From Candidatus Poribacteria bacterium (GTDB lineage Bacteria; Poribacteria; WGA-4E; WGA-3G), in contig OZ251518.1 of assembly GCA_965242965.1 (NCBI GenBank), forward strand, positions 384,001 to 448,000: a DNA stretch of 64,000 bases, given 5' to 3'. The stretch's first letter is position 1; every line of letters starts with the position of its first letter. The position numbers and the translations under genes were made by a program. The notes under the pieces were generated by a model. The model ran no database searches and had not been told where the DNA came from. It saw only the letters and a list, made by a program, of their open reading frames with translations. Below are positions 1 to 64,000 of this stretch, one piece after another.

Positions 1-103
1 AGCGGTTGTCATGAAAATTTCTCCTTCGGGACCTGCAGGTCCCGTTGATAAAAAATGTGCGGGTAGGCGCGCGTGGAAAGCGCGCCCACGGGCTGAATCA
101 GTT

Positions 104-1243
104 CTACCAGTTGGTATAGGCACCGTCGTCACGGTGATAGCCAGTCGGCGGGCCATATTCTTGGGTTGAGACGTTCGTGATCGCGTCTTCGTTGAATTCA
201 ATGCCGAGCCCCGGTGCTTCGGGCGGCAAGAGATGTCCCGATTCAAACGGCACTTGCACCGGAAATACATCGGTGAGATCGGACATCGGTGCGCGCGGCA
301 ATTCTTGCACGCCGACGAGTGAAGAGGACAGACAGAGATGCAGACACGCCGCTGCGGATACTGGCCCCAACGGGTTGTGCGGTGCGAGGTGGATGTAGTG
401 CGTTTCACACCAGCCTGCAACTTTCTTCGCTTCTGTTAACCCGCCGACGATGCACACGTCAACGCGGCAGTAATCGAGCAGTTCTTCCTCGATTACCTCT
501 CGGAATGCCCACTTGCTGTCGAATTGTTCACCGATGGCGAGTGGCACCGAGGTTTGCTGTCGTATGCGCCGGAGACTAGCGGGGTTTTCGCTGCGAAGCG
601 GGTCCTCGATGAAAAACGGGTGGTAAGTTTCCACCTTATTGCAGAATTCGAGACTATCCACCGGATCGAGGCGGGTATGCACATCGATAAGGATTTCCAC
701 ATCGTCTCCGAGTGCTTGCCGCACGGCTTGCGCCTGCGCGAGTCCGTGTTGCACGGCGCGTCGCGGTTCAAAGTTGCCGGCGGCACCGGTATCATCGGCG
801 AGTCCCCATCGGACGAATTTCCAGCCGGCGGCGTGGGTTTGGCGGCAGTTTTCGACGAGTGCGTCAATTGAGCCGCCGCCGTTGTGCGGATAGCAGGCGA
901 CTTTATCGCGTGTGCGCCCGCCGAGAAGTTCATAGACAGGGACGTTCAGGGCTTTGCCTTTGATGTCCCAAAGGGCAATATCGACGGCACTGACAGCGGC
1001 GGATTGAACGACACCGCCGGGGAAGAAGCCGCCTCGGAACATCACCTGCCACAGGTGCTCAATCCGAAACGGATCTGCGCCGATGAGGAACGGTTCAAAC
1101 GAGCGGACAACTTCTGCGAGGGCGAGTGAGCGTCGTCTTAAGCCGCCTTCGCCGACTCCGTAAATGCCGGCATCCGTTTCGACTTTGACGAAGAAATGTC
1201 CGGATGCCGAGACAAAGGATTTGACGTTGGTAATTTTCATCAA
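104..1243 (-). CDS. Mandelate racemase/enolase-superfamily dehydratase (galactonate dehydratase-like)
   Basis: ORF has GxGEG N-terminus, SAVDIALWDIKGK, metal ligands IDVH/FIEDP/GEQ and PHNPLGP; GGAGG RBS upstream. Confidence 0.85.
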   Translation of the reverse strand: MMKITNVKSFVSASGHFFVKVETDAGIYGVGEGGLRRRSLALAEVVRSFEPFLIGADPFRIEHLWQVMFRGGFFPGGVVQSAAVSAVDIALWDIKGKALNVPVYELLGGRTRDKVACYPHNGGGSIDALVENCRQTHAAGWKFVRWGLADDTGAAGNFEPRRAVQHGLAQAQAVRQALGDDVEILIDVHTRLDPVDSLEFCNKVETYHPFFIEDPLRSENPASLRRIRQQTSVPLAIGEQFDSKWAFREVIEEELLDYCRVDVCIVGGLTEAKKVAGWCETHYIHLAPHNPLGPVSAAACLHLCLSSSLVGVQELPRAPMSDLTDVFPVQVPFESGHLLPPEAPGLGIEFNEDAITNVSTQEYGPPTGYHRDDGAYTNW

Positions 1244-1261
1244 TTTTCCTCCTTAGTTAAT

Positions 1262-1511
1262 CAGTGTGTTTCATAAATCGTTCAACGGCGCGGGGATAGG
1301 CTCCCGCGCTACGATAAAAAACGCCATCCCTCACCGTAGGGCGAGGGCCTGTCCCTCGCCATGCGTTTTGCTGTCAGACCGCCTCACCCCTGTAGGTCAG
1401 GATCGCCTGATCCTGACCTGTTTGTGATTAGGCGATCACAAACTACAGAGGTGGGCCCGATGCGCGCCTCCAAGGGAGATAACTACCGAAACGGAGTTAG
1501 GAAACACCCCC
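1262..1511. mobile_element. TIR-bounded REP-mosaic MITE-like element, copy 1 (250 bp)
   Basis: Ends CAGTGTGTTTCATAA / TTAGGAAACACCCCC (2 mismatches each to consensus); AGTTAAT duplicated at 1255-1261 and 1512-1518; internal GTAG hairpins. Confidence 0.75.
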
Positions 1512-1513
1512 AG

Positions 1514-2242
1514 TTAATCAGTATGTGCGAATTGCGGTGCCGTTTCCAATTCCGATGCTTTGGTTTGCGTGTTGACATCTTCACATCCCGGTGGTTGTGC
1601 GCCGCGTATCCAGGGTTTCGGGCGTTTTTCCCATGGCAGTTTCGTGAAGCCGAGCCATCGGCAGAGGCGCGGGATATGTCCAGGGCGCGCAATACGGAGA
1701 TGCTCAATCTCCGGCACGATGATAGGCACTACTTCCCAGCGTCCATCGGGATAGGCGGCATTTTCCCGGTGTCGCGCGATGGGGTTAGGTTTCGGTATGT
1801 CGGTGTTTTTGAGCACCAAGGTTTCTATGTGTCGTTCGATGGCGAGTGCTGCTTTTGCATGGACTTCCATTGCGGTTTTGCCGTGTGCGGTGCAGCCGGG
1901 CAAATCTGGAACGCTGAGCCGGTAATGCCTCCGCCGTTTGCGGGTTATCAAGACCGGATAGTGGCGTAGTTCGGGCATCGTTATCGTCACGGTGTCCCAC
2001 TGCAGTGCATCGGCATATCCCGGGTCGTTCTGATGGTAGGCGATGTCCTGGGGTTCAGGAATCGGATCATCTTCAAGCATCATGCTTTCAAGATGTCCTT
2101 CGATTGCTTCCACGGCGCGCGTCAGCACCTGCTCTACGGTGTCTGCTGCAGTAATGCACCCTGGCAAATCGGGGACGACGATGCCGTAGATGCTGCCCGG
2201 GTCTTTGAAAATCGCAACAGGATATTGCATAAAAGTTTTCAT
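1514..2242 (-). CDS. hicB: HicB-family antitoxin with two tandem HicB-like domains (copy 1)
   Basis: Two YPVxI...VPDLPGC...A.EAI/LAIE.H repeats; lies directly downstream of hicA. Confidence 0.8.
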   Translation of the reverse strand: MKTFMQYPVAIFKDPGSIYGIVVPDLPGCITAADTVEQVLTRAVEAIEGHLESMMLEDDPIPEPQDIAYHQNDPGYADALQWDTVTITMPELRHYPVLITRKRRRHYRLSVPDLPGCTAHGKTAMEVHAKAALAIERHIETLVLKNTDIPKPNPIARHRENAAYPDGRWEVVPIIVPEIEHLRIARPGHIPRLCRWLGFTKLPWEKRPKPWIRGAQPPGCEDVNTQTKASELETAPQFAHTD

Positions 2243-2311
2243 ATCTCCAACTCCGAGTTTCTAATTTCTTGTCTTAAGGTAGACAGTTTGGTAGAGACCT
2301 CATCAGTTGTT

Positions 2312-2542
2312 TTAGTTCCACTTCCATCCGGCTTGTTCATAGATACTTCGCACCGTCCCGATCGGTATGTCTTTGTTTGGATGTGGAACAGATACCGTGC
2401 CTGACTTGTCGGTGTGCCTGAATTGATGGTGAGATCCTTTGATGCGATGTAGGAACCATCCTTCGCTTTCAAGCTGCTTTATCATGCGTCGCGAGTCTCG
2501 GAGACGTTTCCAACTGGGCCGCTTCGATTTGCGATGTTTCAT
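2312..2542 (-). CDS. hicA: HicA-family mRNA interferase toxin (copy 1)
   Basis: GW...KGSHHQFRH...VPHPNKDIPIGTVRSI..QAG is the HicA/YcfA signature. Confidence 0.85.
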   Translation of the reverse strand: MKHRKSKRPSWKRLRDSRRMIKQLESEGWFLHRIKGSHHQFRHTDKSGTVSVPHPNKDIPIGTVRSIYEQAGWKWN

Positions 2543-2554
2543 CTGTCCCCGGCG

Positions 2555-3268
2555 TTAAGCCTTGGCGTGTTCCGGTAGCATCCCTTCGTTTTCGGCGGTG
2601 CTGTCGGTTTCCGGTGGTTGTGCGCCGCGTATCCAGGGTTTCGGGCGTTTCTCCCATGGCAGTTTCGTGAACCCGAGCCATCGACAGAGGCGCGGGATAC
2701 GGCCAGGGCGCGCAATACGGAGATGCTCGATCTCCGGCACGATGATAGGCACCACTTCCCAATGTCCATCGGGACATGCAGCATTTCCTCGGTGTTGCGC
2801 GATGGGGTTGGGTTTCGGTATGTCCCTATTTTTGAGTATTCGTGCTTCCATGTGTCGTTCAATGGCGAGTGCTGCTTTTGCATGGACTTCCATTGCGGTT
2901 TTGCCACGCGCGGTACAGTCGGGCAAATCTGGGACGCTGAGCCGATAGTGCTTCCGCCGTTTGCGGGTTATCAAGACAGGATAGTGGCGCAGTTCTGGAA
3001 ACGCTACCGTTACCTCCTCCCACTGCCCCCCAGCATATTCTGGATATGCCGGATTGTTCTGATGGTAGGCGATGTCCTTAGGTTCGGGAATCGCATCTCC
3101 ATCAATTAACATGCCGCCGAGATGACATTTAATCGCTTCCACGGCCTGGGTCAGAACGTCCTCGACTGTATCGCCCCAGGTATAACACCCAGGTAAGTCT
3201 GGAACAATTACGCCGTAGTCGCTATCCGGGTCTTTGTGGATGACAATCGGATACCTAAAGATTTTCAT
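2555..3268 (-). CDS. hicB: HicB-family antitoxin with two tandem HicB-like domains (copy 2)
   Basis: Paralog of 1514-2242; YPIVIHKDPDSDYGVIVPDLPGCYTWGDT motif. Confidence 0.8.
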   Translation of the reverse strand: MKIFRYPIVIHKDPDSDYGVIVPDLPGCYTWGDTVEDVLTQAVEAIKCHLGGMLIDGDAIPEPKDIAYHQNNPAYPEYAGGQWEEVTVAFPELRHYPVLITRKRRKHYRLSVPDLPDCTARGKTAMEVHAKAALAIERHMEARILKNRDIPKPNPIAQHRGNAACPDGHWEVVPIIVPEIEHLRIARPGRIPRLCRWLGFTKLPWEKRPKPWIRGAQPPETDSTAENEGMLPEHAKA

Positions 3269-3305
3269 AATTCTAACTCCTGTTCCTACTTGGCATTTAA
3301 TGGCT

Positions 3306-3536
3306 TTAGTTCCACTCCCAGCCGGTCTGCCGATAGATATTCCGCAATGTGCTTATTGGGATATCTTTGTTTGGATGCGGCACCGAAGCTTTGCCCGGTT
3401 TGTCGGGATGTCTGAATTGATAGTGATCTCCGTTGGTTTGGACCCAGAACCATCCTTCGCTTTTAAGTTGTTTTATCATGCGCCTTGAGTCGCGGAGGCG
3501 TTTCCAACTGGGCCGCTTCGATTTGCGATGTTTCAT
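3306..3536 (-). CDS. hicA: HicA-family toxin (copy 2)
   Basis: NGDHYQFRHPDKPG..VPHPNKDIP; paralog of 2312-2542. Confidence 0.85.
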   Translation of the reverse strand: MKHRKSKRPSWKRLRDSRRMIKQLKSEGWFWVQTNGDHYQFRHPDKPGKASVPHPNKDIPISTLRNIYRQTGWEWN

Positions 3537-3548
3537 CTGTCCCCGGCG

Positions 3549-4247
3549 TTAAGCCTTGACGTGTTCCGGTAGCATCGCTTCGTTTTCGGCGGTGCTGTCG
3601 GTTTCCGGTGGTTGTGCGCCGCGTATCCAGGGTTTTGGGCGTTTTTCCCATGGCAGTTTCGTGAACCCGAGCCATCGGCAGAGGCGCGGGATACGCCCGG
3701 GACGCGCGATACGGAGATGCTCAATCTCCGGCACGATGATAGGCACCACTTCCCAATGTCCATCGGAATAGGCGGGATTTCCCCGGTGTTGCGCGATGGG
3801 TTTGGGTTTCGGTATGTCGGTGTTTTTGAGCACCAAGGCTTCCATGTGTCGTTCAATGGCGAGTGCTGCTTTTGCATGGACTTCCGTTGCGGTTTTGCCG
3901 TGCGCGGTGCAGCCGGGCAAGTCCGGGACGCTGAGTTGATAGTGCTTCCGCCGTTTGCGGGTTATCAAGACCGGATAGTGGCGCAGTTCGGGTAAGGTTA
4001 TGGTAACCCAATCCCACCGTTGGAAGTCGGCATAGTGCGGATTGTTTTGATGAGCGGCGATGTCCTGGGGTTCAGGAATCAGGTCTCCATCAATCAACAT
4101 GCCGCCGAGATGACATTTGATGGCTTCCACGGCTTGGATAAGCACTTCCTCAACGGTATCCGCTGCGGTAATGCATCCGGGTAAGTCCGGAACGAGGATG
4201 CAGTAATCACTATCCGGGTCTTTGTCAATCACGACAGGGTAACGCAT
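3549..4247 (-). CDS. hicB: HicB-family antitoxin with two tandem HicB-like domains (copy 3)
   Basis: MRYPVVIDKDPDSDYCILVPDLPGC; GGAGG RBS. Confidence 0.8.
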   Translation of the reverse strand: MRYPVVIDKDPDSDYCILVPDLPGCITAADTVEEVLIQAVEAIKCHLGGMLIDGDLIPEPQDIAAHQNNPHYADFQRWDWVTITLPELRHYPVLITRKRRKHYQLSVPDLPGCTAHGKTATEVHAKAALAIERHMEALVLKNTDIPKPKPIAQHRGNPAYSDGHWEVVPIIVPEIEHLRIARPGRIPRLCRWLGFTKLPWEKRPKPWIRGAQPPETDSTAENEAMLPEHVKA

Positions 4248-4317
4248 GAAACTTTCCTCCCTCTAATCATCTGTCTTGGTGTGGCCAACTTGGCATAAAG
4301 ATGCCATCAATTGTGAT

Positions 4318-4548
4318 TCAATTCCACTCCCAGCCGGCCTGTCTATAGATGCTCCGCACCGCCGTTATTGACAAGTCTTTTTTAGGGTGCTGAACAGAGA
4401 CTTTGCCCGGTTTGTCGGGGTGTTTGAATTGGTAGTGATCTCCGTTGGTTTGGGCCCAGAGCCATCCTTCGCTTTTGAGTTGCTTTATCATGCGCCTTGA
4501 GTCGCGGAGGCGTTTCCAACTGGGCCGCTTCGATTTGCGATGTTTCAT
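4318..4548 (-). CDS. hicA: HicA-family toxin (copy 3)
   Basis: NGDHYQFKHPDKPGKVSVQHPKKDL; paralog. Confidence 0.85.
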   Translation of the reverse strand: MKHRKSKRPSWKRLRDSRRMIKQLKSEGWLWAQTNGDHYQFKHPDKPGKVSVQHPKKDLSITAVRSIYRQAGWEWN

Positions 4549-4566
4549 CTGTCAAAATGTTCGCGC

Positions 4567-5373
4567 CTACCCCGTCTCCAGCGTTGGAACGTTGTCCTGA
4601 CAGTAAACCGGTCGGAAAAGCGTCTGGCGTTTGAACGGCATCTCAGCGAGGTGCTGCGGGTGCGGTTCCCACTTGTGCCACTTGTTACCGACGGTATTGT
4701 AGCAGTGGAAAATCGCGACGCGGTCTGCCATCTCATCTGTCCATCTCGCGCCAGTGTGCGTAATGGCTTCCGTGAAGACTAGCATGGAGCCTGCTGGGCA
4801 CGTGTAGTCCTCCCACAGCGGCGAATCGCGGTTTTCTGTCGATTTGGGTGCGGGGAACGCGCCTTTGTGGCTGCCCGTAAGGAACATCGTGCCGCCGCGG
4901 CCTTTTTCGACAGGGTTCAGTTCCCAAACGACCCGAGTTAAGCCGCTGTGCGCCTTGTCATGGTGCAGATGATACGTATGCGAATTGCCGGGAAAGTTGA
5001 GCATCCCGCGGCCGCCGTGCGGCCGGAAGTTATCATGTCCGTTTTCCCGAATCGTGAGAAACGTTCCTTCCAACCGAAACCCGTAGCAATTTTCATTGGC
5101 ATACCCGGATGTCAAAAACTCATTCATGAACCCGAGGACAACGGGATGATCGATGAGCGTTTCCAAAGGCCCGCCGATTGGAGAACGATGGTGTTCTGGA
5201 ATCGCTTGTGGTTCTCGCTTGAGTTGATAACAGAATTCGCGCATTTCCTCGATTTCTGTTTCGCTCAGCACCGCCGGCATCAGGAGCCAGCCGCGGGTAT
5301 CAAAGAGATACCGTTGCTCCTCTGAAAGCGGCATCGGAGGTAGATTGTCTGCGTTCGTCGTCGGATGTGGCAT
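4567..5373 (-). CDS. Phytanoyl-CoA dioxygenase (PhyH) family protein
   Basis: LSEEQRYLFDTRGWL N-terminus, GTMFLTGSHK, FTEAITH; ATG 5373 chosen because of an AAGGTG RBS. Confidence 0.75.
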   Translation of the reverse strand: MPHPTTNADNLPPMPLSEEQRYLFDTRGWLLMPAVLSETEIEEMREFCYQLKREPQAIPEHHRSPIGGPLETLIDHPVVLGFMNEFLTSGYANENCYGFRLEGTFLTIRENGHDNFRPHGGRGMLNFPGNSHTYHLHHDKAHSGLTRVVWELNPVEKGRGGTMFLTGSHKGAFPAPKSTENRDSPLWEDYTCPAGSMLVFTEAITHTGARWTDEMADRVAIFHCYNTVGNKWHKWEPHPQHLAEMPFKRQTLFRPVYCQDNVPTLETG

Positions 5374-5422
5374 CAGTTTCACCTTCTATTTTTTCTCAAA
5401 GATGCGCGTTCTGAAAGCGCGC

Positions 5423-6586
5423 CTACCCGGCATTGTCCAACCGTTCCGTTTCTTTCGCTAACCATGTGCCATAATCGCGGGGCATTTCTGGCATGTCGCC
5501 CAATCCAACTTCGGCGCGCCACTGCAATAAGGGATGCTCCCGATTTTTCTGGGGCAACTCCACACGGGTGCCACGGACAGCGGACTCGAAAATGCCCATG
5601 AGCACCTCAAGCACGTGTCGTCCTTCTTCCCCGCTGCATTCATGTTCGCGGTTTTCGTCAAGGGAGTTGACGTATTCCTCAACGATGCCATAGTCGTCGG
5701 CATCCGCGCCTTTGCTAGCATCAAAGTGCGGGGGATAGATAGGTGCGAGTTTTTCCCATCTGTCATGCGTTCCGTCCGGCACAAAATGCGGCGTTGGCAG
5801 CCACCACGCGCCTCGCAATTCTGACCAGAAGAGTCGCCCCTCGGTGCCGTAGAGTTCCATCGCATAGGCATCGCTATCCACCTTTGGGCACCGGTGTTGG
5901 AGCAGCGTACCGGTAACATGTCCATCGAATTGAAGTGTGGCGGTGACGTATTCGCCCGCGATGATGCCCATCCCACTCGGCGAAGGGAGAACATCGTTTG
6001 GCGTGATGGCACGTCCCCCGGTAGTCGCCTGCGTCACGACGCTCCGGCAATGCCCGCCGAAACGGAGCATGTTGTTGATGACATGCGTCCCGATGTTCAT
6101 GAGTCCATAGCCTGCGTAATACCCCTTGCCGCTGGCGTAAATGTATCGGAGTTCGCCGATTTTGCCTTCGTTGAGGACTTTGGCGACAGCCTGCATCGTC
6201 GGGCTAACACGCCGCTGATGATGCACGACGACGCGCGCGTTTTTCTCCTTCGCTTTCGCCAGCACTGCATCGGCTTGAACCAGATCGATGCAGATGGGTT
6301 TTTCTACCTCAATGTTCACGCCGTGTTCCAGCACGCGCATGGCGAGCGGGTAGTGCGCGTCTGTTGCTGTCGGAATAGCGACGATGTCGGGTGAAGTCTG
6401 CCGGATCATCTCATCTAAATCGGTGAACTGCGCGGAGACGTTTACGATGTCGCCGAGTGCGTCTAACCGTTCTTGCACCAGATCACAGAGTGCGACGATT
6501 TCTGTGCGTGGGTGCGCGTGGTATGCTTTCGCGGCTGATGTGCCGCGGCTGCGGCAGCCTAAAATGGCAACGCGATAGGTTTTCAT
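5423..6586 (-). CDS. Gfo/Idh/MocA family oxidoreductase
   Basis: Rossmann start RVAILGC, ALCD, EVEKPI, GTH motifs. Confidence 0.85.
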   Translation of the reverse strand: MKTYRVAILGCRSRGTSAAKAYHAHPRTEIVALCDLVQERLDALGDIVNVSAQFTDLDEMIRQTSPDIVAIPTATDAHYPLAMRVLEHGVNIEVEKPICIDLVQADAVLAKAKEKNARVVVHHQRRVSPTMQAVAKVLNEGKIGELRYIYASGKGYYAGYGLMNIGTHVINNMLRFGGHCRSVVTQATTGGRAITPNDVLPSPSGMGIIAGEYVTATLQFDGHVTGTLLQHRCPKVDSDAYAMELYGTEGRLFWSELRGAWWLPTPHFVPDGTHDRWEKLAPIYPPHFDASKGADADDYGIVEEYVNSLDENREHECSGEEGRHVLEVLMGIFESAVRGTRVELPQKNREHPLLQWRAEVGLGDMPEMPRDYGTWLAKETERLDNAG

Positions 6587-6725
6587 GATTTTTCTCCTCT
6601 GTTTTGTGTTATTTTAACGTCTTTTGGATTTTAATGTCAAGTTTTTTTGGTGATAAGGCCATTTTTGGGGAGGCGGCGGTTTTGCAGGGTTCCGATGTTT
6701 CAGGAGTGTCAAGGACGGGAGGTAT

Positions 6726-6970
6726 TGCATTGAGACCAGGAGGTCTCTTCCCTACCGGAAGGCATCGGGCCCATCTCTGTAGTTCGGGATCGCCTGATCC
6801 CGAACGGTTCAGGATCGGGCGATCCTGACCTACAGAGGTGAGGCGGTCTGACTCCAAAACGCATGGCGAGGGACAGGCCCTCGCCCTACGGTGAAGGGGG
6901 GGGCTTTCTGCCGCCGCGGCCCCGGTAGGCGCGCCGCCCTATTGCATCGAGACCGGAAGGTCTCGCCTAC
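6726..6970. repeat. REP-like hairpin mosaic without TIRs
   Basis: Contains GAGACC(A/G)GGAGGTCTC..CTAC, GTAGTTCGGGATCGCCTGATCCCGAAC doublet and GGCGAGGGACAGGCCCTCGCCCTAC modules. Confidence 0.85.
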
Positions 6971-7004
6971 TGAGGCGGATATAAGCGCGAATTCGTTTCA
7001 TGGT

Positions 7005-7742
7005 TTACCGCCTTTGTAAACCTAAGAATTCGTAGGGGTCGATGCCCCCTTCTTCAAAAGGAACAATTTTTATGTCCGAGGGAATATCAGCCTCGGTAAA
7101 ATCGTCTCCTTTTGCTTCTTGAATGGCTTCGATACGATTGCAAGCCGCCGGATCGCCTATCATTGTACCGATATATCTAACGATGCCAGGCGGTCCGAGA
7201 TATTCCTCCCATTTGATATGGACGGTGCCTGGGATCATCGGATATACCAAACCGTTATCCATCACGGAGCCCCTGACATCTATTCCTTGATGTGCGAGTT
7301 TTATCTCGACGCGCATCATTAATTCATGCGTCGCAGATTGGCGCGGCCAGATATCGGCTGGCCACCCTGCCGGCAACGGCGGATAGGGCCCGAAGCCGTA
7401 AGGCGACACAGGAACAGCCTCTGACTCCGCCAAGGGAAGTTCGGCATCCGAGTTAGGAGTGCCCTCTGTCTCTTCGGCTTGTTCCGTGGCCGCCGGTGCC
7501 ACGTTGAGGGTGTCGGCGGGTTGCGAGAGGCGTTCAACAAGCTGTGGGTTTTTGATGACCTGAGGGGTGACAATAGGTGCGCTGGGATGCGTTAGATTCC
7601 GTTCTTCTTGTAACTGCTTGAAGGCTTTGTCTTCCGCAGCGAGTTTTTTCATCTCGTGGTGGTACCAGAGCGTGAAGCCGCCAGCAATCACGCAGAAGAG
7701 GAGGAGCGCGCCGAGGAGCACCCGGACATCATGGGTTCTCAT
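7005..7742 (-). CDS. Hypothetical protein with N-terminal membrane anchor
   Basis: 245-aa ORF with hydrophobic residues 7-26 followed by an acidic, Pro-rich linker. Confidence 0.65.
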   Translation of the reverse strand: MRTHDVRVLLGALLLFCVIAGGFTLWYHHEMKKLAAEDKAFKQLQEERNLTHPSAPIVTPQVIKNPQLVERLSQPADTLNVAPAATEQAEETEGTPNSDAELPLAESEAVPVSPYGFGPYPPLPAGWPADIWPRQSATHELMMRVEIKLAHQGIDVRGSVMDNGLVYPMIPGTVHIKWEEYLGPPGIVRYIGTMIGDPAACNRIEAIQEAKGDDFTEADIPSDIKIVPFEEGGIDPYEFLGLQRR

Positions 7743-7806
7743 GTTGAGGGCCTCGTCGGTTGTGAGGTTACCTTTTTAAAAGGAGAACCTCAGGCTGAAT
7801 TTAAAT

Positions 7807-8290
7807 GAGGGGGTTTCATAAATCGATGCACACCCGTAGGAGAGACCTCCTGGTCTTGATGTTCCCGTAGCGCGGGGGCCTGTCCCCCGCGAGCGTTGGA
7901 TTGCACCGACGATGGCGAGGGACAGGCCCTCGCCCTACGGTGAGGGAGGGGCGTTTTTTTCGTAGCGCGGGGGCCTGTCCCCCGCGATCTCCATCGTCAC
8001 GATGTGTGTTTCCCCCTCTGTAGTTCGGGATCGCCTGATCCCGAACGGGTCAGGATCAGGCGATCCTGACCTACAGAGGGGATGCGGTCTGACTCCAAAA
8101 CGCATGGCGAGGGACAAGTTTTCCCACCGCCCCACGGCGAAAGGGACCGTTTTTTACCGTAGCGCGGGGGCCTGTCCCCCGCGATCGTTGCATGGCGAGG
8201 GACAGGCCCTCGCCCTACGGTGAGGGGAGGGTTTTTGTCGTAGCGCGGGGGCCGGAGGCAATCGAGACCAGGAGGTCTCTCCTACCGGGG
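7807..8290. repeat. REP mosaic with left TIR only
   Basis: GAGGGGGTTTCATAA at 7807 followed by about 10 GTAG/CTAC hairpins; no right TIR seen. Confidence 0.8.
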
Positions 8291-8353
8291 AGTGCCGCTG
8301 CGTTCAAATTCATCGTTTATTTATCACGCGTCCGCCGCGGGTAATCGCGGCAT

Positions 8354-10276
8354 CTACGGATAAAATTGATACATCGTCGTATTCAAGAGGACATTCAGTA
8401 AACTCCACATGCTGCCCATAAGATAATCGCCGAGGACGAGCCCGAGGAAAAAGGGAATCACGCGCCGATAACTTTGGATGCCGCCGTGGCGCAGAATCAA
8501 CCATTTTAAGAACAAGGCAATGACGAGCGGTATCCAGAGATCAGACATTTCTTGGTTGCTTGCCATGACGTAGCCGAGCGGATGCAATGGCAGCCAGAAG
8601 AATTTGACGCGCAGATAGGACAATGCCATCATCACCGTAAATCCGATGCCGATGAAAATAACGCCTATCCAGTCCGTGTCAAGTGGATAGGTTATCCAAT
8701 TCGTCAACCGCCCGAAATACTCGCGGCCGTAGCCGAGCGACCAGGGCCCGAAGTAGCCGGAATCCGAGCCGAATTGGTAATAGAGGTGCAGTTGCACCCA
8801 GAAGGCGACGAGGGCACCGAATACGGTTGCGATGAGAATTGTCCAGAGCATTCGCCGTTGCGATATGCGTGCGACTTCGGCAATTTTAAACGCTTCTAGT
8901 TGATGCGGCATCTGTTGCGGACGATAGTCTCGGTTGAAAAAGCACACCGAGAGTGCGGTGAGATTCCGTGCGCCGAGTCGGTGCGTGCCTAGCACGGTGT
9001 TTAAGATGTATCGCGGTGCTTGCCAGTGGTAAGCATGCACAAAAATGCCGGATTCTGCGCGGATGCGCGTCGTCACTATCGGCGTGATGAGGAACAGCAC
9101 GGCGAATACGAACGCCAGCCACACTGCCATCCCTGCCTTGTAAAGCAGAAACGCGAACAACAAGATACCGAGCACAAATCCCCAGACTGCCATCCGATAG
9201 GACATCGGTTCGTCGCGGGCTTGCGTTTGAGCCTCGCGTCCAAGAGAAGTCGCGCTTTTCAACACCGAGCGGAAGTGCCGTTTGCCTGTCCACGCGAAGA
9301 AAAAGCATAACCCGATGAACGCGCCGATAGTCTGCTCGTTGAGATAGGGGAAGTTCGGGATGCTGTGCCATCCTACCGCTCTTGCCAATGCGACTTCGTT
9401 CCGATAGAGGAAATAGAAAAAGGTGGTTGAGAACAGCACGTCTAACGGCATGAGGAACATGATGCCGATGGCGAACGGATAGAAGGCGGTGATAATCGTC
9501 CCATAGAGACTAAACGGCGGCTCGTGAAACGTGAAAAATCGGCGCGTGACAGGGATGTGCGGAATGACCGGGTAGAGATGACTTAATCCGTTAAAGAGAC
9601 TGATACCGGCGGCAATGCTAAACCCTATCCACATCCGTTTATTCCGAAAGAAGCGGGAAGTAGGGTTTGTCATCGCAAGCGGCAGTTGGATGATGGGGAA
9701 CGTGAGGCGTTCGCGTTCTGCCCACTGTCGGCGCAGGATAGTATTGAGGCAGAGAAAGATGAACGCCGTGACGAGGAATAGCAATATCCACGCTGCGACA
9801 ACAGGAACCCACACTCGCAGGTGTTGCGATAGATACAGGCTAGATTCGCCGAGGTAGTAACCGCGCAACGCGTCTCTATCTGAAACGGTGAGCCATTGCG
9901 GGAGGTGATGCCAAAATAGCGTCCGCCATTCGTTTTCTTCCGTGGCGAACCAAGTGCTGTGTCCAAGCACCGACAAGATGGCTTGCAAGACATCGCATCC
10001 GGCTAGAGTTGTGGCGAGGCTGAGCGTGACATAGAGGAATAGCAGTTCGCCTTGTCCGAATGCGAGACTGCTTTTCAGTAGGCGGATAACCCCGTTAATC
10101 AACATCACGGCGGTGAGGATGAAAATCACGTTGGAGAGCGGCACCACCCATGTCGGAAAGGTGTATCGCACCAATTCCATTTGAATGAGGAAATAGCAGT
10201 TGATAGGCGCGGTGATAGCGAAAAGTAGCACGACGCGCCAAGTGAGGGTTCTCTGTTGTGGGGATTTCAATTCCAT
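8354..10276 (-). CDS. Polytopic membrane protein, putative peptide transporter (DUF6785/DUF6784-like)
   Basis: Many TM segments; RRQW...ERLTFPIIQLP, RIRAESG and WLPLHPLGY motifs; start moved to MELKSPQ. Confidence 0.65.
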   Translation of the reverse strand: MELKSPQQRTLTWRVVLLFAITAPINCYFLIQMELVRYTFPTWVVPLSNVIFILTAVMLINGVIRLLKSSLAFGQGELLFLYVTLSLATTLAGCDVLQAILSVLGHSTWFATEENEWRTLFWHHLPQWLTVSDRDALRGYYLGESSLYLSQHLRVWVPVVAAWILLFLVTAFIFLCLNTILRRQWAERERLTFPIIQLPLAMTNPTSRFFRNKRMWIGFSIAAGISLFNGLSHLYPVIPHIPVTRRFFTFHEPPFSLYGTIITAFYPFAIGIMFLMPLDVLFSTTFFYFLYRNEVALARAVGWHSIPNFPYLNEQTIGAFIGLCFFFAWTGKRHFRSVLKSATSLGREAQTQARDEPMSYRMAVWGFVLGILLFAFLLYKAGMAVWLAFVFAVLFLITPIVTTRIRAESGIFVHAYHWQAPRYILNTVLGTHRLGARNLTALSVCFFNRDYRPQQMPHQLEAFKIAEVARISQRRMLWTILIATVFGALVAFWVQLHLYYQFGSDSGYFGPWSLGYGREYFGRLTNWITYPLDTDWIGVIFIGIGFTVMMALSYLRVKFFWLPLHPLGYVMASNQEMSDLWIPLVIALFLKWLILRHGGIQSYRRVIPFFLGLVLGDYLMGSMWSLLNVLLNTTMYQFYP

Positions 10277-10344
10277 CTGTCGCTCGATTTTCGTTGGAGT
10301 GGTTTTCTGAAAACGCAATGTTTTTGATGATAACAGAATTCCAT

Positions 10345-10373
10345 TTGCAATGCAAGTGAAAATGTGGTATGCT
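10345..10373 (+). promoter_or_regulatory. Candidate sigma70 promoter
   Basis: TTGCAA-17 nt-TATGCT with a TG extension. Confidence 0.45.
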
Positions 10374-10456
10374 ATAAATATGAACAGCAATTTTCGGAAT
10401 GGTATCAGCGAACTCGCGCGGGCGAGTCGGCATCGTTTAACGGAGGATTTATTGAT

Positions 10457-10714
10457 GAGGGTGTTTCATAAATACCGAAAGGCATCGAACCCGCCTCTGT
10501 AGTTCGGGAGCGCCCGCTCCCGAACGGGTCAGGATCAGGCGATCCTGACCTACAGGAGGGATGCGGTCTGATAGCCAAACGCATGGCGAGGGCCTGTCCC
10601 TCGTCCTACGTGAAGGGGCGGCGTTTTTTTCATCGTAGCGCGGGGGGCTCGGATGCCACACGCGCCTCCAATCGGGTTTCCCCCGCGACATTGAACGACT
10701 TATGAAACACCCTT
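10457..10714. mobile_element. TIR-bounded REP-mosaic element, copy 2 (258 bp)
   Basis: GAGGGTGTTTCATAA / TTATGAAACACCCTT; GATTTATT present on both flanks. Confidence 0.85.
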
Positions 10715-10722
10715 GATTTATT

Positions 10723-10986
10723 ATGGATTCTGAAACGGTTAAGCGTCGCATCTACGAGACGCTCAAAGCGGGATATTTCAACGATGATGACGATTACGTT
10801 GATGTCTCCAACGGTTCTGGCGATGATATCGAAATTGTCGTCGTCAGCCGAAAATTTGAAGGCCACAATCGATGGAGGCGGGTAGATATTATCCTTGATG
10901 AACTCGTCAAGCACCTGTCGCCGGCGGAATGGGGACATGTGTTCTTCTCTATCGGCGTGCTTCCGGAAGAGGTCCGCTTTTTGTAG
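10723..10986 (+). CDS. Small BolA-like protein
   Basis: 87 aa; IVVVSRKFEG...RR..I..L resembles the BolA/IbaG signature. Confidence 0.5.
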   Translation: MDSETVKRRIYETLKAGYFNDDDDYVDVSNGSGDDIEIVVVSRKFEGHNRWRRVDIILDELVKHLSPAEWGHVFFSIGVLPEEVRFL

Positions 10987-11034
10987 TGGATACGGCGGAT
11001 AATCGAGCCCGGGAGGGCGCGACGAAAGGACAAA

Positions 11035-12738
11035 ATGCACGGCTCAATGATGAACTATCCATTGAATATCGCGCGGATTTTGGAACATGCACGCCGCATC
11101 CACGGCGATAAACGGGTGACGACATACAGTTCCGATGTTCTGCAGAGTTACACTTACGCTGAGTTTTATCGCCGCGTTCAACGGCTGGCGAACGTCCTCA
11201 TCCGGCGCGGTATACGGCCGGGGGATAGGGTGGCGACCTATGCCTTGAATACATATCAGCACTTGGAGCTCTATTATGCGATTCCGTGCATCGGCGCGGT
11301 GCTTCACCCGCTCAACGTCCGCCTCACTGCCGCCCAACTCGCCGAAATCGTGCGAGAGGCAGAGGATAAACTTGTCTTTGTCGATGACAGGTTTGCCTCG
11401 CAGTTTGAAGAACTGCAGGAAGAAATCGGATGCCTACCGAGAATCTTTTGCTCCTCTGAGTCGGACGATTATGAGCCACTTATCGCCGCCGCAGAAGAAA
11501 CGGAAACGTGGGATATTCAGGACGAAAACTGGGCGATGGGACTTTGCTATACGAGTGGAACGAGTGGTGAACCACGCGGTGTCCTCTACACGCACCGCTC
11601 CATGTTCCTTCACACGATGGCGGTGAATCAGGCAGATGTGTTCGGCTTAACGGAGGCGGATGTCGTGCTCCCGCTCGTGCCGATGTTTCACGCGATGGCG
11701 TGGGGATTGCCGTATGCTTCGCTGTTTGTAGGCGCGGATTTGGTGCTACCCGGCGATGCTAAACCTGCGCAGATTGCTGCACTCATCGCTGAAACGGGGG
11801 TAACCGTCGCCGCTGGTGTTCCCACGGTCTGGGGAAAAGTGTATCCCGAATTACAGAAGCGCGCGCGAGATATTGCTTCACTGCGGCTCATCATCGTCGG
11901 TGGGGAAGCGATGCCGATGACGCTCATCAAGGCTTATGAAAAGGAGCTCGGTGTTGAGGTGCGCCACGCCTGGGGGATGACGGAGATGTCGCCGACCGGC
12001 ACGTTATCGACACTCCGCCGCGCACATCAGAACCTGTCTGATACTGAAAAATGGCAGGTGAAGGCACTGCAAGGCAGCCCGGTGCCGGGGGTTGAGATTC
12101 GGCTGGTAGAAGAGAAACGGAGTTCGGATGAACTTACGGGAATGCATCGAGACCGGGAGGTCTCGCCTACTGGGCTGGAGCATTATGATGACGACGCACA
12201 GATCAAAATGCATCGAGACCAGGAGGTCTCGCCTACGGTAGAAGAGAAATGTAGTTCGGATGCACTGCCTTGGGACGGAGAAACGGTAGGCGAGCTGCAG
12301 GTGAGGAGTCCTTGGACAGCGAATAGTTATTACAAAACGGAGCCGATGCCAGAACATTTCACGGCGGACGGATGGTTGCGCACCGGCGATATCGCGACTA
12401 TCAACCCGGAAGGCTATGTGCAGATTGTGGATAGGGCGAAGGCACTCATTCGGAGCGGCGGCGAGTCTATCTCAAGCATCGCATTGGAGACGGCGTTGAT
12501 GGCGCACCCACAGGTGCTTGATGCCGCTGTCATCGGTATCCCTGACGAGCAGTGGGGTGAACGTCCGGTCGCCGTTGTCGTCTGTGAATCTGCGACGGCT
12601 GCGCAACTCAAGGTATGCCTCGCAACCCAATTCCCGAAGTTTTGGATACCAGACCGGTTTATCTTTGTTGATGAGCTCCCGAAAACCAGCGTTGGAAAAT
12701 CTGATAAGCGAGAGATTCGGAGACGAGTTTTATCCTAA
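11035..12738 (+). CDS. Long/medium-chain acyl-CoA ligase (AMP-binding) with in-frame repeat insertion
   Basis: YTSGTSGEPRG, AWGMTE, TGD, DRAK, PKTSVGK motifs; 44-codon insert near 12105-12236. Confidence 0.9.
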   Translation: MHGSMMNYPLNIARILEHARRIHGDKRVTTYSSDVLQSYTYAEFYRRVQRLANVLIRRGIRPGDRVATYALNTYQHLELYYAIPCIGAVLHPLNVRLTAAQLAEIVREAEDKLVFVDDRFASQFEELQEEIGCLPRIFCSSESDDYEPLIAAAEETETWDIQDENWAMGLCYTSGTSGEPRGVLYTHRSMFLHTMAVNQADVFGLTEADVVLPLVPMFHAMAWGLPYASLFVGADLVLPGDAKPAQIAALIAETGVTVAAGVPTVWGKVYPELQKRARDIASLRLIIVGGEAMPMTLIKAYEKELGVEVRHAWGMTEMSPTGTLSTLRRAHQNLSDTEKWQVKALQGSPVPGVEIRLVEEKRSSDELTGMHRDREVSPTGLEHYDDDAQIKMHRDQEVSPTVEEKCSSDALPWDGETVGELQVRSPWTANSYYKTEPMPEHFTADGWLRTGDIATINPEGYVQIVDRAKALIRSGGESISSIALETALMAHPQVLDAAVIGIPDEQWGERPVAVVVCESATAAQLKVCLATQFPKFWIPDRFIFVDELPKTSVGKSDKREIRRRVLS

Positions 12739-12764
12739 CCAGAAAGCAAACGGAGGAACCGCTC

Positions 12765-13799
12765 ATGAAAATGAAAGCCGCTATTTACACGGGCATTGAG
12801 CAGATTGCGATTCGGGAGGTGGAACGGAACGAACCCCCACCCGGCTATGTGCTTGTGGATACCAAGCAGACCGGGATTTGTGGCAGTGACTTGCACAGTT
12901 ATTTCGGGCATTGGGGGCAATCGCATGAACACGCCGCTGGCCACGAAACTTGTGGCACAGTCGTCGCACTCGGCGATGACGTTACCGATTTTGAAATCGG
13001 GGACAAGGTCGCGGTGGAATGTTTCTCGCACTGCAGCGCGTGCAAGTATTGCGAGACCGGGCAGTATAACCTCTGCCGGCATCGCGCTTGGATCTCGCCG
13101 AAGATGCACGGTGGTTTCGCCGAATACACGGCAACGCACCACTCTGGGCTGTTTCAACTGCCGGCGACGATGACGTTTGAGGAGGGCGCGCTCGTTGAGC
13201 CGCTTGCTGTATCGCACCGGGCTGTCGCGCGCACCGGTGCGAATTCCCGTGATAGCATCGCCATTATCGGCGGCGGCACCATCGGACAATTCTGTTTGGC
13301 GGATGCCGTTGCCGCGGGGATAAAGGAGACGTTGATTACCGTCAAATATGAACAGCAGGCGGAATTGGCGAGGGCTCTTGGGGCAAACCACGTCGTGAAC
13401 ATCGGTGACACCGATGTGCGCGAGTATGTGAAGGACATCACGGATGGCATCGGTTTTGACGCGGTGGTAGAGACGGTGGGCGGCGCGGAGAATTTCAATA
13501 TCGCTACCACTATCGTGCGGAAACAGGGGGCTGTCGTCCTTGTCGCGGGGTATTACAAACCGCTTGAGGTGAACCTTTCCACTATCGTCTGGTCGGAGGC
13601 GTTTATCACCGGCTCGAACTGTTATGGCTATAGTGGGATGGAAACCGATTTTGAGGCGGCAATCGAACTTATCGCCTCTGGGAAGGTGGATGCGACGAAG
13701 TTGGTAACGCATCGCTATCCGTTTGATGAGATTGAGGAGGCGTTCCGCGTCTCTGCCGATAAAACCTCTGGCGCGATTAAGGTGCATGTGTGTCAGTAG
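12765..13799 (+). CDS. Zn-dependent alcohol dehydrogenase (threonine/sorbitol dehydrogenase-like)
   Basis: GICGSD, GHE, CxxCxxC(7)C and GGGTIG motifs. Confidence 0.9.
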   Translation: MKMKAAIYTGIEQIAIREVERNEPPPGYVLVDTKQTGICGSDLHSYFGHWGQSHEHAAGHETCGTVVALGDDVTDFEIGDKVAVECFSHCSACKYCETGQYNLCRHRAWISPKMHGGFAEYTATHHSGLFQLPATMTFEEGALVEPLAVSHRAVARTGANSRDSIAIIGGGTIGQFCLADAVAAGIKETLITVKYEQQAELARALGANHVVNIGDTDVREYVKDITDGIGFDAVVETVGGAENFNIATTIVRKQGAVVLVAGYYKPLEVNLSTIVWSEAFITGSNCYGYSGMETDFEAAIELIASGKVDATKLVTHRYPFDEIEEAFRVSADKTSGAIKVHVCQ

Positions 13800-13812
13800 A
13801 AACGTCATGGTT

Positions 13813-14230
13813 CGTAGGGTGAGGGGGGCGTTTTGTTTCGTAGCGCGGGGGCCCTCGGATGCCATACGCGCATGCGAGCGGGTTTCCCCCGCGATCCCCA
13901 TCGTCATGATGTGTGTTCCCCCTTCTGTAGTTTGTGATCGCCTGATCACAAACAGGTCAGGATCAGGCGATCCTGACCTACAGAGGGGAGGAGGTCTGCT
14001 GGCCAAACGCATGGCGAGGGACAGGCCCTCGCCCTACGATGAAGGGGGACCTTCTGCCGCCGCGGCCCCGGTAGGCGCGCCGCCCTATTGCATCGAGACC
14101 GGGAGGTCTCTCCTACAAGAAGGAATCGGGCTCACTCTGTAGTTCGGGAGCGCCCGCTCCCGAACAGGTTAGGATCAGGCGATCCTGACCTACAGAGGTG
14201 ATGACGTTGAGCAATTTATGAAACACCCTG
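13813..14230. repeat. REP mosaic with right TIR only
   Basis: Ends TTATGAAACACCCTG at 14216-14230; several GTAG hairpins and doublets. Confidence 0.8.
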
Positions 14231-14275
14231 GACTAAGTCAAAAACTGAAACGTGCCTCCCCATGCCGCGTCAAAT

Positions 14276-14304
14276 TTGACACTGAATTATGCTGATGCTA
14301 TACT
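14276..14304 (+). promoter_or_regulatory. Sigma70 promoter of the DUF433 gene
   Basis: TTGACA-17 nt-TATACT followed by an AGGAGG RBS. Confidence 0.65.
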
Positions 14305-14329
14305 ATAAACGCGCAGGAGGAAGCAACAG

Positions 14330-14572
14330 ATGAAATTTAGTGAACGGACAAAGGGAGGCGCGTTCAGTGTCGGCGAACTCATTACATGTGATGTCGAAAT
14401 TATGAGCGGCACACCGGTGTTCAAAAACACGCGTGTCCCTATAAAAAACTTAATCGATTATTTGGGGACAGGGGAGAGCCTTGACGAGTTTTTGGAGGAT
14501 TTTCCTTCTGTCACCCGTGAACAAGCTATCCAAACTTTGGAGTTAGCGAAGACTTTTTCCATTGATTTCTAG
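14330..14572 (+). CDS. DUF433-domain protein (antitoxin-like)
   Basis: IMSGTPVFKNTRVPI..L.DYL..GESLDEFLEDFPSV signature. Confidence 0.85.
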   Translation: MKFSERTKGGAFSVGELITCDVEIMSGTPVFKNTRVPIKNLIDYLGTGESLDEFLEDFPSVTREQAIQTLELAKTFSIDF

Positions 14573-14598
14573 TTATTCGTAATGAGGAGAATACGCTT

Positions 14599-15321
14599 AT
14601 GCCACAGAAGAACCATCAACTCAGTGCGGTGGAGATGGAGCAGTTCAGGAAACAGGGATACCTCGGTCCTTACACCCTCTGCAGTCCTGACGAGATGCGA
14701 GGTATGCAACCCGAAATTGTGAAGGTGCTGGAAACGGACGCGCCAGATCACAGCGCGCGGGAACATAATCGCCATCTCGACTGCGCACTGATTCACGAAC
14801 TCGCCACGCATCCCGCTATTGTCAAACGGATGGCGGCACTCTACGGGCCAGATCTCCTGCTCTGGCGCACCAACTTCTTTGTCAAGGAACCGGGCGCGAA
14901 GGAGATTCCGTGGCACCAAGACTTTAACTATTGGCCCCTTGAGCCGCCTATTATCATCTCGGCGTGGATTGCCGTTGATGCGGCGACGCTGGAAAATAGT
15001 TGCCTCCAGATTATTCCCGGTTCACACCGCAAGGTGGTGCCGCACGTGAAGGCGACATCCGACATGGCATTCGGCCAGATGGGCGACTTGGGGTTTATTG
15101 ATACGGACAGTTGCGTCAATCTGGAGATGCAACCCGGCGAGTTCGTGCTTTTCAACGAGCGGACGCTGCATCATTCCGATGCGAATCGTTCCGATAAACG
15201 GCGCATCGGCTTGGCGGTGCGCGTCATTGTCCCGATTGTCAAAGTGCTGGATTGGGACGCGCCGAAGCACGAACTGATTGTTATCCACGGCGAAGATCCG
15301 GTTCAATTCAATGTCCGATAA
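14599..15321 (+). CDS. PhyH-family Fe(II)/2-oxoglutarate dioxygenase
   Basis: WHQD, WIAVD, IPGSH, LHHS..N.S..RR motifs. Confidence 0.9.
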   Translation: MPQKNHQLSAVEMEQFRKQGYLGPYTLCSPDEMRGMQPEIVKVLETDAPDHSAREHNRHLDCALIHELATHPAIVKRMAALYGPDLLLWRTNFFVKEPGAKEIPWHQDFNYWPLEPPIIISAWIAVDAATLENSCLQIIPGSHRKVVPHVKATSDMAFGQMGDLGFIDTDSCVNLEMQPGEFVLFNERTLHHSDANRSDKRRIGLAVRVIVPIVKVLDWDAPKHELIVIHGEDPVQFNVR

Positions 15322-15362
15322 GCGCGATGTCCCATCGTGCAAACTTTCATAAGGAGAGAAAT

Positions 15363-16373
15363 ATGAATCGTCAAATTACCTTAGCCGCACGTCCTGTCGG
15401 CTATCCGAAAACATCTGATTTCAACTTGGTAGAAACCGCGATGCCTACCCCCGGCGAGGGACAGGTATTAGTGAAAAGCCTCTACCTCTCCGTCGATCCT
15501 TATATGCGTGGACGGATTAACCAAGCGAAGTCTTACGCCGCCAATGTCCAAATCGGCGAGGTTATGGTAGGTGGTGTTATCGCCGAGGTCGCGGCATCGA
15601 AGCATGCCGATTTTGAGGTTGGCGATATTGTGAACGCGCACATCGGCTGGCAAGAATACGGTGTCGCGGGAGGCGATGAACTCCGGAAGATCGACCCGGG
15701 CCTCGCGCCTATCTCCACCGGTGCCGGCATCCTCGGTATGCCGGGGTTGACAGCCTACTTCGGTTTGCTGGAAGTCGGCAAGTTGCAAGAAGGCGAGACG
15801 GTGTTCGTCTCTGGCGCGGCAGGCGCAGTCGGATCTGTCGTCGGACAGATTGCGAAGATTAAAGGCTGCCGCGTCATCGGCACCGCGGGGACAGATGAGA
15901 AGGTGGCATATATCCTTGACGAACTCGGTTTTGATGCCGCTTTCAACTACAAAAACGTCGGCGATTACACTGCGAAACTGGCGGAACTTTGTCCCGATGG
16001 CATTGATGTCTATTTTGACAACGTCGGTGGCCGCATTACAGATGCAGTCTTCCCGAATCTGCGTATCAAGGGCCGCGTGGTGATCTGCGGACAGATTTCG
16101 CAGTATAATTTGGAGAATCCGGAGGTGGGTCCGCGTTTCCTGTGGAATCTTATCACGAAGCGTGCGCGGATTGAAGGCTTCCTCGTCTTTGAATTCGCCG
16201 AGCAGCATGCCGAGGCACTCGTCCAGATGGGTGAATGGGTGCAGCAAGGCAAACTGAAATACCGCGAGACGATTGCGGAAGGCGGGATTGCGGCGGCACC
16301 GGCGGCGTTTATTAGCATGCTGAAGGGCGGCAATATCGGCAAACAGTTGGTGAAAATCGCCGAACCGAGTTAA
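15363..16373 (+). CDS. NADP-dependent oxidoreductase (CurA/prostaglandin reductase-like)
   Basis: LSVDPYMRG, GMPGLTAYFGL, SGAAGAVG, YFDNVGG, GNIGK; AGGAG RBS before ATG 15363. Confidence 0.9.
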   Translation: MNRQITLAARPVGYPKTSDFNLVETAMPTPGEGQVLVKSLYLSVDPYMRGRINQAKSYAANVQIGEVMVGGVIAEVAASKHADFEVGDIVNAHIGWQEYGVAGGDELRKIDPGLAPISTGAGILGMPGLTAYFGLLEVGKLQEGETVFVSGAAGAVGSVVGQIAKIKGCRVIGTAGTDEKVAYILDELGFDAAFNYKNVGDYTAKLAELCPDGIDVYFDNVGGRITDAVFPNLRIKGRVVICGQISQYNLENPEVGPRFLWNLITKRARIEGFLVFEFAEQHAEALVQMGEWVQQGKLKYRETIAEGGIAAAPAAFISMLKGGNIGKQLVKIAEPS

Positions 16374-16387
16374 CATCGCGCGTTAAT

Positions 16388-17248
16388 TCCGTAGGGCGAG
16401 GGCCTGTCCGAGTTAAATCGCGTCTTAGTCCGTAGGGCGAGGGCCTGTCCCTCGCCAGGCCGGGGGATATGAATACGTGCCTTAGTCCGTAGGGCGAGGG
16501 CCTGTCCCTCGCCATGCCGGAATATGAATGTTCCTCGCCGTGCGGGAGCGTTAAGCGGCGGTTTTCATGATGCGAGAGATCGCGAGGGACAGGCCCTCGC
16601 GCTACGGGAACATCGAGCCGTTGGTGGAACGCGAGGGACAGGCCCTCGCGCTACGGGCCGGGAGGCGGTTATTTGAGGGTGTTTCATATTTCGATGCGTT
16701 CGGTAGGAGAGACCTCCCGGTCTCGATTTCTTCCGGTAGGAGAGACCTCCTGGTCTCAATGTTCCCTCTTTAGGTCCTTTAGGTCCTTAATGTCTATAGA
16801 AATACGTGTCATTACGTTGTCAAGGTCCTTTAGGTCCTTAATAGAGAAACAACGCAGCGTGTCAAAATTTATTAAGGACCTAAAGGACCTTAAATCTTTT
16901 CGTATCGCGGCTGCTATAGACATGCAGGACCTAAAGGACCTGAAGAGGCGTTATTTTCATCGTAGCGCGAGGGCCTGTCCCTCGAGATCTGTCCCGGTAG
17001 GAGAGACCTCCTGGTCTCGATGTTCTTCTGTAGTTTGTGATCGCCTGATCACAAACAGGTCAGGATCAGGCGATCTTGACTTACAGGGCCTGACGCGAGA
17101 GCGATCGCGAGGGACAGGCCCTCGCCCTACGGTAACATCGGGCTGTTTGCAGATCGCGAGGGACAGGCCCTCGCGCTACGGTGAAAGCGCGCCGTTGGTG
17201 GAACGCGAGGGACAGGCCCTCGCGCTACGGGCCGGGAGGAGGTTGTTT
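16388..17248. repeat. Large REP mosaic between convergent genes, with one left TIR and a 98-bp direct repeat
   Basis: TIR at 16675; direct repeats 16577-16674 and 17151-17248; AGGTCCT inverted array 16766-16947. Confidence 0.8.
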
Positions 17249-17252
17249 CGTA

Positions 17253-18197
17253 TCAATACCCCTTCTCCTTATCAATAACGCTGAGCAGGGGTTTGCCGAC
17301 TAGGAGGCGTTCTAGATTATCGCAGAAAAGCCCCACCGTCCGGTCCAGCCGAATTGGAGAGCCACCGGCGACATGCGGCGTGATAATCACGTTCGGCATA
17401 TCCCACAGCGGGCTATCCATTGACAGCGGTTCTTCTGGCGTGACATCTAACCCCGCGCCGCCGATGCTCCCGTTATTAAGCGCGCGGAGAAGTGATGGAC
17501 CGTCGACAATCTTGCCTCGCGTGACGTTAACGAGCAGTGCATGCGATTGCATCGCTTGGAACGCCGCGTCGTCAAACATCCCGTGTGTTTCTGGTGTCAA
17601 CGGCGCGCAAATGGCGACGACATCCGATTGCGCGAGCAGTTCATGGAACCGCTCCATCTGCCACACTTCATGGACGAAGGAAGGGGCATCGACTGTTTCC
17701 GGATCTACGGCGATGACGCGCATATCAAACCCTTGTGCGCGGCGTGCCACGTCAATCCCTGTGCCGCCGAGTCCGACGATGCCGAGGGTGCGTTCGCTCA
17801 GTTCCCATGTTGCGAGTCTGATGGACATGCGGTTGTCCCATGTCCGTTCGCGCACGGAACGTCCGATGCCGCGGAGTAAGCCGAGGATGAGTGCCCACGC
17901 CTGGTCTGCCAGATGCGGTCCGACGAACCCTTTCGCGCTTGTTAAGATGACATGGCTCTGGACAAATTCGGGAAACAGGAGTCCGTCAACGCCTGCGGAA
18001 AGCACTTGCACCCACTTAAGTTGCTCGGCATTCTCAAACAGTGTGCGGTTGAAGCCGCCGAAGACTACCTCGGTATCGCCGATTTCGCGAAGTGCCGCTG
18101 CAGCATTCTCTGCCTCAATGACATGCAATTGTTCGGATACCGCCTCTATCTGCTGTCGGTGTTCCGAGGTTATCTCGGTGTTAATCAAAATCTTCAT
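17253..18197 (-). CDS. D-isomer-specific 2-hydroxyacid dehydrogenase
   Basis: GIVGLGGTG, NVTRG, LDV..EPL, ITPHVAG motifs. Confidence 0.9.
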   Translation of the reverse strand: MKILINTEITSEHRQQIEAVSEQLHVIEAENAAAALREIGDTEVVFGGFNRTLFENAEQLKWVQVLSAGVDGLLFPEFVQSHVILTSAKGFVGPHLADQAWALILGLLRGIGRSVRERTWDNRMSIRLATWELSERTLGIVGLGGTGIDVARRAQGFDMRVIAVDPETVDAPSFVHEVWQMERFHELLAQSDVVAICAPLTPETHGMFDDAAFQAMQSHALLVNVTRGKIVDGPSLLRALNNGSIGGAGLDVTPEEPLSMDSPLWDMPNVIITPHVAGGSPIRLDRTVGLFCDNLERLLVGKPLLSVIDKEKGY

Positions 18198-18277
18198 TTG
18201 AATTTTCCTCTGTTTGGTGGTATACTATCTAAAATTCAATGGACAACACGTTTTATCGGATGGACCCGAATCGAAAT

Positions 18278-18450
18278 GAGGGTGTTTCATAAATCGCCAT
18301 GCGTTTTGGTGTCAGACCGCATTCCCCTGTAGTTCAGGATCGCCTGATCCTGATCCGTTCGAGATCGGGCGATCTCGAACTACAGAGGTGGGCCCAATGC
18401 CTTTTTCTATCGGTTTTCGCCCATCCCCCAAGGGGGAATAAATACCGAAA
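18278..18450. repeat. Truncated element with left TIR only
   Basis: GAGGGTGTTTCATAA at 18278, one hairpin doublet, stops inside the ATAAATACCGAAA subterminal sequence. Confidence 0.75.
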
Positions 18451-18481
18451 AGTCCATTGTAAAAAAAGGAGAACACTATTT

Positions 18482-19006
18482 GTGATTTACTCACGTTCAA
18501 CCCATAAATTTCATTCCGTTTGGCTAGTCCTCCTCTGCATGGGACTCGCCGTTTTCATGCTCAGCTGCGGTGACGAAGGCGATCTGGTTGAGGACGAACC
18601 GAGCGGTATGACAGATATCGTCCAACCTGTTGCAACACCACCGCCGCCGCCAACACCTGAGCCGCCTGTCCAACCAGTTGTTGAGGAGCCGGTCGTTGAG
18701 GAGCCGGTTGTTGTGGAACCGAAGGTTTCGTTTGAGGCGGACATATCACCGATTCTTGAGGCGCGCTGTGCAATTCCGGGGTGCCACGCCGCCGCAGGTG
18801 CTGCAGCAAGGCTAAACCTCAGTCAATACGACACCTTTAAAAATGGCGGCAATAACGGTCCCGCCTTTGTTGCCGGTGATGGTGATGGCAGCCTCGTCGT
18901 CAAGCGCATTGATGGCGGCGGCATGCCTCCCATCCCACCGCCTCTCAATGACGAGGAGATTCAACTCTTCATTGATTGGATTGATGAAGGTGCCGAGGAC
19001 AATTAG
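18482..19006 (+). CDS. Lipoprotein with planctomycete-type cytochrome c domain
   Basis: Lipobox LSC, Pro/Glu linker, VSFEADISPILEARCAIPGCH...MPP...WIDEGA; GTG start with AGGAG RBS. Confidence 0.75.
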   Translation: MIYSRSTHKFHSVWLVLLCMGLAVFMLSCGDEGDLVEDEPSGMTDIVQPVATPPPPPTPEPPVQPVVEEPVVEEPVVVEPKVSFEADISPILEARCAIPGCHAAAGAAARLNLSQYDTFKNGGNNGPAFVAGDGDGSLVVKRIDGGGMPPIPPPLNDEEIQLFIDWIDEGAEDN

Positions 19007-19048
19007 CCATATCCTAGCATTTTTCCGCTTTTGTGTCAAGGGCGGCAG

Positions 19049-19075
19049 AAAAAACGCCCCGCGGGGCGTTTTTTT
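19049..19075. terminator. Bidirectional intrinsic terminator
   Basis: Palindrome AAAAAACGCCCCGCGGGGCGTTTTTTT. Confidence 0.7.
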
Positions 19076-19078
19076 AAT

Positions 19079-19508
19079 CAGGGTGTTTCATAATTCCGTT
19101 TCGGTATTTATCCCACCGTGGAGGGCAGGCGAATATCGCAAGGCATCGGGCCCACCTCTGTAGTTCGAGATCGGGCGATCTCGAACGGGTCAAGATCAGG
19201 CGATCTTGACCTACAGGGGTGAGGCAGTCTGACACCAACACGCATGGCGAGGGACAGGCCCTCGCCCTACGATGACGTGCCGTTTTTTCGCCGTAGCGCG
19301 GGGGCCTGTCCCCCGCGATCGTTGGATTGCGCATGCGCGGACGATGGCGAGGGAAACCCGCTCGGATGCGCGTGTGGCATCCGAGGGCCCTCGCGCTACG
19401 ATGAGGGGGGGCTTTCTGCCGCCGCTGCCCCGATAGGCGCGCCGCCCTACCGCATCGAGACCGGGAGGTCTCTCCTACCCGGAGGGCATCGATTTATGAA
19501 ACACCCTC
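19079..19508. mobile_element. TIR-bounded REP-mosaic element, copy 3 (430 bp)
   Basis: CAGGGTGTTTCATAA / TTATGAAACACCCTC; no clear target duplication. Confidence 0.85.
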
Positions 19509-19525
19509 AAAAAAATTGCATTTTA

Positions 19526-19553
19526 TGCAACCTTTCCCTCTTCAATTCGCGTC
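19526..19553 (+). promoter_or_regulatory. Candidate ECF-sigma promoter (autoregulatory)
   Basis: TGCAACC-17 nt-CGTC; the same motif and flanks recur at 22593-22620. Confidence 0.6.
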
Positions 19554-19592
19554 ACTATATAATGAGGCAAACTTTTTTTGGAGGAACCAGCA

Positions 19593-22493
19593 ATGAAAAA
19601 CGTAGATGCTGAACTCATTGAAGCCTTTTTAGATGGCGACGAAGGTGCTTTCACCAAGTTGGTGAGGAAGCATGAAAAGGCTGTCCATGCGCTTGCGTGG
19701 CGGAAGGTAGGCGATTTTCAGGCCGCTGAGGAGATTACGCAAGATGCGTTCGTTAAGGTGTATCACAAGTTGTCCACGCTCAAAAACCGGAACCAGTTCG
19801 CGGGCTGGCTATATGTGATTACAGACCGGCTCTGTATCGAGTGGCATCGCAAGAAACGCGTTCCGATGGGGTCCTTGGAGGCGATGGCACCCGGTGAGCT
19901 TGAGGAGCACTATTACTCCGGGCATCTGGCGGCGGAACGGGAAGCGGCGGTTGCCGAGCGTAAGCGCGAGGCAGTCAAGCAAATTCTCCGGAGACTCCCG
20001 GAGAGTGAACGCACGGTTGTCTCGTTGCACTATCTCGGCGAGAAGACTTGCGAGGAAATCGGCGAGTCCCTCGGCGTGTCAACGAACACCGTCAAGAGTC
20101 GGCTGCATCGCGCGCGGAAGCGATTGAAAGCCGAGGCAGAGTCGCTCCGCGAGATGTTGGGCGATGTCCCCCTTCCAGCGATGTTCACGGGTAATATCCT
20201 ACGTGCTGTTGCGCGTGCAACACCGCCTGCGCCGAGCGGCGGTAACCCGTTAGTGCCGTGGGCGGTGTCGCTTTCAACGGCGGTATTGCTTTTCTTGCTG
20301 GCCGGTTTGGGTGCGCAGCACCTGCTCCGTTTCCAGCAACCGTATAGTTTTGTGGCAGACTCGGCAATGACGGTGGAGATTGTGGATGCGCCGGTGAGTC
20401 TTCCGCAGCAGGCGAAGCCGGCGTTGCGGACGCGGTTCGGCAACACGGCTGAGTCGGGTAAGCACCGCGGTGCTGGTTCGCGGACGGATGCGTTACTTGT
20501 AACCGCTGCTGCGGATGATGCACAGGTCTTGGATGCCGCACAGCGGTGGCATCAAACTAATGGGCCTTCAGGCGGCGCGGTCACGTCCCTTTTTGTCACC
20601 TCTGAAAATGAACTCTATGCCGTTGGAGAGGGGAGCCTTTTCAAGTTGGCTGCCGATAGAGAGACTTGGACTTTCGTCACCGGCGATTTGCCTGTTGACA
20701 ATTTCGGTTCGCCGATGGCAGAGCGGGGTGACACGCTCTATATTGCCTGCGAATCAGAATTGTTTGCGTCAACCGATGGCGGTGAAACGTGGGATTCTGT
20801 CGCGCCATGTCCGCCGGGCAATCGCGCGCTTGCCTTGCTCATTACCGACGATGCGTTTTATCTCGCGCTTGAGGCAGAGGGGATGTTTCGTTCCACCGAT
20901 GAAGGTAAAACGTGGCACCCGTTTAATGCGGGGTTAGCGCAGCCGTTGGCAGTGCGTCATCCGTCGACAGCCAACGCGATTTTGTCAGCCGCTGTTCTTG
21001 GAAACACAGTGTTTGCCGGAACAAGCCAAGGGCTCTATCGCCTTCATTCCAATAGAGAAGTGTGGGAGAAAATGCCGGTTGCAGGCAACCGCAAGATCTC
21101 TTCCATCGCTGTTGTTGAAAACCGCGTCTATTTCTGCGCCGATAAACAGCATGACGAACGTTCGTCGATGCTCTTCGTTTCAATCGACTACGGGGATTCG
21201 TGGGCAGAAATTACGCCTGAACTCCGGCAGAGGATGACACCGCTCACCGTCGGAGGTGTCAAATTAGTAGGCGCAGGGAAAACGGTCTTGGGACTCGGTG
21301 CCGGTGTGATACGTTCTACCGATAATGGCAACACGTGGGCCTATCTCGGTTTCCACCGGGATGCGTTTACCCTCCCGATGTTCCCCGCTGTGGCGTTGGA
21401 CGAAAAGACGTTCTTCTTAACGGGGCCGATGGGAGTCAGGCGTTCAACCGACGGCGGCCACACATGGCATGAATTGATGAATGGCATTGTGCAGACCCGA
21501 GTTTTGGATTTGGCACGGGTTAATAACGTTCTCTACGCCGCAACCTACGGAGGTATCTTCCAATCTGCGGACAGCGGTGAACGGTGGACAGAAGTGACTA
21601 TCGTTGGGTTACCGCCGCATTTTGAGGGCCGTTTAGGACATCCGAAAATTATAGTAGCGAACGGCACGCTTTACGTTAAAGCCTACCACTTGACCGAATG
21701 CTTTCTATTAGAGTTAGTTTCGGATGGGAATGTGTTGGTGCCGGTTGAAGGCATTCCACCGTTTGGAGAAGAGTATGGCGAGTGGTTAAGGAAAAATGCG
21801 GAGATTTTCTCCAAGACGAGCCTTGGTGAAGAAGCGGTGAACGAACTCGTGGGACAGAACCGGCGGGCATTTCAGAAACATGCGCGAGCCGGCGCATTCG
21901 CTGTCAGTGGGGAGACATTCTACTTTGGAGACGAACAGCGGCGGCTCTTCCGATGGAGGTTTGGCGGCAGTGAATGGCACGACACAGGCCTGGAAAATGC
22001 CCGCAGTCTTTCTCCCGACACTGACGATGGTTTCCGGTTAGCCGCTTCCAATGACGTTGTCTATGTTGGAAAAGGTGATGGACACCTCTTCCAATCGCGG
22101 GATAGCGGTGACACGTGGCAGGACATCACCGCGAACCTCCCCGCGTTCGGCAGTATTCAGGAGATAATGTTCGCGGGTTCAGCCGTATGCGTCGCCACAG
22201 ATACGGGAGTCGTCACGTCAAGCGATGGCGAAAATTGGTATCCTATCACCGATGCATCGGAAGTCCCGATTGTGATGCGCGAGTTGGCGATAGACGGCTC
22301 TCGTGTTTACGGTGCAGCTGGTGAGGCTGTCTATCGGCTAAAACACGAGACCTTGACGTGGGTGCAGATTGCATCAGAGCTGCCGGAGGGAGTGACTTCT
22401 CTCGTTGCTGATGGGGATGTGTTGTATATAGGCACAGAGGGACGCGGCGTGCTTCGGTTGCAGGTTAACCGCGACGAGGAGATAGACAAGTAG
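19593..22493 (+). CDS. ECF RNA polymerase sigma factor fused to a TM helix and a BNR/YCF48-like beta-propeller
   Basis: Sigma regions 2/4 (AEEITQDAF, FAGWLY, TVKSRLHRARKRL), hydrophobic segment near aa 220-245, repeated STDGGxTW Asp-boxes. Confidence 0.85.
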   Translation: MKNVDAELIEAFLDGDEGAFTKLVRKHEKAVHALAWRKVGDFQAAEEITQDAFVKVYHKLSTLKNRNQFAGWLYVITDRLCIEWHRKKRVPMGSLEAMAPGELEEHYYSGHLAAEREAAVAERKREAVKQILRRLPESERTVVSLHYLGEKTCEEIGESLGVSTNTVKSRLHRARKRLKAEAESLREMLGDVPLPAMFTGNILRAVARATPPAPSGGNPLVPWAVSLSTAVLLFLLAGLGAQHLLRFQQPYSFVADSAMTVEIVDAPVSLPQQAKPALRTRFGNTAESGKHRGAGSRTDALLVTAAADDAQVLDAAQRWHQTNGPSGGAVTSLFVTSENELYAVGEGSLFKLAADRETWTFVTGDLPVDNFGSPMAERGDTLYIACESELFASTDGGETWDSVAPCPPGNRALALLITDDAFYLALEAEGMFRSTDEGKTWHPFNAGLAQPLAVRHPSTANAILSAAVLGNTVFAGTSQGLYRLHSNREVWEKMPVAGNRKISSIAVVENRVYFCADKQHDERSSMLFVSIDYGDSWAEITPELRQRMTPLTVGGVKLVGAGKTVLGLGAGVIRSTDNGNTWAYLGFHRDAFTLPMFPAVALDEKTFFLTGPMGVRRSTDGGHTWHELMNGIVQTRVLDLARVNNVLYAATYGGIFQSADSGERWTEVTIVGLPPHFEGRLGHPKIIVANGTLYVKAYHLTECFLLELVSDGNVLVPVEGIPPFGEEYGEWLRKNAEIFSKTSLGEEAVNELVGQNRRAFQKHARAGAFAVSGETFYFGDEQRRLFRWRFGGSEWHDTGLENARSLSPDTDDGFRLAASNDVVYVGKGDGHLFQSRDSGDTWQDITANLPAFGSIQEIMFAGSAVCVATDTGVVTSSDGENWYPITDASEVPIVMRELAIDGSRVYGAAGEAVYRLKHETLTWVQIASELPEGVTSLVADGDVLYIGTEGRGVLRLQVNRDEEIDK

Positions 22494-22592
22494 TTCTCCG
22501 CGTATATTGGGAGGAGTTGTGCACTTGTTTATACTGCGATTTTGATCTAATCCGGTCGATTGTGACTGAATTTTTCAAAAAATCGCATTTTA

Positions 22593-22620
22593 TGCAACCT
22601 CTACTCCCTGAATACGCGTC
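22593..22620 (+). promoter_or_regulatory. Candidate ECF-sigma promoter of the downstream lipoprotein
   Basis: TGCAACC-17 nt-CGTC within GCATTTTATGCAACCT...CGCGTCA.TATA. Confidence 0.6.
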
Positions 22621-22697
22621 ATTATATAGTGACAGCTGAGAAGTGCTCAGCATGTTCGGATATGGAAAAACCAAATGCGAAAATAAGGAATCCCCCA

Positions 22698-23486
22698 ATG
22701 AAACTATTTCAGATATTAACTGTGTGGACGCTCGTTTGCCTCTTGTTTAACTCGGGATGTCTGGACCGGCCCAATGACATAGTTGATATAACAACTGAGG
22801 CAGCCGACTCGGCGGTTGAGACGGCGGAATCCGAAGATGCCGCAACTCCGCCAACGGCCGAGCAAACATTTGCCAAACTGCAAACCGCGTTTCCAACCGT
22901 TTTCGATGCCGAGTTCAAAACGCTCAGGAAAATCGTCAATTCAAAAACCTATCTCGATTTTCTACGGCGGGAGAACTCAATTGATAAAACGGTTCAGGAT
23001 TTTGATGAACTGTTAGAAGTCGTTCCTCCACCGACGGAGCGTTACTTGCCGTTTTTGGAGGAACATTTTAAGAACCCCGGTGACATAGACGTAGTCGGCA
23101 TGCATCGCATGACGATATACACGCGCAACATGTTAGCGCGGCTGTGCGAAAACCCGCAGAACATATTTCTTATCATGAACGATCTTGCGCAGGCCTCTGG
23201 GAACGATGAGCATATTGACAAATGGATGTCCTTCCGCTTTGGAAATCAGGCTCCTGATGTCATTGAGCTCTTCAGCGCGACCGTGGCTGATTTCGTCAAG
23301 AAAGTTGAAAGCGAAGATCAGGCACGTATCCAGGAGCACTTTGAACAATATGGTAGGAATGCGGGGCTGTTATGGCTTGCACTCCGCGAACCTGTTTTAA
23401 TCGGCCACATCTTGAACGATTTTCCGAATACGGACATTTTCCTGCGTTGGGTTGATGGAAAATGTAATCAACTTGATGTGCACTAA
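22698..23486 (+). CDS. Hypothetical lipoprotein
   Basis: MKLFQILTVWTLVCLLFNSGC signal peptide with lipobox-like end; AAGGA RBS. Confidence 0.65.
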   Translation: MKLFQILTVWTLVCLLFNSGCLDRPNDIVDITTEAADSAVETAESEDAATPPTAEQTFAKLQTAFPTVFDAEFKTLRKIVNSKTYLDFLRRENSIDKTVQDFDELLEVVPPPTERYLPFLEEHFKNPGDIDVVGMHRMTIYTRNMLARLCENPQNIFLIMNDLAQASGNDEHIDKWMSFRFGNQAPDVIELFSATVADFVKKVESEDQARIQEHFEQYGRNAGLLWLALREPVLIGHILNDFPNTDIFLRWVDGKCNQLDVH

Positions 23487-23489
23487 CCT

Positions 23490-24109
23490 GAGGGTGTTTC
23501 ATAACTCCGTTTCGGTATTTATCCCTCTTGGGGAGCAGGCGACTCCCGCGCCTTCTTGGTAGGAGAGACCTCCCGGTCTCGATGCAATAGGGCGGCGCGC
23601 CTACCGGAGCCGCGGCGGCAGAAGGTCCCCCTTCATCGTAGGGCGAGGGCCTGTCCCTCGCCATCGCTCGCGCAACCCAACGATCGCGGGGGACAGGCCC
23701 CCGCGCTACGGTATCCGGAACGGCTCCATTTACCGTAGGGCGAGGGCCTGTCCCTCGCCATGCTGCGATCGCGGAGAAACCCGCTCGCCTGCGCATATGG
23801 AAATTTCCGAGGGCCCCCGCGCGACAGAGCCTGAAACGCTCGCGGGGGACAGGCCCCCGCGCTACGGTAGCCGGAACGGCTCCATTTACCGTAGGACGAG
23901 GGCCCTCGCATGCCACACGCGCATGCGAGAGGGTTTCCCTCGCCATGCGTTTGGCTGTCAAACCTCATCACCTCTGTAGGTCAGGATCGCCTGATCCTGA
24001 CCCGTTCGGGTGCAGGCGCACCCGAACTACAGAGGTGGGCCCGATGTTTTCCGAATCGTTCGAGGTCTCACGAAATCATTTTGACAACAACGACTTATGA
24101 AACACCCTC
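23490..24109. mobile_element. TIR-bounded REP-mosaic element, copy 4 (620 bp)
   Basis: Perfect GAGGGTGTTTCATAA / TTATGAAACACCCTC. Confidence 0.85.
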
Positions 24110-24152
24110 GTTTAATTATAATTCGCACGGTAACTATCACCGCTCGTTTTTC

Positions 24153-24187
24153 GCCGCTATTGTGTTTTCACAATAGCGGCTTTTTTT
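24153..24187 (+). terminator. Intrinsic terminator
   Basis: GCCGCTATTGTG-TTTT-CACAATAGCGGC followed by T7. Confidence 0.75.
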
Positions 24188-24326
24188 GTTTGACAAAAAA
24201 GTGCATTTTTGCTAAATTGAAAAGAGGATGATTCCGCTGGATAATGACGCTAGCAGAATCCCTTTTCTGGCGCGGGTTACCTCAACTCGCGCACGACTTA
24301 AACGACTAACCTAAAGGAGAAATACA

Positions 24327-25163
24327 ATGATGAAACGAACCTACCTGATGACGCTCATCGCGTTGTTTTCGATGATTTTTCTCAGCTACGCGAGCGCGCA
24401 AGTTATCTTTTTCGCTGACTTTGAAGCCGATTCTTCCGAGGCTATCCCGGATGCCAGCGTCAATGACCCGGGCAGTTACGAACCGGAGAACCCCGGCATG
24501 GCATGGGAGGCAGCGTCTGATTTCCCCGAAGGCGGAGAGGGCGCGCTCCACCAGACCGTGGAAGGCTGCGGCAACTCCGGCAACACGCCGTTACCCGGCG
24601 TTGAGGATTTCACCGACGGTATCATTCAGGGTGTTTTCTCGTGGCAAGATGACGATGGCGTTGGATTCCAATTCCGCCGCGTCGGCGAAGACCAGGGCTA
24701 TCTCGTCGCTTTCGGCTATAACGAGACACCGCAGATTGTCATCGGCAGCCTCGCCGATGGATGCTGCCCCTCCGGGCAATGTCTCGACCAGTGCAGCTGC
24801 GAAAACGGCGGCAATGAGCTCCTCGGCGTAGACCACGGTTTAGGCCCAGAGCTCTCGCAAGACAATTCTGTCGCCTACTTTGGGCGGGTTGAAGTGACTG
24901 GCACGCTCATCCAGGTCTGGTATATGCCGCTTGCGGATGTGCCGGATCTGTTTGTCGATTCCGGTGAACTCGGCGATCCGGTCGCGGAGTTCGATGGGGC
25001 AGACCACGGCGGACCCGGCAGTGTCGGCATTTGGCACGAGAGTTGGGGCAACGGCCGCGTCGGCAGTTTGCTTGTCACCGGTCCGGATGGCTTCTCCACG
25101 ACAGATGTCGATCCGCGCGCCAAACTCTCCACGACATGGGGCGATGTGAAAAACAGTTATTAA
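24327..25163 (+). CDS. Secreted Cys-rich beta-sandwich-like protein with KLxTTWG tail (paralog A)
   Basis: Signal peptide (ASA-Q), DGCCPSGQCLDQCSCENGG, C-terminus KLSTTWGDVK. Confidence 0.75.
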   Translation: MMKRTYLMTLIALFSMIFLSYASAQVIFFADFEADSSEAIPDASVNDPGSYEPENPGMAWEAASDFPEGGEGALHQTVEGCGNSGNTPLPGVEDFTDGIIQGVFSWQDDDGVGFQFRRVGEDQGYLVAFGYNETPQIVIGSLADGCCPSGQCLDQCSCENGGNELLGVDHGLGPELSQDNSVAYFGRVEVTGTLIQVWYMPLADVPDLFVDSGELGDPVAEFDGADHGGPGSVGIWHESWGNGRVGSLLVTGPDGFSTTDVDPRAKLSTTWGDVKNSY

Positions 25164-25336
25164 GACGTGGACAGACGTAAATCTATCGTTTCCGGTAGGC
25201 GCGGTTTGAAATCGCGCCTACTGGTGACGTTCTGCGTCCGTCCTGAAAGTTCAGGCTGCGCGCTTTGCAAGTGCTTCTGAGCCTGAGCACGGCACGTTTT
25301 CGTGCCATCCTTCCTGACATACAAAGGAGCGATTTC

Positions 25337-26164
25337 ATGAAGACGCAACTCATCTTTTCGATTCTGATTTTAGTGCTATTTGTTTCTTTTCACGCCGGTG
25401 CCCAGGTCGCCTTCTATGCGGATTTTGAGCCCGGCTCAAACGAGGCGAAACCGAACGCCGCTGTGAACGACATCAAGCGGTATAAACCGGAGAACGCGGG
25501 AACCATCTGGGGCGAAGCAGATTTCAAAGGCGGTAAACTCGGCGGGAAAACTGCGATGGCGCAAACCGCCGAGGGCTGCGGTATCTCTGGCAATACGCCG
25601 CTTCCCGGCGTTACAGACTTCTCCGATGGCATCATCCAAGTGATTTTCTCCTTCGGCGATGACGATAGTTTCGGTGTGCAATTCCGCAGAAAGGGCGATG
25701 ATAAAGGGTATCTCGTCGTTTTCGGCTATAACGAAACGTCGCAAGTCATTTTCGCCGACCTCGCCGATGGATGTTGTCCCTCCGGGCAATGTCTCGACCA
25801 GTGCGGCTGCGAGAACGGCGGCAAGGAATTGGAAGGTGTTCCCCACGGGTTAGGCGGTGGGTTGGACCAGACGAATGCCGTCCCCTACTTGGGCCGCGTG
25901 GAGGTAAAGGGCAACAACGTCAAAGTCTGGTATATGAAACTTGAGGAAGTCAAGGACCTCCATGCTTCTTCCGAAGACCTCGGGGCTCCTATCCTTGAGT
26001 CGGACAAGGCGACGAACAAGTCGGCTGGGAGTGTCGGTATCTGGCACGAAAGTTGGGGCATGGGACGCGTGGATAGCATCCTCGTCACAACCGCCAGCGG
26101 CTTTGATGTTCATGTCAAAGACAAATTGACGACGACGTGGGGCGATGTGAAGAGCGGGTATTAG
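25337..26164 (+). CDS. Secreted Cys-rich protein with KLxTTWG tail (paralog B)
   Basis: Clear paralog of 24327-25163; AAGGAG RBS before ATG 25337. Confidence 0.75.
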   Translation: MKTQLIFSILILVLFVSFHAGAQVAFYADFEPGSNEAKPNAAVNDIKRYKPENAGTIWGEADFKGGKLGGKTAMAQTAEGCGISGNTPLPGVTDFSDGIIQVIFSFGDDDSFGVQFRRKGDDKGYLVVFGYNETSQVIFADLADGCCPSGQCLDQCGCENGGKELEGVPHGLGGGLDQTNAVPYLGRVEVKGNNVKVWYMKLEEVKDLHASSEDLGAPILESDKATNKSAGSVGIWHESWGMGRVDSILVTTASGFDVHVKDKLTTTWGDVKSGY

Positions 26165-26179
26165 GCCGTGCCTATGCTC

Positions 26180-26690
26180 GGCGCGCGAGGGATAGGCCCT
26201 CGCGCGCGCCCCAGTTTGGCGAGGGAAACCCTCTCGGATGCGCGTATGGCATCCGAGGGCCCAAGCCCTACGAACCAGGAAACGGTTTTTGTCCCGTTCG
26301 TAGGTTGGCGAGGGGAACCCTCTCGCCTGCGCGTATGGCATGCGAGGGCCCTCGCCCTCCGGTGCGATGGAGCGTTTTTTTCACCGTAGCGCGGGGGCCT
26401 GTCCCCCGCGATCGCAGCATGGCAAGGGGAACCAGCTCGGATGCGCGTATGGCATCCGAGGGCCCCCGCCCTCCGGTGAGAAGGAGCATTTTTATCGTAG
26501 CGCGGGGGCCTGTCCCCCGCGATCGCAGCATGGCGAGGGACAGGCCCTCGCCCTACGGTGCAAGAGATGGTTATTTTGTTGCATTCGTAGGCTGGCGAGG
26601 GACAGGCCCTCGCCCTACGGTATATTGGCTTGGCGAGGGAAACCCGCTCGGATGCGCGTATGGCATGCGAGGGCCCTCGCCCTACGATTC
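26180..26690. repeat. REP mosaic without TIRs
   Basis: Repeated GGCGAGGG...CCCTCGCCCTAC modules and nested CTCGGATGC...GCATCCGAG variants. Confidence 0.8.
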
Positions 26691-26730
26691 AGGAGACGGT
26701 TTTCAGAAGACGGTTTTTAGGAGGCCCACC

Positions 26731-28002
26731 ATGAAAGTTACAAACGTTGAACGTATTCTCGTAGATGTCCCCTTCACCCCGCGCCAACAGCAAATTACCA
26801 CGCAAAGCGTTTCCACTGTCTACAACTGGTCCCTCCTTGAATTGTGCAAGGTGACGACAGATAGCGGGCATGTAGGTTGGGGTGAGACGGTTATCCACTA
26901 TACTTATCGCCGTGTGAGCGATGAGAGCGTGGCGCGCGTGCTTGGAGAAAGTCCCGCCGCCCTCATGAACGATGATTCCCTCGGTGCCGGCTTGCAGATG
27001 GCACTTTTCGATGTGGTAGGTAAGATTTTAGAGGTGCCGGTGTATCAACTGCTCGGCATGCAGTGTCGCGAGGCTGTGCCTATTTCGTGGTGGAGCATTG
27101 ATGCTTCGCCTGAGAGCTGGGCGGCGGAAGCGGCAGATGCCGTTGCGCACGGCTACACCAGCTTTAAGAATAAACCGCGCCCGTGGTGGGATATTATTGC
27201 GCAGGTGGAGGCAGTCGCGGCGGTTGTGCCGGACAATTTCAAGTTGGATCTGGATCCGAACGCTTCCTTGCGCGATGCCGATACAGCCATCCCGATTTTG
27301 CAGAAATTGGCGGCCTATCCAAACGTGGCGATGTTTGAGACACCGATTCCACAGAGTGATGTAGCGGGAAATAAGCAGATTCGGCAGGCTGTTGACAGGC
27401 CGATTGCGATGCACTTTGGTTCGCCGCCCTATACCACTTGCGTTCGTGAGGATGTGTGCAGTGGTTTCGTCATCGGCGGTGGGAAATCGCAGGTAATGCG
27501 CGAGGGGCAACTCAGTGCAGCAGCGGACATGCCGTTCTGGCTCCAGATCGTCGGTAACGGCTTGACGACGACGTGGGCAGGGCATTTGGGGAGTGTGCTG
27601 ACGCATGCCACCTGGCCGGCGATTACCTGCATCAATCTTTATAGTGAGCACCTCATTACGCAACCGGTTCAGGTTTCGGAAGGCGTTCACAAGATTCCCG
27701 ATGCGCCGGGGTTAGGCGTTGAGGTGGACGAAGACGCTGTTGAACGCTTCCGCGTCCCCGCCGAAAAGTTGGATGCTGAGGGTTACACGATTCATCCCGT
27801 GCCGGAGATAATCAAAACCGCTGTTTATCCTGATGGCAGTTGTATCCATATGGCGGGTGATGGGTTGGGTTATTTCAACGCTGGCAACGGCGAGGCGCAG
27901 GTAGAAGGCGCGCGTTTGGCGTTGACATTCAACGACGGTTCTGATGCGTGGGCAAAATTGTTTGCGCAGGCGGGCGAGGCACCGGTGCATGGGGAGTGGT
28001 AA
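26731..28002 (+). CDS. Mandelate racemase/muconate lactonizing enzyme family protein
   Basis: GWGE, MALFDVVGK, KNK, LDPN, FETP motifs; AGGAGG RBS. Confidence 0.85.
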   Translation: MKVTNVERILVDVPFTPRQQQITTQSVSTVYNWSLLELCKVTTDSGHVGWGETVIHYTYRRVSDESVARVLGESPAALMNDDSLGAGLQMALFDVVGKILEVPVYQLLGMQCREAVPISWWSIDASPESWAAEAADAVAHGYTSFKNKPRPWWDIIAQVEAVAAVVPDNFKLDLDPNASLRDADTAIPILQKLAAYPNVAMFETPIPQSDVAGNKQIRQAVDRPIAMHFGSPPYTTCVREDVCSGFVIGGGKSQVMREGQLSAAADMPFWLQIVGNGLTTTWAGHLGSVLTHATWPAITCINLYSEHLITQPVQVSEGVHKIPDAPGLGVEVDEDAVERFRVPAEKLDAEGYTIHPVPEIIKTAVYPDGSCIHMAGDGLGYFNAGNGEAQVEGARLALTFNDGSDAWAKLFAQAGEAPVHGEW

Positions 28003-28039
28003 TGCCGCGAAGCGCGTCTCTTTCGTCAAGGAAGTCAAT

Positions 28040-28712
28040 CCAAACGCCGTTTTTTTTATCCTAGCGTGATGGCCTGTCCCCCGCGAGCGTTGGAGCGCGC
28101 GGACGATGGCGAGGGACAGGCCCTCGCCCTACGATGAAGGGGCGTTTTTTTCCGTAGCGCGGGGGCCCTCGGATGCCAGACGCGCATCCGAGCGGGTTTC
28201 CCCCGCGATGGCTCAAGCACCGTTTTTTTTTCGTAGCGCGGGGGCCTGTCCCCCGCGATCGTCCATCGTCAAGTTATGTTTTTAGGTCCTACGGACTGAA
28301 GAGAACAAGAAACGTTTTTTTTCATTCTGTAGTTTGTGATCGCCTGATCACAAACGGTTCAGGAGCAGGTGCTCCTGAACTACAGGGCCTGGCGCGCGAA
28401 GGATGGCGAGGGACAGGCCCTCGCCCTACGGTAAGGCACGCCGTTTTTTCGCGTAGCGCGGGGGCCTGTCCCCCGCGATCGTTGGAGCGCGCGGACGATG
28501 GCGAGGGGAACCCGGCAGGCGTTGGGCCCACCTCTGTAGTTCGGGAGCACCCGCTCCCGAACGGGTCAAGATCAGGCGATCTTGACCTACAGGGGTGAGG
28601 CAGTCTGACACCAACACGCATGGCGAGGGACAGGCCCTCGCCCTACGGTGAAAGCGGCAATCAAGCCTGGCGAGGGAAACCCGTGCCGTTGGATGATTTA
28701 TGAAACACCCTC
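28040..28712. repeat. REP mosaic with right TIR only
   Basis: TTATGAAACACCCTC at 28698-28712; many hairpin modules. Confidence 0.8.
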
Positions 28713-28845
28713 ATCTAACAGAGGAACTAGACATGGCATGCAAAATGTTAAAACGCAAAATTTACAATGCTCTCATCTGACAAAACTATTGCTTTTTTTT
28801 CAACGTATGCTATAATGATGTCAATTCACATGCTTAGGGAGAAAA

Positions 28846-29409
28846 ATGAATAAAAATAGACTCATCTTTGGCATCACGCTTCTTTTTGTCGGCGCGCTGA
28901 TTGCGGTGAGCATCAACCGCGCACAGAGTCAAAACGATATGGTGGTGAAGGGAAAATACCTCGTGGATACCGTCGGTGCGTGCGGACAGTGCCACACGCC
29001 GCGCGCGGGCGCAGCATTTGATATGGAGATGTATCTCGCCGGACACCCGGCGAATGCCCCGGCACCGCGCTACGATTTTAGCATGATGCGACAGGGCATC
29101 TTTTTGTTAACGGCTCCGACGATGAGTGCCTTCTCTGGCCCCTTCGGGACGAGTTTCGCCTCGAATCTGACACCGGATAATGAGACAGGACTCGGAGAAT
29201 GGACAGAGGCGATGTTCATCGGCGCGATACGCACTGGGCATCATCAAGGCGAGGAGAGCAATCGGAAGATTCTGCCGCCGATGCCGACGAAGCATTACGC
29301 GGAAATGTCGGACACAGATCTGAAGGCGATTTGGGCGTATCTCCGCACGGTGAAACCTGTGAAAAACGAGGTGAGCCCCGCGCTCAATCAGCGAGGGCGG
29401 CCGTATTAA
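28846..29409 (+). CDS. Secreted mono-heme cytochrome c
   Basis: Signal peptide, GKYLV..CGQCHTPR, ASNLTPD.ETGLGEWT, PPMP; TTGCTT/TATAAT promoter at 28789-28816. Confidence 0.85.
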   Translation: MNKNRLIFGITLLFVGALIAVSINRAQSQNDMVVKGKYLVDTVGACGQCHTPRAGAAFDMEMYLAGHPANAPAPRYDFSMMRQGIFLLTAPTMSAFSGPFGTSFASNLTPDNETGLGEWTEAMFIGAIRTGHHQGEESNRKILPPMPTKHYAEMSDTDLKAIWAYLRTVKPVKNEVSPALNQRGRPY

Positions 29410-29438
29410 ACCCGCGCTATTAAATTGGGAGAATCTTT

Positions 29439-30499
29439 ATGACATCAACAAACGGGACGGCGCGCATCGCCGTTGTCGGCATGGGTATCGGCCGGCCGAA
29501 CGGTGCTGCGCTTGCACGAAACCCACGCGGACAGGTAGTTGCCCTCTGCGACTTGGTTGAAAACGGATGCAAGCCTTCGCCGCCGATTTGCCGGACGAAG
29601 TCACCTTTTATACCGATTACAAGCAGATGTGCAAGGCGGACGACATTGACGCTGTCTTCGTGGGCACGCCGAATCAGTGGCACGTGCCGATTGCGTTGGA
29701 GGCGGTGCGCAACGGCAAGCACGTCATGGTAACAAAACCGCTCGCGGATTCGGAAGAAGCGGCGCAACAGTTGGTAACCGCAGCGGAAGCGGCGGGGGTT
29801 GTCAACATGATGTCCCTCTCCACCCGCTTCGGTGACAGCTGCCAATATCTCGGTAACCTTGCGCGCGGTGACTACTTCGGCGAGCTCTACTATGCTCGTG
29901 CGCGCAGCGTCCGTCGGAACGGCATCCCGGCTTGGAACCTCGGTTTCATTCAGCAGGGAGGCGGTGCATTCCGCGATATGGGTGTGCATGTGCTTGATGC
30001 AGTCTGGTGGCTCTTGGGATTGCCGAAGCCGGTTGCGGTGCTCGGTGCCGCTGGCGCGAAGTTTGGCCCGCGCGGACGCGGCTATTGGAACCGCACCCGG
30101 CCCCCGAAAGAGACTTACGAGCAATACGCGGCGGATGACTACGCCGGTGGGTTTATCACTTTTGAGAACGGACTCGGTTTGCAAGTCGAAAGTTTTTGGG
30201 CATCGCACCAACCGGACGAATTTCAGATAGAGTTGTTTGGCACGGAGGCGGGGGCGACGCTAAGTCCGCTACGCCTTTTCCGTACGGACGATGAGGGCAT
30301 CTCCGAGGATATCAACGTGAATCTGCCGCCAGGGAAATATAAAGAGGCGTGGGATGCCATCGCTGCGCATTTCATTGAATGCATCCTTGACGGTGTAACG
30401 TGCAAGGCTCCCCTCCGCCATGGGCTGATTGTCCAGCAGATGATGGAAGGTCTGCTTAAAAGTGCGGAGACTGGGCGCGAAGTTCAACTTGACGTTTGA
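29439..30499 (+). pseudogene. Gfo/Idh/MocA oxidoreductase split by a 1-bp frameshift (real lesion or sequencing error)
   Basis: Rossmann N-terminus in ORF 29439 continues in another frame (ORF 29567) across the A4 run at 29560-29563. Confidence 0.7.
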
Positions 30500-30533
30500 T
30501 GCCCCTGCAATTCGCGAGCAGTCCGTTAAGACT

Positions 30534-31013
30534 GAGGGTGTTTCATATCGCGATGCACACCTGTAGGAGAGACCTCCCGGTCTCGATGCCGCCCAGTAGG
30601 AGAGCCCTCTGGTCTCGATGTTCCCGTAGCGCGGGAGCCCTCGGATGCCATCCGCGCATCCGAGCGGGTTTCCCCCGCGAGCACCATCGTCAAGATCTGG
30701 TCTCAATGTTCCCGTAGCGCGGGGGCCCTCGGATGCCATCCGCGCATCCGAGCGGGTTTCCCCCGCGAGCACCATCGTCAAGATGCTGTCTTAGGTCCTT
30801 TAGGTCCTACATGTCTATAGAAAAACGTGTCGGCCCTAGTCAAGGTCCTTTAGGTCCTTAATAACACACGCGCGGCCCTGGTAAAATCTATTAAGGACCT
30901 AAAGGACCTTAGCGTTCTTCGCGGGTGCGCGTGCTATAGACATTAAGGACCTAAAGGACCTAAAAGACGTTTTTTTCATCGTATTTGACAACAACGAGTT
31001 ATGAAACACCCTC
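30534..31013. mobile_element. TIR-bounded REP-mosaic element, copy 5 (480 bp) with 9-bp TSD
   Basis: TIRs present; GTTAAGACT at 30525-30533 and 31014-31022. Confidence 0.9.
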
Positions 31014-31039
31014 GTTAAGACTGCAATGTTTAGAGAGGC

Positions 31040-31759
31040 GTGACAATGCATCTGGATATACCAACGCTTTGCAATAGTTTTGCCGAGACAGGGTTCGCCA
31101 TCGTGCCGAATCTGTTCACGCGAACCGAAGTCCAACGGCTGAAATCGGAGTGTGTTGACATTCTGGCGGCAGTCCAAGCAGATACGGGTGTGGAGAACGC
31201 TGCTGGACACGGCGTTTTCGTCGGTTTGGCTGCACGGAGTCCTGTCTTTCAAGAGGCAGTCGGCGATGCGCGATTGCTTGCTATTTTAGCGGAAATTCTC
31301 GCGCCGGATATTGAATTCTTGAGCGATAAATTCGTCTTCAAGAGCGCGTCCACGGACTTCGCGAGCCCGTGGCACCAAGATTGGCCCTATTGGCACGGCG
31401 CGCATAAAGTTTCTATCTGGGTTGCCCTTGACGATGCCACCGTGGAGAACGGCTGCCTCAAATTGTTCCCAGGTTCTCATAAATCCGCCATTATCCACGA
31501 TGGTGATGCGAGTGATGGGCACGGGTTCGGCAATCGCCTTCGTTCCGATGCGGTGGATGAAACGCAAGCGGTGACAGCGGAATTGGAGGCTGGCGGTGCT
31601 GTTTTCTTCCACGATTTGACGCTTCACGCCAGCCATCCGAACCGTTCCGGCGCTGAACGCTGGGTATGGATTCCCACCTATCGGGATGCAAACGCCGAGG
31701 ATAACGATTATCCGTGGGCAGTCGCCGCGAAAGTTGTCCGCGGCGAAAAACGAATCTGA
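31040..31759 (+). CDS. PhyH-family dioxygenase
   Basis: WHQD, WVALDDAT.ENGCL..PGSH, LHAS.PN motifs. Confidence 0.9.
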   Translation: MTMHLDIPTLCNSFAETGFAIVPNLFTRTEVQRLKSECVDILAAVQADTGVENAAGHGVFVGLAARSPVFQEAVGDARLLAILAEILAPDIEFLSDKFVFKSASTDFASPWHQDWPYWHGAHKVSIWVALDDATVENGCLKLFPGSHKSAIIHDGDASDGHGFGNRLRSDAVDETQAVTAELEAGGAVFFHDLTLHASHPNRSGAERWVWIPTYRDANAEDNDYPWAVAAKVVRGEKRI

Positions 31760-31771
31760 AGAGAAGGAGAT

Positions 31772-32629
31772 ATGATGTTTAAAAATCTGAGTACCGGTGC
31801 TATTGGCATCCGGGCGAACATGCAAGAAGGCCTCGCATTAGCGAATGCCGCGGGGTTTGAAGGACTTGACCTGGGTATTGACGAGGCGAGCCAACTCGCG
31901 CAAGAACATTCTGTCCAATTTGTCAAAGAACTCTGGGCAGAAGCCGGCATCAAAATGGGCGGCTGGGGCTTCGGCGTGAATTGGCGCGGTGCCGATGCTG
32001 ACTATTACGCCGGGTTAGCGCAGTTGCCGGCGCGTGCAGAACTCGCCGCCAAACTAGGCTGCTACCGCACGACTACCGTCGTCGGGCCCGCCTCAAACGA
32101 TATGACGTATCAGGAGAATTGGGATTTCTCTGTCAAGCGGCTCCGTCCTGTCGCCGAGATTCTCAAGGAATATGGGCATTCGCTTGGACTTGAGTTCATC
32201 GGCCCGGCGACGAGTCGGAAGGCAGCCAAGCACCTGTTTGCTTATTCAATGGATGCGATGTTAGGGCTCGCCGCCGCAGTCGGCACGGGCAACGTCGGCT
32301 TGTTGTTTGATACATGGCACTGGTATACCTGCCGTTCCACGATTGACGATGTCCGGAAGTTGTCCCTCGCCGATGTTGTCTATGTGCATATCAACGACGC
32401 GCCTGCAGGCATTGACGCTGACGAGCAGATCGATAATATCCGGTGCCTCCCCGCTGAAACCGGTGTGATTCCACTCACTGAATTGATGCATGTCTTGACT
32501 GACATCGGTTATGAAGGACCGGTTACGCCGGAACCCTTCAGCAAAACGGTGAACGCGATGGAACCGGTAGACGCGGCGAAAGCCACGGGGGCATCGCTGG
32601 ATAAGGTATGGGAAAACGCGGGGTTGTAG
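31772..32629 (+). CDS. Sugar phosphate isomerase/epimerase (xylose isomerase-like TIM barrel)
   Basis: GLEF, LFDTWH, VHIND, GYEGPVTPE motifs. Confidence 0.85.
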   Translation: MMFKNLSTGAIGIRANMQEGLALANAAGFEGLDLGIDEASQLAQEHSVQFVKELWAEAGIKMGGWGFGVNWRGADADYYAGLAQLPARAELAAKLGCYRTTTVVGPASNDMTYQENWDFSVKRLRPVAEILKEYGHSLGLEFIGPATSRKAAKHLFAYSMDAMLGLAAAVGTGNVGLLFDTWHWYTCRSTIDDVRKLSLADVVYVHINDAPAGIDADEQIDNIRCLPAETGVIPLTELMHVLTDIGYEGPVTPEPFSKTVNAMEPVDAAKATGASLDKVWENAGL

Positions 32630-32654
32630 GTGACGAAATAGGGGATCTTTGTAA

Positions 32655-33045
32655 GAGGGTGTTTCATAACTCCGTTTCGGTATTTATTCCATCTTGGGGG
32701 CGGGCGAAAACTGAGCCCTCTTGGTAGGCGAGACCGGAAGGGTTCTCCTACCGGAAGGTGTCGGACCCACCTCTGTAGTTCGGGAGCGCGATGCGCCTGC
32801 CTCAGCACAGATTGCGGAGGTTGATGTCGGGCCCACCTCTGTAGTTCGGGAGCGCCTGCTCCCGAACGGGTCAGGATCAGGCGATCCTGACCTACAGAGC
32901 CTGGCGATCGCAGCATGGCGAGGGACAGGCCCTCGCCCTACGTGAAGGGACGGCGTTTTTTATCGTAGCGCGGGAGCCCTCGGATGCCACACGCGCATGG
33001 CGAGAGGGTCCCCCCCCGACGTTGAGCGATTTATGAAACACTATC
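32655..33045. mobile_element. TIR-bounded REP-mosaic element, copy 6 (391 bp)
   Basis: GAGGGTGTTTCATAA / TTATGAAACACTATC. Confidence 0.8.
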
Positions 33046-33109
33046 AACGTAGATATCGGATTACGGAGAGAGACGTTCTTGCACGAGAAACGCGTGCGAA
33101 ATAACAAAA

Positions 33110-33913
33110 ATGCAACTTATCAACAAAGAAAACATCCTCGCGATGACAGACAAGTGGGAAGGCGAGAGATTTCCCGATGGCCGCCCGCGGGTTTCAGATG
33201 ATATTCTCCAACGGATGAAGGCGATTAGTATTGAACAGGCGTGGGGTGTCCTCCACGGCAGCGGTTATCGGTTTCAGTTTGCTGGCGATTGGTGGAATCT
33301 TCACCCGGAGCGCGTTCTCGTCGGGAGAGCGGTGACGTGCGCCTTCGTGCCTGTCCGTCCTGATTTCAACGATGCCGTTTCGGCGCAGGGAGAAAAAGAG
33401 GGACGCGTCGGTGGACAAAATTCGTGGGTAATCGATACGCTGGTTCAAGACGATGTCATCGTCGTAGATCTGTTCGGCAAAGTCAAAGATGGCACGTTTG
33501 CCGGTGATAACCTCGGCAACTCCATCTACGCCAAAACCGGCACCGGGATGGTAATTGATGGCGGCATCCGTGATTTAGACGGCATCTATGAATTGCCGGA
33601 CTTCGCAACCTTCGTTCGGGGTGTAGATCCGACTGGAATTGCGGATGTCACGTTGACAGGGATTAACACGCCGATTCGCATTGGGGAAGCGACTGTTTTG
33701 CCGGGCGATGTGGTGCTAGGCAGGCGTGGTGGTGTCATCTTTATTCCGCCGCACTTCGCGCAGCAGGTAGTTGAACGCGGCGAGGAGGTGCATCTCCGCG
33801 ACCGGTTTGGGCATCAACGTCTGCGGGAAGGCAAATATACGCCCGGCGAGATAGATAGGAAATGGACAGAAGAGATTGAGGCGGACTTCGCGCAGTGGCA
33901 GGAAAACCAATGA
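33110..33913 (+). CDS. RraA/HMG-aldolase family protein
   Basis: LVGRAVT, GDNL, VIDGGIRD, VLPGDVVLG..GVIFIP motifs. Confidence 0.85.
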   Translation: MQLINKENILAMTDKWEGERFPDGRPRVSDDILQRMKAISIEQAWGVLHGSGYRFQFAGDWWNLHPERVLVGRAVTCAFVPVRPDFNDAVSAQGEKEGRVGGQNSWVIDTLVQDDVIVVDLFGKVKDGTFAGDNLGNSIYAKTGTGMVIDGGIRDLDGIYELPDFATFVRGVDPTGIADVTLTGINTPIRIGEATVLPGDVVLGRRGGVIFIPPHFAQQVVERGEEVHLRDRFGHQRLREGKYTPGEIDRKWTEEIEADFAQWQENQ

Positions 33914-35625
33914 CAGACACACTCCAATCCGAAATTCACGCTATTTTACAGGGCGCGATACGAGATGCTATTGCGGCGGGAGAACTCTCTATCGCTGAGG
34001 TGCCAGAAATCCTGTTTTCGCCGACGAAAACGCCGGAACACGGCGATTTTGCTACGCCGGTTGCGTTGGGGTTGGCGAAACAGGCAAAAATGCCGCCTCG
34101 CAAGATTGCCGAGACGATTGTCGCGCGCGTTAACGTGGCGGCGCATCCGCATATCCGCGAGATTGACATCGCCGGGCCGGGGTTTATTAACATCCATCTT
34201 TCGGATGCGTGGCTTTATGAGACGCTTCGCACGATTGTCGCCGAAGGAGATACTTACGGCACCTGCAGCGAAGGTGCCGGGCAGCGCGTCCAAGTTGAGT
34301 TTGTCAGCGCGAATCCAACGGGACCGCTGAATATTGTGAGCGGGCGCGCTGCCGCTGTAGGCGATACCCTCGTCAATCTGCTCAACGCTGTCGGCTACGA
34401 TGCCATCCGTGAGTTCTACGTCAACGATGCAGGTGGACAAGTGGAACGGCTCGGTGAATCGATAGACATCCGCTACCGGCAGGCGTTGGGGGAAACAGGA
34501 CTGGAAATTCCCGAAGGCGGTTACGAGGGCGAATACCTGCGGGATTTCGCGCAGGATGTCGTCAAGGCGGCGGGTGACACGCACCTGCAGCTTGAGACAA
34601 CCGAACGGGTATCCCTCTTCCGCGACAGGGGCATTGCGCACATCCGCGCGCAACAAGAGGCATCCTTGGAACGCTTCGGCGTTCAGTTTGATGTCTGGAC
34701 AAGCGAGAAGGCAATCCGCGCAAGTGGAAAACCGGCGGAGATTCTCCAACTCTTTCGCGACAAGCAGTATCTCTATGAAGCGGAAGACGCAACGTGGTTT
34801 CGGATGTCTGACTTCGGGGACGATAAGGATTGCGTTGTCATCCGTCGCGATGGGGAATGCACCTATTTCGTGCCGGACGCGGCTTATCATCGCGATAAGT
34901 TTGACCGGGGATTCAATAAAGTCATCAACTTTTTTGGGCCGGACCATCAGGGGCACGTCAGTCGTCTCTACAACTTCGTGAAGGCACTCGGTTTGCCGGA
35001 TGACTGGCTGGAGATTGCTATTATCCAACAGGTGAATCTCGTTGATGACGAGGGACAGCGGTTGGATATGTCAAAACGGCGCGGGAAGTTCTACACGCTA
35101 GATGTGCTACTTGACGAGCTCGCGGCGGCGATTGGGGAACGGTTCGCGGTGGATGTCGCGCGCTATTTCTACCTGATGCGCGCCAATAACACGCACCTTG
35201 ATTTCAATCTGGAGTTGGCGGTTAGAGAGGCGAATGAAAATCCTGTCTTCTACATTCAGTATGCCTTTGCGCGGTGCTGGAGTATTTTCCAAAAGACTGC
35301 CGAGCATGGGATTACGCCGCTGCCTATTGACAAGGTTTCTTTGGAGTTGCTGACAGAACCGATGGCGCATGCGTTAATTCGGAAGTTGTCGGAATTTCCG
35401 GCATTGGTGCTTTTCAGTGCGGAGTCGCGCGAGGTGCATCGCATCGCGCACTATTTGCATGAGTTGGCGGGGTTATTCCATCCCTACTATAATCAGCATC
35501 GGGTGCTGGATGCCGAGCATCAGGAACGGACGCAGGCGCGGCTTGTCTTGACGCAGGCGGTGCAGACGGTGTTGAAAAACGGGCTGGCATTGTTGGGGAT
35601 TTCCGCGCTGGAAAAACGGATGTAA
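33910..35625 (+). CDS. argS: Arginine--tRNA ligase
   Basis: HGDFAT, AGPGFIN, VEFVSANPTGPL, YVNDAG, MSKRRG, NPVFYIQYA.AR; ATGA overlap with the upstream gene. Confidence 0.95.
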   Translation: MTDTLQSEIHAILQGAIRDAIAAGELSIAEVPEILFSPTKTPEHGDFATPVALGLAKQAKMPPRKIAETIVARVNVAAHPHIREIDIAGPGFINIHLSDAWLYETLRTIVAEGDTYGTCSEGAGQRVQVEFVSANPTGPLNIVSGRAAAVGDTLVNLLNAVGYDAIREFYVNDAGGQVERLGESIDIRYRQALGETGLEIPEGGYEGEYLRDFAQDVVKAAGDTHLQLETTERVSLFRDRGIAHIRAQQEASLERFGVQFDVWTSEKAIRASGKPAEILQLFRDKQYLYEAEDATWFRMSDFGDDKDCVVIRRDGECTYFVPDAAYHRDKFDRGFNKVINFFGPDHQGHVSRLYNFVKALGLPDDWLEIAIIQQVNLVDDEGQRLDMSKRRGKFYTLDVLLDELAAAIGERFAVDVARYFYLMRANNTHLDFNLELAVREANENPVFYIQYAFARCWSIFQKTAEHGITPLPIDKVSLELLTEPMAHALIRKLSEFPALVLFSAESREVHRIAHYLHELAGLFHPYYNQHRVLDAEHQERTQARLVLTQAVQTVLKNGLALLGISALEKRM

Positions 35626-35630
35626 GCTGT

Positions 35631-36291
35631 GGGGGGGCATAAATGGTTCAACGTCGCGGGGGACAGGCCCCCGCGCTACGGTTAAAAAAACGCCGCCCCA
35701 TCCCGTAGGGCTTGGGCCCTCGCATGCCATACGCGCATGCGAGAGGGTTTCCCTCGCCATGCGTTTTGGTGTCAGAGCGCCTCACCCCTGTAGTTCAGGA
35801 GCGCCTGCTCCTGACCCGTTCGGGAGCGGGCGCTCCCGAACTACAGAGGGGGAAACCCTCATCGTAACGATGGAGATCGCGGGGGACAGGCCCCCGCGCT
35901 ACGGTAGGTGGGGCGTGCGCTCATCACGTCTGTAGGTCAGGAGCGCCTGCTCCTGACCCGTTCGGGAGCGGGTGCTCCCGAACTACAGAGGGGGAAACCC
36001 TCATCGTAACGATGGAGATCGCGGGGGACAGGCCCCCGCGCTACGGTAGGTGGGGCGTGCGCTCATCACGTCTGTAGGCAGGAGCACCTGCTCCTGACCC
36101 GTTCGGGAGCGGGTGCTCCCGAACTACAGAAGGGGAAACCCTCATCGTGACGATGGCGATCGCGGGGGACAGGCCCCCGCGCTACGGTAGGTGGGGCGTG
36201 CGCTCATCACGTCTGTAGTTCAGGAGCGCCTGCTCCTGACCCGTTCGGGAGCAGGCGCTCCCGAACTACAGAAGGGGAAACACTCATCATC
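35631..36291. repeat. REP mosaic including about 3.5 tandem copies of a 142-bp unit
   Basis: Unit starts at 35788, 35930, 36072, 36213; degenerate left TIR near 35631. Confidence 0.85.
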
Positions 36292-36303
36292 CTGATTTTA
36301 AAC

Positions 36304-36333
36304 TTGCAATGCATTGCGAATTTAAGGTATAAT
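36304..36333 (+). promoter_or_regulatory. Sigma70 promoter, probably giving a leaderless mRNA
   Basis: TTGCAA-18 nt-TATAAT with ATG 6 nt downstream and no Shine-Dalgarno. Confidence 0.55.
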
Positions 36334-36339
36334 CACATT

Positions 36340-39300
36340 ATGACAACACTTAACCTGAAACCAACTCACAAAGCGATAACCGCCTATTATGCCGCACTCA
36401 ACAGGTATCAACAGCACGGGGTAACCCACGAAACCGCCGTGCGCGCCGCCTTTCAAGCACTCCTCGAAGCCTGCACGCGACAACTTGACTGGACGCTGAT
36501 TTGTGAACAGACACTACGCCTCCCCGATAGAAATCCTATCCGCCTCGATGGCGCGCTGCTCGACGAACATAGTTTGCCCCGCGGCACCTGGGAGGCAAAA
36601 GGCGTTAAAGGAGCTCTCCGCGCCGAAATCAATAAGAAATTCGACGCAGGCTATCCCCAGGACAACATCCTCTTCCAAACACCGGAACGCGCCATTCTCT
36701 ATCAAAACGGACGCGAAGTGATGGACGCAGACATCACCGCACCGGAAACGCTTGTCACGGTGTTGCAGACGTTCTTTGCCTACGAGCGCGCGAACGCCGC
36801 CGAATGGCGCGCCGCCGTCGCACGCTTCAAAGAACTTGTCCCCGAACTCGGGGCGGAGGCGGCGAACCTTATCCAAACGCAGCACGAAACAAACGCGCAA
36901 TTCCGCGCCGATTTCACCGCGTTTCACGAACTCTGCAAAACCGCCATCAACCCGAATCTCTCGGCGGCGGCTGTCCAAGAGATGCTCGTCCAACATCTTC
37001 TCACCGAACGGATGTTCCGCACTGTCTTCGAGGATCCGGATTTCGCCCACCGCAATATCATCGCCCGCGAAATTGAAAAAGTCCTCAAGGGAACACTGGC
37101 GAACTTCCTCAACCGCGGCCAACTGCTCCAAAAACTCACGCCGTTCTATCGCGAAATCGAACGCGAGGCAGCTACACTCGTCGATTTCTCGCAGAAACAG
37201 CACTTCCTCAACACCGTTTACGAGCAGTTCTTCCAAGGCTTCTCCGTGAAGCAGGCGGATACGCACGGCATCGTTTACACCCCGCAGCCTATCGTCGATT
37301 TTATGGCGAACAGCGTCCAGCATATCCTCCAAACCGAATTCGACCACGCGCTGGCAGATGAAGGCGTTCACATCATCGATGCGTTCGTCGGCACCGGCAA
37401 CTTCATCGTCCGACTCATGCGCGACATCCCCAAGACGAAACTGGAGGCGAAATACCGAAACGAACTCTGGTGCAACGAAGTGCTGTTATTGCCTTATTAC
37501 ATCGCCACGCTCAACATCGAGCACGAATTCTACGCCGCCACCGGCACCTATCTGCCGTTTGAAGGCATCTCCCTCGTGGATACGTTCGAGTTAGCGGAAG
37601 ACCGGCAGTTGTCGCTCTTAACCGCTGAAAACACGGCGCGTGTGGCGAAGCAGCAAGCCTCGCCGATGTTCGTCGTCATCGGAAATCCGCCCTATAACGC
37701 CGGGCAAATCAACGAAAACGATAACAACAAAAATCGGAATTATCCGACGCTGGAGGCGCGCGTGCGAGAAACCTATGCGAAAGACTCCACCGCAACGCTC
37801 AAAAATTCGCTCTATGACACTTACGTCAAGGCACTTCGTTGGGCTTCCGATAGGATTGGCAAACAGGGGATCGTCGCGCTCGTCACGAATAACAGTTTTC
37901 TTAGCGGCACCTCGTTTGATGGCATGCGGAAACACCTCGCTGAAGACTTTGATGCCATCTATGTCGTCGATTTGGGCGGCAATGCGCGGCGTGATAAACT
38001 TGTCGCTGATGCAAGCGTTTTTGGTATCCGCGTCGGGGTGAGTATTAATTTTTTCGTGAAAAACCCTTCCCGGCGATCGCGGGGGACAGGCCCCCGCGCT
38101 ACGGTGCCTTCCGGTCTCGATGGGATCGCGGGGGACAGGCCCCCGCGCTACGGTAACGGGGAAAATTCCGCGCGCATCTTCTATTACCGCACCGATGACG
38201 CGTGGAACAAACACCAGAAATTCGATTTCTTGACGCAAACTGAACACGTTGGGAATGTGGACTGGCAAACGCTAGAACCCGATGCACGAAATACCTGGCT
38301 CACCGAAGGACTCAACCCTGAATTTTTGACGTTCATGCCGATAGGGAGCAAAACGGCAAAACGGGAAAAAAAGGAGCCCGCCGGGGTGATATTCCACCAG
38401 TTCAGCAACGGTTTGAAAACAAACCGGGATGCATGGGCTTACAACTTCAACCGCGATGCGCTCGCTGAAAACATGCAGCGCATGATAGGTGCCTATAACG
38501 CGCAGGTCTCCCAGTGGCGCGATAGGGACGACAACGCGGAGATAAGTGTTGACGATTTTGTCGATGCCGACTTGCGGAAAATCAAATGGAGTGGCGATTT
38601 GAAAACCGCTCTCAAAAAAGGGGTTTTCGCGGCGTTTTCCAATGAAAAATTGCGAACGTCTCTCTACCGTCCTTTCACCCGTTCTTTTCTGTTCTTCGAC
38701 CGGCTCATGAATAACGGCACCTTTCTTCAGCCCTATATCTTCCCTACGCCGGAGACAGAAAAGGAAAATCTCGTTCTCTCTGCCGCGGGAACTGGGCATC
38801 GGACGGGATTTGGCTGTCTCGTCTCAAACGTCATTCCCAATGTAGATCTTGCCTATGAAAAAGGGCAGTGCTTCCCGTTCTACTTTTACGATGAAGATGG
38901 CACTAACCGCCGAGAAAACATCACCGATTGGGCATTGGAAAACTTCCGCAAGCACTATGGCGACGATACCATCACGAAATGGAACATTTTCCACTACACC
39001 TACGGTATCTTGCATCATCCTGCGTATCGCGAACGTTACGCCGCTGATCTCAAGCGCGATTTACCGCATATCCCCTACGCCGACGATTTCTGGGCATTTG
39101 CAAACGCCGGCGCACGGTTAGCGGAACTTCATGTCAACTACGAGGCGCAGCCGGAGTATCCGCTCACGTTTGTCGAAGATGCGACGCGGCAGTTGGATTT
39201 CCGCGTGGAAAAAATGAGGTTGTCCAAGGACAAGACCTCGCTTATCTATAACGAGTTTCTGACGTTGGAGGGGATTCCTGCGGCGGTGTTTTCGTATCGC

Positions 39301-39492
39301 TTGGGTCAGTATTCGGCGTTGGAGTGGGTGGTGAAGCAGTATCGTGTGAAGGCGGATGCGCGGAGTGGTATTGTGAACGATCCGAACGATGCGTCGAATC
39401 CGCGTTATATCGTGGAGCTCATCGGTTCGGTGGTTACGGTGAGTTTGGAGACGTGTAAGATTGTTGGGGGTTTGCCATCGTTTCGTTCGTGA
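36340..39492 (+). CDS. Fused restriction-modification enzyme (N6-adenine MTase, type IIG/ISP-like, no helicase)
   Basis: RLDG...WEAK nuclease-like motif, GIVYTPQPIVDF, DAFVGTGNF (motif I), GNPPY (motif IV), LlaGI-like C-terminus GLKTNRDAW, YRPF, YGILH.P.YR. Confidence 0.85.
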   Translation: MTTLNLKPTHKAITAYYAALNRYQQHGVTHETAVRAAFQALLEACTRQLDWTLICEQTLRLPDRNPIRLDGALLDEHSLPRGTWEAKGVKGALRAEINKKFDAGYPQDNILFQTPERAILYQNGREVMDADITAPETLVTVLQTFFAYERANAAEWRAAVARFKELVPELGAEAANLIQTQHETNAQFRADFTAFHELCKTAINPNLSAAAVQEMLVQHLLTERMFRTVFEDPDFAHRNIIAREIEKVLKGTLANFLNRGQLLQKLTPFYREIEREAATLVDFSQKQHFLNTVYEQFFQGFSVKQADTHGIVYTPQPIVDFMANSVQHILQTEFDHALADEGVHIIDAFVGTGNFIVRLMRDIPKTKLEAKYRNELWCNEVLLLPYYIATLNIEHEFYAATGTYLPFEGISLVDTFELAEDRQLSLLTAENTARVAKQQASPMFVVIGNPPYNAGQINENDNNKNRNYPTLEARVRETYAKDSTATLKNSLYDTYVKALRWASDRIGKQGIVALVTNNSFLSGTSFDGMRKHLAEDFDAIYVVDLGGNARRDKLVADASVFGIRVGVSINFFVKNPSRRSRGTGPRATVPSGLDGIAGDRPPRYGNGENSARIFYYRTDDAWNKHQKFDFLTQTEHVGNVDWQTLEPDARNTWLTEGLNPEFLTFMPIGSKTAKREKKEPAGVIFHQFSNGLKTNRDAWAYNFNRDALAENMQRMIGAYNAQVSQWRDRDDNAEISVDDFVDADLRKIKWSGDLKTALKKGVFAAFSNEKLRTSLYRPFTRSFLFFDRLMNNGTFLQPYIFPTPETEKENLVLSAAGTGHRTGFGCLVSNVIPNVDLAYEKGQCFPFYFYDEDGTNRRENITDWALENFRKHYGDDTITKWNIFHYTYGILHHPAYRERYAADLKRDLPHIPYADDFWAFANAGARLAELHVNYEAQPEYPLTFVEDATRQLDFRVEKMRLSKDKTSLIYNEFLTLEGIPAAVFSYRLGQYSALEWVVKQYRVKADARSGIVNDPNDASNPRYIVELIGSVVTVSLETCKIVGGLPSFRS

Positions 39493-39960
39493 AAAAAACG
39501 CCGTCATGTTACGTAGGGCGGGGGCCTGTCCCCCGCCATGCTGCGGTCTACCGGAAACTCGCGAGGGACAGGCCCTCGCGCTACGGAAAAAAACGCTGCT
39601 ACGTTACGTAGGGCGGGGGCCTGTCCCCCGCCATGCTGCGATCTCTAGGCTCTGTAGTTCGGGAGCAGGCGCTCCCGAACTACAGTGGGCCCGATGCGCG
39701 CCCCCCCAACGGGGATAAAGCATCCGAGCGGGTTTCCCTCGCCATGCAACGATCGCGAGGGACAGGCCCTCGCGCTACGGTGAAAAAACGCATCCCCGCC
39801 ATCGCGCGCGCCAGTTTCTGTAGTTCAGGAGCGCCTGATCCTGACCCGTTTGTGATCAGGCGATCACAAACTACAGAGTGGGCCCGATGCGCGCCAGGTT
39901 CTGTAGGTCAGGATCGCCTGATCCTGACCTATTCGGGAGCAGGTGCTCCCGAACTACAAA
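39493..39960. repeat. REP mosaic without TIRs
   Basis: GTAGGGCGGGGGCCTGTCCCCCGCC and doublet modules. Confidence 0.8.
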
Positions 39961-39987
39961 CCGAGGAATTGACAATAGGACTACGTT

Positions 39988-41352
39988 ATGCAAGAAAACA
40001 GACACAATCAAACGCCACGCGAAATCCGAAAAATTGATAAGGCGCATGTGTGGCATCCGCTTTTTCAACATCAACGGCTTGAAGAGACAGACCTGCTCGT
40101 CATCAAGTCGGCGCACGGGACGACGCTTGTGGACGAAGAAGGCAGGGAATATTTAGACGCATACTCGGCACTGTGGAACGTCAACGTCGGCTATGGCAGG
40201 CAGGAGATTGCGGATGCAGTCTACGCGCAGATTCAGCAGTTGCCGTATTATCCGCACTCGCAGATTAACGCGCCGGCGACGATGCTGGCGGAGCAGTTAT
40301 CGGCGTGCTTGCCGGGCGATCTGAACCACGTCTATTTCTGCAACAGCGGTTCTGAGGCGAATGAGACGGCTATCAAGATTGCGCGCCAATACGGGAGGCA
40401 AACCTACCCGGGTGAGAATCGCTATAAAATCATCAGTCGGTATCGCGGGTATCATGGATTCACTTACGGCGCGTTGTCGGCGACGGGACAGGCGCGTCGG
40501 CGGAAGGCGTTTGAGCCGCTCGTCCCTGGTTTTTACCACGCGCAGCCGCCTTACTGTTATCGGTGTCCGTTAGGCTTAGCATCTTCTACTTGCAACGTCG
40601 GTTGCGCCGAGGACATCGCGCGGATTATTCAGTCTGAGGGCCCCGAGACGGTGATTGCCGTTATCGCGGAACCTATCATCGGTGGGGGCGGCGTGATTGT
40701 GCCGCCGGCTGAATATTTGCCGAAACTCCGCGAAATCTGCGATGCTTATGGGCTGCTGCTTATCCTTGACGAAGTGATTACAGGGTTTGGAAGGACCGGG
40801 AAGATGTTCGCATGTGAGCATTGGGGGGTCCAACCAGACCTGATTACGCTTGCCAAGGGGTTGACGAGCGGCTATGTCCCCCTCGGTGCGTGTGTTGCAT
40901 CGACGAAGGTGTTTGAGGCGTTCCTCGGTGGGCCCGATGATAATAACGAGTTCGCGCAGGTTTGCACCTATGGTGGACATCCTGTCGCTTGCGCCGCCGG
41001 TGTGGCGAATCTGAACATTTTGCAGGAAGAACGTCTCTGGGAAAACGCCGATAAGGTGGGGAGTTATCTCCTTGAAAAACTGACGACGTTGAAAACTTTG
41101 CCTATCGTTGGTGATGTGCGCGGCAAAGGTTTGATGTTGGCGGTGGAGTTAGTTCAGGCTGATGGCGCGCATCTGGAAACGGCGCACACGAACCGTATCG
41201 TCGGTGCATTGCGCGAGAAAGGCGTTATCGTCGGTAAGATTGGACACGCCGTGGACGAACCGGAGAACATCATTTTCATCGCGCCACCGCTCATTCTCAC
41301 TGAGGTTGAGGCGGATAGAATTTTTGAGACGCTCCGTGCTGTTCTCCGGTAG
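39988..41352 (+). CDS. Class III PLP aminotransferase (omega-amino acid/BioA-like)
   Basis: [39 protein letters not shown] motifs. Confidence 0.9.
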
Positions 41353-41406
41353 CAGGACGCTTGCAAACGTCTGCAAACGTTCAGGGTTTTCCCGAAAATC
41401 GGGGTG

Positions 41407-42270
41407 TTACGCGAGGTATTTATCGAGCAGGAAGCTGAGCCGTTGTCGCGCGGCAGGCGAAATTTTATCGGGCTGCGTGGCAATCGCGCCTTCAAGCGCG
41501 TTTTCACAGCTGCACGTTCGCTGAGTCTCGGTAATCTTCGCCACGGCACTTCGCACTGTCTGTTTTGATACCTCAACGTTGGCGCGGACATTGCCGAGAA
41601 CCATATCGTTGGTGACAGCATCGTGTTCGGGATGCCAGCAGTCGTAATCGGTGGTGCAGGCGAGGAGCGCGTAACACATTTCCGCTTCGCGTGCGAGTTT
41701 CGCTTCCGGTGCCGCTGTCATCCCAATGATGTCAAATCCGAAGTGCCGGTAGACTTCGGATTCGGCGCGGGTTGAGAAGGCGGGGCCCTCCATACAGAGA
41801 TAGGTGCCGCCCCAATGCACAGTCGCGCCTGCTTCCTCTGCGGCGGTATGTAAACACGTGCTCATAAGTGGACAGAAGGGGTGCGCGAGGCTCACATGCG
41901 CAGTGACACCCTCACCGAAAAAGGTGCTGTTGCGGTGTTTCGTGTTGTCATAGAGTTGCTCTGGCACGACGAAATGCCGCGGTTCGATCTCCAGTTTCAG
42001 ACTGCCGACGGCACTGACGGAGATGAGATTTTCGACACCTAGGGTTTTCAAGGCGTAGATATTGGCACGGGCATTCACCTCTGAGGGGAGCGTCCGGTGC
42101 CCGGCACCGTGGCGCGGTAGAAAAACCACCGGAATTCCATCAAGGCTGCCGACGATGAGCGCGTCGCTCGGTTTCCCGAAGGGGGTTTCTACTTCGGTTC
42201 TTTCGATGTCGGTTAAGCCGTCCATTTGATAAAAGCCGCTGCCGCCGATAATTCCGATTTTAATAGACAT
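41407..42270 (-). CDS. mtnP: S-methyl-5'-thioadenosine phosphorylase
   Basis: IGIIGGSG, TPFGKPS, PRHG, EGPAFSTRAES, IGMT..PEAKLAREAE, TDYDCW. Confidence 0.92.
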   Translation of the reverse strand: MSIKIGIIGGSGFYQMDGLTDIERTEVETPFGKPSDALIVGSLDGIPVVFLPRHGAGHRTLPSEVNARANIYALKTLGVENLISVSAVGSLKLEIEPRHFVVPEQLYDNTKHRNSTFFGEGVTAHVSLAHPFCPLMSTCLHTAAEEAGATVHWGGTYLCMEGPAFSTRAESEVYRHFGFDIIGMTAAPEAKLAREAEMCYALLACTTDYDCWHPEHDAVTNDMVLGNVRANVEVSKQTVRSAVAKITETQRTCSCENALEGAIATQPDKISPAARQRLSFLLDKYLA

Positions 42271-42361
42271 ACGTTCTCCTAAAAAGCGTTGGGATTGTGA
42301 GGTTCATCCTATTGTTTGTCGAGACCAGGAGGTCTCTCCTACTGTCTTTCAAGACTCCGGA

Positions 42362-42494
42362 ATCCGTAGGGCGAGGGCCTGTCCCTCGCCACCTTGCAAG
42401 CCCCCGGGATCCGTAGGGCGAGGGCCTGTCCCTCGCCACCTTGCAAGCCCCCGGGATCCGTAGGGCGAGGGCCTGTCCCTCGCCACCTTGCAAG
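42362..42494. repeat. Three tandem 47-bp REP units
   Basis: ATCCGTAGGGCGAGGGCCTGTCCCTCGCCACCTTGCAAG at 42362, 42409, 42456 with identical linkers. Confidence 0.9.
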
Positions 42495-42513
42495 ACTAAT
42501 TGAGAAACGAAAC

Positions 42514-43335
42514 ATGGCACTTTTGCACTGTGGCAATTTAACACTTGAAGGCAAATCCAGCTCCGCTGTGGCCACCTATATCCGAGTGAAAGAGCTCGAT
42601 CTGGTTTTCGATTTAGGCAGGTGTCCGATGCATTTTATCGGCACCAACAACGTCTTCATCTCGCATTTTCACTTGGACCACTATTTCGGGCTGCCCATCT
42701 ATATCAGCCAACGGTGGCTTTCTGATATACCGCCGGGGAACATCTATGTGCCTTCAAGTGGGTTTCGCCAGTTGACACACATTTTGGATATGATTTCTGC
42801 ACTGGATATGGGGCGACGCTGGGCATATAGCGTCACGCCGGTGCATGTGGGCGATGCGATTCCGTTTCGGCAGAATCTCATGGCGCACATTCTACCGGGC
42901 AACCACAGTGTTCCCGCTGTCTCTTACCTCATTTGTGAGGTTCGCAAAAAACTCAAGCCTGAGTTCCATGCATTGCAGGGGCATGAGATTGCCGCCCTCA
43001 AGCATTCCGGCACCGAGGTGACGACAGAGGTGCAGTTGCCGCTCATCGCCTATCTTGGTGACACGCGCGGGATTCCGTTGGATGCGCATCCGTTGCTTAA
43101 ACAGTGCCAGGTTCTGATTTGTGAATGCACGTTTGTCCTGCCGGAGCATCGCGCGCGTGCGAAAAAGACGATGCACCTGCATCTCGACATGCTGCTGCCG
43201 ATGTTAGCCGAACTTGAGAGTGAACATGTCGTGTTGACGCACTTCTCCCGCCGCTATACACCGGAACTTATCCGGCAGACAGTTTTCAACCGTTTGCCAG
43301 TGAAGGAACGTTCACGCGTTAAGTTATTCCTGTGA
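42514..43335 (+). CDS. Metallo-beta-lactamase fold hydrolase, RNase Z-like
   Basis: SHFHLDH, AYLGDT, ECTF, HFSRRY motifs. Confidence 0.8.
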   Translation: MALLHCGNLTLEGKSSSAVATYIRVKELDLVFDLGRCPMHFIGTNNVFISHFHLDHYFGLPIYISQRWLSDIPPGNIYVPSSGFRQLTHILDMISALDMGRRWAYSVTPVHVGDAIPFRQNLMAHILPGNHSVPAVSYLICEVRKKLKPEFHALQGHEIAALKHSGTEVTTEVQLPLIAYLGDTRGIPLDAHPLLKQCQVLICECTFVLPEHRARAKKTMHLHLDMLLPMLAELESEHVVLTHFSRRYTPELIRQTVFNRLPVKERSRVKLFL

Positions 43336-43379
43336 GGGAAGTTCTGGCAGGCGCGTTTTCCTTTCCCGTGAGGTTGTCT

Positions 43380-44129
43380 CTATTTCAAGGCACGTTTCAT
43401 TTTCCCCCACGTCGTTGTCAATTTATGTGTCGCTTCGACGGCGAGTCCTTGCGTAGCGAGCTGCAAGAGTTCATCTTCAGACAACGCCCGGTCGAATATC
43501 ATCACCTCATCAATAATTCCTTTGAAATAGCGATTTCCGCCGCAACAATCCACCCATGCGATATTCAGCGCGCCGATTTCTTGCTCAACGTGCGGAATAT
43601 CGTTGACTCCCTTATCCAATCCGTTGGCATCGGTATAGATGTAAAGCGTCGCCTGCTTGGGTTCAATTGTCATCGCGGCGAGTGCCCATTCGTCTTGCGG
43701 AATTTCGGGTCCGCCGTCCCACCGCCATGTGTCAGCGGCGTTGTTATTCCAGACGTAGTGCAGGAAATCGTTATCGCCGAAGATGAGTTCGGTGGCAGTC
43801 GGTGTGCGCGAACCGACGATGCCTGCCCAGTCGTTGGCTTTCCAGCCGTTAATCCACGCGGCGTAAGTCGTTGTCGTGGTGATAAGGTTATAGTCGGGGA
43901 TTTGGATTTTCTGTGAGCTGCCGTCAAACTTCGCGCCTTTCCCGACGCGTGCGTCTACCCAGGTCAGTTTTCCGACAGCTTCGCCATCGTCTTTACCGAT
44001 GCTATCGGTTGCATCTCCATCGAGGGGCCAGTAGTTGACGAGGCCATCTTGCAGGTCCGCGGCGATAGCGATGTTGAGTGCCATGCAGAGGCAAATGATA
44101 ACAAAGCCGGTGGTTTTAAGCGTTAACAT
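43380..44129 (-). CDS. Secreted LamG/ConA-like domain protein with KLxTTWG tail
   Basis: Signal peptide, GLVNYWPLDG, FKGIIDEVMIFDRALS, AVEATHKLTTTWGKMK. Confidence 0.85.
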   Translation of the reverse strand: MLTLKTTGFVIICLCMALNIAIAADLQDGLVNYWPLDGDATDSIGKDDGEAVGKLTWVDARVGKGAKFDGSSQKIQIPDYNLITTTTTYAAWINGWKANDWAGIVGSRTPTATELIFGDNDFLHYVWNNNAADTWRWDGGPEIPQDEWALAAMTIEPKQATLYIYTDANGLDKGVNDIPHVEQEIGALNIAWVDCCGGNRYFKGIIDEVMIFDRALSEDELLQLATQGLAVEATHKLTTTWGKMKRALK

Positions 44130-44189
44130 AAGCGTTCCTCTCTGTTGTTCTGAGTCAGAATTTGTGGTGGGCCCCTCCTACAGTAAGAT

Positions 44190-44495
44190 ATCGGTTCCAC
44201 CTCTGTAGTTCGGGAGCGCCCGATCTCGAACGGATCAGGATCTGGCGATCCTGATCTACAGAATCAGCGTGGCGATCGAACGATGGCGAGGGACAGGCCC
44301 TCGCCCTACGTGAATGGGCGGCGTTTTTTTCATCGTAGCGCGGGGGCCCTCGCATGCCATACGCGCATGCGAGCGGGTTTCCCCCGCGATCGTTGCATGG
44401 CGAGGGACAGGCCCTCGCCCTACGGTAAGCAGCACGTTTTCCCTCATCCCGCGATCGTTGCACGGCGAGGGACAGGTTTTCACACCGCCCTACGT
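44190..44495. repeat. REP mosaic without TIRs
   Basis: Same hairpin module families as elsewhere. Confidence 0.8.
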
Positions 44496-44511
44496 GCTGT
44501 CCGAACGAGGC

Positions 44512-45885
44512 TTAGCTGCCGCTGCTGCCGGGATATGAATTCGCGTCCTGGTCAGATGTTCCTTCTTCTTGTTCTTGGTAGAAGAGGTATCCATCCTGGT
44601 CCTGGTCGAGTTCAAACTGCCGGACGATTTGTTCTGCTTCGCGGAGGTAAGGCGTGTCGCCCTTGGTGATGCTCATATATGCCTTGAACCCCTCGTAAGC
44701 GGAACCGAACTCCCGGATTGCGCGGTAGCAGATAGCCTGCTGGTAAACGGCTTCATTGCGCCATGTGGATTCAGGCGCGTTTTCAAAGAGGCTGTCGTAT
44801 GCACGGATGGCGCGTTCGTATTCGCCGTTCTGCTGGTAGAGCGTGCCGGCGCGGTAGAGCGCGTCTGCGGCGGCGAACTTCTTATGCGATACCTCCGTGG
44901 CTAACGTTTCGTATGCCTCAATGGCCCTGGGATAGTTTCGGAGTTTCTCCCAGTTGCTCGCTACCTGTTGGAAACTCTGGACAACCAGGTCAGCCATGCC
45001 CATGCGCCATCTATCCGCCGGTGTAATCTTCCTGCCGGATTTTTCGTATTCCACCGCTTTCTTACTGCGATTCTGCTCAATTTCGTCCATCAGCTGCTTA
45101 ATATCTGTCAAGACATCGGCTGTCTGCTTCAGGAGTGTTGAGGCTTGCGATGCTTCGTAAGATTCGGGGAACTTTTCGGTGACAGCGACGAATGCGGGCC
45201 AGCCGCCGGTGTAGTCGTAGAGTTCGTAAAAATAGATGTTGCCGATCTGGAATTGCGCCTGCGGTGCTTTGGCGTGTTCCACGAATTCCTCGCCCATCCG
45301 TTCGTAATTTCGGATGGCTTCGGGATAGTTTTCCAACGCTTCGTATGCCCGCGCGACTTCGTAGAGTGCATCGGCAGCGATGTTAAAGGTTTCGTCCTTC
45401 GGATCCGCGTCATAGAGTGCCTTGTAGTTCTGGTATTCGGCACGCTTATCCTTAATGATTTGGCGGTTCTTCCGGATGTTCGCCGTTCCGCTTTTCGCCT
45501 CGTTGGCGTAATAGCCGGTGGGTGCAAGCGCGACGATTGCCTGATAATGCTCGGTGGCTTTATCCCACTCATACTGCCGTTTATAGATTTCCGCAATCTG
45601 GTAGTGGGCGCGCTGGGCATATTTGCCCTTGGCATCACGTTCGATGACTTCGAGATAGAGTTGCATCGCGCGAGCGTAGCGTTTCTGCTGCTCGGCACGG
45701 TTTTTCTGCATTTTTCCCGGGTCTTCGTCCTGCACTTTCATCGATGCCGCTTCGTTAAAAGCGTTATCGGCGTTCTGCAGTTTCGCGCCGAGTGGGACGA
45801 TGCTCACACCGCCTGGCCCACAACCGACGAACAGCGTCGCAGTCAGCAAGGCGATGATGAGGAACATGGGGGTAAACCGGTTCAT
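44512..45885 (-). CDS. Tetratricopeptide-repeat lipoprotein
   Basis: Lipobox FVGC; multiple TPRs (AHYQIAEIY, ALYEVARAY, AQFQIGNIY, ALYRAGTLY). Confidence 0.85.
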   Translation of the reverse strand: MNRFTPMFLIIALLTATLFVGCGPGGVSIVPLGAKLQNADNAFNEAASMKVQDEDPGKMQKNRAEQQKRYARAMQLYLEVIERDAKGKYAQRAHYQIAEIYKRQYEWDKATEHYQAIVALAPTGYYANEAKSGTANIRKNRQIIKDKRAEYQNYKALYDADPKDETFNIAADALYEVARAYEALENYPEAIRNYERMGEEFVEHAKAPQAQFQIGNIYFYELYDYTGGWPAFVAVTEKFPESYEASQASTLLKQTADVLTDIKQLMDEIEQNRSKKAVEYEKSGRKITPADRWRMGMADLVVQSFQQVASNWEKLRNYPRAIEAYETLATEVSHKKFAAADALYRAGTLYQQNGEYERAIRAYDSLFENAPESTWRNEAVYQQAICYRAIREFGSAYEGFKAYMSITKGDTPYLREAEQIVRQFELDQDQDGYLFYQEQEEGTSDQDANSYPGSSGS

Positions 45886-45970
45886 TGTTATCCTCCTTAA
45901 GGTTTGCGTGCCAGCATTTTTCAGCTGGCGTTTATCGAATTATATCAGCATTCCGTTCATTATTTTATTT

Positions 45971-45998
45971 ATTATACCAAATGTGCAAAAATTGTCAA
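45971..45998 (-). promoter_or_regulatory. Consensus sigma70 promoter for the TPR gene
   Basis: Minus strand TTGACA-16 nt-TATAAT with TG extension. Confidence 0.65.
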
Positions 45999-46101
45999 GA
46001 ATTTTTTTGAGATTTTTTGTCTGCATCAGGATTTTAAAGTGCTTGACAATTTTTTGAAAATATGTCAAAATAGAGATATCTTGAATATAGGGAGGCGAAT
46101 T

Positions 46102-47004
46102 ATGGAAAATAGTGCATACAATGTCGGCGTTGTCGGTGTTGGAAGGATGGGCGCGAATATTGCCCGGCATCTGAACGATGATGGATTCAATGTCACCGTC
46201 GTTTACGATGTGGCCAGTGAACGCGCGCAGGAGCTCGCCGCGGAGCTCGGCGCAGTTGCGGCGGATACGTTAGCGCAGGTTACGGCGCGCGCCGACTATA
46301 TCATCACCGTTGTTACGGACGATGCGGCGATGCGCCAGGTCTTCGCCGAAAATGCGGATGACAGCCTGCTCACCGGTTCGTGCTGCAAACTCTTCATTAA
46401 CTGCGCCACGATTAGTCCGCATGTTCACGTTGAGGTGGAACAACTCGCGGAAAGGCACGGTGCGGAGAGCCTTGAAGGGTGCATGGCGAGTAGCATTACG
46501 CAGGCGCGGGAAGGCACACTCTATCTGATGTGCGGTGGAAAAAAAGAGACGTTTGAGAGGGCACGCGCCATTCTCGATTCGATGAGCATCTCCCTCCGTT
46601 ATATCGGCTCGGCGGGACAGGCGGCGCAAGTCAAGGCACTTGTCAATATGGTGATGAACATCAACACGGCTGGGCTCGCTGAGGGCCTCGGCTTGGGTGC
46701 CGCGCTTGGGTTGGACCTGGGGATGTTACAGCAGGTCTTCGCGCAGACCGGGGCAAACTCTCGCGTGTTGGAGACAGATGGCGAAGACATGGAGTCCCGG
46801 GACCACGAGTGCTATTTTTCGGCGGCGCATGCATCGAAAGATTCGGGCATCGCGCTGGATTTAGCGGACGCGGCTGGCATTGCTCTCCCACTGGCGCAGG
46901 CGACGAAAGCGCAGTATGACAAGATGATTGAAATGGGATTAGGCGAATTGGATAAATCCGGTGTCGCTGAATTGACGTTCCCCGGTCGCGGAGGACAATC
47001 GTAA
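46102..47004 (+). CDS. 3-hydroxyisobutyrate dehydrogenase-like NAD(P)-dependent oxidoreductase
   Basis: GVVGVGRMG, TISP, G.L.LMCGG, VKALVN, KD motifs; GGAGG RBS. Confidence 0.85.
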   Translation: MENSAYNVGVVGVGRMGANIARHLNDDGFNVTVVYDVASERAQELAAELGAVAADTLAQVTARADYIITVVTDDAAMRQVFAENADDSLLTGSCCKLFINCATISPHVHVEVEQLAERHGAESLEGCMASSITQAREGTLYLMCGGKKETFERARAILDSMSISLRYIGSAGQAAQVKALVNMVMNINTAGLAEGLGLGAALGLDLGMLQQVFAQTGANSRVLETDGEDMESRDHECYFSAAHASKDSGIALDLADAAGIALPLAQATKAQYDKMIEMGLGELDKSGVAELTFPGRGGQS

Positions 47005-47055
47005 GTGTGGATGTAGGCAATCGTGCCTCAAGCAAGAACGTAGTCAACGTAATCT

Positions 47056-47407
47056 GAGGGTGTTTCATAAGTCCGTTTCGGTATTTATTCCGCCTTGGAG
47101 GGCTGGCGAACACCAGAAGGCATCGGGTCCATCTCTGTAGTTCGGGCTCGCCTGATCCCGAATGGGGCATGGAGAGGAGAACCCCTCCCTGGCCCGTAGC
47201 GCGGGGGCCTGTCCCCCGCGATCGTTCGATCTGCGCGAAAAACGCACACTGGCCAAAGCCGTTTCCCCAATCGAGGCACGGCGAGGGACAGGCCCTCGCC
47301 CTACGGGCCAGGGCGGCGTTTTTTCACCGTAGCGCGGGGCCCTCGGATGCCACACGCGCATCCGAGCGGGTTTCACCGCGACGTTGAGCGAGTTATGAAA
47401 CACCCTC
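47056..47407. mobile_element. TIR-bounded REP-mosaic element, copy 7 (352 bp) with 10-bp TSD
   Basis: Perfect TIRs; AACGTAATCT at 47046-47055 and 47408-47417. Confidence 0.9.
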
Positions 47408-47449
47408 AACGTAATCTGGCAGTGTCAATAATGGCATCGGTGGAGAGAC

Positions 47450-48202
47450 ATGCAACGACAAGAAGTGTCCGCTGAACGCATTGGGAAAGACGAAAAACTC
47501 AGAGGCGTAATCCTTGCCGGCGGTTTAGGCACGCGCCTGCATCCGCTTACCAAAGTGACGAGTAAGCATCTGCTGCCGGTGGGTAACGAACCGATGATTT
47601 TTCATTGCGTCAAGCAGTTCACCTCGGCAGGCGTTACGGATATCCTCATCGTGACGAATCCGGAGTATGTCGGCGATTTTGCGAGGGTTCTTGGTGGCGG
47701 TGCCGAGTTCGGGTGTGAGTTCACCTATCGCGTGCAGGAGGAGGCTAAGGGCATTGCGCACGCGCTTGCACTAGCGGAGGGATTCGCTGCCGGTGGCAGG
47801 ATTGTCGTATTTCTGGGCGATAACGTTTTTGAATCGCCTATTCAGCCCGCGGTTGCGGATTTCCTTGCGCAACGAGAGGGTGCGCGCGTCATGCTCAAGC
47901 AGGTGCCAGATCCTCGGCGTTACGGCGTTGCGGTTCTGGACGACAATCGCATCGTTGCGATTGAGGAGAAACCGCCGCATCCGAAAAGCGATTACGCGGT
48001 GGTAGGTGTCTATTTTTACGATGGGGCTGTTTTTGACATTATCCGCACGATTGAACCCTCGGCGCGCGGTGAATATGAGATAACGGCTGTCAACAACGTT
48101 TATCTCCGCCGTGGGCTGCTTGAATACAGCGTCGTGCAGGGAAGGTGGGTTGACGCTGGCACGTTTGATTCGCTAAATGAGGCGCATCATATTTTGTTGT
48201 AG
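47450..48202 (+). CDS. Sugar-1-phosphate nucleotidyltransferase (RmlA/SpsI-like)
   Basis: GVILAGGLGTRLHPLT..SKHLLPV, LGDN, EEKP, SARGEYEIT, WVDAGT. Confidence 0.88.
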   Translation: MQRQEVSAERIGKDEKLRGVILAGGLGTRLHPLTKVTSKHLLPVGNEPMIFHCVKQFTSAGVTDILIVTNPEYVGDFARVLGGGAEFGCEFTYRVQEEAKGIAHALALAEGFAAGGRIVVFLGDNVFESPIQPAVADFLAQREGARVMLKQVPDPRRYGVAVLDDNRIVAIEEKPPHPKSDYAVVGVYFYDGAVFDIIRTIEPSARGEYEITAVNNVYLRRGLLEYSVVQGRWVDAGTFDSLNEAHHILL

Positions 48203-48204
48203 GT

Positions 48205-48342
48205 GGGCATCGGGACCGGGAGGGGAAGTCGGGAGCGGGAGGTTTCGCCTACCCGTTCGGGAGCAGGTGCTCCCGAACTACAGTCATATTGCATCGAGAC
48301 CAGGAGGTCTCGCCTACGGGACCGGGAGGTCTCTCCTACGGT
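48205..48342. repeat. Short REP cluster
   Basis: Tandem GACC(A/G)GGAGGTCTC.CCTAC units plus a TTCGGGAGC..GCTCCCGAA hairpin. Confidence 0.75.
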
Positions 48343-48369
48343 AATTTTGATAATGGCATTGGTAAATAA

Positions 48370-49680
48370 ATGGTGAATCACTCAGAAACTTTGTCCGAAC
48401 ACATTGCGAGAGAGGAAAACCCGTTTCTCTCGATTGTTGTGCCGGTTTACAACGAAGAGGAGAACGTTCGTCCGCTGTTTGAAAAAATTCGGGCGGTGTG
48501 CGAGGAAATCTACGTAACCTACGAGGTGTTGTTCGTAGACGACGGTAGCCGAGACGATACCTTCGCGGTGCTTTCTGCATTGCACGAGGAGCTGTGCTCG
48601 CGCTTCCAGAGTGAGGCAGCGGGTGAATCTTATCCGGTAGGCGCGATTTCCAAGCGCGGCATCTTGCGAGTTCTGCAATTTGAGAAGAATGCGGGACAGA
48701 CGGCGGCGATGGCGGCAGGGTTTGAATATGCCCGCGGCGAATACATCGTCAGTATGGACGGTGATTTGCAGAATGATCCGGTTGATATTCCGCGCATGCT
48801 GCGGGAGCTTGACAAAGGCTATGACCTGGTTTGTGGCTGGCGGAAGGACCGGCAGGATAAGTTTTGGACTCGGCGCGTGCCTTCTGTCGCAGCCAATTGG
48901 CTTATCGCCAAAATAACGGGGATTCCGATTCATGACAATGGGTGCTCGCTGAAGGCATATCGGGCATCGATTATCAAACAGGTGCCGCTTTACGGCGAGA
49001 TGCACCGATTTATCCCGTTGATGTCGCGGTTCGCCTGCGCGATAATCACCGAAGTGGCAGTCACACACCATCCGCGTCGTTTCGGGGAAAGCAAGTATGG
49101 GCTCGGCAGAGTATGGCGTGTGATTTTGGATATTATGGCGTTCGTGTTTATCCTCATCAGTTTTCCGGTCCGTTCGGAAGACCCGAGGTTCAGCGCACTG
49201 CGGCGTAAAAACCCGAAAACAAATGTGTGGTTAGTCACGGGGTGCCTCAGTATCCCTTTTTTGATTTTCGGTGGTAGAATCGCGCTGACAGATCCGTTTC
49301 TCCTTCCGATGGCGGTGACGCTTTTGGTCTACGGGTCCTGCATGATTCTCATCGGTTTGATGACGAGCCGGGCACTCACGCGGGCGCAACGTTCGGCGGA
49401 TTTGGGCATGCTTGCGCGGTTCTTTAAGTTTTTCTGTAAGCGGCGGCCAATCAGGGTTTTCGGTCCCATCGGTGTGCTACTGTTCGTGTCAGGTTGCATT
49501 CTCCCGCTGCTGTCCGGGGGAACGCTGATCATCTATGTGATTAAGATGCTCGTCCTGCTGATAGCGTTGATAAAAGCGAGTATCGTGGTGTTCTGGTTCG
49601 GCTTGTTCGGTGAGCTCGTCTCGTTTGCGAATGCGGATAAGGTGAAGGATTACAAGGTGGCAACGTTGCTTGGTTCGTAA
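48370..49680 (+). CDS. GT2 glycosyltransferase (ArnC/DPM-synthase-like) with C-terminal TM helices
   Basis: SIVVPVYNEE, VDDGS.D, MDGDLQNDP, HRFIP, GESKY. Confidence 0.88.
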   Translation: MVNHSETLSEHIAREENPFLSIVVPVYNEEENVRPLFEKIRAVCEEIYVTYEVLFVDDGSRDDTFAVLSALHEELCSRFQSEAAGESYPVGAISKRGILRVLQFEKNAGQTAAMAAGFEYARGEYIVSMDGDLQNDPVDIPRMLRELDKGYDLVCGWRKDRQDKFWTRRVPSVAANWLIAKITGIPIHDNGCSLKAYRASIIKQVPLYGEMHRFIPLMSRFACAIITEVAVTHHPRRFGESKYGLGRVWRVILDIMAFVFILISFPVRSEDPRFSALRRKNPKTNVWLVTGCLSIPFLIFGGRIALTDPFLLPMAVTLLVYGSCMILIGLMTSRALTRAQRSADLGMLARFFKFFCKRRPIRVFGPIGVLLFVSGCILPLLSGGTLIIYVIKMLVLLIALIKASIVVFWFGLFGELVSFANADKVKDYKVATLLGS

Positions 49681-49687
49681 ACGTTGA

Positions 49688-49845
49688 TTGCATCAAGACC
49701 AGGAGGTCTCTCCTACCGAGGGATGCATCGAAACTTCTGTAGTTTGTGATCGCCTGATCACAAACATGTCAGGTCTCTCCTACCGGGGGGAGAATCGAGA
49801 TGCGGGAAGCTATTGCATCGAGACCGGGAGGTCTCTCCTACCGGG
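49688..49845. repeat. Short REP cluster
   Basis: GAGACC-type and TTTGTGATC-type hairpins. Confidence 0.75.
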
Positions 49846-49872
49846 ACGTTGAGACTGGACGGGAAGGAAAGG

Positions 49873-51018
49873 GTGGATGTTTTGGATACGCATGCCGATA
49901 ATTGGCGCGCCGAATTTCCGGTAACCGAAAACTATATCTATATGAACCACGCCGGGGTCGCGCCGTTATCGCGGCGGGTGCGGGAGGCGATGACAGCGTT
50001 TGTGGAAGATGCCACCGTGAACGGTGCGGTTCATGCTGACATTTGGGCAGAAACGGCGGAAGAGTGCCGTGTTGCAGCGGCGCGCTTTCTTAATGCCGAC
50101 GCGGCTGAGATTGCGTTCATGAAAAATACGACGCAAGGGATTCTCATCGCAGCGAACGGTATTGATTGGCGCGCCGGGGACAACGTCGTCACAACGGCGG
50201 TTGAGTTTCCGGCTAATGTTTACCCTTGGTGGAGCTTGAAGGAACGCTACGGCGTTGAGACGCGCATGGTGCCGGAACGCAATGGATGCATCGACATTGC
50301 TGATATTGCCGATGCCGTGGATGCGCGCACCCGCGCCGTGACGATTAGCCACGTTGAATTCGCCTCCGGGTTCCGCAATGACATTCGGGCCATCGGCGAG
50401 TTGTGCCGAGCGCGCGATGTCTGGTTCATCGTTGACGCGATTCAGAGCCTCGGTGCAATTGAGGTTGATGTCAAGGCGGCGCACGTCGATATCCTCGCCG
50501 CCGATGGACATAAGTGGCTACTTGCACCGGAAGGAGCGGCGATTTTCTATTGTGCCGCCGAGAAATTGGAACGGCTCATTAACACCAACGTCGGATGGGC
50601 AAGCGTTGTGAATCCGCGCGATTTTCTTAACTATGAACTGACCCAAAAACCGGACGCGACTCGGTTTGAAGAGGGCTCTTACAACAGCGTTGGTTTGTAT
50701 GGGCTCAAGGCGGCGATTGAATTGTTGCTGGAGGTGGGCATCGCTAATGTTGCGGCGCGCGTTTTGAGGCTGACAGCACATTTAATGGCGGGGTTAGAGG
50801 CGAAAGGGTATCGCGTTGTCACGCCGAAAGCAGATAGTTCGCGGGCGGGGATTGTGATTTTTGAAAGTCCGCGGCATGCGCCTGCTGAGATTGAGGAGCT
50901 GCTTCGCGATGAACGTATCATCACGGCGGCGCGCGGGAGCGGTGTCAGAGTCTCGCCGCATTTTTACAACACGGAATTGGAAATAGCTCGTTTGTTAGAG
51001 GTGCTCCCCGTTTTGTGA
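49873..51018 (+). CDS. Class V PLP aminotransferase (cysteine desulfurase-like)
   Basis: YMNHAG, KNTTQG, VDAIQSLG, GHKWLL, RVSPHFYN; start approximate. Confidence 0.85.
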   Translation: MDVLDTHADNWRAEFPVTENYIYMNHAGVAPLSRRVREAMTAFVEDATVNGAVHADIWAETAEECRVAAARFLNADAAEIAFMKNTTQGILIAANGIDWRAGDNVVTTAVEFPANVYPWWSLKERYGVETRMVPERNGCIDIADIADAVDARTRAVTISHVEFASGFRNDIRAIGELCRARDVWFIVDAIQSLGAIEVDVKAAHVDILAADGHKWLLAPEGAAIFYCAAEKLERLINTNVGWASVVNPRDFLNYELTQKPDATRFEEGSYNSVGLYGLKAAIELLLEVGIANVAARVLRLTAHLMAGLEAKGYRVVTPKADSSRAGIVIFESPRHAPAEIEELLRDERIITAARGSGVRVSPHFYNTELEIARLLEVLPVL

Positions 51019-51073
51019 AACAGGATGTATGCAAGATGCGAGTTGGAGAAAAACAAGCAAGGAAGGGTAAAAA

Positions 51074-52489
51074 TTGATTAGACAGAGACAAAATAACGTT
51101 CGCGGTTACGCGTGCTCCTCGTTCTGGGTGATGCTCGGTTTTCTGGTGATGCTTGGGAGTTGCACGGTGCCGGGTGGCAACCAGAAGATTAGCAAGATCC
51201 GCCTCTCCGTCCAAAATCCGCTGCCTATCCATCGGCAGAATGTTCCGATCGTGCTAACGGGCGAGTATCTCCGGAAAGTCAATTCGGATTTTTCCTTTAA
51301 GGCGTATTCCGTGGTTGTTGGGAAAGCCCCTCAGGAACGGATGCTTTCGTCACAAGCCGATGACTTGGACTACGATGGTGAGCGCGATCAGCTCAGTTTC
51401 TTGCTGGATTTGGAACCGGAGGAGACAAAGGAGATTTCCATTCTTTATGACGCTACCGTGGAGGCGGCATTAACGTTGGAACTCAATAAACAGACGCGGG
51501 CGGGCATTTTTCCGGAACTTAACGCCGTGGCGGCGATGGAATCCAACCTCATTGCGTATGTTTTGAAACCAGACGGTGGTATCGTCGCGTATGGCAAAAA
51601 ACGGGCGGAACTCTTCAGCATTGATTCGGTGTTTCAGTATGAGTTGGACTCGGGGCAGCCGCTTTCCCCCGACTTTCGTCTCCATTTTCAGAGCCATAAT
51701 ATCACCCTCGGTCAGCAGGTTGAGGTGAAGGTTGAGAAGCCGGGGCAGCAGTGGGTATTGTCAGACCTGGCGAATCAAGGCACCTACTTTATCCGCAAAT
51801 CTGAGGAGCAGCTCAACTTTTCCAAATCGATTGGGTTATCGTTGAACGCGCTCACAAATGACGAGGGGCCCATGGTGGCGTTAACGCCAGGGGATGGGCT
51901 CATTGGGTGCGGCGGGTTTGCGCTGTGGGATAAAGCGCGCTCGGCGTTGATTCCGCTGCCGATGGAAGGCGACTACGTCCGAATTCTCGCGAACGGTGCA
52001 ATCCGGTCGGTTGTGCAACGAATCTTTCCGAACTTGCAGCTTGATGGCAAAACGGTCCGGTTAACGTCAACCACTTTCATTTATGGTGATTCGCCGTGGA
52101 TTGAACAGCACATTTATGTGAAGGGCCTGCCGGCGAATTACGCTATCGTCACGGGCATTCCAAAGTTGGGCGGCACATCTGATGCCAATGAAGAGCAGGG
52201 ATGGCTGTGGAGTTGGGGGACAGATCCGACGGGACTCGCTCCTCTCGGTGTGGCACTTATCTATCCGCCAACAGAGGCGAATAAGTTAATTGATACGCGC
52301 CTAGGGGGGTTGTCGTTGACATTGACACCCGATGCGGAGGGGCGGCTCAGTTATCGCGCGTTTGCGATTTGGGGTGGCGGCATTGATGGCATTGATACGG
52401 AGGTTGAATTCGCGCAGCACGTTCAACTTACCGCTACCGCGATGAAGACACCACCGAAGATTAAATCTTTGCCGCCAGAAGAAAAGTAG
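51074..52489 (+). CDS. Putative lipoprotein (DUF4861-like)
   Basis: Lipobox LGSC; SQADDLDYDG..DQL.F, A.ESN.IAY, YGK motifs; start uncertain. Confidence 0.55.
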   Translation: MIRQRQNNVRGYACSSFWVMLGFLVMLGSCTVPGGNQKISKIRLSVQNPLPIHRQNVPIVLTGEYLRKVNSDFSFKAYSVVVGKAPQERMLSSQADDLDYDGERDQLSFLLDLEPEETKEISILYDATVEAALTLELNKQTRAGIFPELNAVAAMESNLIAYVLKPDGGIVAYGKKRAELFSIDSVFQYELDSGQPLSPDFRLHFQSHNITLGQQVEVKVEKPGQQWVLSDLANQGTYFIRKSEEQLNFSKSIGLSLNALTNDEGPMVALTPGDGLIGCGGFALWDKARSALIPLPMEGDYVRILANGAIRSVVQRIFPNLQLDGKTVRLTSTTFIYGDSPWIEQHIYVKGLPANYAIVTGIPKLGGTSDANEEQGWLWSWGTDPTGLAPLGVALIYPPTEANKLIDTRLGGLSLTLTPDAEGRLSYRAFAIWGGGIDGIDTEVEFAQHVQLTATAMKTPPKIKSLPPEEK

Positions 52490-52514
52490 GAGGGATGTTG
52501 AGGGGATGCATCGC

Positions 52515-52700
52515 GAGTTCTACCGTAGGGCGAGGGCCTGTCCCTCGCCATCCAGCGATGCCTCGTGAGTTCTACCGTAGGGCGAGGGCCTGTCCCTCGC
52601 CATGCAACGATCGCGGGGGACAGGCCCCCGCGCTACGGTGAAAACAGAGCCGCCCGCGCAGCCCGTAGGGCGAGGGCCTGTCCCTCGCCATGCAACGATC
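52515..52700. repeat. Short REP cluster
   Basis: Three GTAGGGCGAGGGCCTGTCCCTCGCC copies and one inverted CGCGGGGG hairpin. Confidence 0.8.
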
Positions 52701-52729
52701 GCCAAAAACCGCAAACTGGAGAACCATTC

Positions 52730-53356
52730 ATGTTAAAAAAAGAGGAATGCCTAGAAATCATCGCCAAACATCGCACGAACGAGGTTGTCATCACGACGAT
52801 GGGAATGAGCGTGCCGTGGGCGAAGTTGTCAACGCATCCGCTAGACTACGCCTCTGTCGGCAGTGCGATGGGACATGCCGCCGATTTCGCGCTCGGTATT
52901 GCGCTAGCGAGACCGGAGAAGGAAGTTATCGTGTTGAATGGCGATGGGAGTATGTTGATGTGCCTCGGCACGCTGGCGACGATTACGGGGCTCCGCACGC
53001 CGCCTTCTAACTACATGCTGTTCGTGTGCGACAACGGCACTTACGAGGTTACGGGCAATCAACCTGTCCCCGGCAACCGCGGTTTCAGTTGGCCGACGAT
53101 TGCGACAGGTGTCGGTTTTCAGCAGGTTTATGAATTTTCGGAGGCGGACGCGCTTGATGCTGCTCTCCCGGAGCTCTTGAATCTGAAAGGGAAACGCGCG
53201 AAGGAAGCGGGGCCTGTCTTTGTCAATCTGAAGATTGCGCAAGCGGCGGAGCCGCCGCCAGATCGGTGGGGTGGTTTTCCGTATCCGTATTTGCAAGAAT
53301 CGCTTGCAGAATCCACGCATCAATTAAGACGCGCGCTTGAATGCGATGAGGTTTGA
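52730..53356 (+). CDS. Thiamine-diphosphate-binding subunit (sulfopyruvate/phosphonopyruvate decarboxylase beta-like)
   Basis: SAMGH, GDGSMLM...DNG.YE.TG.QP ThDP motif. Confidence 0.8.
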   Translation: MLKKEECLEIIAKHRTNEVVITTMGMSVPWAKLSTHPLDYASVGSAMGHAADFALGIALARPEKEVIVLNGDGSMLMCLGTLATITGLRTPPSNYMLFVCDNGTYEVTGNQPVPGNRGFSWPTIATGVGFQQVYEFSEADALDAALPELLNLKGKRAKEAGPVFVNLKIAQAAEPPPDRWGGFPYPYLQESLAESTHQLRRALECDEV

Positions 53357-54384
53357 TGATGTCCACGAAACTAGAGAAACGTCGTCTCGGGCGCACGGAG
53401 ATGCGTCCCAATTCGCTTGCACTCGGTGCGGCGTGGTTATGGCGAAAGCCTGATGCCGAAGTCATCGGCGGCATCCGACGCGCGGTTGAGCTGGGTATCA
53501 ACTATATTGATACGTATCCGGGGCATGCGGAGCATCTTTGGGGTGAGGCTTTGTCAAGGTGTCGAGACCGGGAGAGCTCTCCTACTGAATTGCATCGAGA
53601 CCAGGAGGTCTCTCCTACGGGAAAGCATCAGGACCGGGGGATTGCGCCTACGGTATTGCATCGAGACCAGGAGGTCTCTCCTACGGGGACGTTGCGTGAG
53701 CAGATTTACTTGCAGGCGAAGGTTGGCACGCACCCGGAACGGCGGAAGGATTTCTCGGCGGATGGAACGCGGTGGAGCGTGATGAATAGCCTCAAGCACC
53801 TTCGCACCGATTATCTGGATGCAGTGTTAATCCATGACCCGGAGGATATGGAGAGTGTGTTGGCACCAGGGCGCGCGTTGGATACGCTGGTGGAGATGAA
53901 AGCGGAAGGCTATGTGCGGCATATCGGTGCCGGGGTCCGCTCACACGAATTCCATCGGGCGTTCATTGAGACAGGACATATTGACATCATCCTCACTTTT
54001 TTGGACTACACGTTGTTGTCACAATCGGTTGCGGAGACGACGTTGCCGTTGGCTCGCGAGCATGACATCGGCATCATCCTCGCGAGCCCGTTGGGGATGG
54101 GGAGTTTGACCGGGGTGGAGCCGAACGTTGCAGATGAACGTCGGCGTAATCCGGATGCTGAGCCCAAAGCACATGCGATGTGGAAATGGTGTCAGGAACG
54201 CGGCGTGAACATCCGGCATCTGGCGATGCAGTTTTGCCTCGCTGCCCCGATAGATGGCGTTGTGATGTTCGGTCCCGCGGATACCGCGCAAATCAACGAT
54301 GGCTATGAAGCCGCCACTGCCGAGATTCCTCCCGAAATCTGGGAGGCGTTTGAGGCGGAATTTGGCATCACGCGCGGAATGTAA
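53356..54384 (+). CDS. Aldo/keto reductase with in-frame REP array
   Basis: RRLGRT, GINYIDT, SL..LRTDYLD.VLIHD, G.VRHIG, ASPL; 33-bp repeats at 53562-53684. Confidence 0.85.
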   Translation: MMSTKLEKRRLGRTEMRPNSLALGAAWLWRKPDAEVIGGIRRAVELGINYIDTYPGHAEHLWGEALSRCRDRESSPTELHRDQEVSPTGKHQDRGIAPTVLHRDQEVSPTGTLREQIYLQAKVGTHPERRKDFSADGTRWSVMNSLKHLRTDYLDAVLIHDPEDMESVLAPGRALDTLVEMKAEGYVRHIGAGVRSHEFHRAFIETGHIDIILTFLDYTLLSQSVAETTLPLAREHDIGIILASPLGMGSLTGVEPNVADERRRNPDAEPKAHAMWKWCQERGVNIRHLAMQFCLAAPIDGVVMFGPADTAQINDGYEAATAEIPPEIWEAFEAEFGITRGM

Positions 54385-54415
54385 GGAGGGCTCTCCTACC
54401 GCCCGCGTTTTAACT

Positions 54416-54681
54416 GAGGGTGTTTCATAAATCACTCAACGTCGCGGGAACAGGCTCCGCGCTACGGTGAAAAAAACGCCGCCCTTCACGTAGGGCGAGG
54501 GCCTGTCCCTCGCCATGCGTTTTGGTGTCAGACCGCATCACACCTGTAGGTCAAGATCGCCTGATCTTGACCCGTTTGTGATCAGGCGATCACAAACTAC
54601 AGAGGTGGGCCAAATGCCTTCCGGTATTCGCCCGCCCGCCAAGGCAGGATAAATACCGAAACGGAATTATGAAACACCCTC
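54416..54681. mobile_element. TIR-bounded REP-mosaic element, copy 8 (266 bp)
   Basis: Perfect TIRs; flanks TTTTAACT / TTCTAACC may be a decayed TSD. Confidence 0.85.
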
Positions 54682-54683
54682 TT

Positions 54684-55487
54684 CTAACCCCCTCTCACTC
54701 CCACTGCCAATTCCGAGGCGAACGCCTTCACCGCCGATAACAATGCAGCTTCATCGTCCTGATGTTCTTCAATCACGTTGACGATGGCACTGCCGACGAT
54801 GACACCGTCGGCGACTTGCGCGGCCTGTGCAGCCTGCGCAGGCGTGGATACACCGAAGCCGACGCTGATAGGTTTGTCCGTGTGCTTGCGGAGTTCGGCT
54901 ATCATCGGTGCGACTTCCTCGGACAGCGTTGCCCGCGCCCCTGTTACCCCCGTTAACGAAACGCAGTAGACAAACCCGGTGCTGACAGATGCGATGCGTT
55001 GCATCCGTTCCGGCGGGCTTGTCGGCGCGACGAGGAAAATGGTGGCGAGGTTATATTTCGGCGCGGCAGCTAGCAGCGGTTCAGCTTGTTCTGGCGGCAG
55101 GTCTGGGACGATGACACCGTCAACGCCTGCTTCCTGTGCGGCTTGGCAGAACGCCGTTTCGCCCATCCGGAAGATAGGGTTGTAGTAACTCATCAAGGCG
55201 ATGGGGATGTCAGTCTGCTGACGGAGCGTTGCCACTTGTGCCAAGATTTGCTGCAGCGAGATGCCGTGTGTGAGCGCGCGTTCGCTGGCGCGTTGGATGG
55301 TTGGCCCGTCTGCAATCGGGTCAGAGAAAGGCACTCCGAGTTCGATGAAGTCTGCGCCTGCTTCCTCCAGTGTGAGTAGGAGTTTGCTCGTAAGTTCAGG
55401 CGTTGGGTCTCCTGCACAGAGGTATGGCATGAAAGCGGGTGTCCCTCGGCTTTGGAGTTGCTGGAATTTGTGGTTGATTCGGTTCAT
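54684..55487 (-). CDS. trpA: Tryptophan synthase alpha chain
   Basis: ELGVPFSDPIADGPTIQ, MSYYNP, PDLP, GVTGAR, VGFGV, GVIVGSA. Confidence 0.97.
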   Translation of the reverse strand: MNRINHKFQQLQSRGTPAFMPYLCAGDPTPELTSKLLLTLEEAGADFIELGVPFSDPIADGPTIQRASERALTHGISLQQILAQVATLRQQTDIPIALMSYYNPIFRMGETAFCQAAQEAGVDGVIVPDLPPEQAEPLLAAAPKYNLATIFLVAPTSPPERMQRIASVSTGFVYCVSLTGVTGARATLSEEVAPMIAELRKHTDKPISVGFGVSTPAQAAQAAQVADGVIVGSAIVNVIEEHQDDEAALLSAVKAFASELAVGVRGG

Positions 55488-55521
55488 AGTTGTGGAATTT
55501 TAAGTCTTGCGAACCAGAGTG

Positions 55522-55836
55522 TTACATCTGTTGCAGAGCGAGATTTTTCTGAAACCGCTCAATTGCTTTTTCAATGCGTCTTCTTTCGTCAGGAATCTCT
55601 GATTCCCGGACCCCGAAAGCACGTCTCAGGGCAAAAGGAGGCACTGGACTAATGATCATGTGGCATCGTCCGCACAGCGTGATTAAATTGGACAAGTCAT
55701 CTGTTCCACCTCGGCGACGTGCTTTGATGTGGTGGACTTGAGGGGACTTGGGGGATTTTCCACATGCTTGACAGATTCGTTTATCTCGTCTAAGCACGGT
55801 GGCACGAATTGCCTGATTCATGGTTTGCTCCCTCAT
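55522..55836 (-). CDS. Small HNH endonuclease
   Basis: RD..CQACG, VHHI..RRRGG..D.SNL.TLC.RCH. Confidence 0.85.
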   Translation of the reverse strand: MREQTMNQAIRATVLRRDKRICQACGKSPKSPQVHHIKARRRGGTDDLSNLITLCGRCHMIISPVPPFALRRAFGVRESEIPDERRRIEKAIERFQKNLALQQM

Positions 55837-56099
55837 GCTTCCGTTCGCGATTTTGCCGAAGTGGCAATGCGTTCAGTTACCCATTCCTGCACCAGCGTTG
55901 CGGGTGAAGTTCCGCGGGCGTTCGCGAGCGTCTTCACCACTTCCGCTTCGTTGGGGTTTAATCGCACGGTGACTTTGGTTTCAAAAACGGGTTCGGTGAC
56001 TTCCTCGAGTTCGTCCTCAAAATCAGTCAGATCGTGCGTATCCCAGAACTGCGCGAGTTCTGGGATGGAGTCGGTTTGGGGGATTTTGGAACGGTTCAT
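55833..56099 (-). CDS. CopG/BrnA-like antitoxin
   Basis: E.A.FWDTHDLTDF followed by RHH-like VTVRL...A..RG....L...W. Confidence 0.75.
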   Translation of the reverse strand: MNRSKIPQTDSIPELAQFWDTHDLTDFEDELEEVTEPVFETKVTVRLNPNEAEVVKTLANARGTSPATLVQEWVTERIATSAKSRTEA

Positions 56100-56124
56100 T
56101 GGTTCCTCCGCTATCGCTATGAGA

Positions 56125-58173
56125 TCAGGAGACGTTTTCCTGGAACCAATCCAACGACGGCCAGATTTCGTAGAAATAAAGGATTAATTCTTCCGCCCTC
56201 TCGCGAATTTCGTTGACATCCCATCTGTCATGCCTGTATATCTCCTTATTCAGTTTCAAGCGTGAATGCTTATTTAAAATTTTTTTCTTCTCGGCGAATT
56301 CCTTATCGCGCAGACGGGAGTTGAGCTGCCGTGTGACGAGCGTTAGGTTGCCTATACTTTGTAAGAAATCATCTCTCACTATCGCCAAATTAAAAGCATG
56401 CAAATAGGATTCTTTAGCCAACGCATCCCTGGAAGGTCTTCCGAAATTTGCCTTCTTCACTTTATCGGCATCAGCAAAGAATTGCGGGTTTTTCACTATA
56501 TAGTCGTCAGTAAAGAGTTCCTTGTAGTGGAGTAGAACACCCGCGTCTCCAACTTCGCTGTTGAGATAGAGGCCGTCCTTTTCGCGGACGATAGTTCCGG
56601 CGACTGGTAAACACCAAGTTTTTTTCCAATTTTTTGGCATTACGTGTTCCAAGGTAAAATTAGCGTCGTTAAAAACTGCAGGTTCTGTGAACTGGTCTTC
56701 ACTTATTTTCATCTGTTCAATCCGGTACAGGATGTAACGAATGAGTCTTATTTTGATTTGACCTGCTGTTTCAAACCAATGCCTATGCAACACAGCTTTG
56801 ATAGTCATATTGTCGGGAAAAACGACAGTATCCTCGTCAGGAAAGAGTGTTGGAGATTCGTCGTATTGAATGTGCAGTGCAGGTTCAACCTCATCATCAC
56901 TGGGATGCCTTAGTGTATCTGAGGTTTCCTTAACTAGGCGTTCTATGAATTTTCCAACACTAAAATCTTTTCCAAGTTCTTTAACGAGTTTAGAAAAGAA
57001 TTGGTTGAAATTTTTCACGCCGCCTTCGCCGCGACAGCACAACATACGCCGGATTGTGTAAGACTCCAGAATATCAAAGACGTGCTGAAGTGCGTCCCCG
57101 GATAGTCTTACTTCGCACGTTACAAATAAGATAAACGGATGCAGCGTTGTGAGGTTGAAGATTTGATAAAACTTCATTCTCCGACCGATTTCCGAATCAT
57201 CGTTGCAATCGGTCATTTCCTGATAAATCTCTGAATATCGCTTTAATTCGGAAAATTCGTGTTCTATGCCGAGGCAGTTATCCTCTAGTCCCCGACGATA
57301 CCGCCGCTGATACGCCTTAAACTCCGGTCTAACCTGCTCTGTTCCTAGTTTTGCCATGAGAAAGTGCTGGAGGAAGAGTTCGGAGGAGGTTCCCGAATTC
57401 TTTACTTCTGGATCCCAATAGGGAGTCTCAAAGTGTGCCCAGTACCGGTTATAGAATGTGTCTCTGTCTGCACCAGCCCTCAGAAATAGGTTATTCCGGA
57501 GTAAATCAAATTCAAGCAGACGTTTTCCTCTTGCATTGATCGACTCAAATATCTTTTCGGGTTCATCATCTGGACCCAGCGATATTTGAACCAGACCAAA
57601 GTCATGCAGAATTGAACGAAATAGGGCAAGTAATTTCTTTTTTTCGCCGTTCGCGTAATCCGCAATCTCATTTTTGAAATAGCAAAATGCTGAATGAATG
57701 CGGCTATCACTAGAACCTGCAAGTCCCTCAACTAGTGATTGGAATGCCTCTCTATCAAACTCGGTTGGAACAAGTTTATAGCGCTCATCTTCACTGAGCA
57801 GCATCCCTGAATTCTGTATGTAGAGGTTTACGTCGTTTGCAATGTCATCATAATTGTGTGCTTTGGATATATCTTTCAGCGCACAAAAGATAATTTGAAA
57901 CGTTGTAAGACGTTGTTGCCCATCAATAATTTCATATTTTGGGACTGTCCCGGCACTTGTCATCACTTGTTGGATGACGATGGCCCCAGTAAAATGGCTA
58001 AATTCTTGAGCTTGGTATTGTGAGGATTTTCGGTGCAATTTTCCTACAATATCTTCCCAAAGTGGTTGCCACTGATCCTCCCTGTTCCAGACGTAATGCC
58101 GCTGGAAAAGGGGGATTCGGAACTGCAAATTTTGTCCAAACAAAGAAGCTATCTGTAATTTGGTTACGTCCAT
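56125..58173 (-). CDS. GmrSD-type (DUF262+DUF1524) modification-dependent restriction endonuclease
   Basis: IPLFQRHYVW, IDGQQRLTT, FESINARG, TLEHVMP, IGNLTLV..LN; visibly AT-richer than its neighbours. Confidence 0.88.
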   Translation of the reverse strand: MDVTKLQIASLFGQNLQFRIPLFQRHYVWNREDQWQPLWEDIVGKLHRKSSQYQAQEFSHFTGAIVIQQVMTSAGTVPKYEIIDGQQRLTTFQIIFCALKDISKAHNYDDIANDVNLYIQNSGMLLSEDERYKLVPTEFDREAFQSLVEGLAGSSDSRIHSAFCYFKNEIADYANGEKKKLLALFRSILHDFGLVQISLGPDDEPEKIFESINARGKRLLEFDLLRNNLFLRAGADRDTFYNRYWAHFETPYWDPEVKNSGTSSELFLQHFLMAKLGTEQVRPEFKAYQRRYRRGLEDNCLGIEHEFSELKRYSEIYQEMTDCNDDSEIGRRMKFYQIFNLTTLHPFILFVTCEVRLSGDALQHVFDILESYTIRRMLCCRGEGGVKNFNQFFSKLVKELGKDFSVGKFIERLVKETSDTLRHPSDDEVEPALHIQYDESPTLFPDEDTVVFPDNMTIKAVLHRHWFETAGQIKIRLIRYILYRIEQMKISEDQFTEPAVFNDANFTLEHVMPKNWKKTWCLPVAGTIVREKDGLYLNSEVGDAGVLLHYKELFTDDYIVKNPQFFADADKVKKANFGRPSRDALAKESYLHAFNLAIVRDDFLQSIGNLTLVTRQLNSRLRDKEFAEKKKILNKHSRLKLNKEIYRHDRWDVNEIRERAEELILYFYEIWPSLDWFQENVS

Positions 58174-58299
58174 ATTTAACTCCCCGTTGTTCGCTGTTTT
58201 CGCTAGTTCCGAAGGATTTCCGAAACGATTAGAGCGGCTCTAAACCGATTGGTGCGCCAAACGGAAAGTTCGCCGACGCGCTAAACCCCATCAATTTCA

Positions 58300-58687
58300 C
58301 TAAAGTTTGGATAATTTGCATCCAGGAACGATTGAATATCTTGCGAGTGGGTCGCTTTGAAGGTTCGCAAAGAAACCAACCCGCCGCGTCATGAATGCCC
58401 GGAAACGGGCTATCATACGATTAAACTCTTCAGAGTTGCAGGGAGTTCCAGCCCTACAAGTTGACTGCCTCCGTCGTTGAGTTACGTGACTTAGCGCGAT
58501 ACGCGCTCTTCGTGCGCTTTGGGGCGAGTGCTGCATCTCGGCTGCGACCGTTTGCCCGCGCAATTGAGAACAAAAACCTTGCATTTCAAACACATCGTCA
58601 GTATCGAGACCGGGAGGTCTCGCCTACTGGGGAAACGAAATCGTCCTGAACACAGAGGGCGATTGACACAAATTATCCAAACTTGAG
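58300..58687. mobile_element. Second MITE-like element with about 23-bp TIRs
   Basis: CTAAAGTTTGGATAATTTGCATC at 58300 versus the inverted GACACAAATTATCCAAACTTGAG ending at 58687 (16-bp perfect core). Confidence 0.6.
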
Positions 58688-58698
58688 ACGCTACCTTA

Positions 58699-58728
58699 AT
58701 TATACCATATTTCTACCCCATTTGTCAA
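58699..58728 (-). promoter_or_regulatory. Sigma70 promoter facing the GmrSD gene
   Basis: Minus strand TTGACA-18 nt-TATAAT with TG extension. Confidence 0.6.
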
Positions 58729-58878
58729 ATTAAAATCAGCGGCGTTTAGTTTTCCAAATAGGGGTTGCGAGTTTGCTTCCGACAGATTAAGGACCTAACG
58801 GACCTTGTCTATAGCGCGACACGTTTTTCTATAACACGCAGGTCCTACGGACCTGAAGTTGGCGTTGTCGCACGCAGG

Positions 58879-59349
58879 CTAAGCGGGTTCCTCTAAATCG
58901 GTTAGATCTTCCACGTCGGCGATGTCCGCCAGCATGCGCGAATATTTGCGCAATTCGACTTGGAGAGCCGCGAGTCCATCACGGAAATCGGCCCGTTCAG
59001 ATTCACGCGCAAAGTCGCCAGCGAGACTGTTACGATGCCACTTGGCTGTGAACGGACGAATCACTTGGTTGAGGACGACAATCGCGATTTTGGTGAAGTT
59101 AATGCATTCCGGTCCGTTTTCGCGGATAACTTCGCGCGTGATCGCAAATAGCGAGTAGACGCTGTCCAATGCCGTTTTTTCGTCGCCGTGTTCAACTGGC
59201 AGTGGCTGCGTTGTGATTCGCGTCAGCAGTTCGATGTAGAGTGCCCACGCGGCGTTCTTGTCGGCTGTAGTCCACTCAAATTGGAGAACGGGAGACGCGA
59301 TTTTCAGGGTAGGCATCTCCCATTTTTCAAGAAAATTTGAGAGGTTCAT
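58879..59349 (-). CDS. Hypothetical protein
   Basis: 156-aa ORF with AGAGGAG RBS; AAW.LY.EL.TRI.TQPL looks like a conserved family but no function is assignable. Confidence 0.7.
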   Translation of the reverse strand: MNLSNFLEKWEMPTLKIASPVLQFEWTTADKNAAWALYIELLTRITTQPLPVEHGDEKTALDSVYSLFAITREVIRENGPECINFTKIAIVVLNQVIRPFTAKWHRNSLAGDFARESERADFRDGLAALQVELRKYSRMLADIADVEDLTDLEEPA

Positions 59350-59392
59350 TTTCTCCTCTGCTTTGTCCCATTAAAATCTCTATGGCACGCTG

Positions 59393-59596
59393 TCAATTGT
59401 GAGCAGCACGCTTGGCGATGAGTTCGCGGATAGTTGGGAGTAGTTCTTGAGGCACCTCTATAACTGTTGAGAGGTTATCTGCGAATGCAGCCTCATCTTC
59501 AGCGACGGCTTCATCCTCTGTCTGTTGCTTATAGTGAGCAATGACGCTTTGAACCCGTTCTTCATCCCAATTGTCAGGAAAATCGTTTTGTTTCAT
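59393..59596 (-). CDS. Small acidic hypothetical protein (antitoxin-like)
   Basis: 67 aa, FP.NWDEERVQ.VI.HY..QTEDEAVAEDE...VP.EL...IRELIA. Confidence 0.6.
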   Translation of the reverse strand: MKQNDFPDNWDEERVQSVIAHYKQQTEDEAVAEDEAAFADNLSTVIEVPQELLPTIRELIAKRAAHN

Positions 59597-59645
59597 CGTC
59601 TAAAGGATACCACCCTACGAAAAATTTTGCAAGTTAAAATTCCCA

Positions 59646-60104
59646 TTACGCAAATTCCAATTCCATTGATTCCCCAGGTTCCAAATTCTCCCATCGCCGT
59701 AACAATTCACGGAGTTGAAAGCGCATGGACTCTATCTGTGCCTCGGTGACGTTTGCAGGAAGATACGCGCTGTCTTTCTCAAGCAGTGGTGCAGGAAAAC
59801 TCTCCCACAATTCCGCTTGTAACAAAGCAACAATAGGTTCAACTGCTATCGCCTCCTGCGGGATTTCAAAGGGACGTTCGGATTTCGGGCGGCTAAAATC
59901 GGGGATGTCGTGTCCCTTGGCGACGAGCCCGAAGAAGGCGTTGCCGAAACCGAGCGTCGTTTCAACAACGTAGTGCGCGAAGTCATGCTGCACGAACCCG
60001 CGGTGGATATGTGTCCACGTGATACTGCTGTCGTCGCGGATGCAGGTGAGCGTGTCGGGTTTGTGCTTCGCCTGATGTTTGCCTTTTTTGAAGCGGAGAA
60101 GCAT
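59646..60104 (-). CDS. Hypothetical protein
   Basis: 152 aa with HDFAHYVVE possible metal-binding motif; co-oriented in the cluster. Confidence 0.6.
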   Translation of the reverse strand: MLLRFKKGKHQAKHKPDTLTCIRDDSSITWTHIHRGFVQHDFAHYVVETTLGFGNAFFGLVAKGHDIPDFSRPKSERPFEIPQEAIAVEPIVALLQAELWESFPAPLLEKDSAYLPANVTEAQIESMRFQLRELLRRWENLEPGESMELEFA

Positions 60105-60108
60105 CGGT

Positions 60109-60363
60109 TTAATCCTGCTGCTGTTGTGAGTAGATTTGCCATAACGCCTGCGGATTATCCAAACTCAGCGCGACGATGCCGCATTCGCCGCACACGGTTG
60201 CACGCAGTACCTCCCGATGGGCATCTTTGAAAACGAGGGCATCGGGTTTACCGTGAATTTCCACTTCTAATTCGTGGGACCAGTTGCCATCACCGCGGTC
60301 CTGAATTTTCAGATCGCGCATGATTTTCTCAGAACCGCAGCGCGAACATTTCAGTTGAGCCAT
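60109..60363 (-). CDS. Small zinc-ribbon protein
   Basis: CSRCGS ... CGECG; GGAGG RBS. Confidence 0.7.
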   Translation of the reverse strand: MAQLKCSRCGSEKIMRDLKIQDRGDGNWSHELEVEIHGKPDALVFKDAHREVLRATVCGECGIVALSLDNPQALWQIYSQQQQD

Positions 60364-60376
60364 GAGATCGTCCTCC

Positions 60377-60979
60377 TTATGCGTTTTGTTCTTCGATTTG
60401 GTGTAAAGCCTCGCTGATGTAGCGGCGGATCCACTCGCTTTCGGTAGTCTCAGCTAAAGCGTTGAGTGCCGAGACCGCCTGTGGGTTGCCAATTCTGCCG
60501 AGTGCGACGACAGCAGCGGAGCAGACAGCTCTGTCGGCATCTGCCATGCTGGCTATCAGGGCCTCTATGACTTGACTCGGCGGCGTTGGAGTTAACCCCA
60601 GTTCTCCGAGTGCGACGACGGCGGCGCATCGCATATCCGGTTCTTCATCGTGAATGAACGGAATTAGGACATCAACAGCGCGTTCATCGCGGAGATGCCC
60701 TAGCGAGGAAATGGCGAACCGTCGGACGGTGGTGTTTTCATCGCTTAATGCCCCGATGAGGGGCGCGATGGCATGCACATCGCCGATGGAGCCCAGGCCT
60801 TCTGCGGCATAGGCACGGATTTCATAGGACTCCGAGCGCAATTTCCGCAAAAGCAGCCGAGTCGGGATATACCGCCAATTTCGGAGCGGTCCGTTTCGGT
60901 GCAAGAGCCAATGGATTATGGCGCGGATTTTTTGTGATAGGGAGCGGTTTGCATCCGGTCCGTTGGCTTTTTGCGTCAT
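60377..60979 (-). CDS. HEAT/PBS-lyase repeat protein
   Basis: Repeated R..AA.ALG.IG...A...LI..L.D units. Confidence 0.8.
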   Translation of the reverse strand: MTQKANGPDANRSLSQKIRAIIHWLLHRNGPLRNWRYIPTRLLLRKLRSESYEIRAYAAEGLGSIGDVHAIAPLIGALSDENTTVRRFAISSLGHLRDERAVDVLIPFIHDEEPDMRCAAVVALGELGLTPTPPSQVIEALIASMADADRAVCSAAVVALGRIGNPQAVSALNALAETTESEWIRRYISEALHQIEEQNA

Positions 60980-60987
60980 CGGTTCAC

Positions 60988-61221
60988 CTATGGAAAGAAA
61001 CTCTTGATCAACGCCATGAGCGCGATGAAAACCGACGCGATGGCTATCCAAGTCGCGCGTCGCGCTAATGTTTCGCTCTTCGCCTCTTCTCTGCCTTCAA
61101 GTTTGCCGCGAATCCAACCGACTTCGCGCTCCAAGGACTCAAAATGTTTTTGTGTCTCGTCGCGAAAAGTTTCAAAGCGTTGGGTTAGACGCTCAATGGC
61201 TTTCAAAATTTGTTCGTTCAT
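60988..61221 (-). CDS. Small coiled-coil protein with C-terminal TM helix
   Basis: 77 aa; own promoter-like TTGCTA...TATAAT on the minus strand near 61255-61284. Confidence 0.6.
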   Translation of the reverse strand: MNEQILKAIERLTQRFETFRDETQKHFESLEREVGWIRGKLEGREEAKSETLARRATWIAIASVFIALMALIKSFFP

Positions 61222-61455
61222 GAAAAGCCTGCTCTTTTGTGTTTGATAAAATTATTATACCATAGTTTGCATTTGGATAGCAAATTATTTTTTGAGGTAT
61301 TGTAGTTTGGTGCGGGCAGCGGGTTCGTCTGTGTGTTTAGCATGGCGAGGGACAGGCCCTCGCCCTACGATGAGGACAAACTACCGTAGCGCGGGGGCCT
61401 GTCCCCCGCGAATTTGTCGCGACAAAGCAAACGTTCCTTCGCCCGTGGCCGCGCG

Positions 61456-62649
61456 TCACAAACTTACACCTAATTCGTTTGCGATGGTGTAGACATCTTT
61501 GTCGCCGCGGCCGGAGAGACAGACGACGATAACCCGGTCGGCGTTCATCTCGGGTGCGAGTTTGCGGAGGTAGGCGATGGCGTGCGCCGACTCTAACGCC
61601 GGGATGATGCCCTCTGTTTCCGATAAGAGTTGGAAGCCTTCCACAGCCTCTGCGTCCGTGATGGGGACATATTCTGCCCTCCCTGTCTCGCGATAATAGC
61701 TGTGCTCCGGTCCGACACCGGGGTAATCTAATCCTGCGGAGATGGAGTGCGCGGGGGTTATCTGTCCATCGTTTTCCTGCAACAGATAGCACTTGGCACC
61801 GTGAAATACGCCGATGCTTCCGGCGGTGAGGGGCGCGGCATGTCTTCCGCTGCGGATGCTCTCGCCGGCGGCTTCTACGCCGATGAGTTTGACCTCTTTG
61901 TCGGCGTAAAAGGGGTAGAACATGCCGAGCGAATTGCTTCCTCCACCGACGCATGCGACGACGCAATCGGGCAATTTTCCCTCTTTCTCTAAAATCTGCG
62001 AGCGTGCTTCTTCACCGATAACGGCTTGAAAGTCTCGGACGAGCATCGGATACGGATGCGCGCCGACAACGGAGCCGAGTAGGAGATAGGTGCTTCGCAC
62101 GTTCGTCACCCAATCGCGGAAGCAGGCGTTGATTGCATCTTTAAGCGTTCGCGAGCCGGAGTTGACAGGGATTACCTTCGTGCCCATCAACTGCATCCGG
62201 AAGACATTGAGGGATTGGCGTTCAATGTCCTCTTCGCCCATGTAGACATCGCATTCCATGTCAAATTTTGCGGCGACGGTAGCGGTTGCAACGCCGTGCT
62301 GTCCGGCACCGGTTTCGGCGATGATACGCTTTTTACCCATCCAGCGCGCGAGCAGGATTTGCCCGATGGCACTGTTGATTTTGTGCGCGCCGGTGTGATT
62401 CAGGTCTTCGCGTTTCAGATATATTTTCGCGCCGCCGAGTGCTTGTGTCAAGCGTTCGGCGTAGTAAAGCGGATTCGGTCTTCCGACATATTCGCTGAGG
62501 TATGCCTGAAATTCGGCTTGGAAATCGGGGTTGGATTTCAGGGTGTTGTATGCCTCTTCCAATTCAAGCAAGGCGGGCATGAGCGTTTCGGGGACATATC
62601 TGCCGCCGAATTGTCCAAAATGTCCCGTTGCGTCGGGGAGTTGTTGCAT
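61456..62649 (-). CDS. trpB: Tryptophan synthase beta chain
   Basis: [60 protein letters not shown]. Confidence 0.98.
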
Positions 62650-62753
62650 TGTGAGTTCTCCTATTTATGAACGGGTGGATGTAGAAATCCACCCTTACAA
62701 AACGATTTTTGTGATTGTTTTCGGGAGCAGGTGCTCCCGAACTACAGTTATGT

Positions 62754-63393
62754 GAGGGTGTTTCATAAATCCGCGGTAAGAGAGACCCCCCAGTCTCAAT
62801 ATCGTCCGCGCAATCCAACGATCGCGGGGGACAGGCCCCCGCGCTACGGAAAAAACGGCATTTCACCGTAGGGCGAGGGCCTGTCCCTCGCCATCGCTCG
62901 CTCGCCAGGTCTGTAGGTCAAGATCGCCTGATCCTGACCTGTTTGTGATCAGGCGATCACAAACTACAGAGGCGGAAACACACATCGGGACGATGGCCAA
63001 CGCGGGGGACAGGCCCCCGCGCTACGGAAAAAACGGCACTTCACCGTAGGGCGAGGGCCTGTCCCTCGCCATGCTGCGGTCTATCGGACATTCGCGGGGG
63101 CCTGTCCCCCGCGCTACGGTAACGTGAGGCGTTCTTGGCAGCAGCACGGCCGCCTTCATCGTAGGGCGAGGGCCTGTCCCTCGCCGTGCTGCGGGCTATC
63201 AAAAACCTCTTTTAGGTCCGTAGGACCTACATGTCTATAGAAAAACGTGCCGCACCCTATCAAGGTCCGTAGGTCCTTAATAAGGTTTATAGTGTTGTTG
63301 CATCGAGACCAGGAGGTCTCTCCTACTGAGGAAACGGCATCGTTCGGAATCTCACGAAACCATTTTGACAACAACGAATTATGAAACACCCTC
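62754..63393. mobile_element. TIR-bounded REP-mosaic element, copy 9 (640 bp) with 8-bp TSD
   Basis: Perfect TIRs; AGTTATGT at 62746-62753 and 63394-63401. Confidence 0.9.
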
Positions 63394-63418
63394 AGTTATG
63401 TGACATAGGTATCCCGAA

Positions 63419-64000
63419 TTACAGCACGTTTTTTTGTATCGCCTTTGCCCGGAGGTTTGAACGTTCCAACACCTCTGGATTAACTACCGAATCCGGTCGC
63501 TGGCCTGTCAAGATTTGGGCGATGCACGAAGCAGCAGTGATTTCTAAATCGAGAAGTGCCTCGTGTGAGATGAACGCTGTGTGCGGCGTGATGATGACGT
63601 TATCGCATGTCAGCAGTTGCTCGTTCGGTTCAGGTGGTTCGGTTTCCAAGACATCAATGCCTGCGCCGGCGATTTCACCGTTAATGAGTGCTGCCGTTAG
63701 TGCCTCGGTATTGACGATGCCGCCGCGGGCGGTATTGATTAGAAACGCTGTCGGTTTCATCGCGCGAAATTCGGCGAGCCCGAACATGTGGTGCGTTTCT
63801 TCTGTCAACGGCGCGTGAATGGTGGTGAAATCAGCTGTCGCGAGGAGTTCGGCAAATGCAACTTTTTCCGCGCCGTGTTTCTGGATTGTTTCTTGTGTTG
63901 TCCGCGGTGAATAGACGTTAACCTCCAGTCCAAACGCCTTTGCTTTCGGGACAACAGCCTGCGCTATTCGTCCGAAACCAATAATGCCGAGGGTTTTGCC
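63419..64000 (-). CDS. 2-hydroxyacid dehydrogenase (SerA/CtBP-like), 5' end outside the window
   Basis: GKTLGIIGFGRIA, INTARG, IDV.E.EP, ITPHTA. Confidence 0.85.
   Translation of the reverse strand, partial: GKTLGIIGFGRIAQAVVPKAKAFGLEVNVYSPRTTQETIQKHGAEKVAFAELLATADFTTIHAPLTEETHHMFGLAEFRAMKPTAFLINTARGGIVNTEALTAALINGEIAGAGIDVLETEPPEPNEQLLTCDNVIITPHTAFISHEALLDLEITAASCIAQILTGQRPDSVVNPEVLERSNLRAKAIQKNVL

Follow-up and report, generated by a model that had tools for sequence, protein, structure and literature searches.

REPs and MITEs are usually handled as separate classes of small repeats that depend on different enzymes. Bacterial MITEs derived from an insertion sequence (IS) include, e.g., Correia/NEMIS, RUP, Nezha and Chunjie. 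Some names of this group are listed in passages of Di Nocera et al. (2013; PMC3733652). The repeat family described here, studied from a 64,000-nucleotide stretch of a Candidatus Poribacteria bacterium (the window) and across its chromosome, resembles these MITEs in being short and non-coding and in having 15-bp inverted ends (TIRs), a target-site duplication (TSD) of fixed length, an A/T-rich target, a parent IS that shares these ends, hundreds of copies and, in relatives, empty sites. It differs from them in that the interior consists almost wholly of REP hairpins of another mobile system, about 30% of copies have a collinear relative (84 of 290, or 87 of 290 by a second rule), about 40% of the TIR ends in the genome are unpaired, and a segment that carries a gene is bounded by these ends as well. 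The hairpins themselves resemble E. coli BIMEs and Pseudomonas REPINs, as these are outlined in parts of PMC2817692 and PMC3116915, in having a GTAG head followed by an imperfect palindrome, in forming inverted pairs and alternating arrays, in their thousands of extragenic copies (location judged by eye, in the window only) and in flanking a RAYT gene. Unlike the BIMEs and REPINs of those accounts, about 15% of the hairpins lie in shells with DDE-type TIRs and were copied by shell transposition, one RAYT stands for at least four hairpin families, and a headless 25-nt hairpin is nested within REP loops. Di Nocera et al. (2013; PMC3733652) describe REP dimers within long palindromes, of the GTAG type in Anabaena variabilis and of the CGTC type in Halothiobacillus neapolitanus; as in those dimers, REP units are here regularly enclosed by a longer inverted repeat. 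That report linked no transposase, TSD or parent IS to the palindromes and did not find them without REPs (PMC3733652), whereas our family has the ends of a DDE IS, TSDs, empty sites and a variable cargo. Elements driven by a transposase are also physically linked to REPs in the case of, e.g., IS621 and IS1594, which insert into REPs (Delihas, 2011; PMC3184786); the present arrangement is the reverse, with REPs inside the element and an A/T-rich octamer, not a REP, as target. Our literature search, in which RAYT matches were judged by title and the start of the abstract, brought up no work on Poribacteria that deals with MITEs or REPs.

The initial annotation of the window reported nine elements with a common TIR, ranging from 250 to 640 bp and varying in the number, order and orientation of their GTAG-headed hairpins. 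All nine were recovered at their coordinates with this variation, each as a neighbouring +/- pair of the 15-mer GAGGGTGTTTCATAA with at most two mismatches. At this threshold the window contains 23 matches, with 0.08 expected, and none of 100 shuffles reached 23. Five additional single ends had gone unlisted (7807(+), 14216(-), 16675(+), 18278(+) and 28698(-)). The elements and single ends are as follows.

1262..1511, unstranded: MITE copy of 250 bp, canonical family of about 266 bp, TSD AGTTAAT; interior REPs A1(-) A2(+) B2(+) B1(-); stops 18 nt upstream of the start codon of ORF 104..1243(-)
7807..8285, + strand: single left end, then a REP mosaic of about 480 bp; inner C-type REP arm kept, right TIR absent
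10457..10714, unstranded: MITE copy of 258 bp, five-copy family; flanking octamer GATTTATT offset by 3 nt
13840..14230, - strand: REP mosaic with the A2-spacer-B2/B1 block of the canonical MITE, closed by a single right end (14216-14230)
16675..17260, + strand: single left end with C-type REP arm, inside a REP array of about 900 bp (16390-17260)
18278..18450, + strand: single left end of canonical type, internal deletion; right arm kept without TIR
19079..19508, unstranded: MITE copy of 430 bp, without intact TSD
23490..24109, unstranded: MITE copy of 620 bp with eight annotated REP modules
28040..28712, - strand: single right end (28698-28712) closing a BIME-like array of about 670 bp in which A1 and A2 REPs alternate
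30534..31013, unstranded: MITE copy of 480 bp, TSD GTTAAGACT, IS-end-like sequence in the right arm; interior a composite block of about 280 bp with 137 copies genome-wide
32655..33045, unstranded: MITE copy of 391 bp, right TIR with 2 mismatches, without intact TSD
47056..47407, unstranded: MITE copy of 352 bp, TSD AACGTAATCT
54416..54681, unstranded: MITE copy of 266 bp, canonical family, TSD decayed
62754..63393, unstranded: MITE copy of 640 bp, TSD AGTTATGT, inserted directly beside a REP

The inverted ends are true transposon ends. On the chromosome, 989 ends match the 15-mer with up to two mismatches (396 exactly, 411 with one and 182 with two), and they resolve into 298 inverted pairs, with 393 ends left single. 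Of the 298 pairs, 98 are directly abutted by an exact duplication 7 bp or more in length, most often 8 bp (3 of 7 bp, 62 of 8, 26 of 9, 4 of 10, 2 of 11 and 1 of 12), as compared with about 0.9 for shuffled partners. The four exact flanking duplications noted earlier in the window, AGTTAAT at 1262, AGTTATGT at 62754, GTTAAGACT at 30534 and AACGTAATCT at 47056, are genuine, and their unequal lengths are best read as a single 8-bp duplication lengthened by chance; in the 7-bp case the ends are mismatched. Flanks of the pairs show a strong consensus, with an A/T-rich target of the form A-n-T-T-A-A-n-T, and the 33% of pairs with intact TSDs correspond, by our own arithmetic, to about 7% decay per copy. 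Empty sites with a single target copy, which the annotation had proposed to look for in related genomes, were found in the sister species of the genus (G001 and G002). The site of 30534-31013 is precisely empty in G002, with one target copy (GTTGAGACT), and at five more window sites BLAST places the flanks 3-69 nt from each other in a sister genome. Among the window sites, a recognisable single target copy in the sister sequence is restricted to 30534 and, in diverged form, 1262, a near-empty site in G002. The flanks of 62754..63393 stand 4 nt apart in G002; those of 47056..47407 stand 3 nt apart in G001 without a recognisable target copy, a spacer that has diverged or been deleted rather than a clean empty site.

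The same TIR also bounds a complete IS. In one genome (G022) there are 7 copies of a 1107-bp IS with the exact TIR, one of them with the TSD AGATAATT and a 332-aa ORF that matches Pfam DDE_Tnp_1_3 at 8e-10. Related loci, each with a Poribacteria or Chloroflexota label, number 79 and include 27 full-length copies with TIR pairs (1106-1137 bp; exact 8-bp TSD in 11 of the 27) and deletion derivatives of 404-741 bp. In Candidatus Poribacteria, a 1.1-kb IS that shares these ends, encodes a DDE transposase and has an 8-bp duplication is common. To judge from its profile scores (39.3 for DDE_Tnp_1_3, cut-off 27; 26.9 for DDE_Tnp_1, cut-off 23), the parent enzyme is a predicted DDE transposase of the IS4/IS5/IS982 kind; its score of 55.2 bits against NF033520 (IS982 family) lies below the cut-off of 130, and membership of that family was not adopted. 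The host genome of the window yielded no intact transposase of the parent type. It retains a relic, with fragments for residues 1-37 and 192-243 only, beside a perfect TIR, and IS-end-like subterminal sequence persists at 7 ends (arm cluster 14) and at a further 35 (cluster 5). The subterminal arm types named in the annotation are the commonest genome-wide (on 252, 137 and 35 ends; TTCGATG-type arms form a further group). A scan of the window for the parent transposase family, PF01609 and Y1/RAYT genes was negative, as the annotation had stated for mobilising enzymes in general. Its proposal of a non-autonomous shell mobilised by a DDE enzyme is borne out by the TIRs, the 8-bp TSD, the empty sites in sister species and this parent IS with identical ends, the DDE gene between matching TIRs that it had suggested seeking. 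Exact TIRs number 396 in the host genome, 3 in G001 and 1 in G002, and the burst of shells is confined to the host among the three species of the genus.

The cargo has a distribution of its own. A GTAG head is present on 6189 of the 9772 perfect hairpins of the chromosome, which fall into families A-D, and the palindromic repeats inside shells are those that occupy most intergenic gaps of the genome: 940 of the 6189 lie within 290 shells, and 85% lie outside. The REP-A pattern, whose loops are flipped in about 4%, has 4157 occurrences in the host as against 937 in G001, 536 in G002 and 2 in G004, and was not found in the remaining 37 of the 41 genomes searched; the main hairpin family is present in all three species of the genus and predates the shell burst. 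The genome encodes one RAYT (120.6 bits for NF047646, cut-off 80), which, as the annotation had anticipated, is flanked by hairpins, family-B REPs standing on both sides; a RAYT for families A (the commonest), C and D was not found in this genome. The GTAG head and the RAYT gene above its curated cut-off beside one family mark the hairpins as true REPs, as first suggested.

Cargo travels with the shell. Four REPs, their order and their spacers are shared by 52 shells at different loci, smaller same-interior families have 6, 6 and 5 members, and a 30-nt nested hairpin is found in 12 of 40 aligned members of the 52-shell family, 5 of these 12 with intact TSDs. Yet copies are not alike over their whole length, as MITE copies should be: 203 of the 290 shells (68 with intact TSDs) lack a collinear relative, and for most copies the cargo may thus have changed either before or after insertion. 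Shells move any DNA between their ends, including repeat mosaics and at least one gene segment, a TIR-bounded 2902-bp element with an ankyrin/dockerin ORF (G000:C1:54311-57212; TSD ATTTAAGT) for which both G001 and G002 have precise empty sites. Remodelling in place is suggested by cargo that differs at two sites shared with G001, by the flipped REP-A loops and by breakpoints relative to the canonical consensus, which concentrate at the loops and edges of REPs. Identity in 424 collinear pairs reaches 96.0% at best, with a median of 86.3%; the copies are old (4-20% diverged) and the shell system is a fossil in this genome.

These results fit best, with a probability of roughly 0.7, a fossil MITE family that arose from a Poribacteria IS and carries the REP/BIME cargo of a separate system. 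Such a family unites two known kinds of mobile DNA in an unusual way; it is not the undescribed system for which the elements had been proposed as a candidate. The family would derive from the 1.1-kb IS (GAGGGTGTTTCATAA ends, one DDE transposase, 8-bp duplication) that is widespread in Candidatus Poribacteria, and the transposase of this IS, acting in trans, would have mobilised whatever DNA stood between two inverted ends: here mostly the resident mosaic of GTAG REPs (BIME-like arrays), served as a separate system by the single RAYT gene, and at least once a whole gene. The variety of cargo may have three causes, namely that several sub-families with different REP interiors were mobilised, that REP arrays change fast throughout the genome, within or outside shells, and that the burst is old enough for changes to accumulate. 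In an array, a pair of inverted REPs could flip what lies between them, direct REPs could bring about a deletion or a duplication, hairpins could insert in nested fashion, other arrays could act as donors in conversion, and RAYT may also play a part. The shells would have become fossils because the autonomous IS later decayed. The single ends count against this explanation, since decay by point mutation fails to account for about 340 of 393-409 of them: only 22 have a partner with three errors inside 1.2 kb, and only 11 combine a degenerate partner with a matching TSD. Also against it are the many shells that lack a collinear relative, the chance that the differing cargo at the two sites shared with G001 reflects independent insertions, the better conservation of REP units A2 and B2 as compared with the spacers of the family, and the finding that the one RAYT gene is not flanked by family A, the commonest.

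In a strong form, the two-tier system of the initial annotation would have the DDE shell as the main seeder of REP/BIME arrays at new loci and an HUH enzyme as the agent that rearranges the modules within shells, the two machineries being functionally coupled. That shells carry REP modules is upheld by the 52-shell family and the TSDs; that the modules are a dedicated, coupled cargo is contradicted by the 85% of hairpins outside shells, and nothing indicates that the shell itself rearranges them. The coupled reading gains from the 1891 of 6189 hairpins in TIR-adjoining clusters, from a REP-A frequency about 8 times that of G002, parallel to the shell burst, from cargo variants passed on through transposition and from the better conservation of in-shell REP units: in the canonical family, A2 and B2 are about 4% diverged as compared with 10-17% for the spacers, i.e., 2-3 times better conserved, which points to constraint, conversion or renewal beyond simple neutral decay. 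It is nevertheless unlikely, as 4298 hairpins lie in clusters without any nearby TIR (1507 of 2114 clusters), both sister species have hundreds of REPs and almost no shells, the shell also carries non-REP cargo and there is no sign of REP events that depend on the TIR. Composite REP blocks of the shells also recur in TIR-less arrays, and these arrays do not resemble eroded shells because MITE-specific arms nearly always adjoin a TIR (266 of 285 and 74 of 76 cases).

Even less probable is that shells were free of REPs when they transposed and acquired all of them later, as any intergenic DNA might. REP arrays in orthologous spacers do vary widely between species (that of 23490 is 189 bp long in G002 but 979 bp in G001), and at two element sites common to the host and G001 the cargo differs, the same-site difference that the annotation had proposed to look for; these could be independent insertions into a preferred target, especially at the AGTTAATT site, a perfect match to the target consensus. 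Later acquisition would hardly produce the identical order and spacers of the 52-member family and its smaller counterparts, nor a G001 copy whose identity to a host shell at a non-orthologous locus is 93.6% with the REPs counted in; besides, no REP-free short shell family was seen, and REPs begin in the arms themselves, 6-16 nt inward of the TIR.

To our knowledge, HUH single-strand transposition (IS200/IS605 family) makes no 8-bp TSD. This counts against ends of the tyrosine-transposase type, like the TIRs around RAYT-like genes, moved by an HUH and not a DDE enzyme, and although REP and TIR families alongside tyrosine transposases are described in parts of Di Nocera et al. (2013; PMC3733652), such ends can practically be dismissed, as the 15-mer bounds a DDE-transposase IS in many genomes and the RAYT gene here is flanked by REPs and not by GAGGGTGTTTCATAA.

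In this genome a DDE-type MITE demonstrably took several hundred REP copies along as passengers when it was copied, and REP abundance therefore need not mirror RAYT activity alone. Tentatively, and with considerable doubt, a cargo-agnostic DDE shell may be viewed as the vector that, in this sponge-symbiont lineage, spread REP/BIME arrays as well as at least one ankyrin-repeat gene of eukaryote-like kind, the REPs having multiplied largely via foreign machinery and not their own RAYT; if so, hitch-hiking would explain a large share of the approximately eightfold REP expansion relative to the sister species. Dated, TSD-marked shells are natural markers for the pace at which REP arrays are remodelled. 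Ankyrin-repeat genes are much discussed in sponge symbionts, and the TIR-bounded ankyrin-repeat gene suggests one route by which such genes may spread within genomes.

The 15-mer GAGGGTGTTTCATAA has 23 matches in the window when up to two mismatches are allowed, compared with 0.08 in shuffled sequence, and none of 100 shuffles reached 23. Eighteen of these matches form the nine inverted pairs that the initial annotation had described, each bounding a short non-coding element (shell), while five ends have no partner:

1262-1511, shell between inverted ends, canonical family (~266 bp)
10457-10714, shell between inverted ends
19079-19508, shell between inverted ends
23490-24109, shell between inverted ends
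30534-31013, shell between inverted ends
32655-33045, shell between inverted ends
47056-47407, shell between inverted ends
54416-54681, shell between inverted ends, canonical family
62754-63393, shell between inverted ends
7807, 14216, 16675, 18278 and 28698, single ends

The window is positions 384001-448000 of the chromosome, C1, of the genome under study (G000). The chromosome as a whole (5.66 Mb) has 989 ends, of which 396 match exactly, 411 differ at one position and 182 at two; the same 15-mer scan found none in the second, 38-kb contig. When each plus-oriented end is joined to a directly following minus-oriented end no more than 2.5 kb away, 298 pairs result (median length 368 bp) and 393 ends have no partner. 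Outside the ends, the adjoining eight bases conform to a strong consensus, A-n-T-T-A-A-n-T; its two central flanking positions, for example, are T and A at 75% each. In 98 of the 298 pairs an exact direct repeat of 7 bp or more abuts the element on both sides, far above the ~0.9 obtained by dealing the right flanks at random, and these 98 include all four flanking duplications reported earlier for the window. The repeats are mostly of 8 bp (62 pairs) or 9 bp (26), the others being of 10 bp (4), 7 bp (3), 11 bp (2) and 12 bp (1). The flanking repeat is an 8-bp target duplication, and the repeats longer than 8 bp are as expected if A/T-rich flanks extend it by chance. At three places (G000:C1:658553/658576, 2596139/2596162 and 3695477/3695500, in the genome under study) the right end of one shell and the left end of another are exactly 8 nt apart, as though a second element had inserted at the target duplication of an earlier one.

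A DDE transposase gene bounded by the same terminal inverted repeat (TIR), the type of enzyme to which the initial annotation had ascribed the shells, was located in other Poribacteria, and G000 has only relic fragments of it. Among 40 relatives searched, the exact 15-mer is found 14 times in G022, a member of the same family but of another genus, as seven pairs 1107 bp apart. One of these insertion sequence (IS) copies, L003, is flanked by the duplication AGATAATT and contains one 332-aa ORF, which matches Pfam DDE_Tnp_1_3 over the cut-off (8e-10) and also DDE_Tnp_1, and which scores 55 bits on the NCBIfam IS982 model, under the cut-off of 130; the protein is named only 'hypothetical' in the sources. 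A scan of species-representative genomes gave 79 loci, each carrying a Candidatus Poribacteria or Chloroflexota label. The pairing rule finds a TIR pair in 34 of the 79, comprising 27 full-length IS (1106-1137 bp; exact 8-bp duplication in 11 of the 27) and, among the others, five derivatives (404-741 bp) with internal deletions. Another IS subgroup, 43-48% identical, carries the variant end GAGGGGTGTTCATAA. In three full-length copies of one Poribacteria genome (L032, L033 and L034), left and right flanking octamers of different copies match so as to form a chain (AGACAATT, ACTTAATT), which suggests recombination between IS copies.

PF01609 has zero matches in the G000 genome, and the search for an intact parent transposase gave only two fragments (residues 1-37 and 192-243, ~45% identity) beside the perfect end C1:2371732-2371746. 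The sole exact end in the sister species G002 is a similar relic. Sequence resembling the left end of the IS is kept over at least 55 nt at seven G000 ends and over a shorter stretch at 35 more. Long TIR pairs (at least 800 bp) were also inspected by eye and searched for an autonomous copy; their contents are ordinary genes or REP arrays, and neither approach revealed a transposase.

Identity across 424 collinear shell pairs has a median of 86.3% and reaches 96.0% in the best pair. By our own arithmetic, a change of ~7% per copy would leave ~31% of the 8+8-bp duplications intact, 33% being observed, and it also fits the spread of ends with zero, one and two mismatches. This level of decay predicts only ~50 single ends, and therefore most of the ~400 need another cause. 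Decayed partners were rejected as the explanation: a degenerate partner with a matching duplication was found for only 11, and a partner search allowing up to four errors gave 173 inward matches versus 180 in the outward control, no excess. Recombination between copies, which would swap flanks and so account for missing duplications or single ends, left no signal either (294 cross matches versus 403 in the control).

Octamer matching among all ends showed no overall excess, yet two wide TIR pairs surfaced from it, both outside the window. The first (G000:C1:54311-57212, 2902 bp) has the same TIRs and an 8-bp duplication, ATTTAAGT at both sides, and its cargo is an ORF of 588 aa that encodes ankyrin repeats and a dockerin domain; the sister species G001 and G002 have precise empty sites, in which one copy of ATTTAAAT or ATCTAAAT links the two flanks. 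The second (G000:C1:188873-192792, 3920 bp, matching octamers AATAAATT) contains a Type ISP restriction-modification-like ORF, and its sister sites are not cleanly empty. The shell is cargo-agnostic. Type ISP restriction-modification-like genes have at least 10 paralogous matches in each sister genome, and the region of a 1062-aa ORF in the window (36304-39492) displays the same many-paralogue pattern. Also in the window, G+C falls to 0.435 at 56001-58000, compared with ~0.55 elsewhere, over a 682-aa ORF (56125..58173, minus strand), and this stretch is possibly acquired DNA.

The usual cargo consists of GTAG-headed hairpins (REPs). In an all-against-all comparison, 84 of 290 shells align collinearly with another shell over 90% or more of both, and the largest group comprises 52 members of ~266 bp, including those at 1262 and 54416. 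The former terminates 18 nt upstream of a start codon (1243-1262), just past the ribosome-binding site, and the promoter of that gene must therefore be within or beyond the element. The canonical consensus reads, in order:

TIR
10-nt arm
REP unit A1 (-)
24-nt spacer
REP unit A2 (+)
31-nt spacer
REP units B2 (+) and B1 (-)
65-nt non-REP arm
TIR

Because the group has this four-REP consensus in common, the REPs travelled with the shell. In the alignment of 40 of the 52 members, from which three poorly aligned ones were left out of the divergence table, divergence from the consensus is ~4% for units A2 and B2, 10-13% for the spacers and 17% for the non-REP arm. A 30-nt nested hairpin stands at one common point in 12 of the 40 (duplications intact in five of the 12). 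This is most simply read as a cargo change later inherited through transposition, recurrent conversion being the alternative. Clustering sorts the subterminal arms into 147 groups, the top three with 252, 137 and 126 ends, and arm types do pair in many different combinations (57, 25, 10, 10 and so on), as had been proposed from the window. Breakpoints relative to the canonical consensus concentrate at REP loops and edges (positions 34, 88 and 103), and in ~4% of family-A REPs the loop and inner stem are reverse-complemented (GGGACAGGCCC for GGGCCTGTCCC), a small inversion within the palindrome; together these point to recombination at palindromes.

Perfect stems of 7 bp or longer with a loop of 3-8 nt were counted as hairpins, which number 9772 on the chromosome; 6189 of them are GTAG-headed, the GTAG standing no more than a few bases from the stem foot. 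Within the window, Rfam gave zero families over threshold. The REPs belong to the following families:

Family A, GTAG[C/G]GCG[G/A]GGGCCTGTCCC..., ~4000 copies, with compensatory stem variants
Family B, GTAGTTCGGGAGC..., GTAGTTTGTGATC... and GTAGGTCAGGATC...
Families C and D, further families

Nested within the family-A loop is a headless hairpin of 25 nt (CTCGGATGCC..GCATCCGAG), which occurs in the window at 13850-13900, 28160-28210 and 30630-30690 and genome-wide, with 445 perfect copies and 531 with up to two mismatches. The initial annotation had looked to a REP-associated tyrosine transposase (RAYT) flanked by such hairpins, and one gene answers this description (C1:3147526-3147990, minus strand; 120.6 bits against the RAYT model, whose cut-off is 80), with family-B REPs on both sides. 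A second candidate, L001 (G000:C1:3123891-3127127), is instead an IS605-type element with a TnpB-like ORF of 408 aa and a TnpA interrupted by two TGA codons; this broken TnpA is the only other Y1 match in the genome.

A coupled two-tier system, in which the shell and the REP modules work together, was the strong form of the initial proposal. A TIR-bounded, target-duplicating shell did move REPs as passengers, and 940 hairpins are inside the 290 shells of up to 1 kb (117 kb in total). Coupling is nevertheless unlikely and unsupported by the evidence here, given that 1507 of 2114 hairpin clusters have no TIR within 150 nt. The arrays are BIME-like: A1 and A2 units alternate, as do two spacers. 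TIR-less arrays also contain the A2-spacer-B2/B1 block known from the canonical shell, and a ~280-bp composite from inside 30534-31013 has 137 copies, many without TIR. An origin of the TIR-less arrays as eroded shells was rejected, as MITE-specific arms almost never occur without a TIR. The family-A pattern is found 4157 times in G000, 937 in G001, 536 in G002 and 2 in G004, and turned up in none of the remaining 37 of the 41 genomes searched, whereas exact TIRs number 396 in G000, 3 in G001 (~8 ends with one mismatch allowed) and 1 in G002, the sister counts coming from drafts that may under-assemble repeats. The REPs thus have a long history in the genus, and the burst of shells is confined to the G000 species.

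Synteny links the window to G002:C1:2.65-2.71 Mb and to several G001 contigs (80-92% identity). Empty sites with a single target copy, anticipated by the initial annotation, were recognisable at 30534-31013, where G002 has a single GTTGAGACT and G000 has GTTAAGACT, the element and GTTAAGACT, and in diverged form at 1262. BLAST places the flanks 3-69 nt apart in a sister genome at 1262 and at four other sites (32655, 47056, 54416 and 62754); at these four the short sister spacer is too diverged for a clean call. Orthologous REP spacers without shells also vary greatly in length between species. Conversely, the G000 sites corresponding to two further G001 shells are empty. Same-site elements with different cargo, also foreseen, were found at two sites. 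At G001:C102:14122-14384, a complete 263-bp shell, G000 has at the right junction only a right end (C1:3015001) with another arm and another 440-bp mosaic, and G002 is without an end. Opposite an 863-bp shell of G001 (C102; L105 827-1689; duplication AGTTAATT), G000 has a 479-bp element with a degenerate left end and the G001 arm inverted. Alternatively, both cases, and the second particularly, may be independent insertions into a favoured target.

The nearest printed precedent found is in Anabaena variabilis, in which some GTAG dimers are within long palindromes (PMC3733652), with no transposase or duplication attached. The parts consulted of a review of small repeats mention IS insertion into REPs and no REP-filled MITE (PMC3184786), and the literature search found no paper pairing Poribacteria with MITEs. 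The elements have every feature looked for in a MITE except internal uniformity, and the hairpins have those of REPs with a RAYT. The elements are accordingly classified as a fossil MITE family with a body made of a REP/BIME mosaic. The shell took REPs and at least one gene along as passengers.
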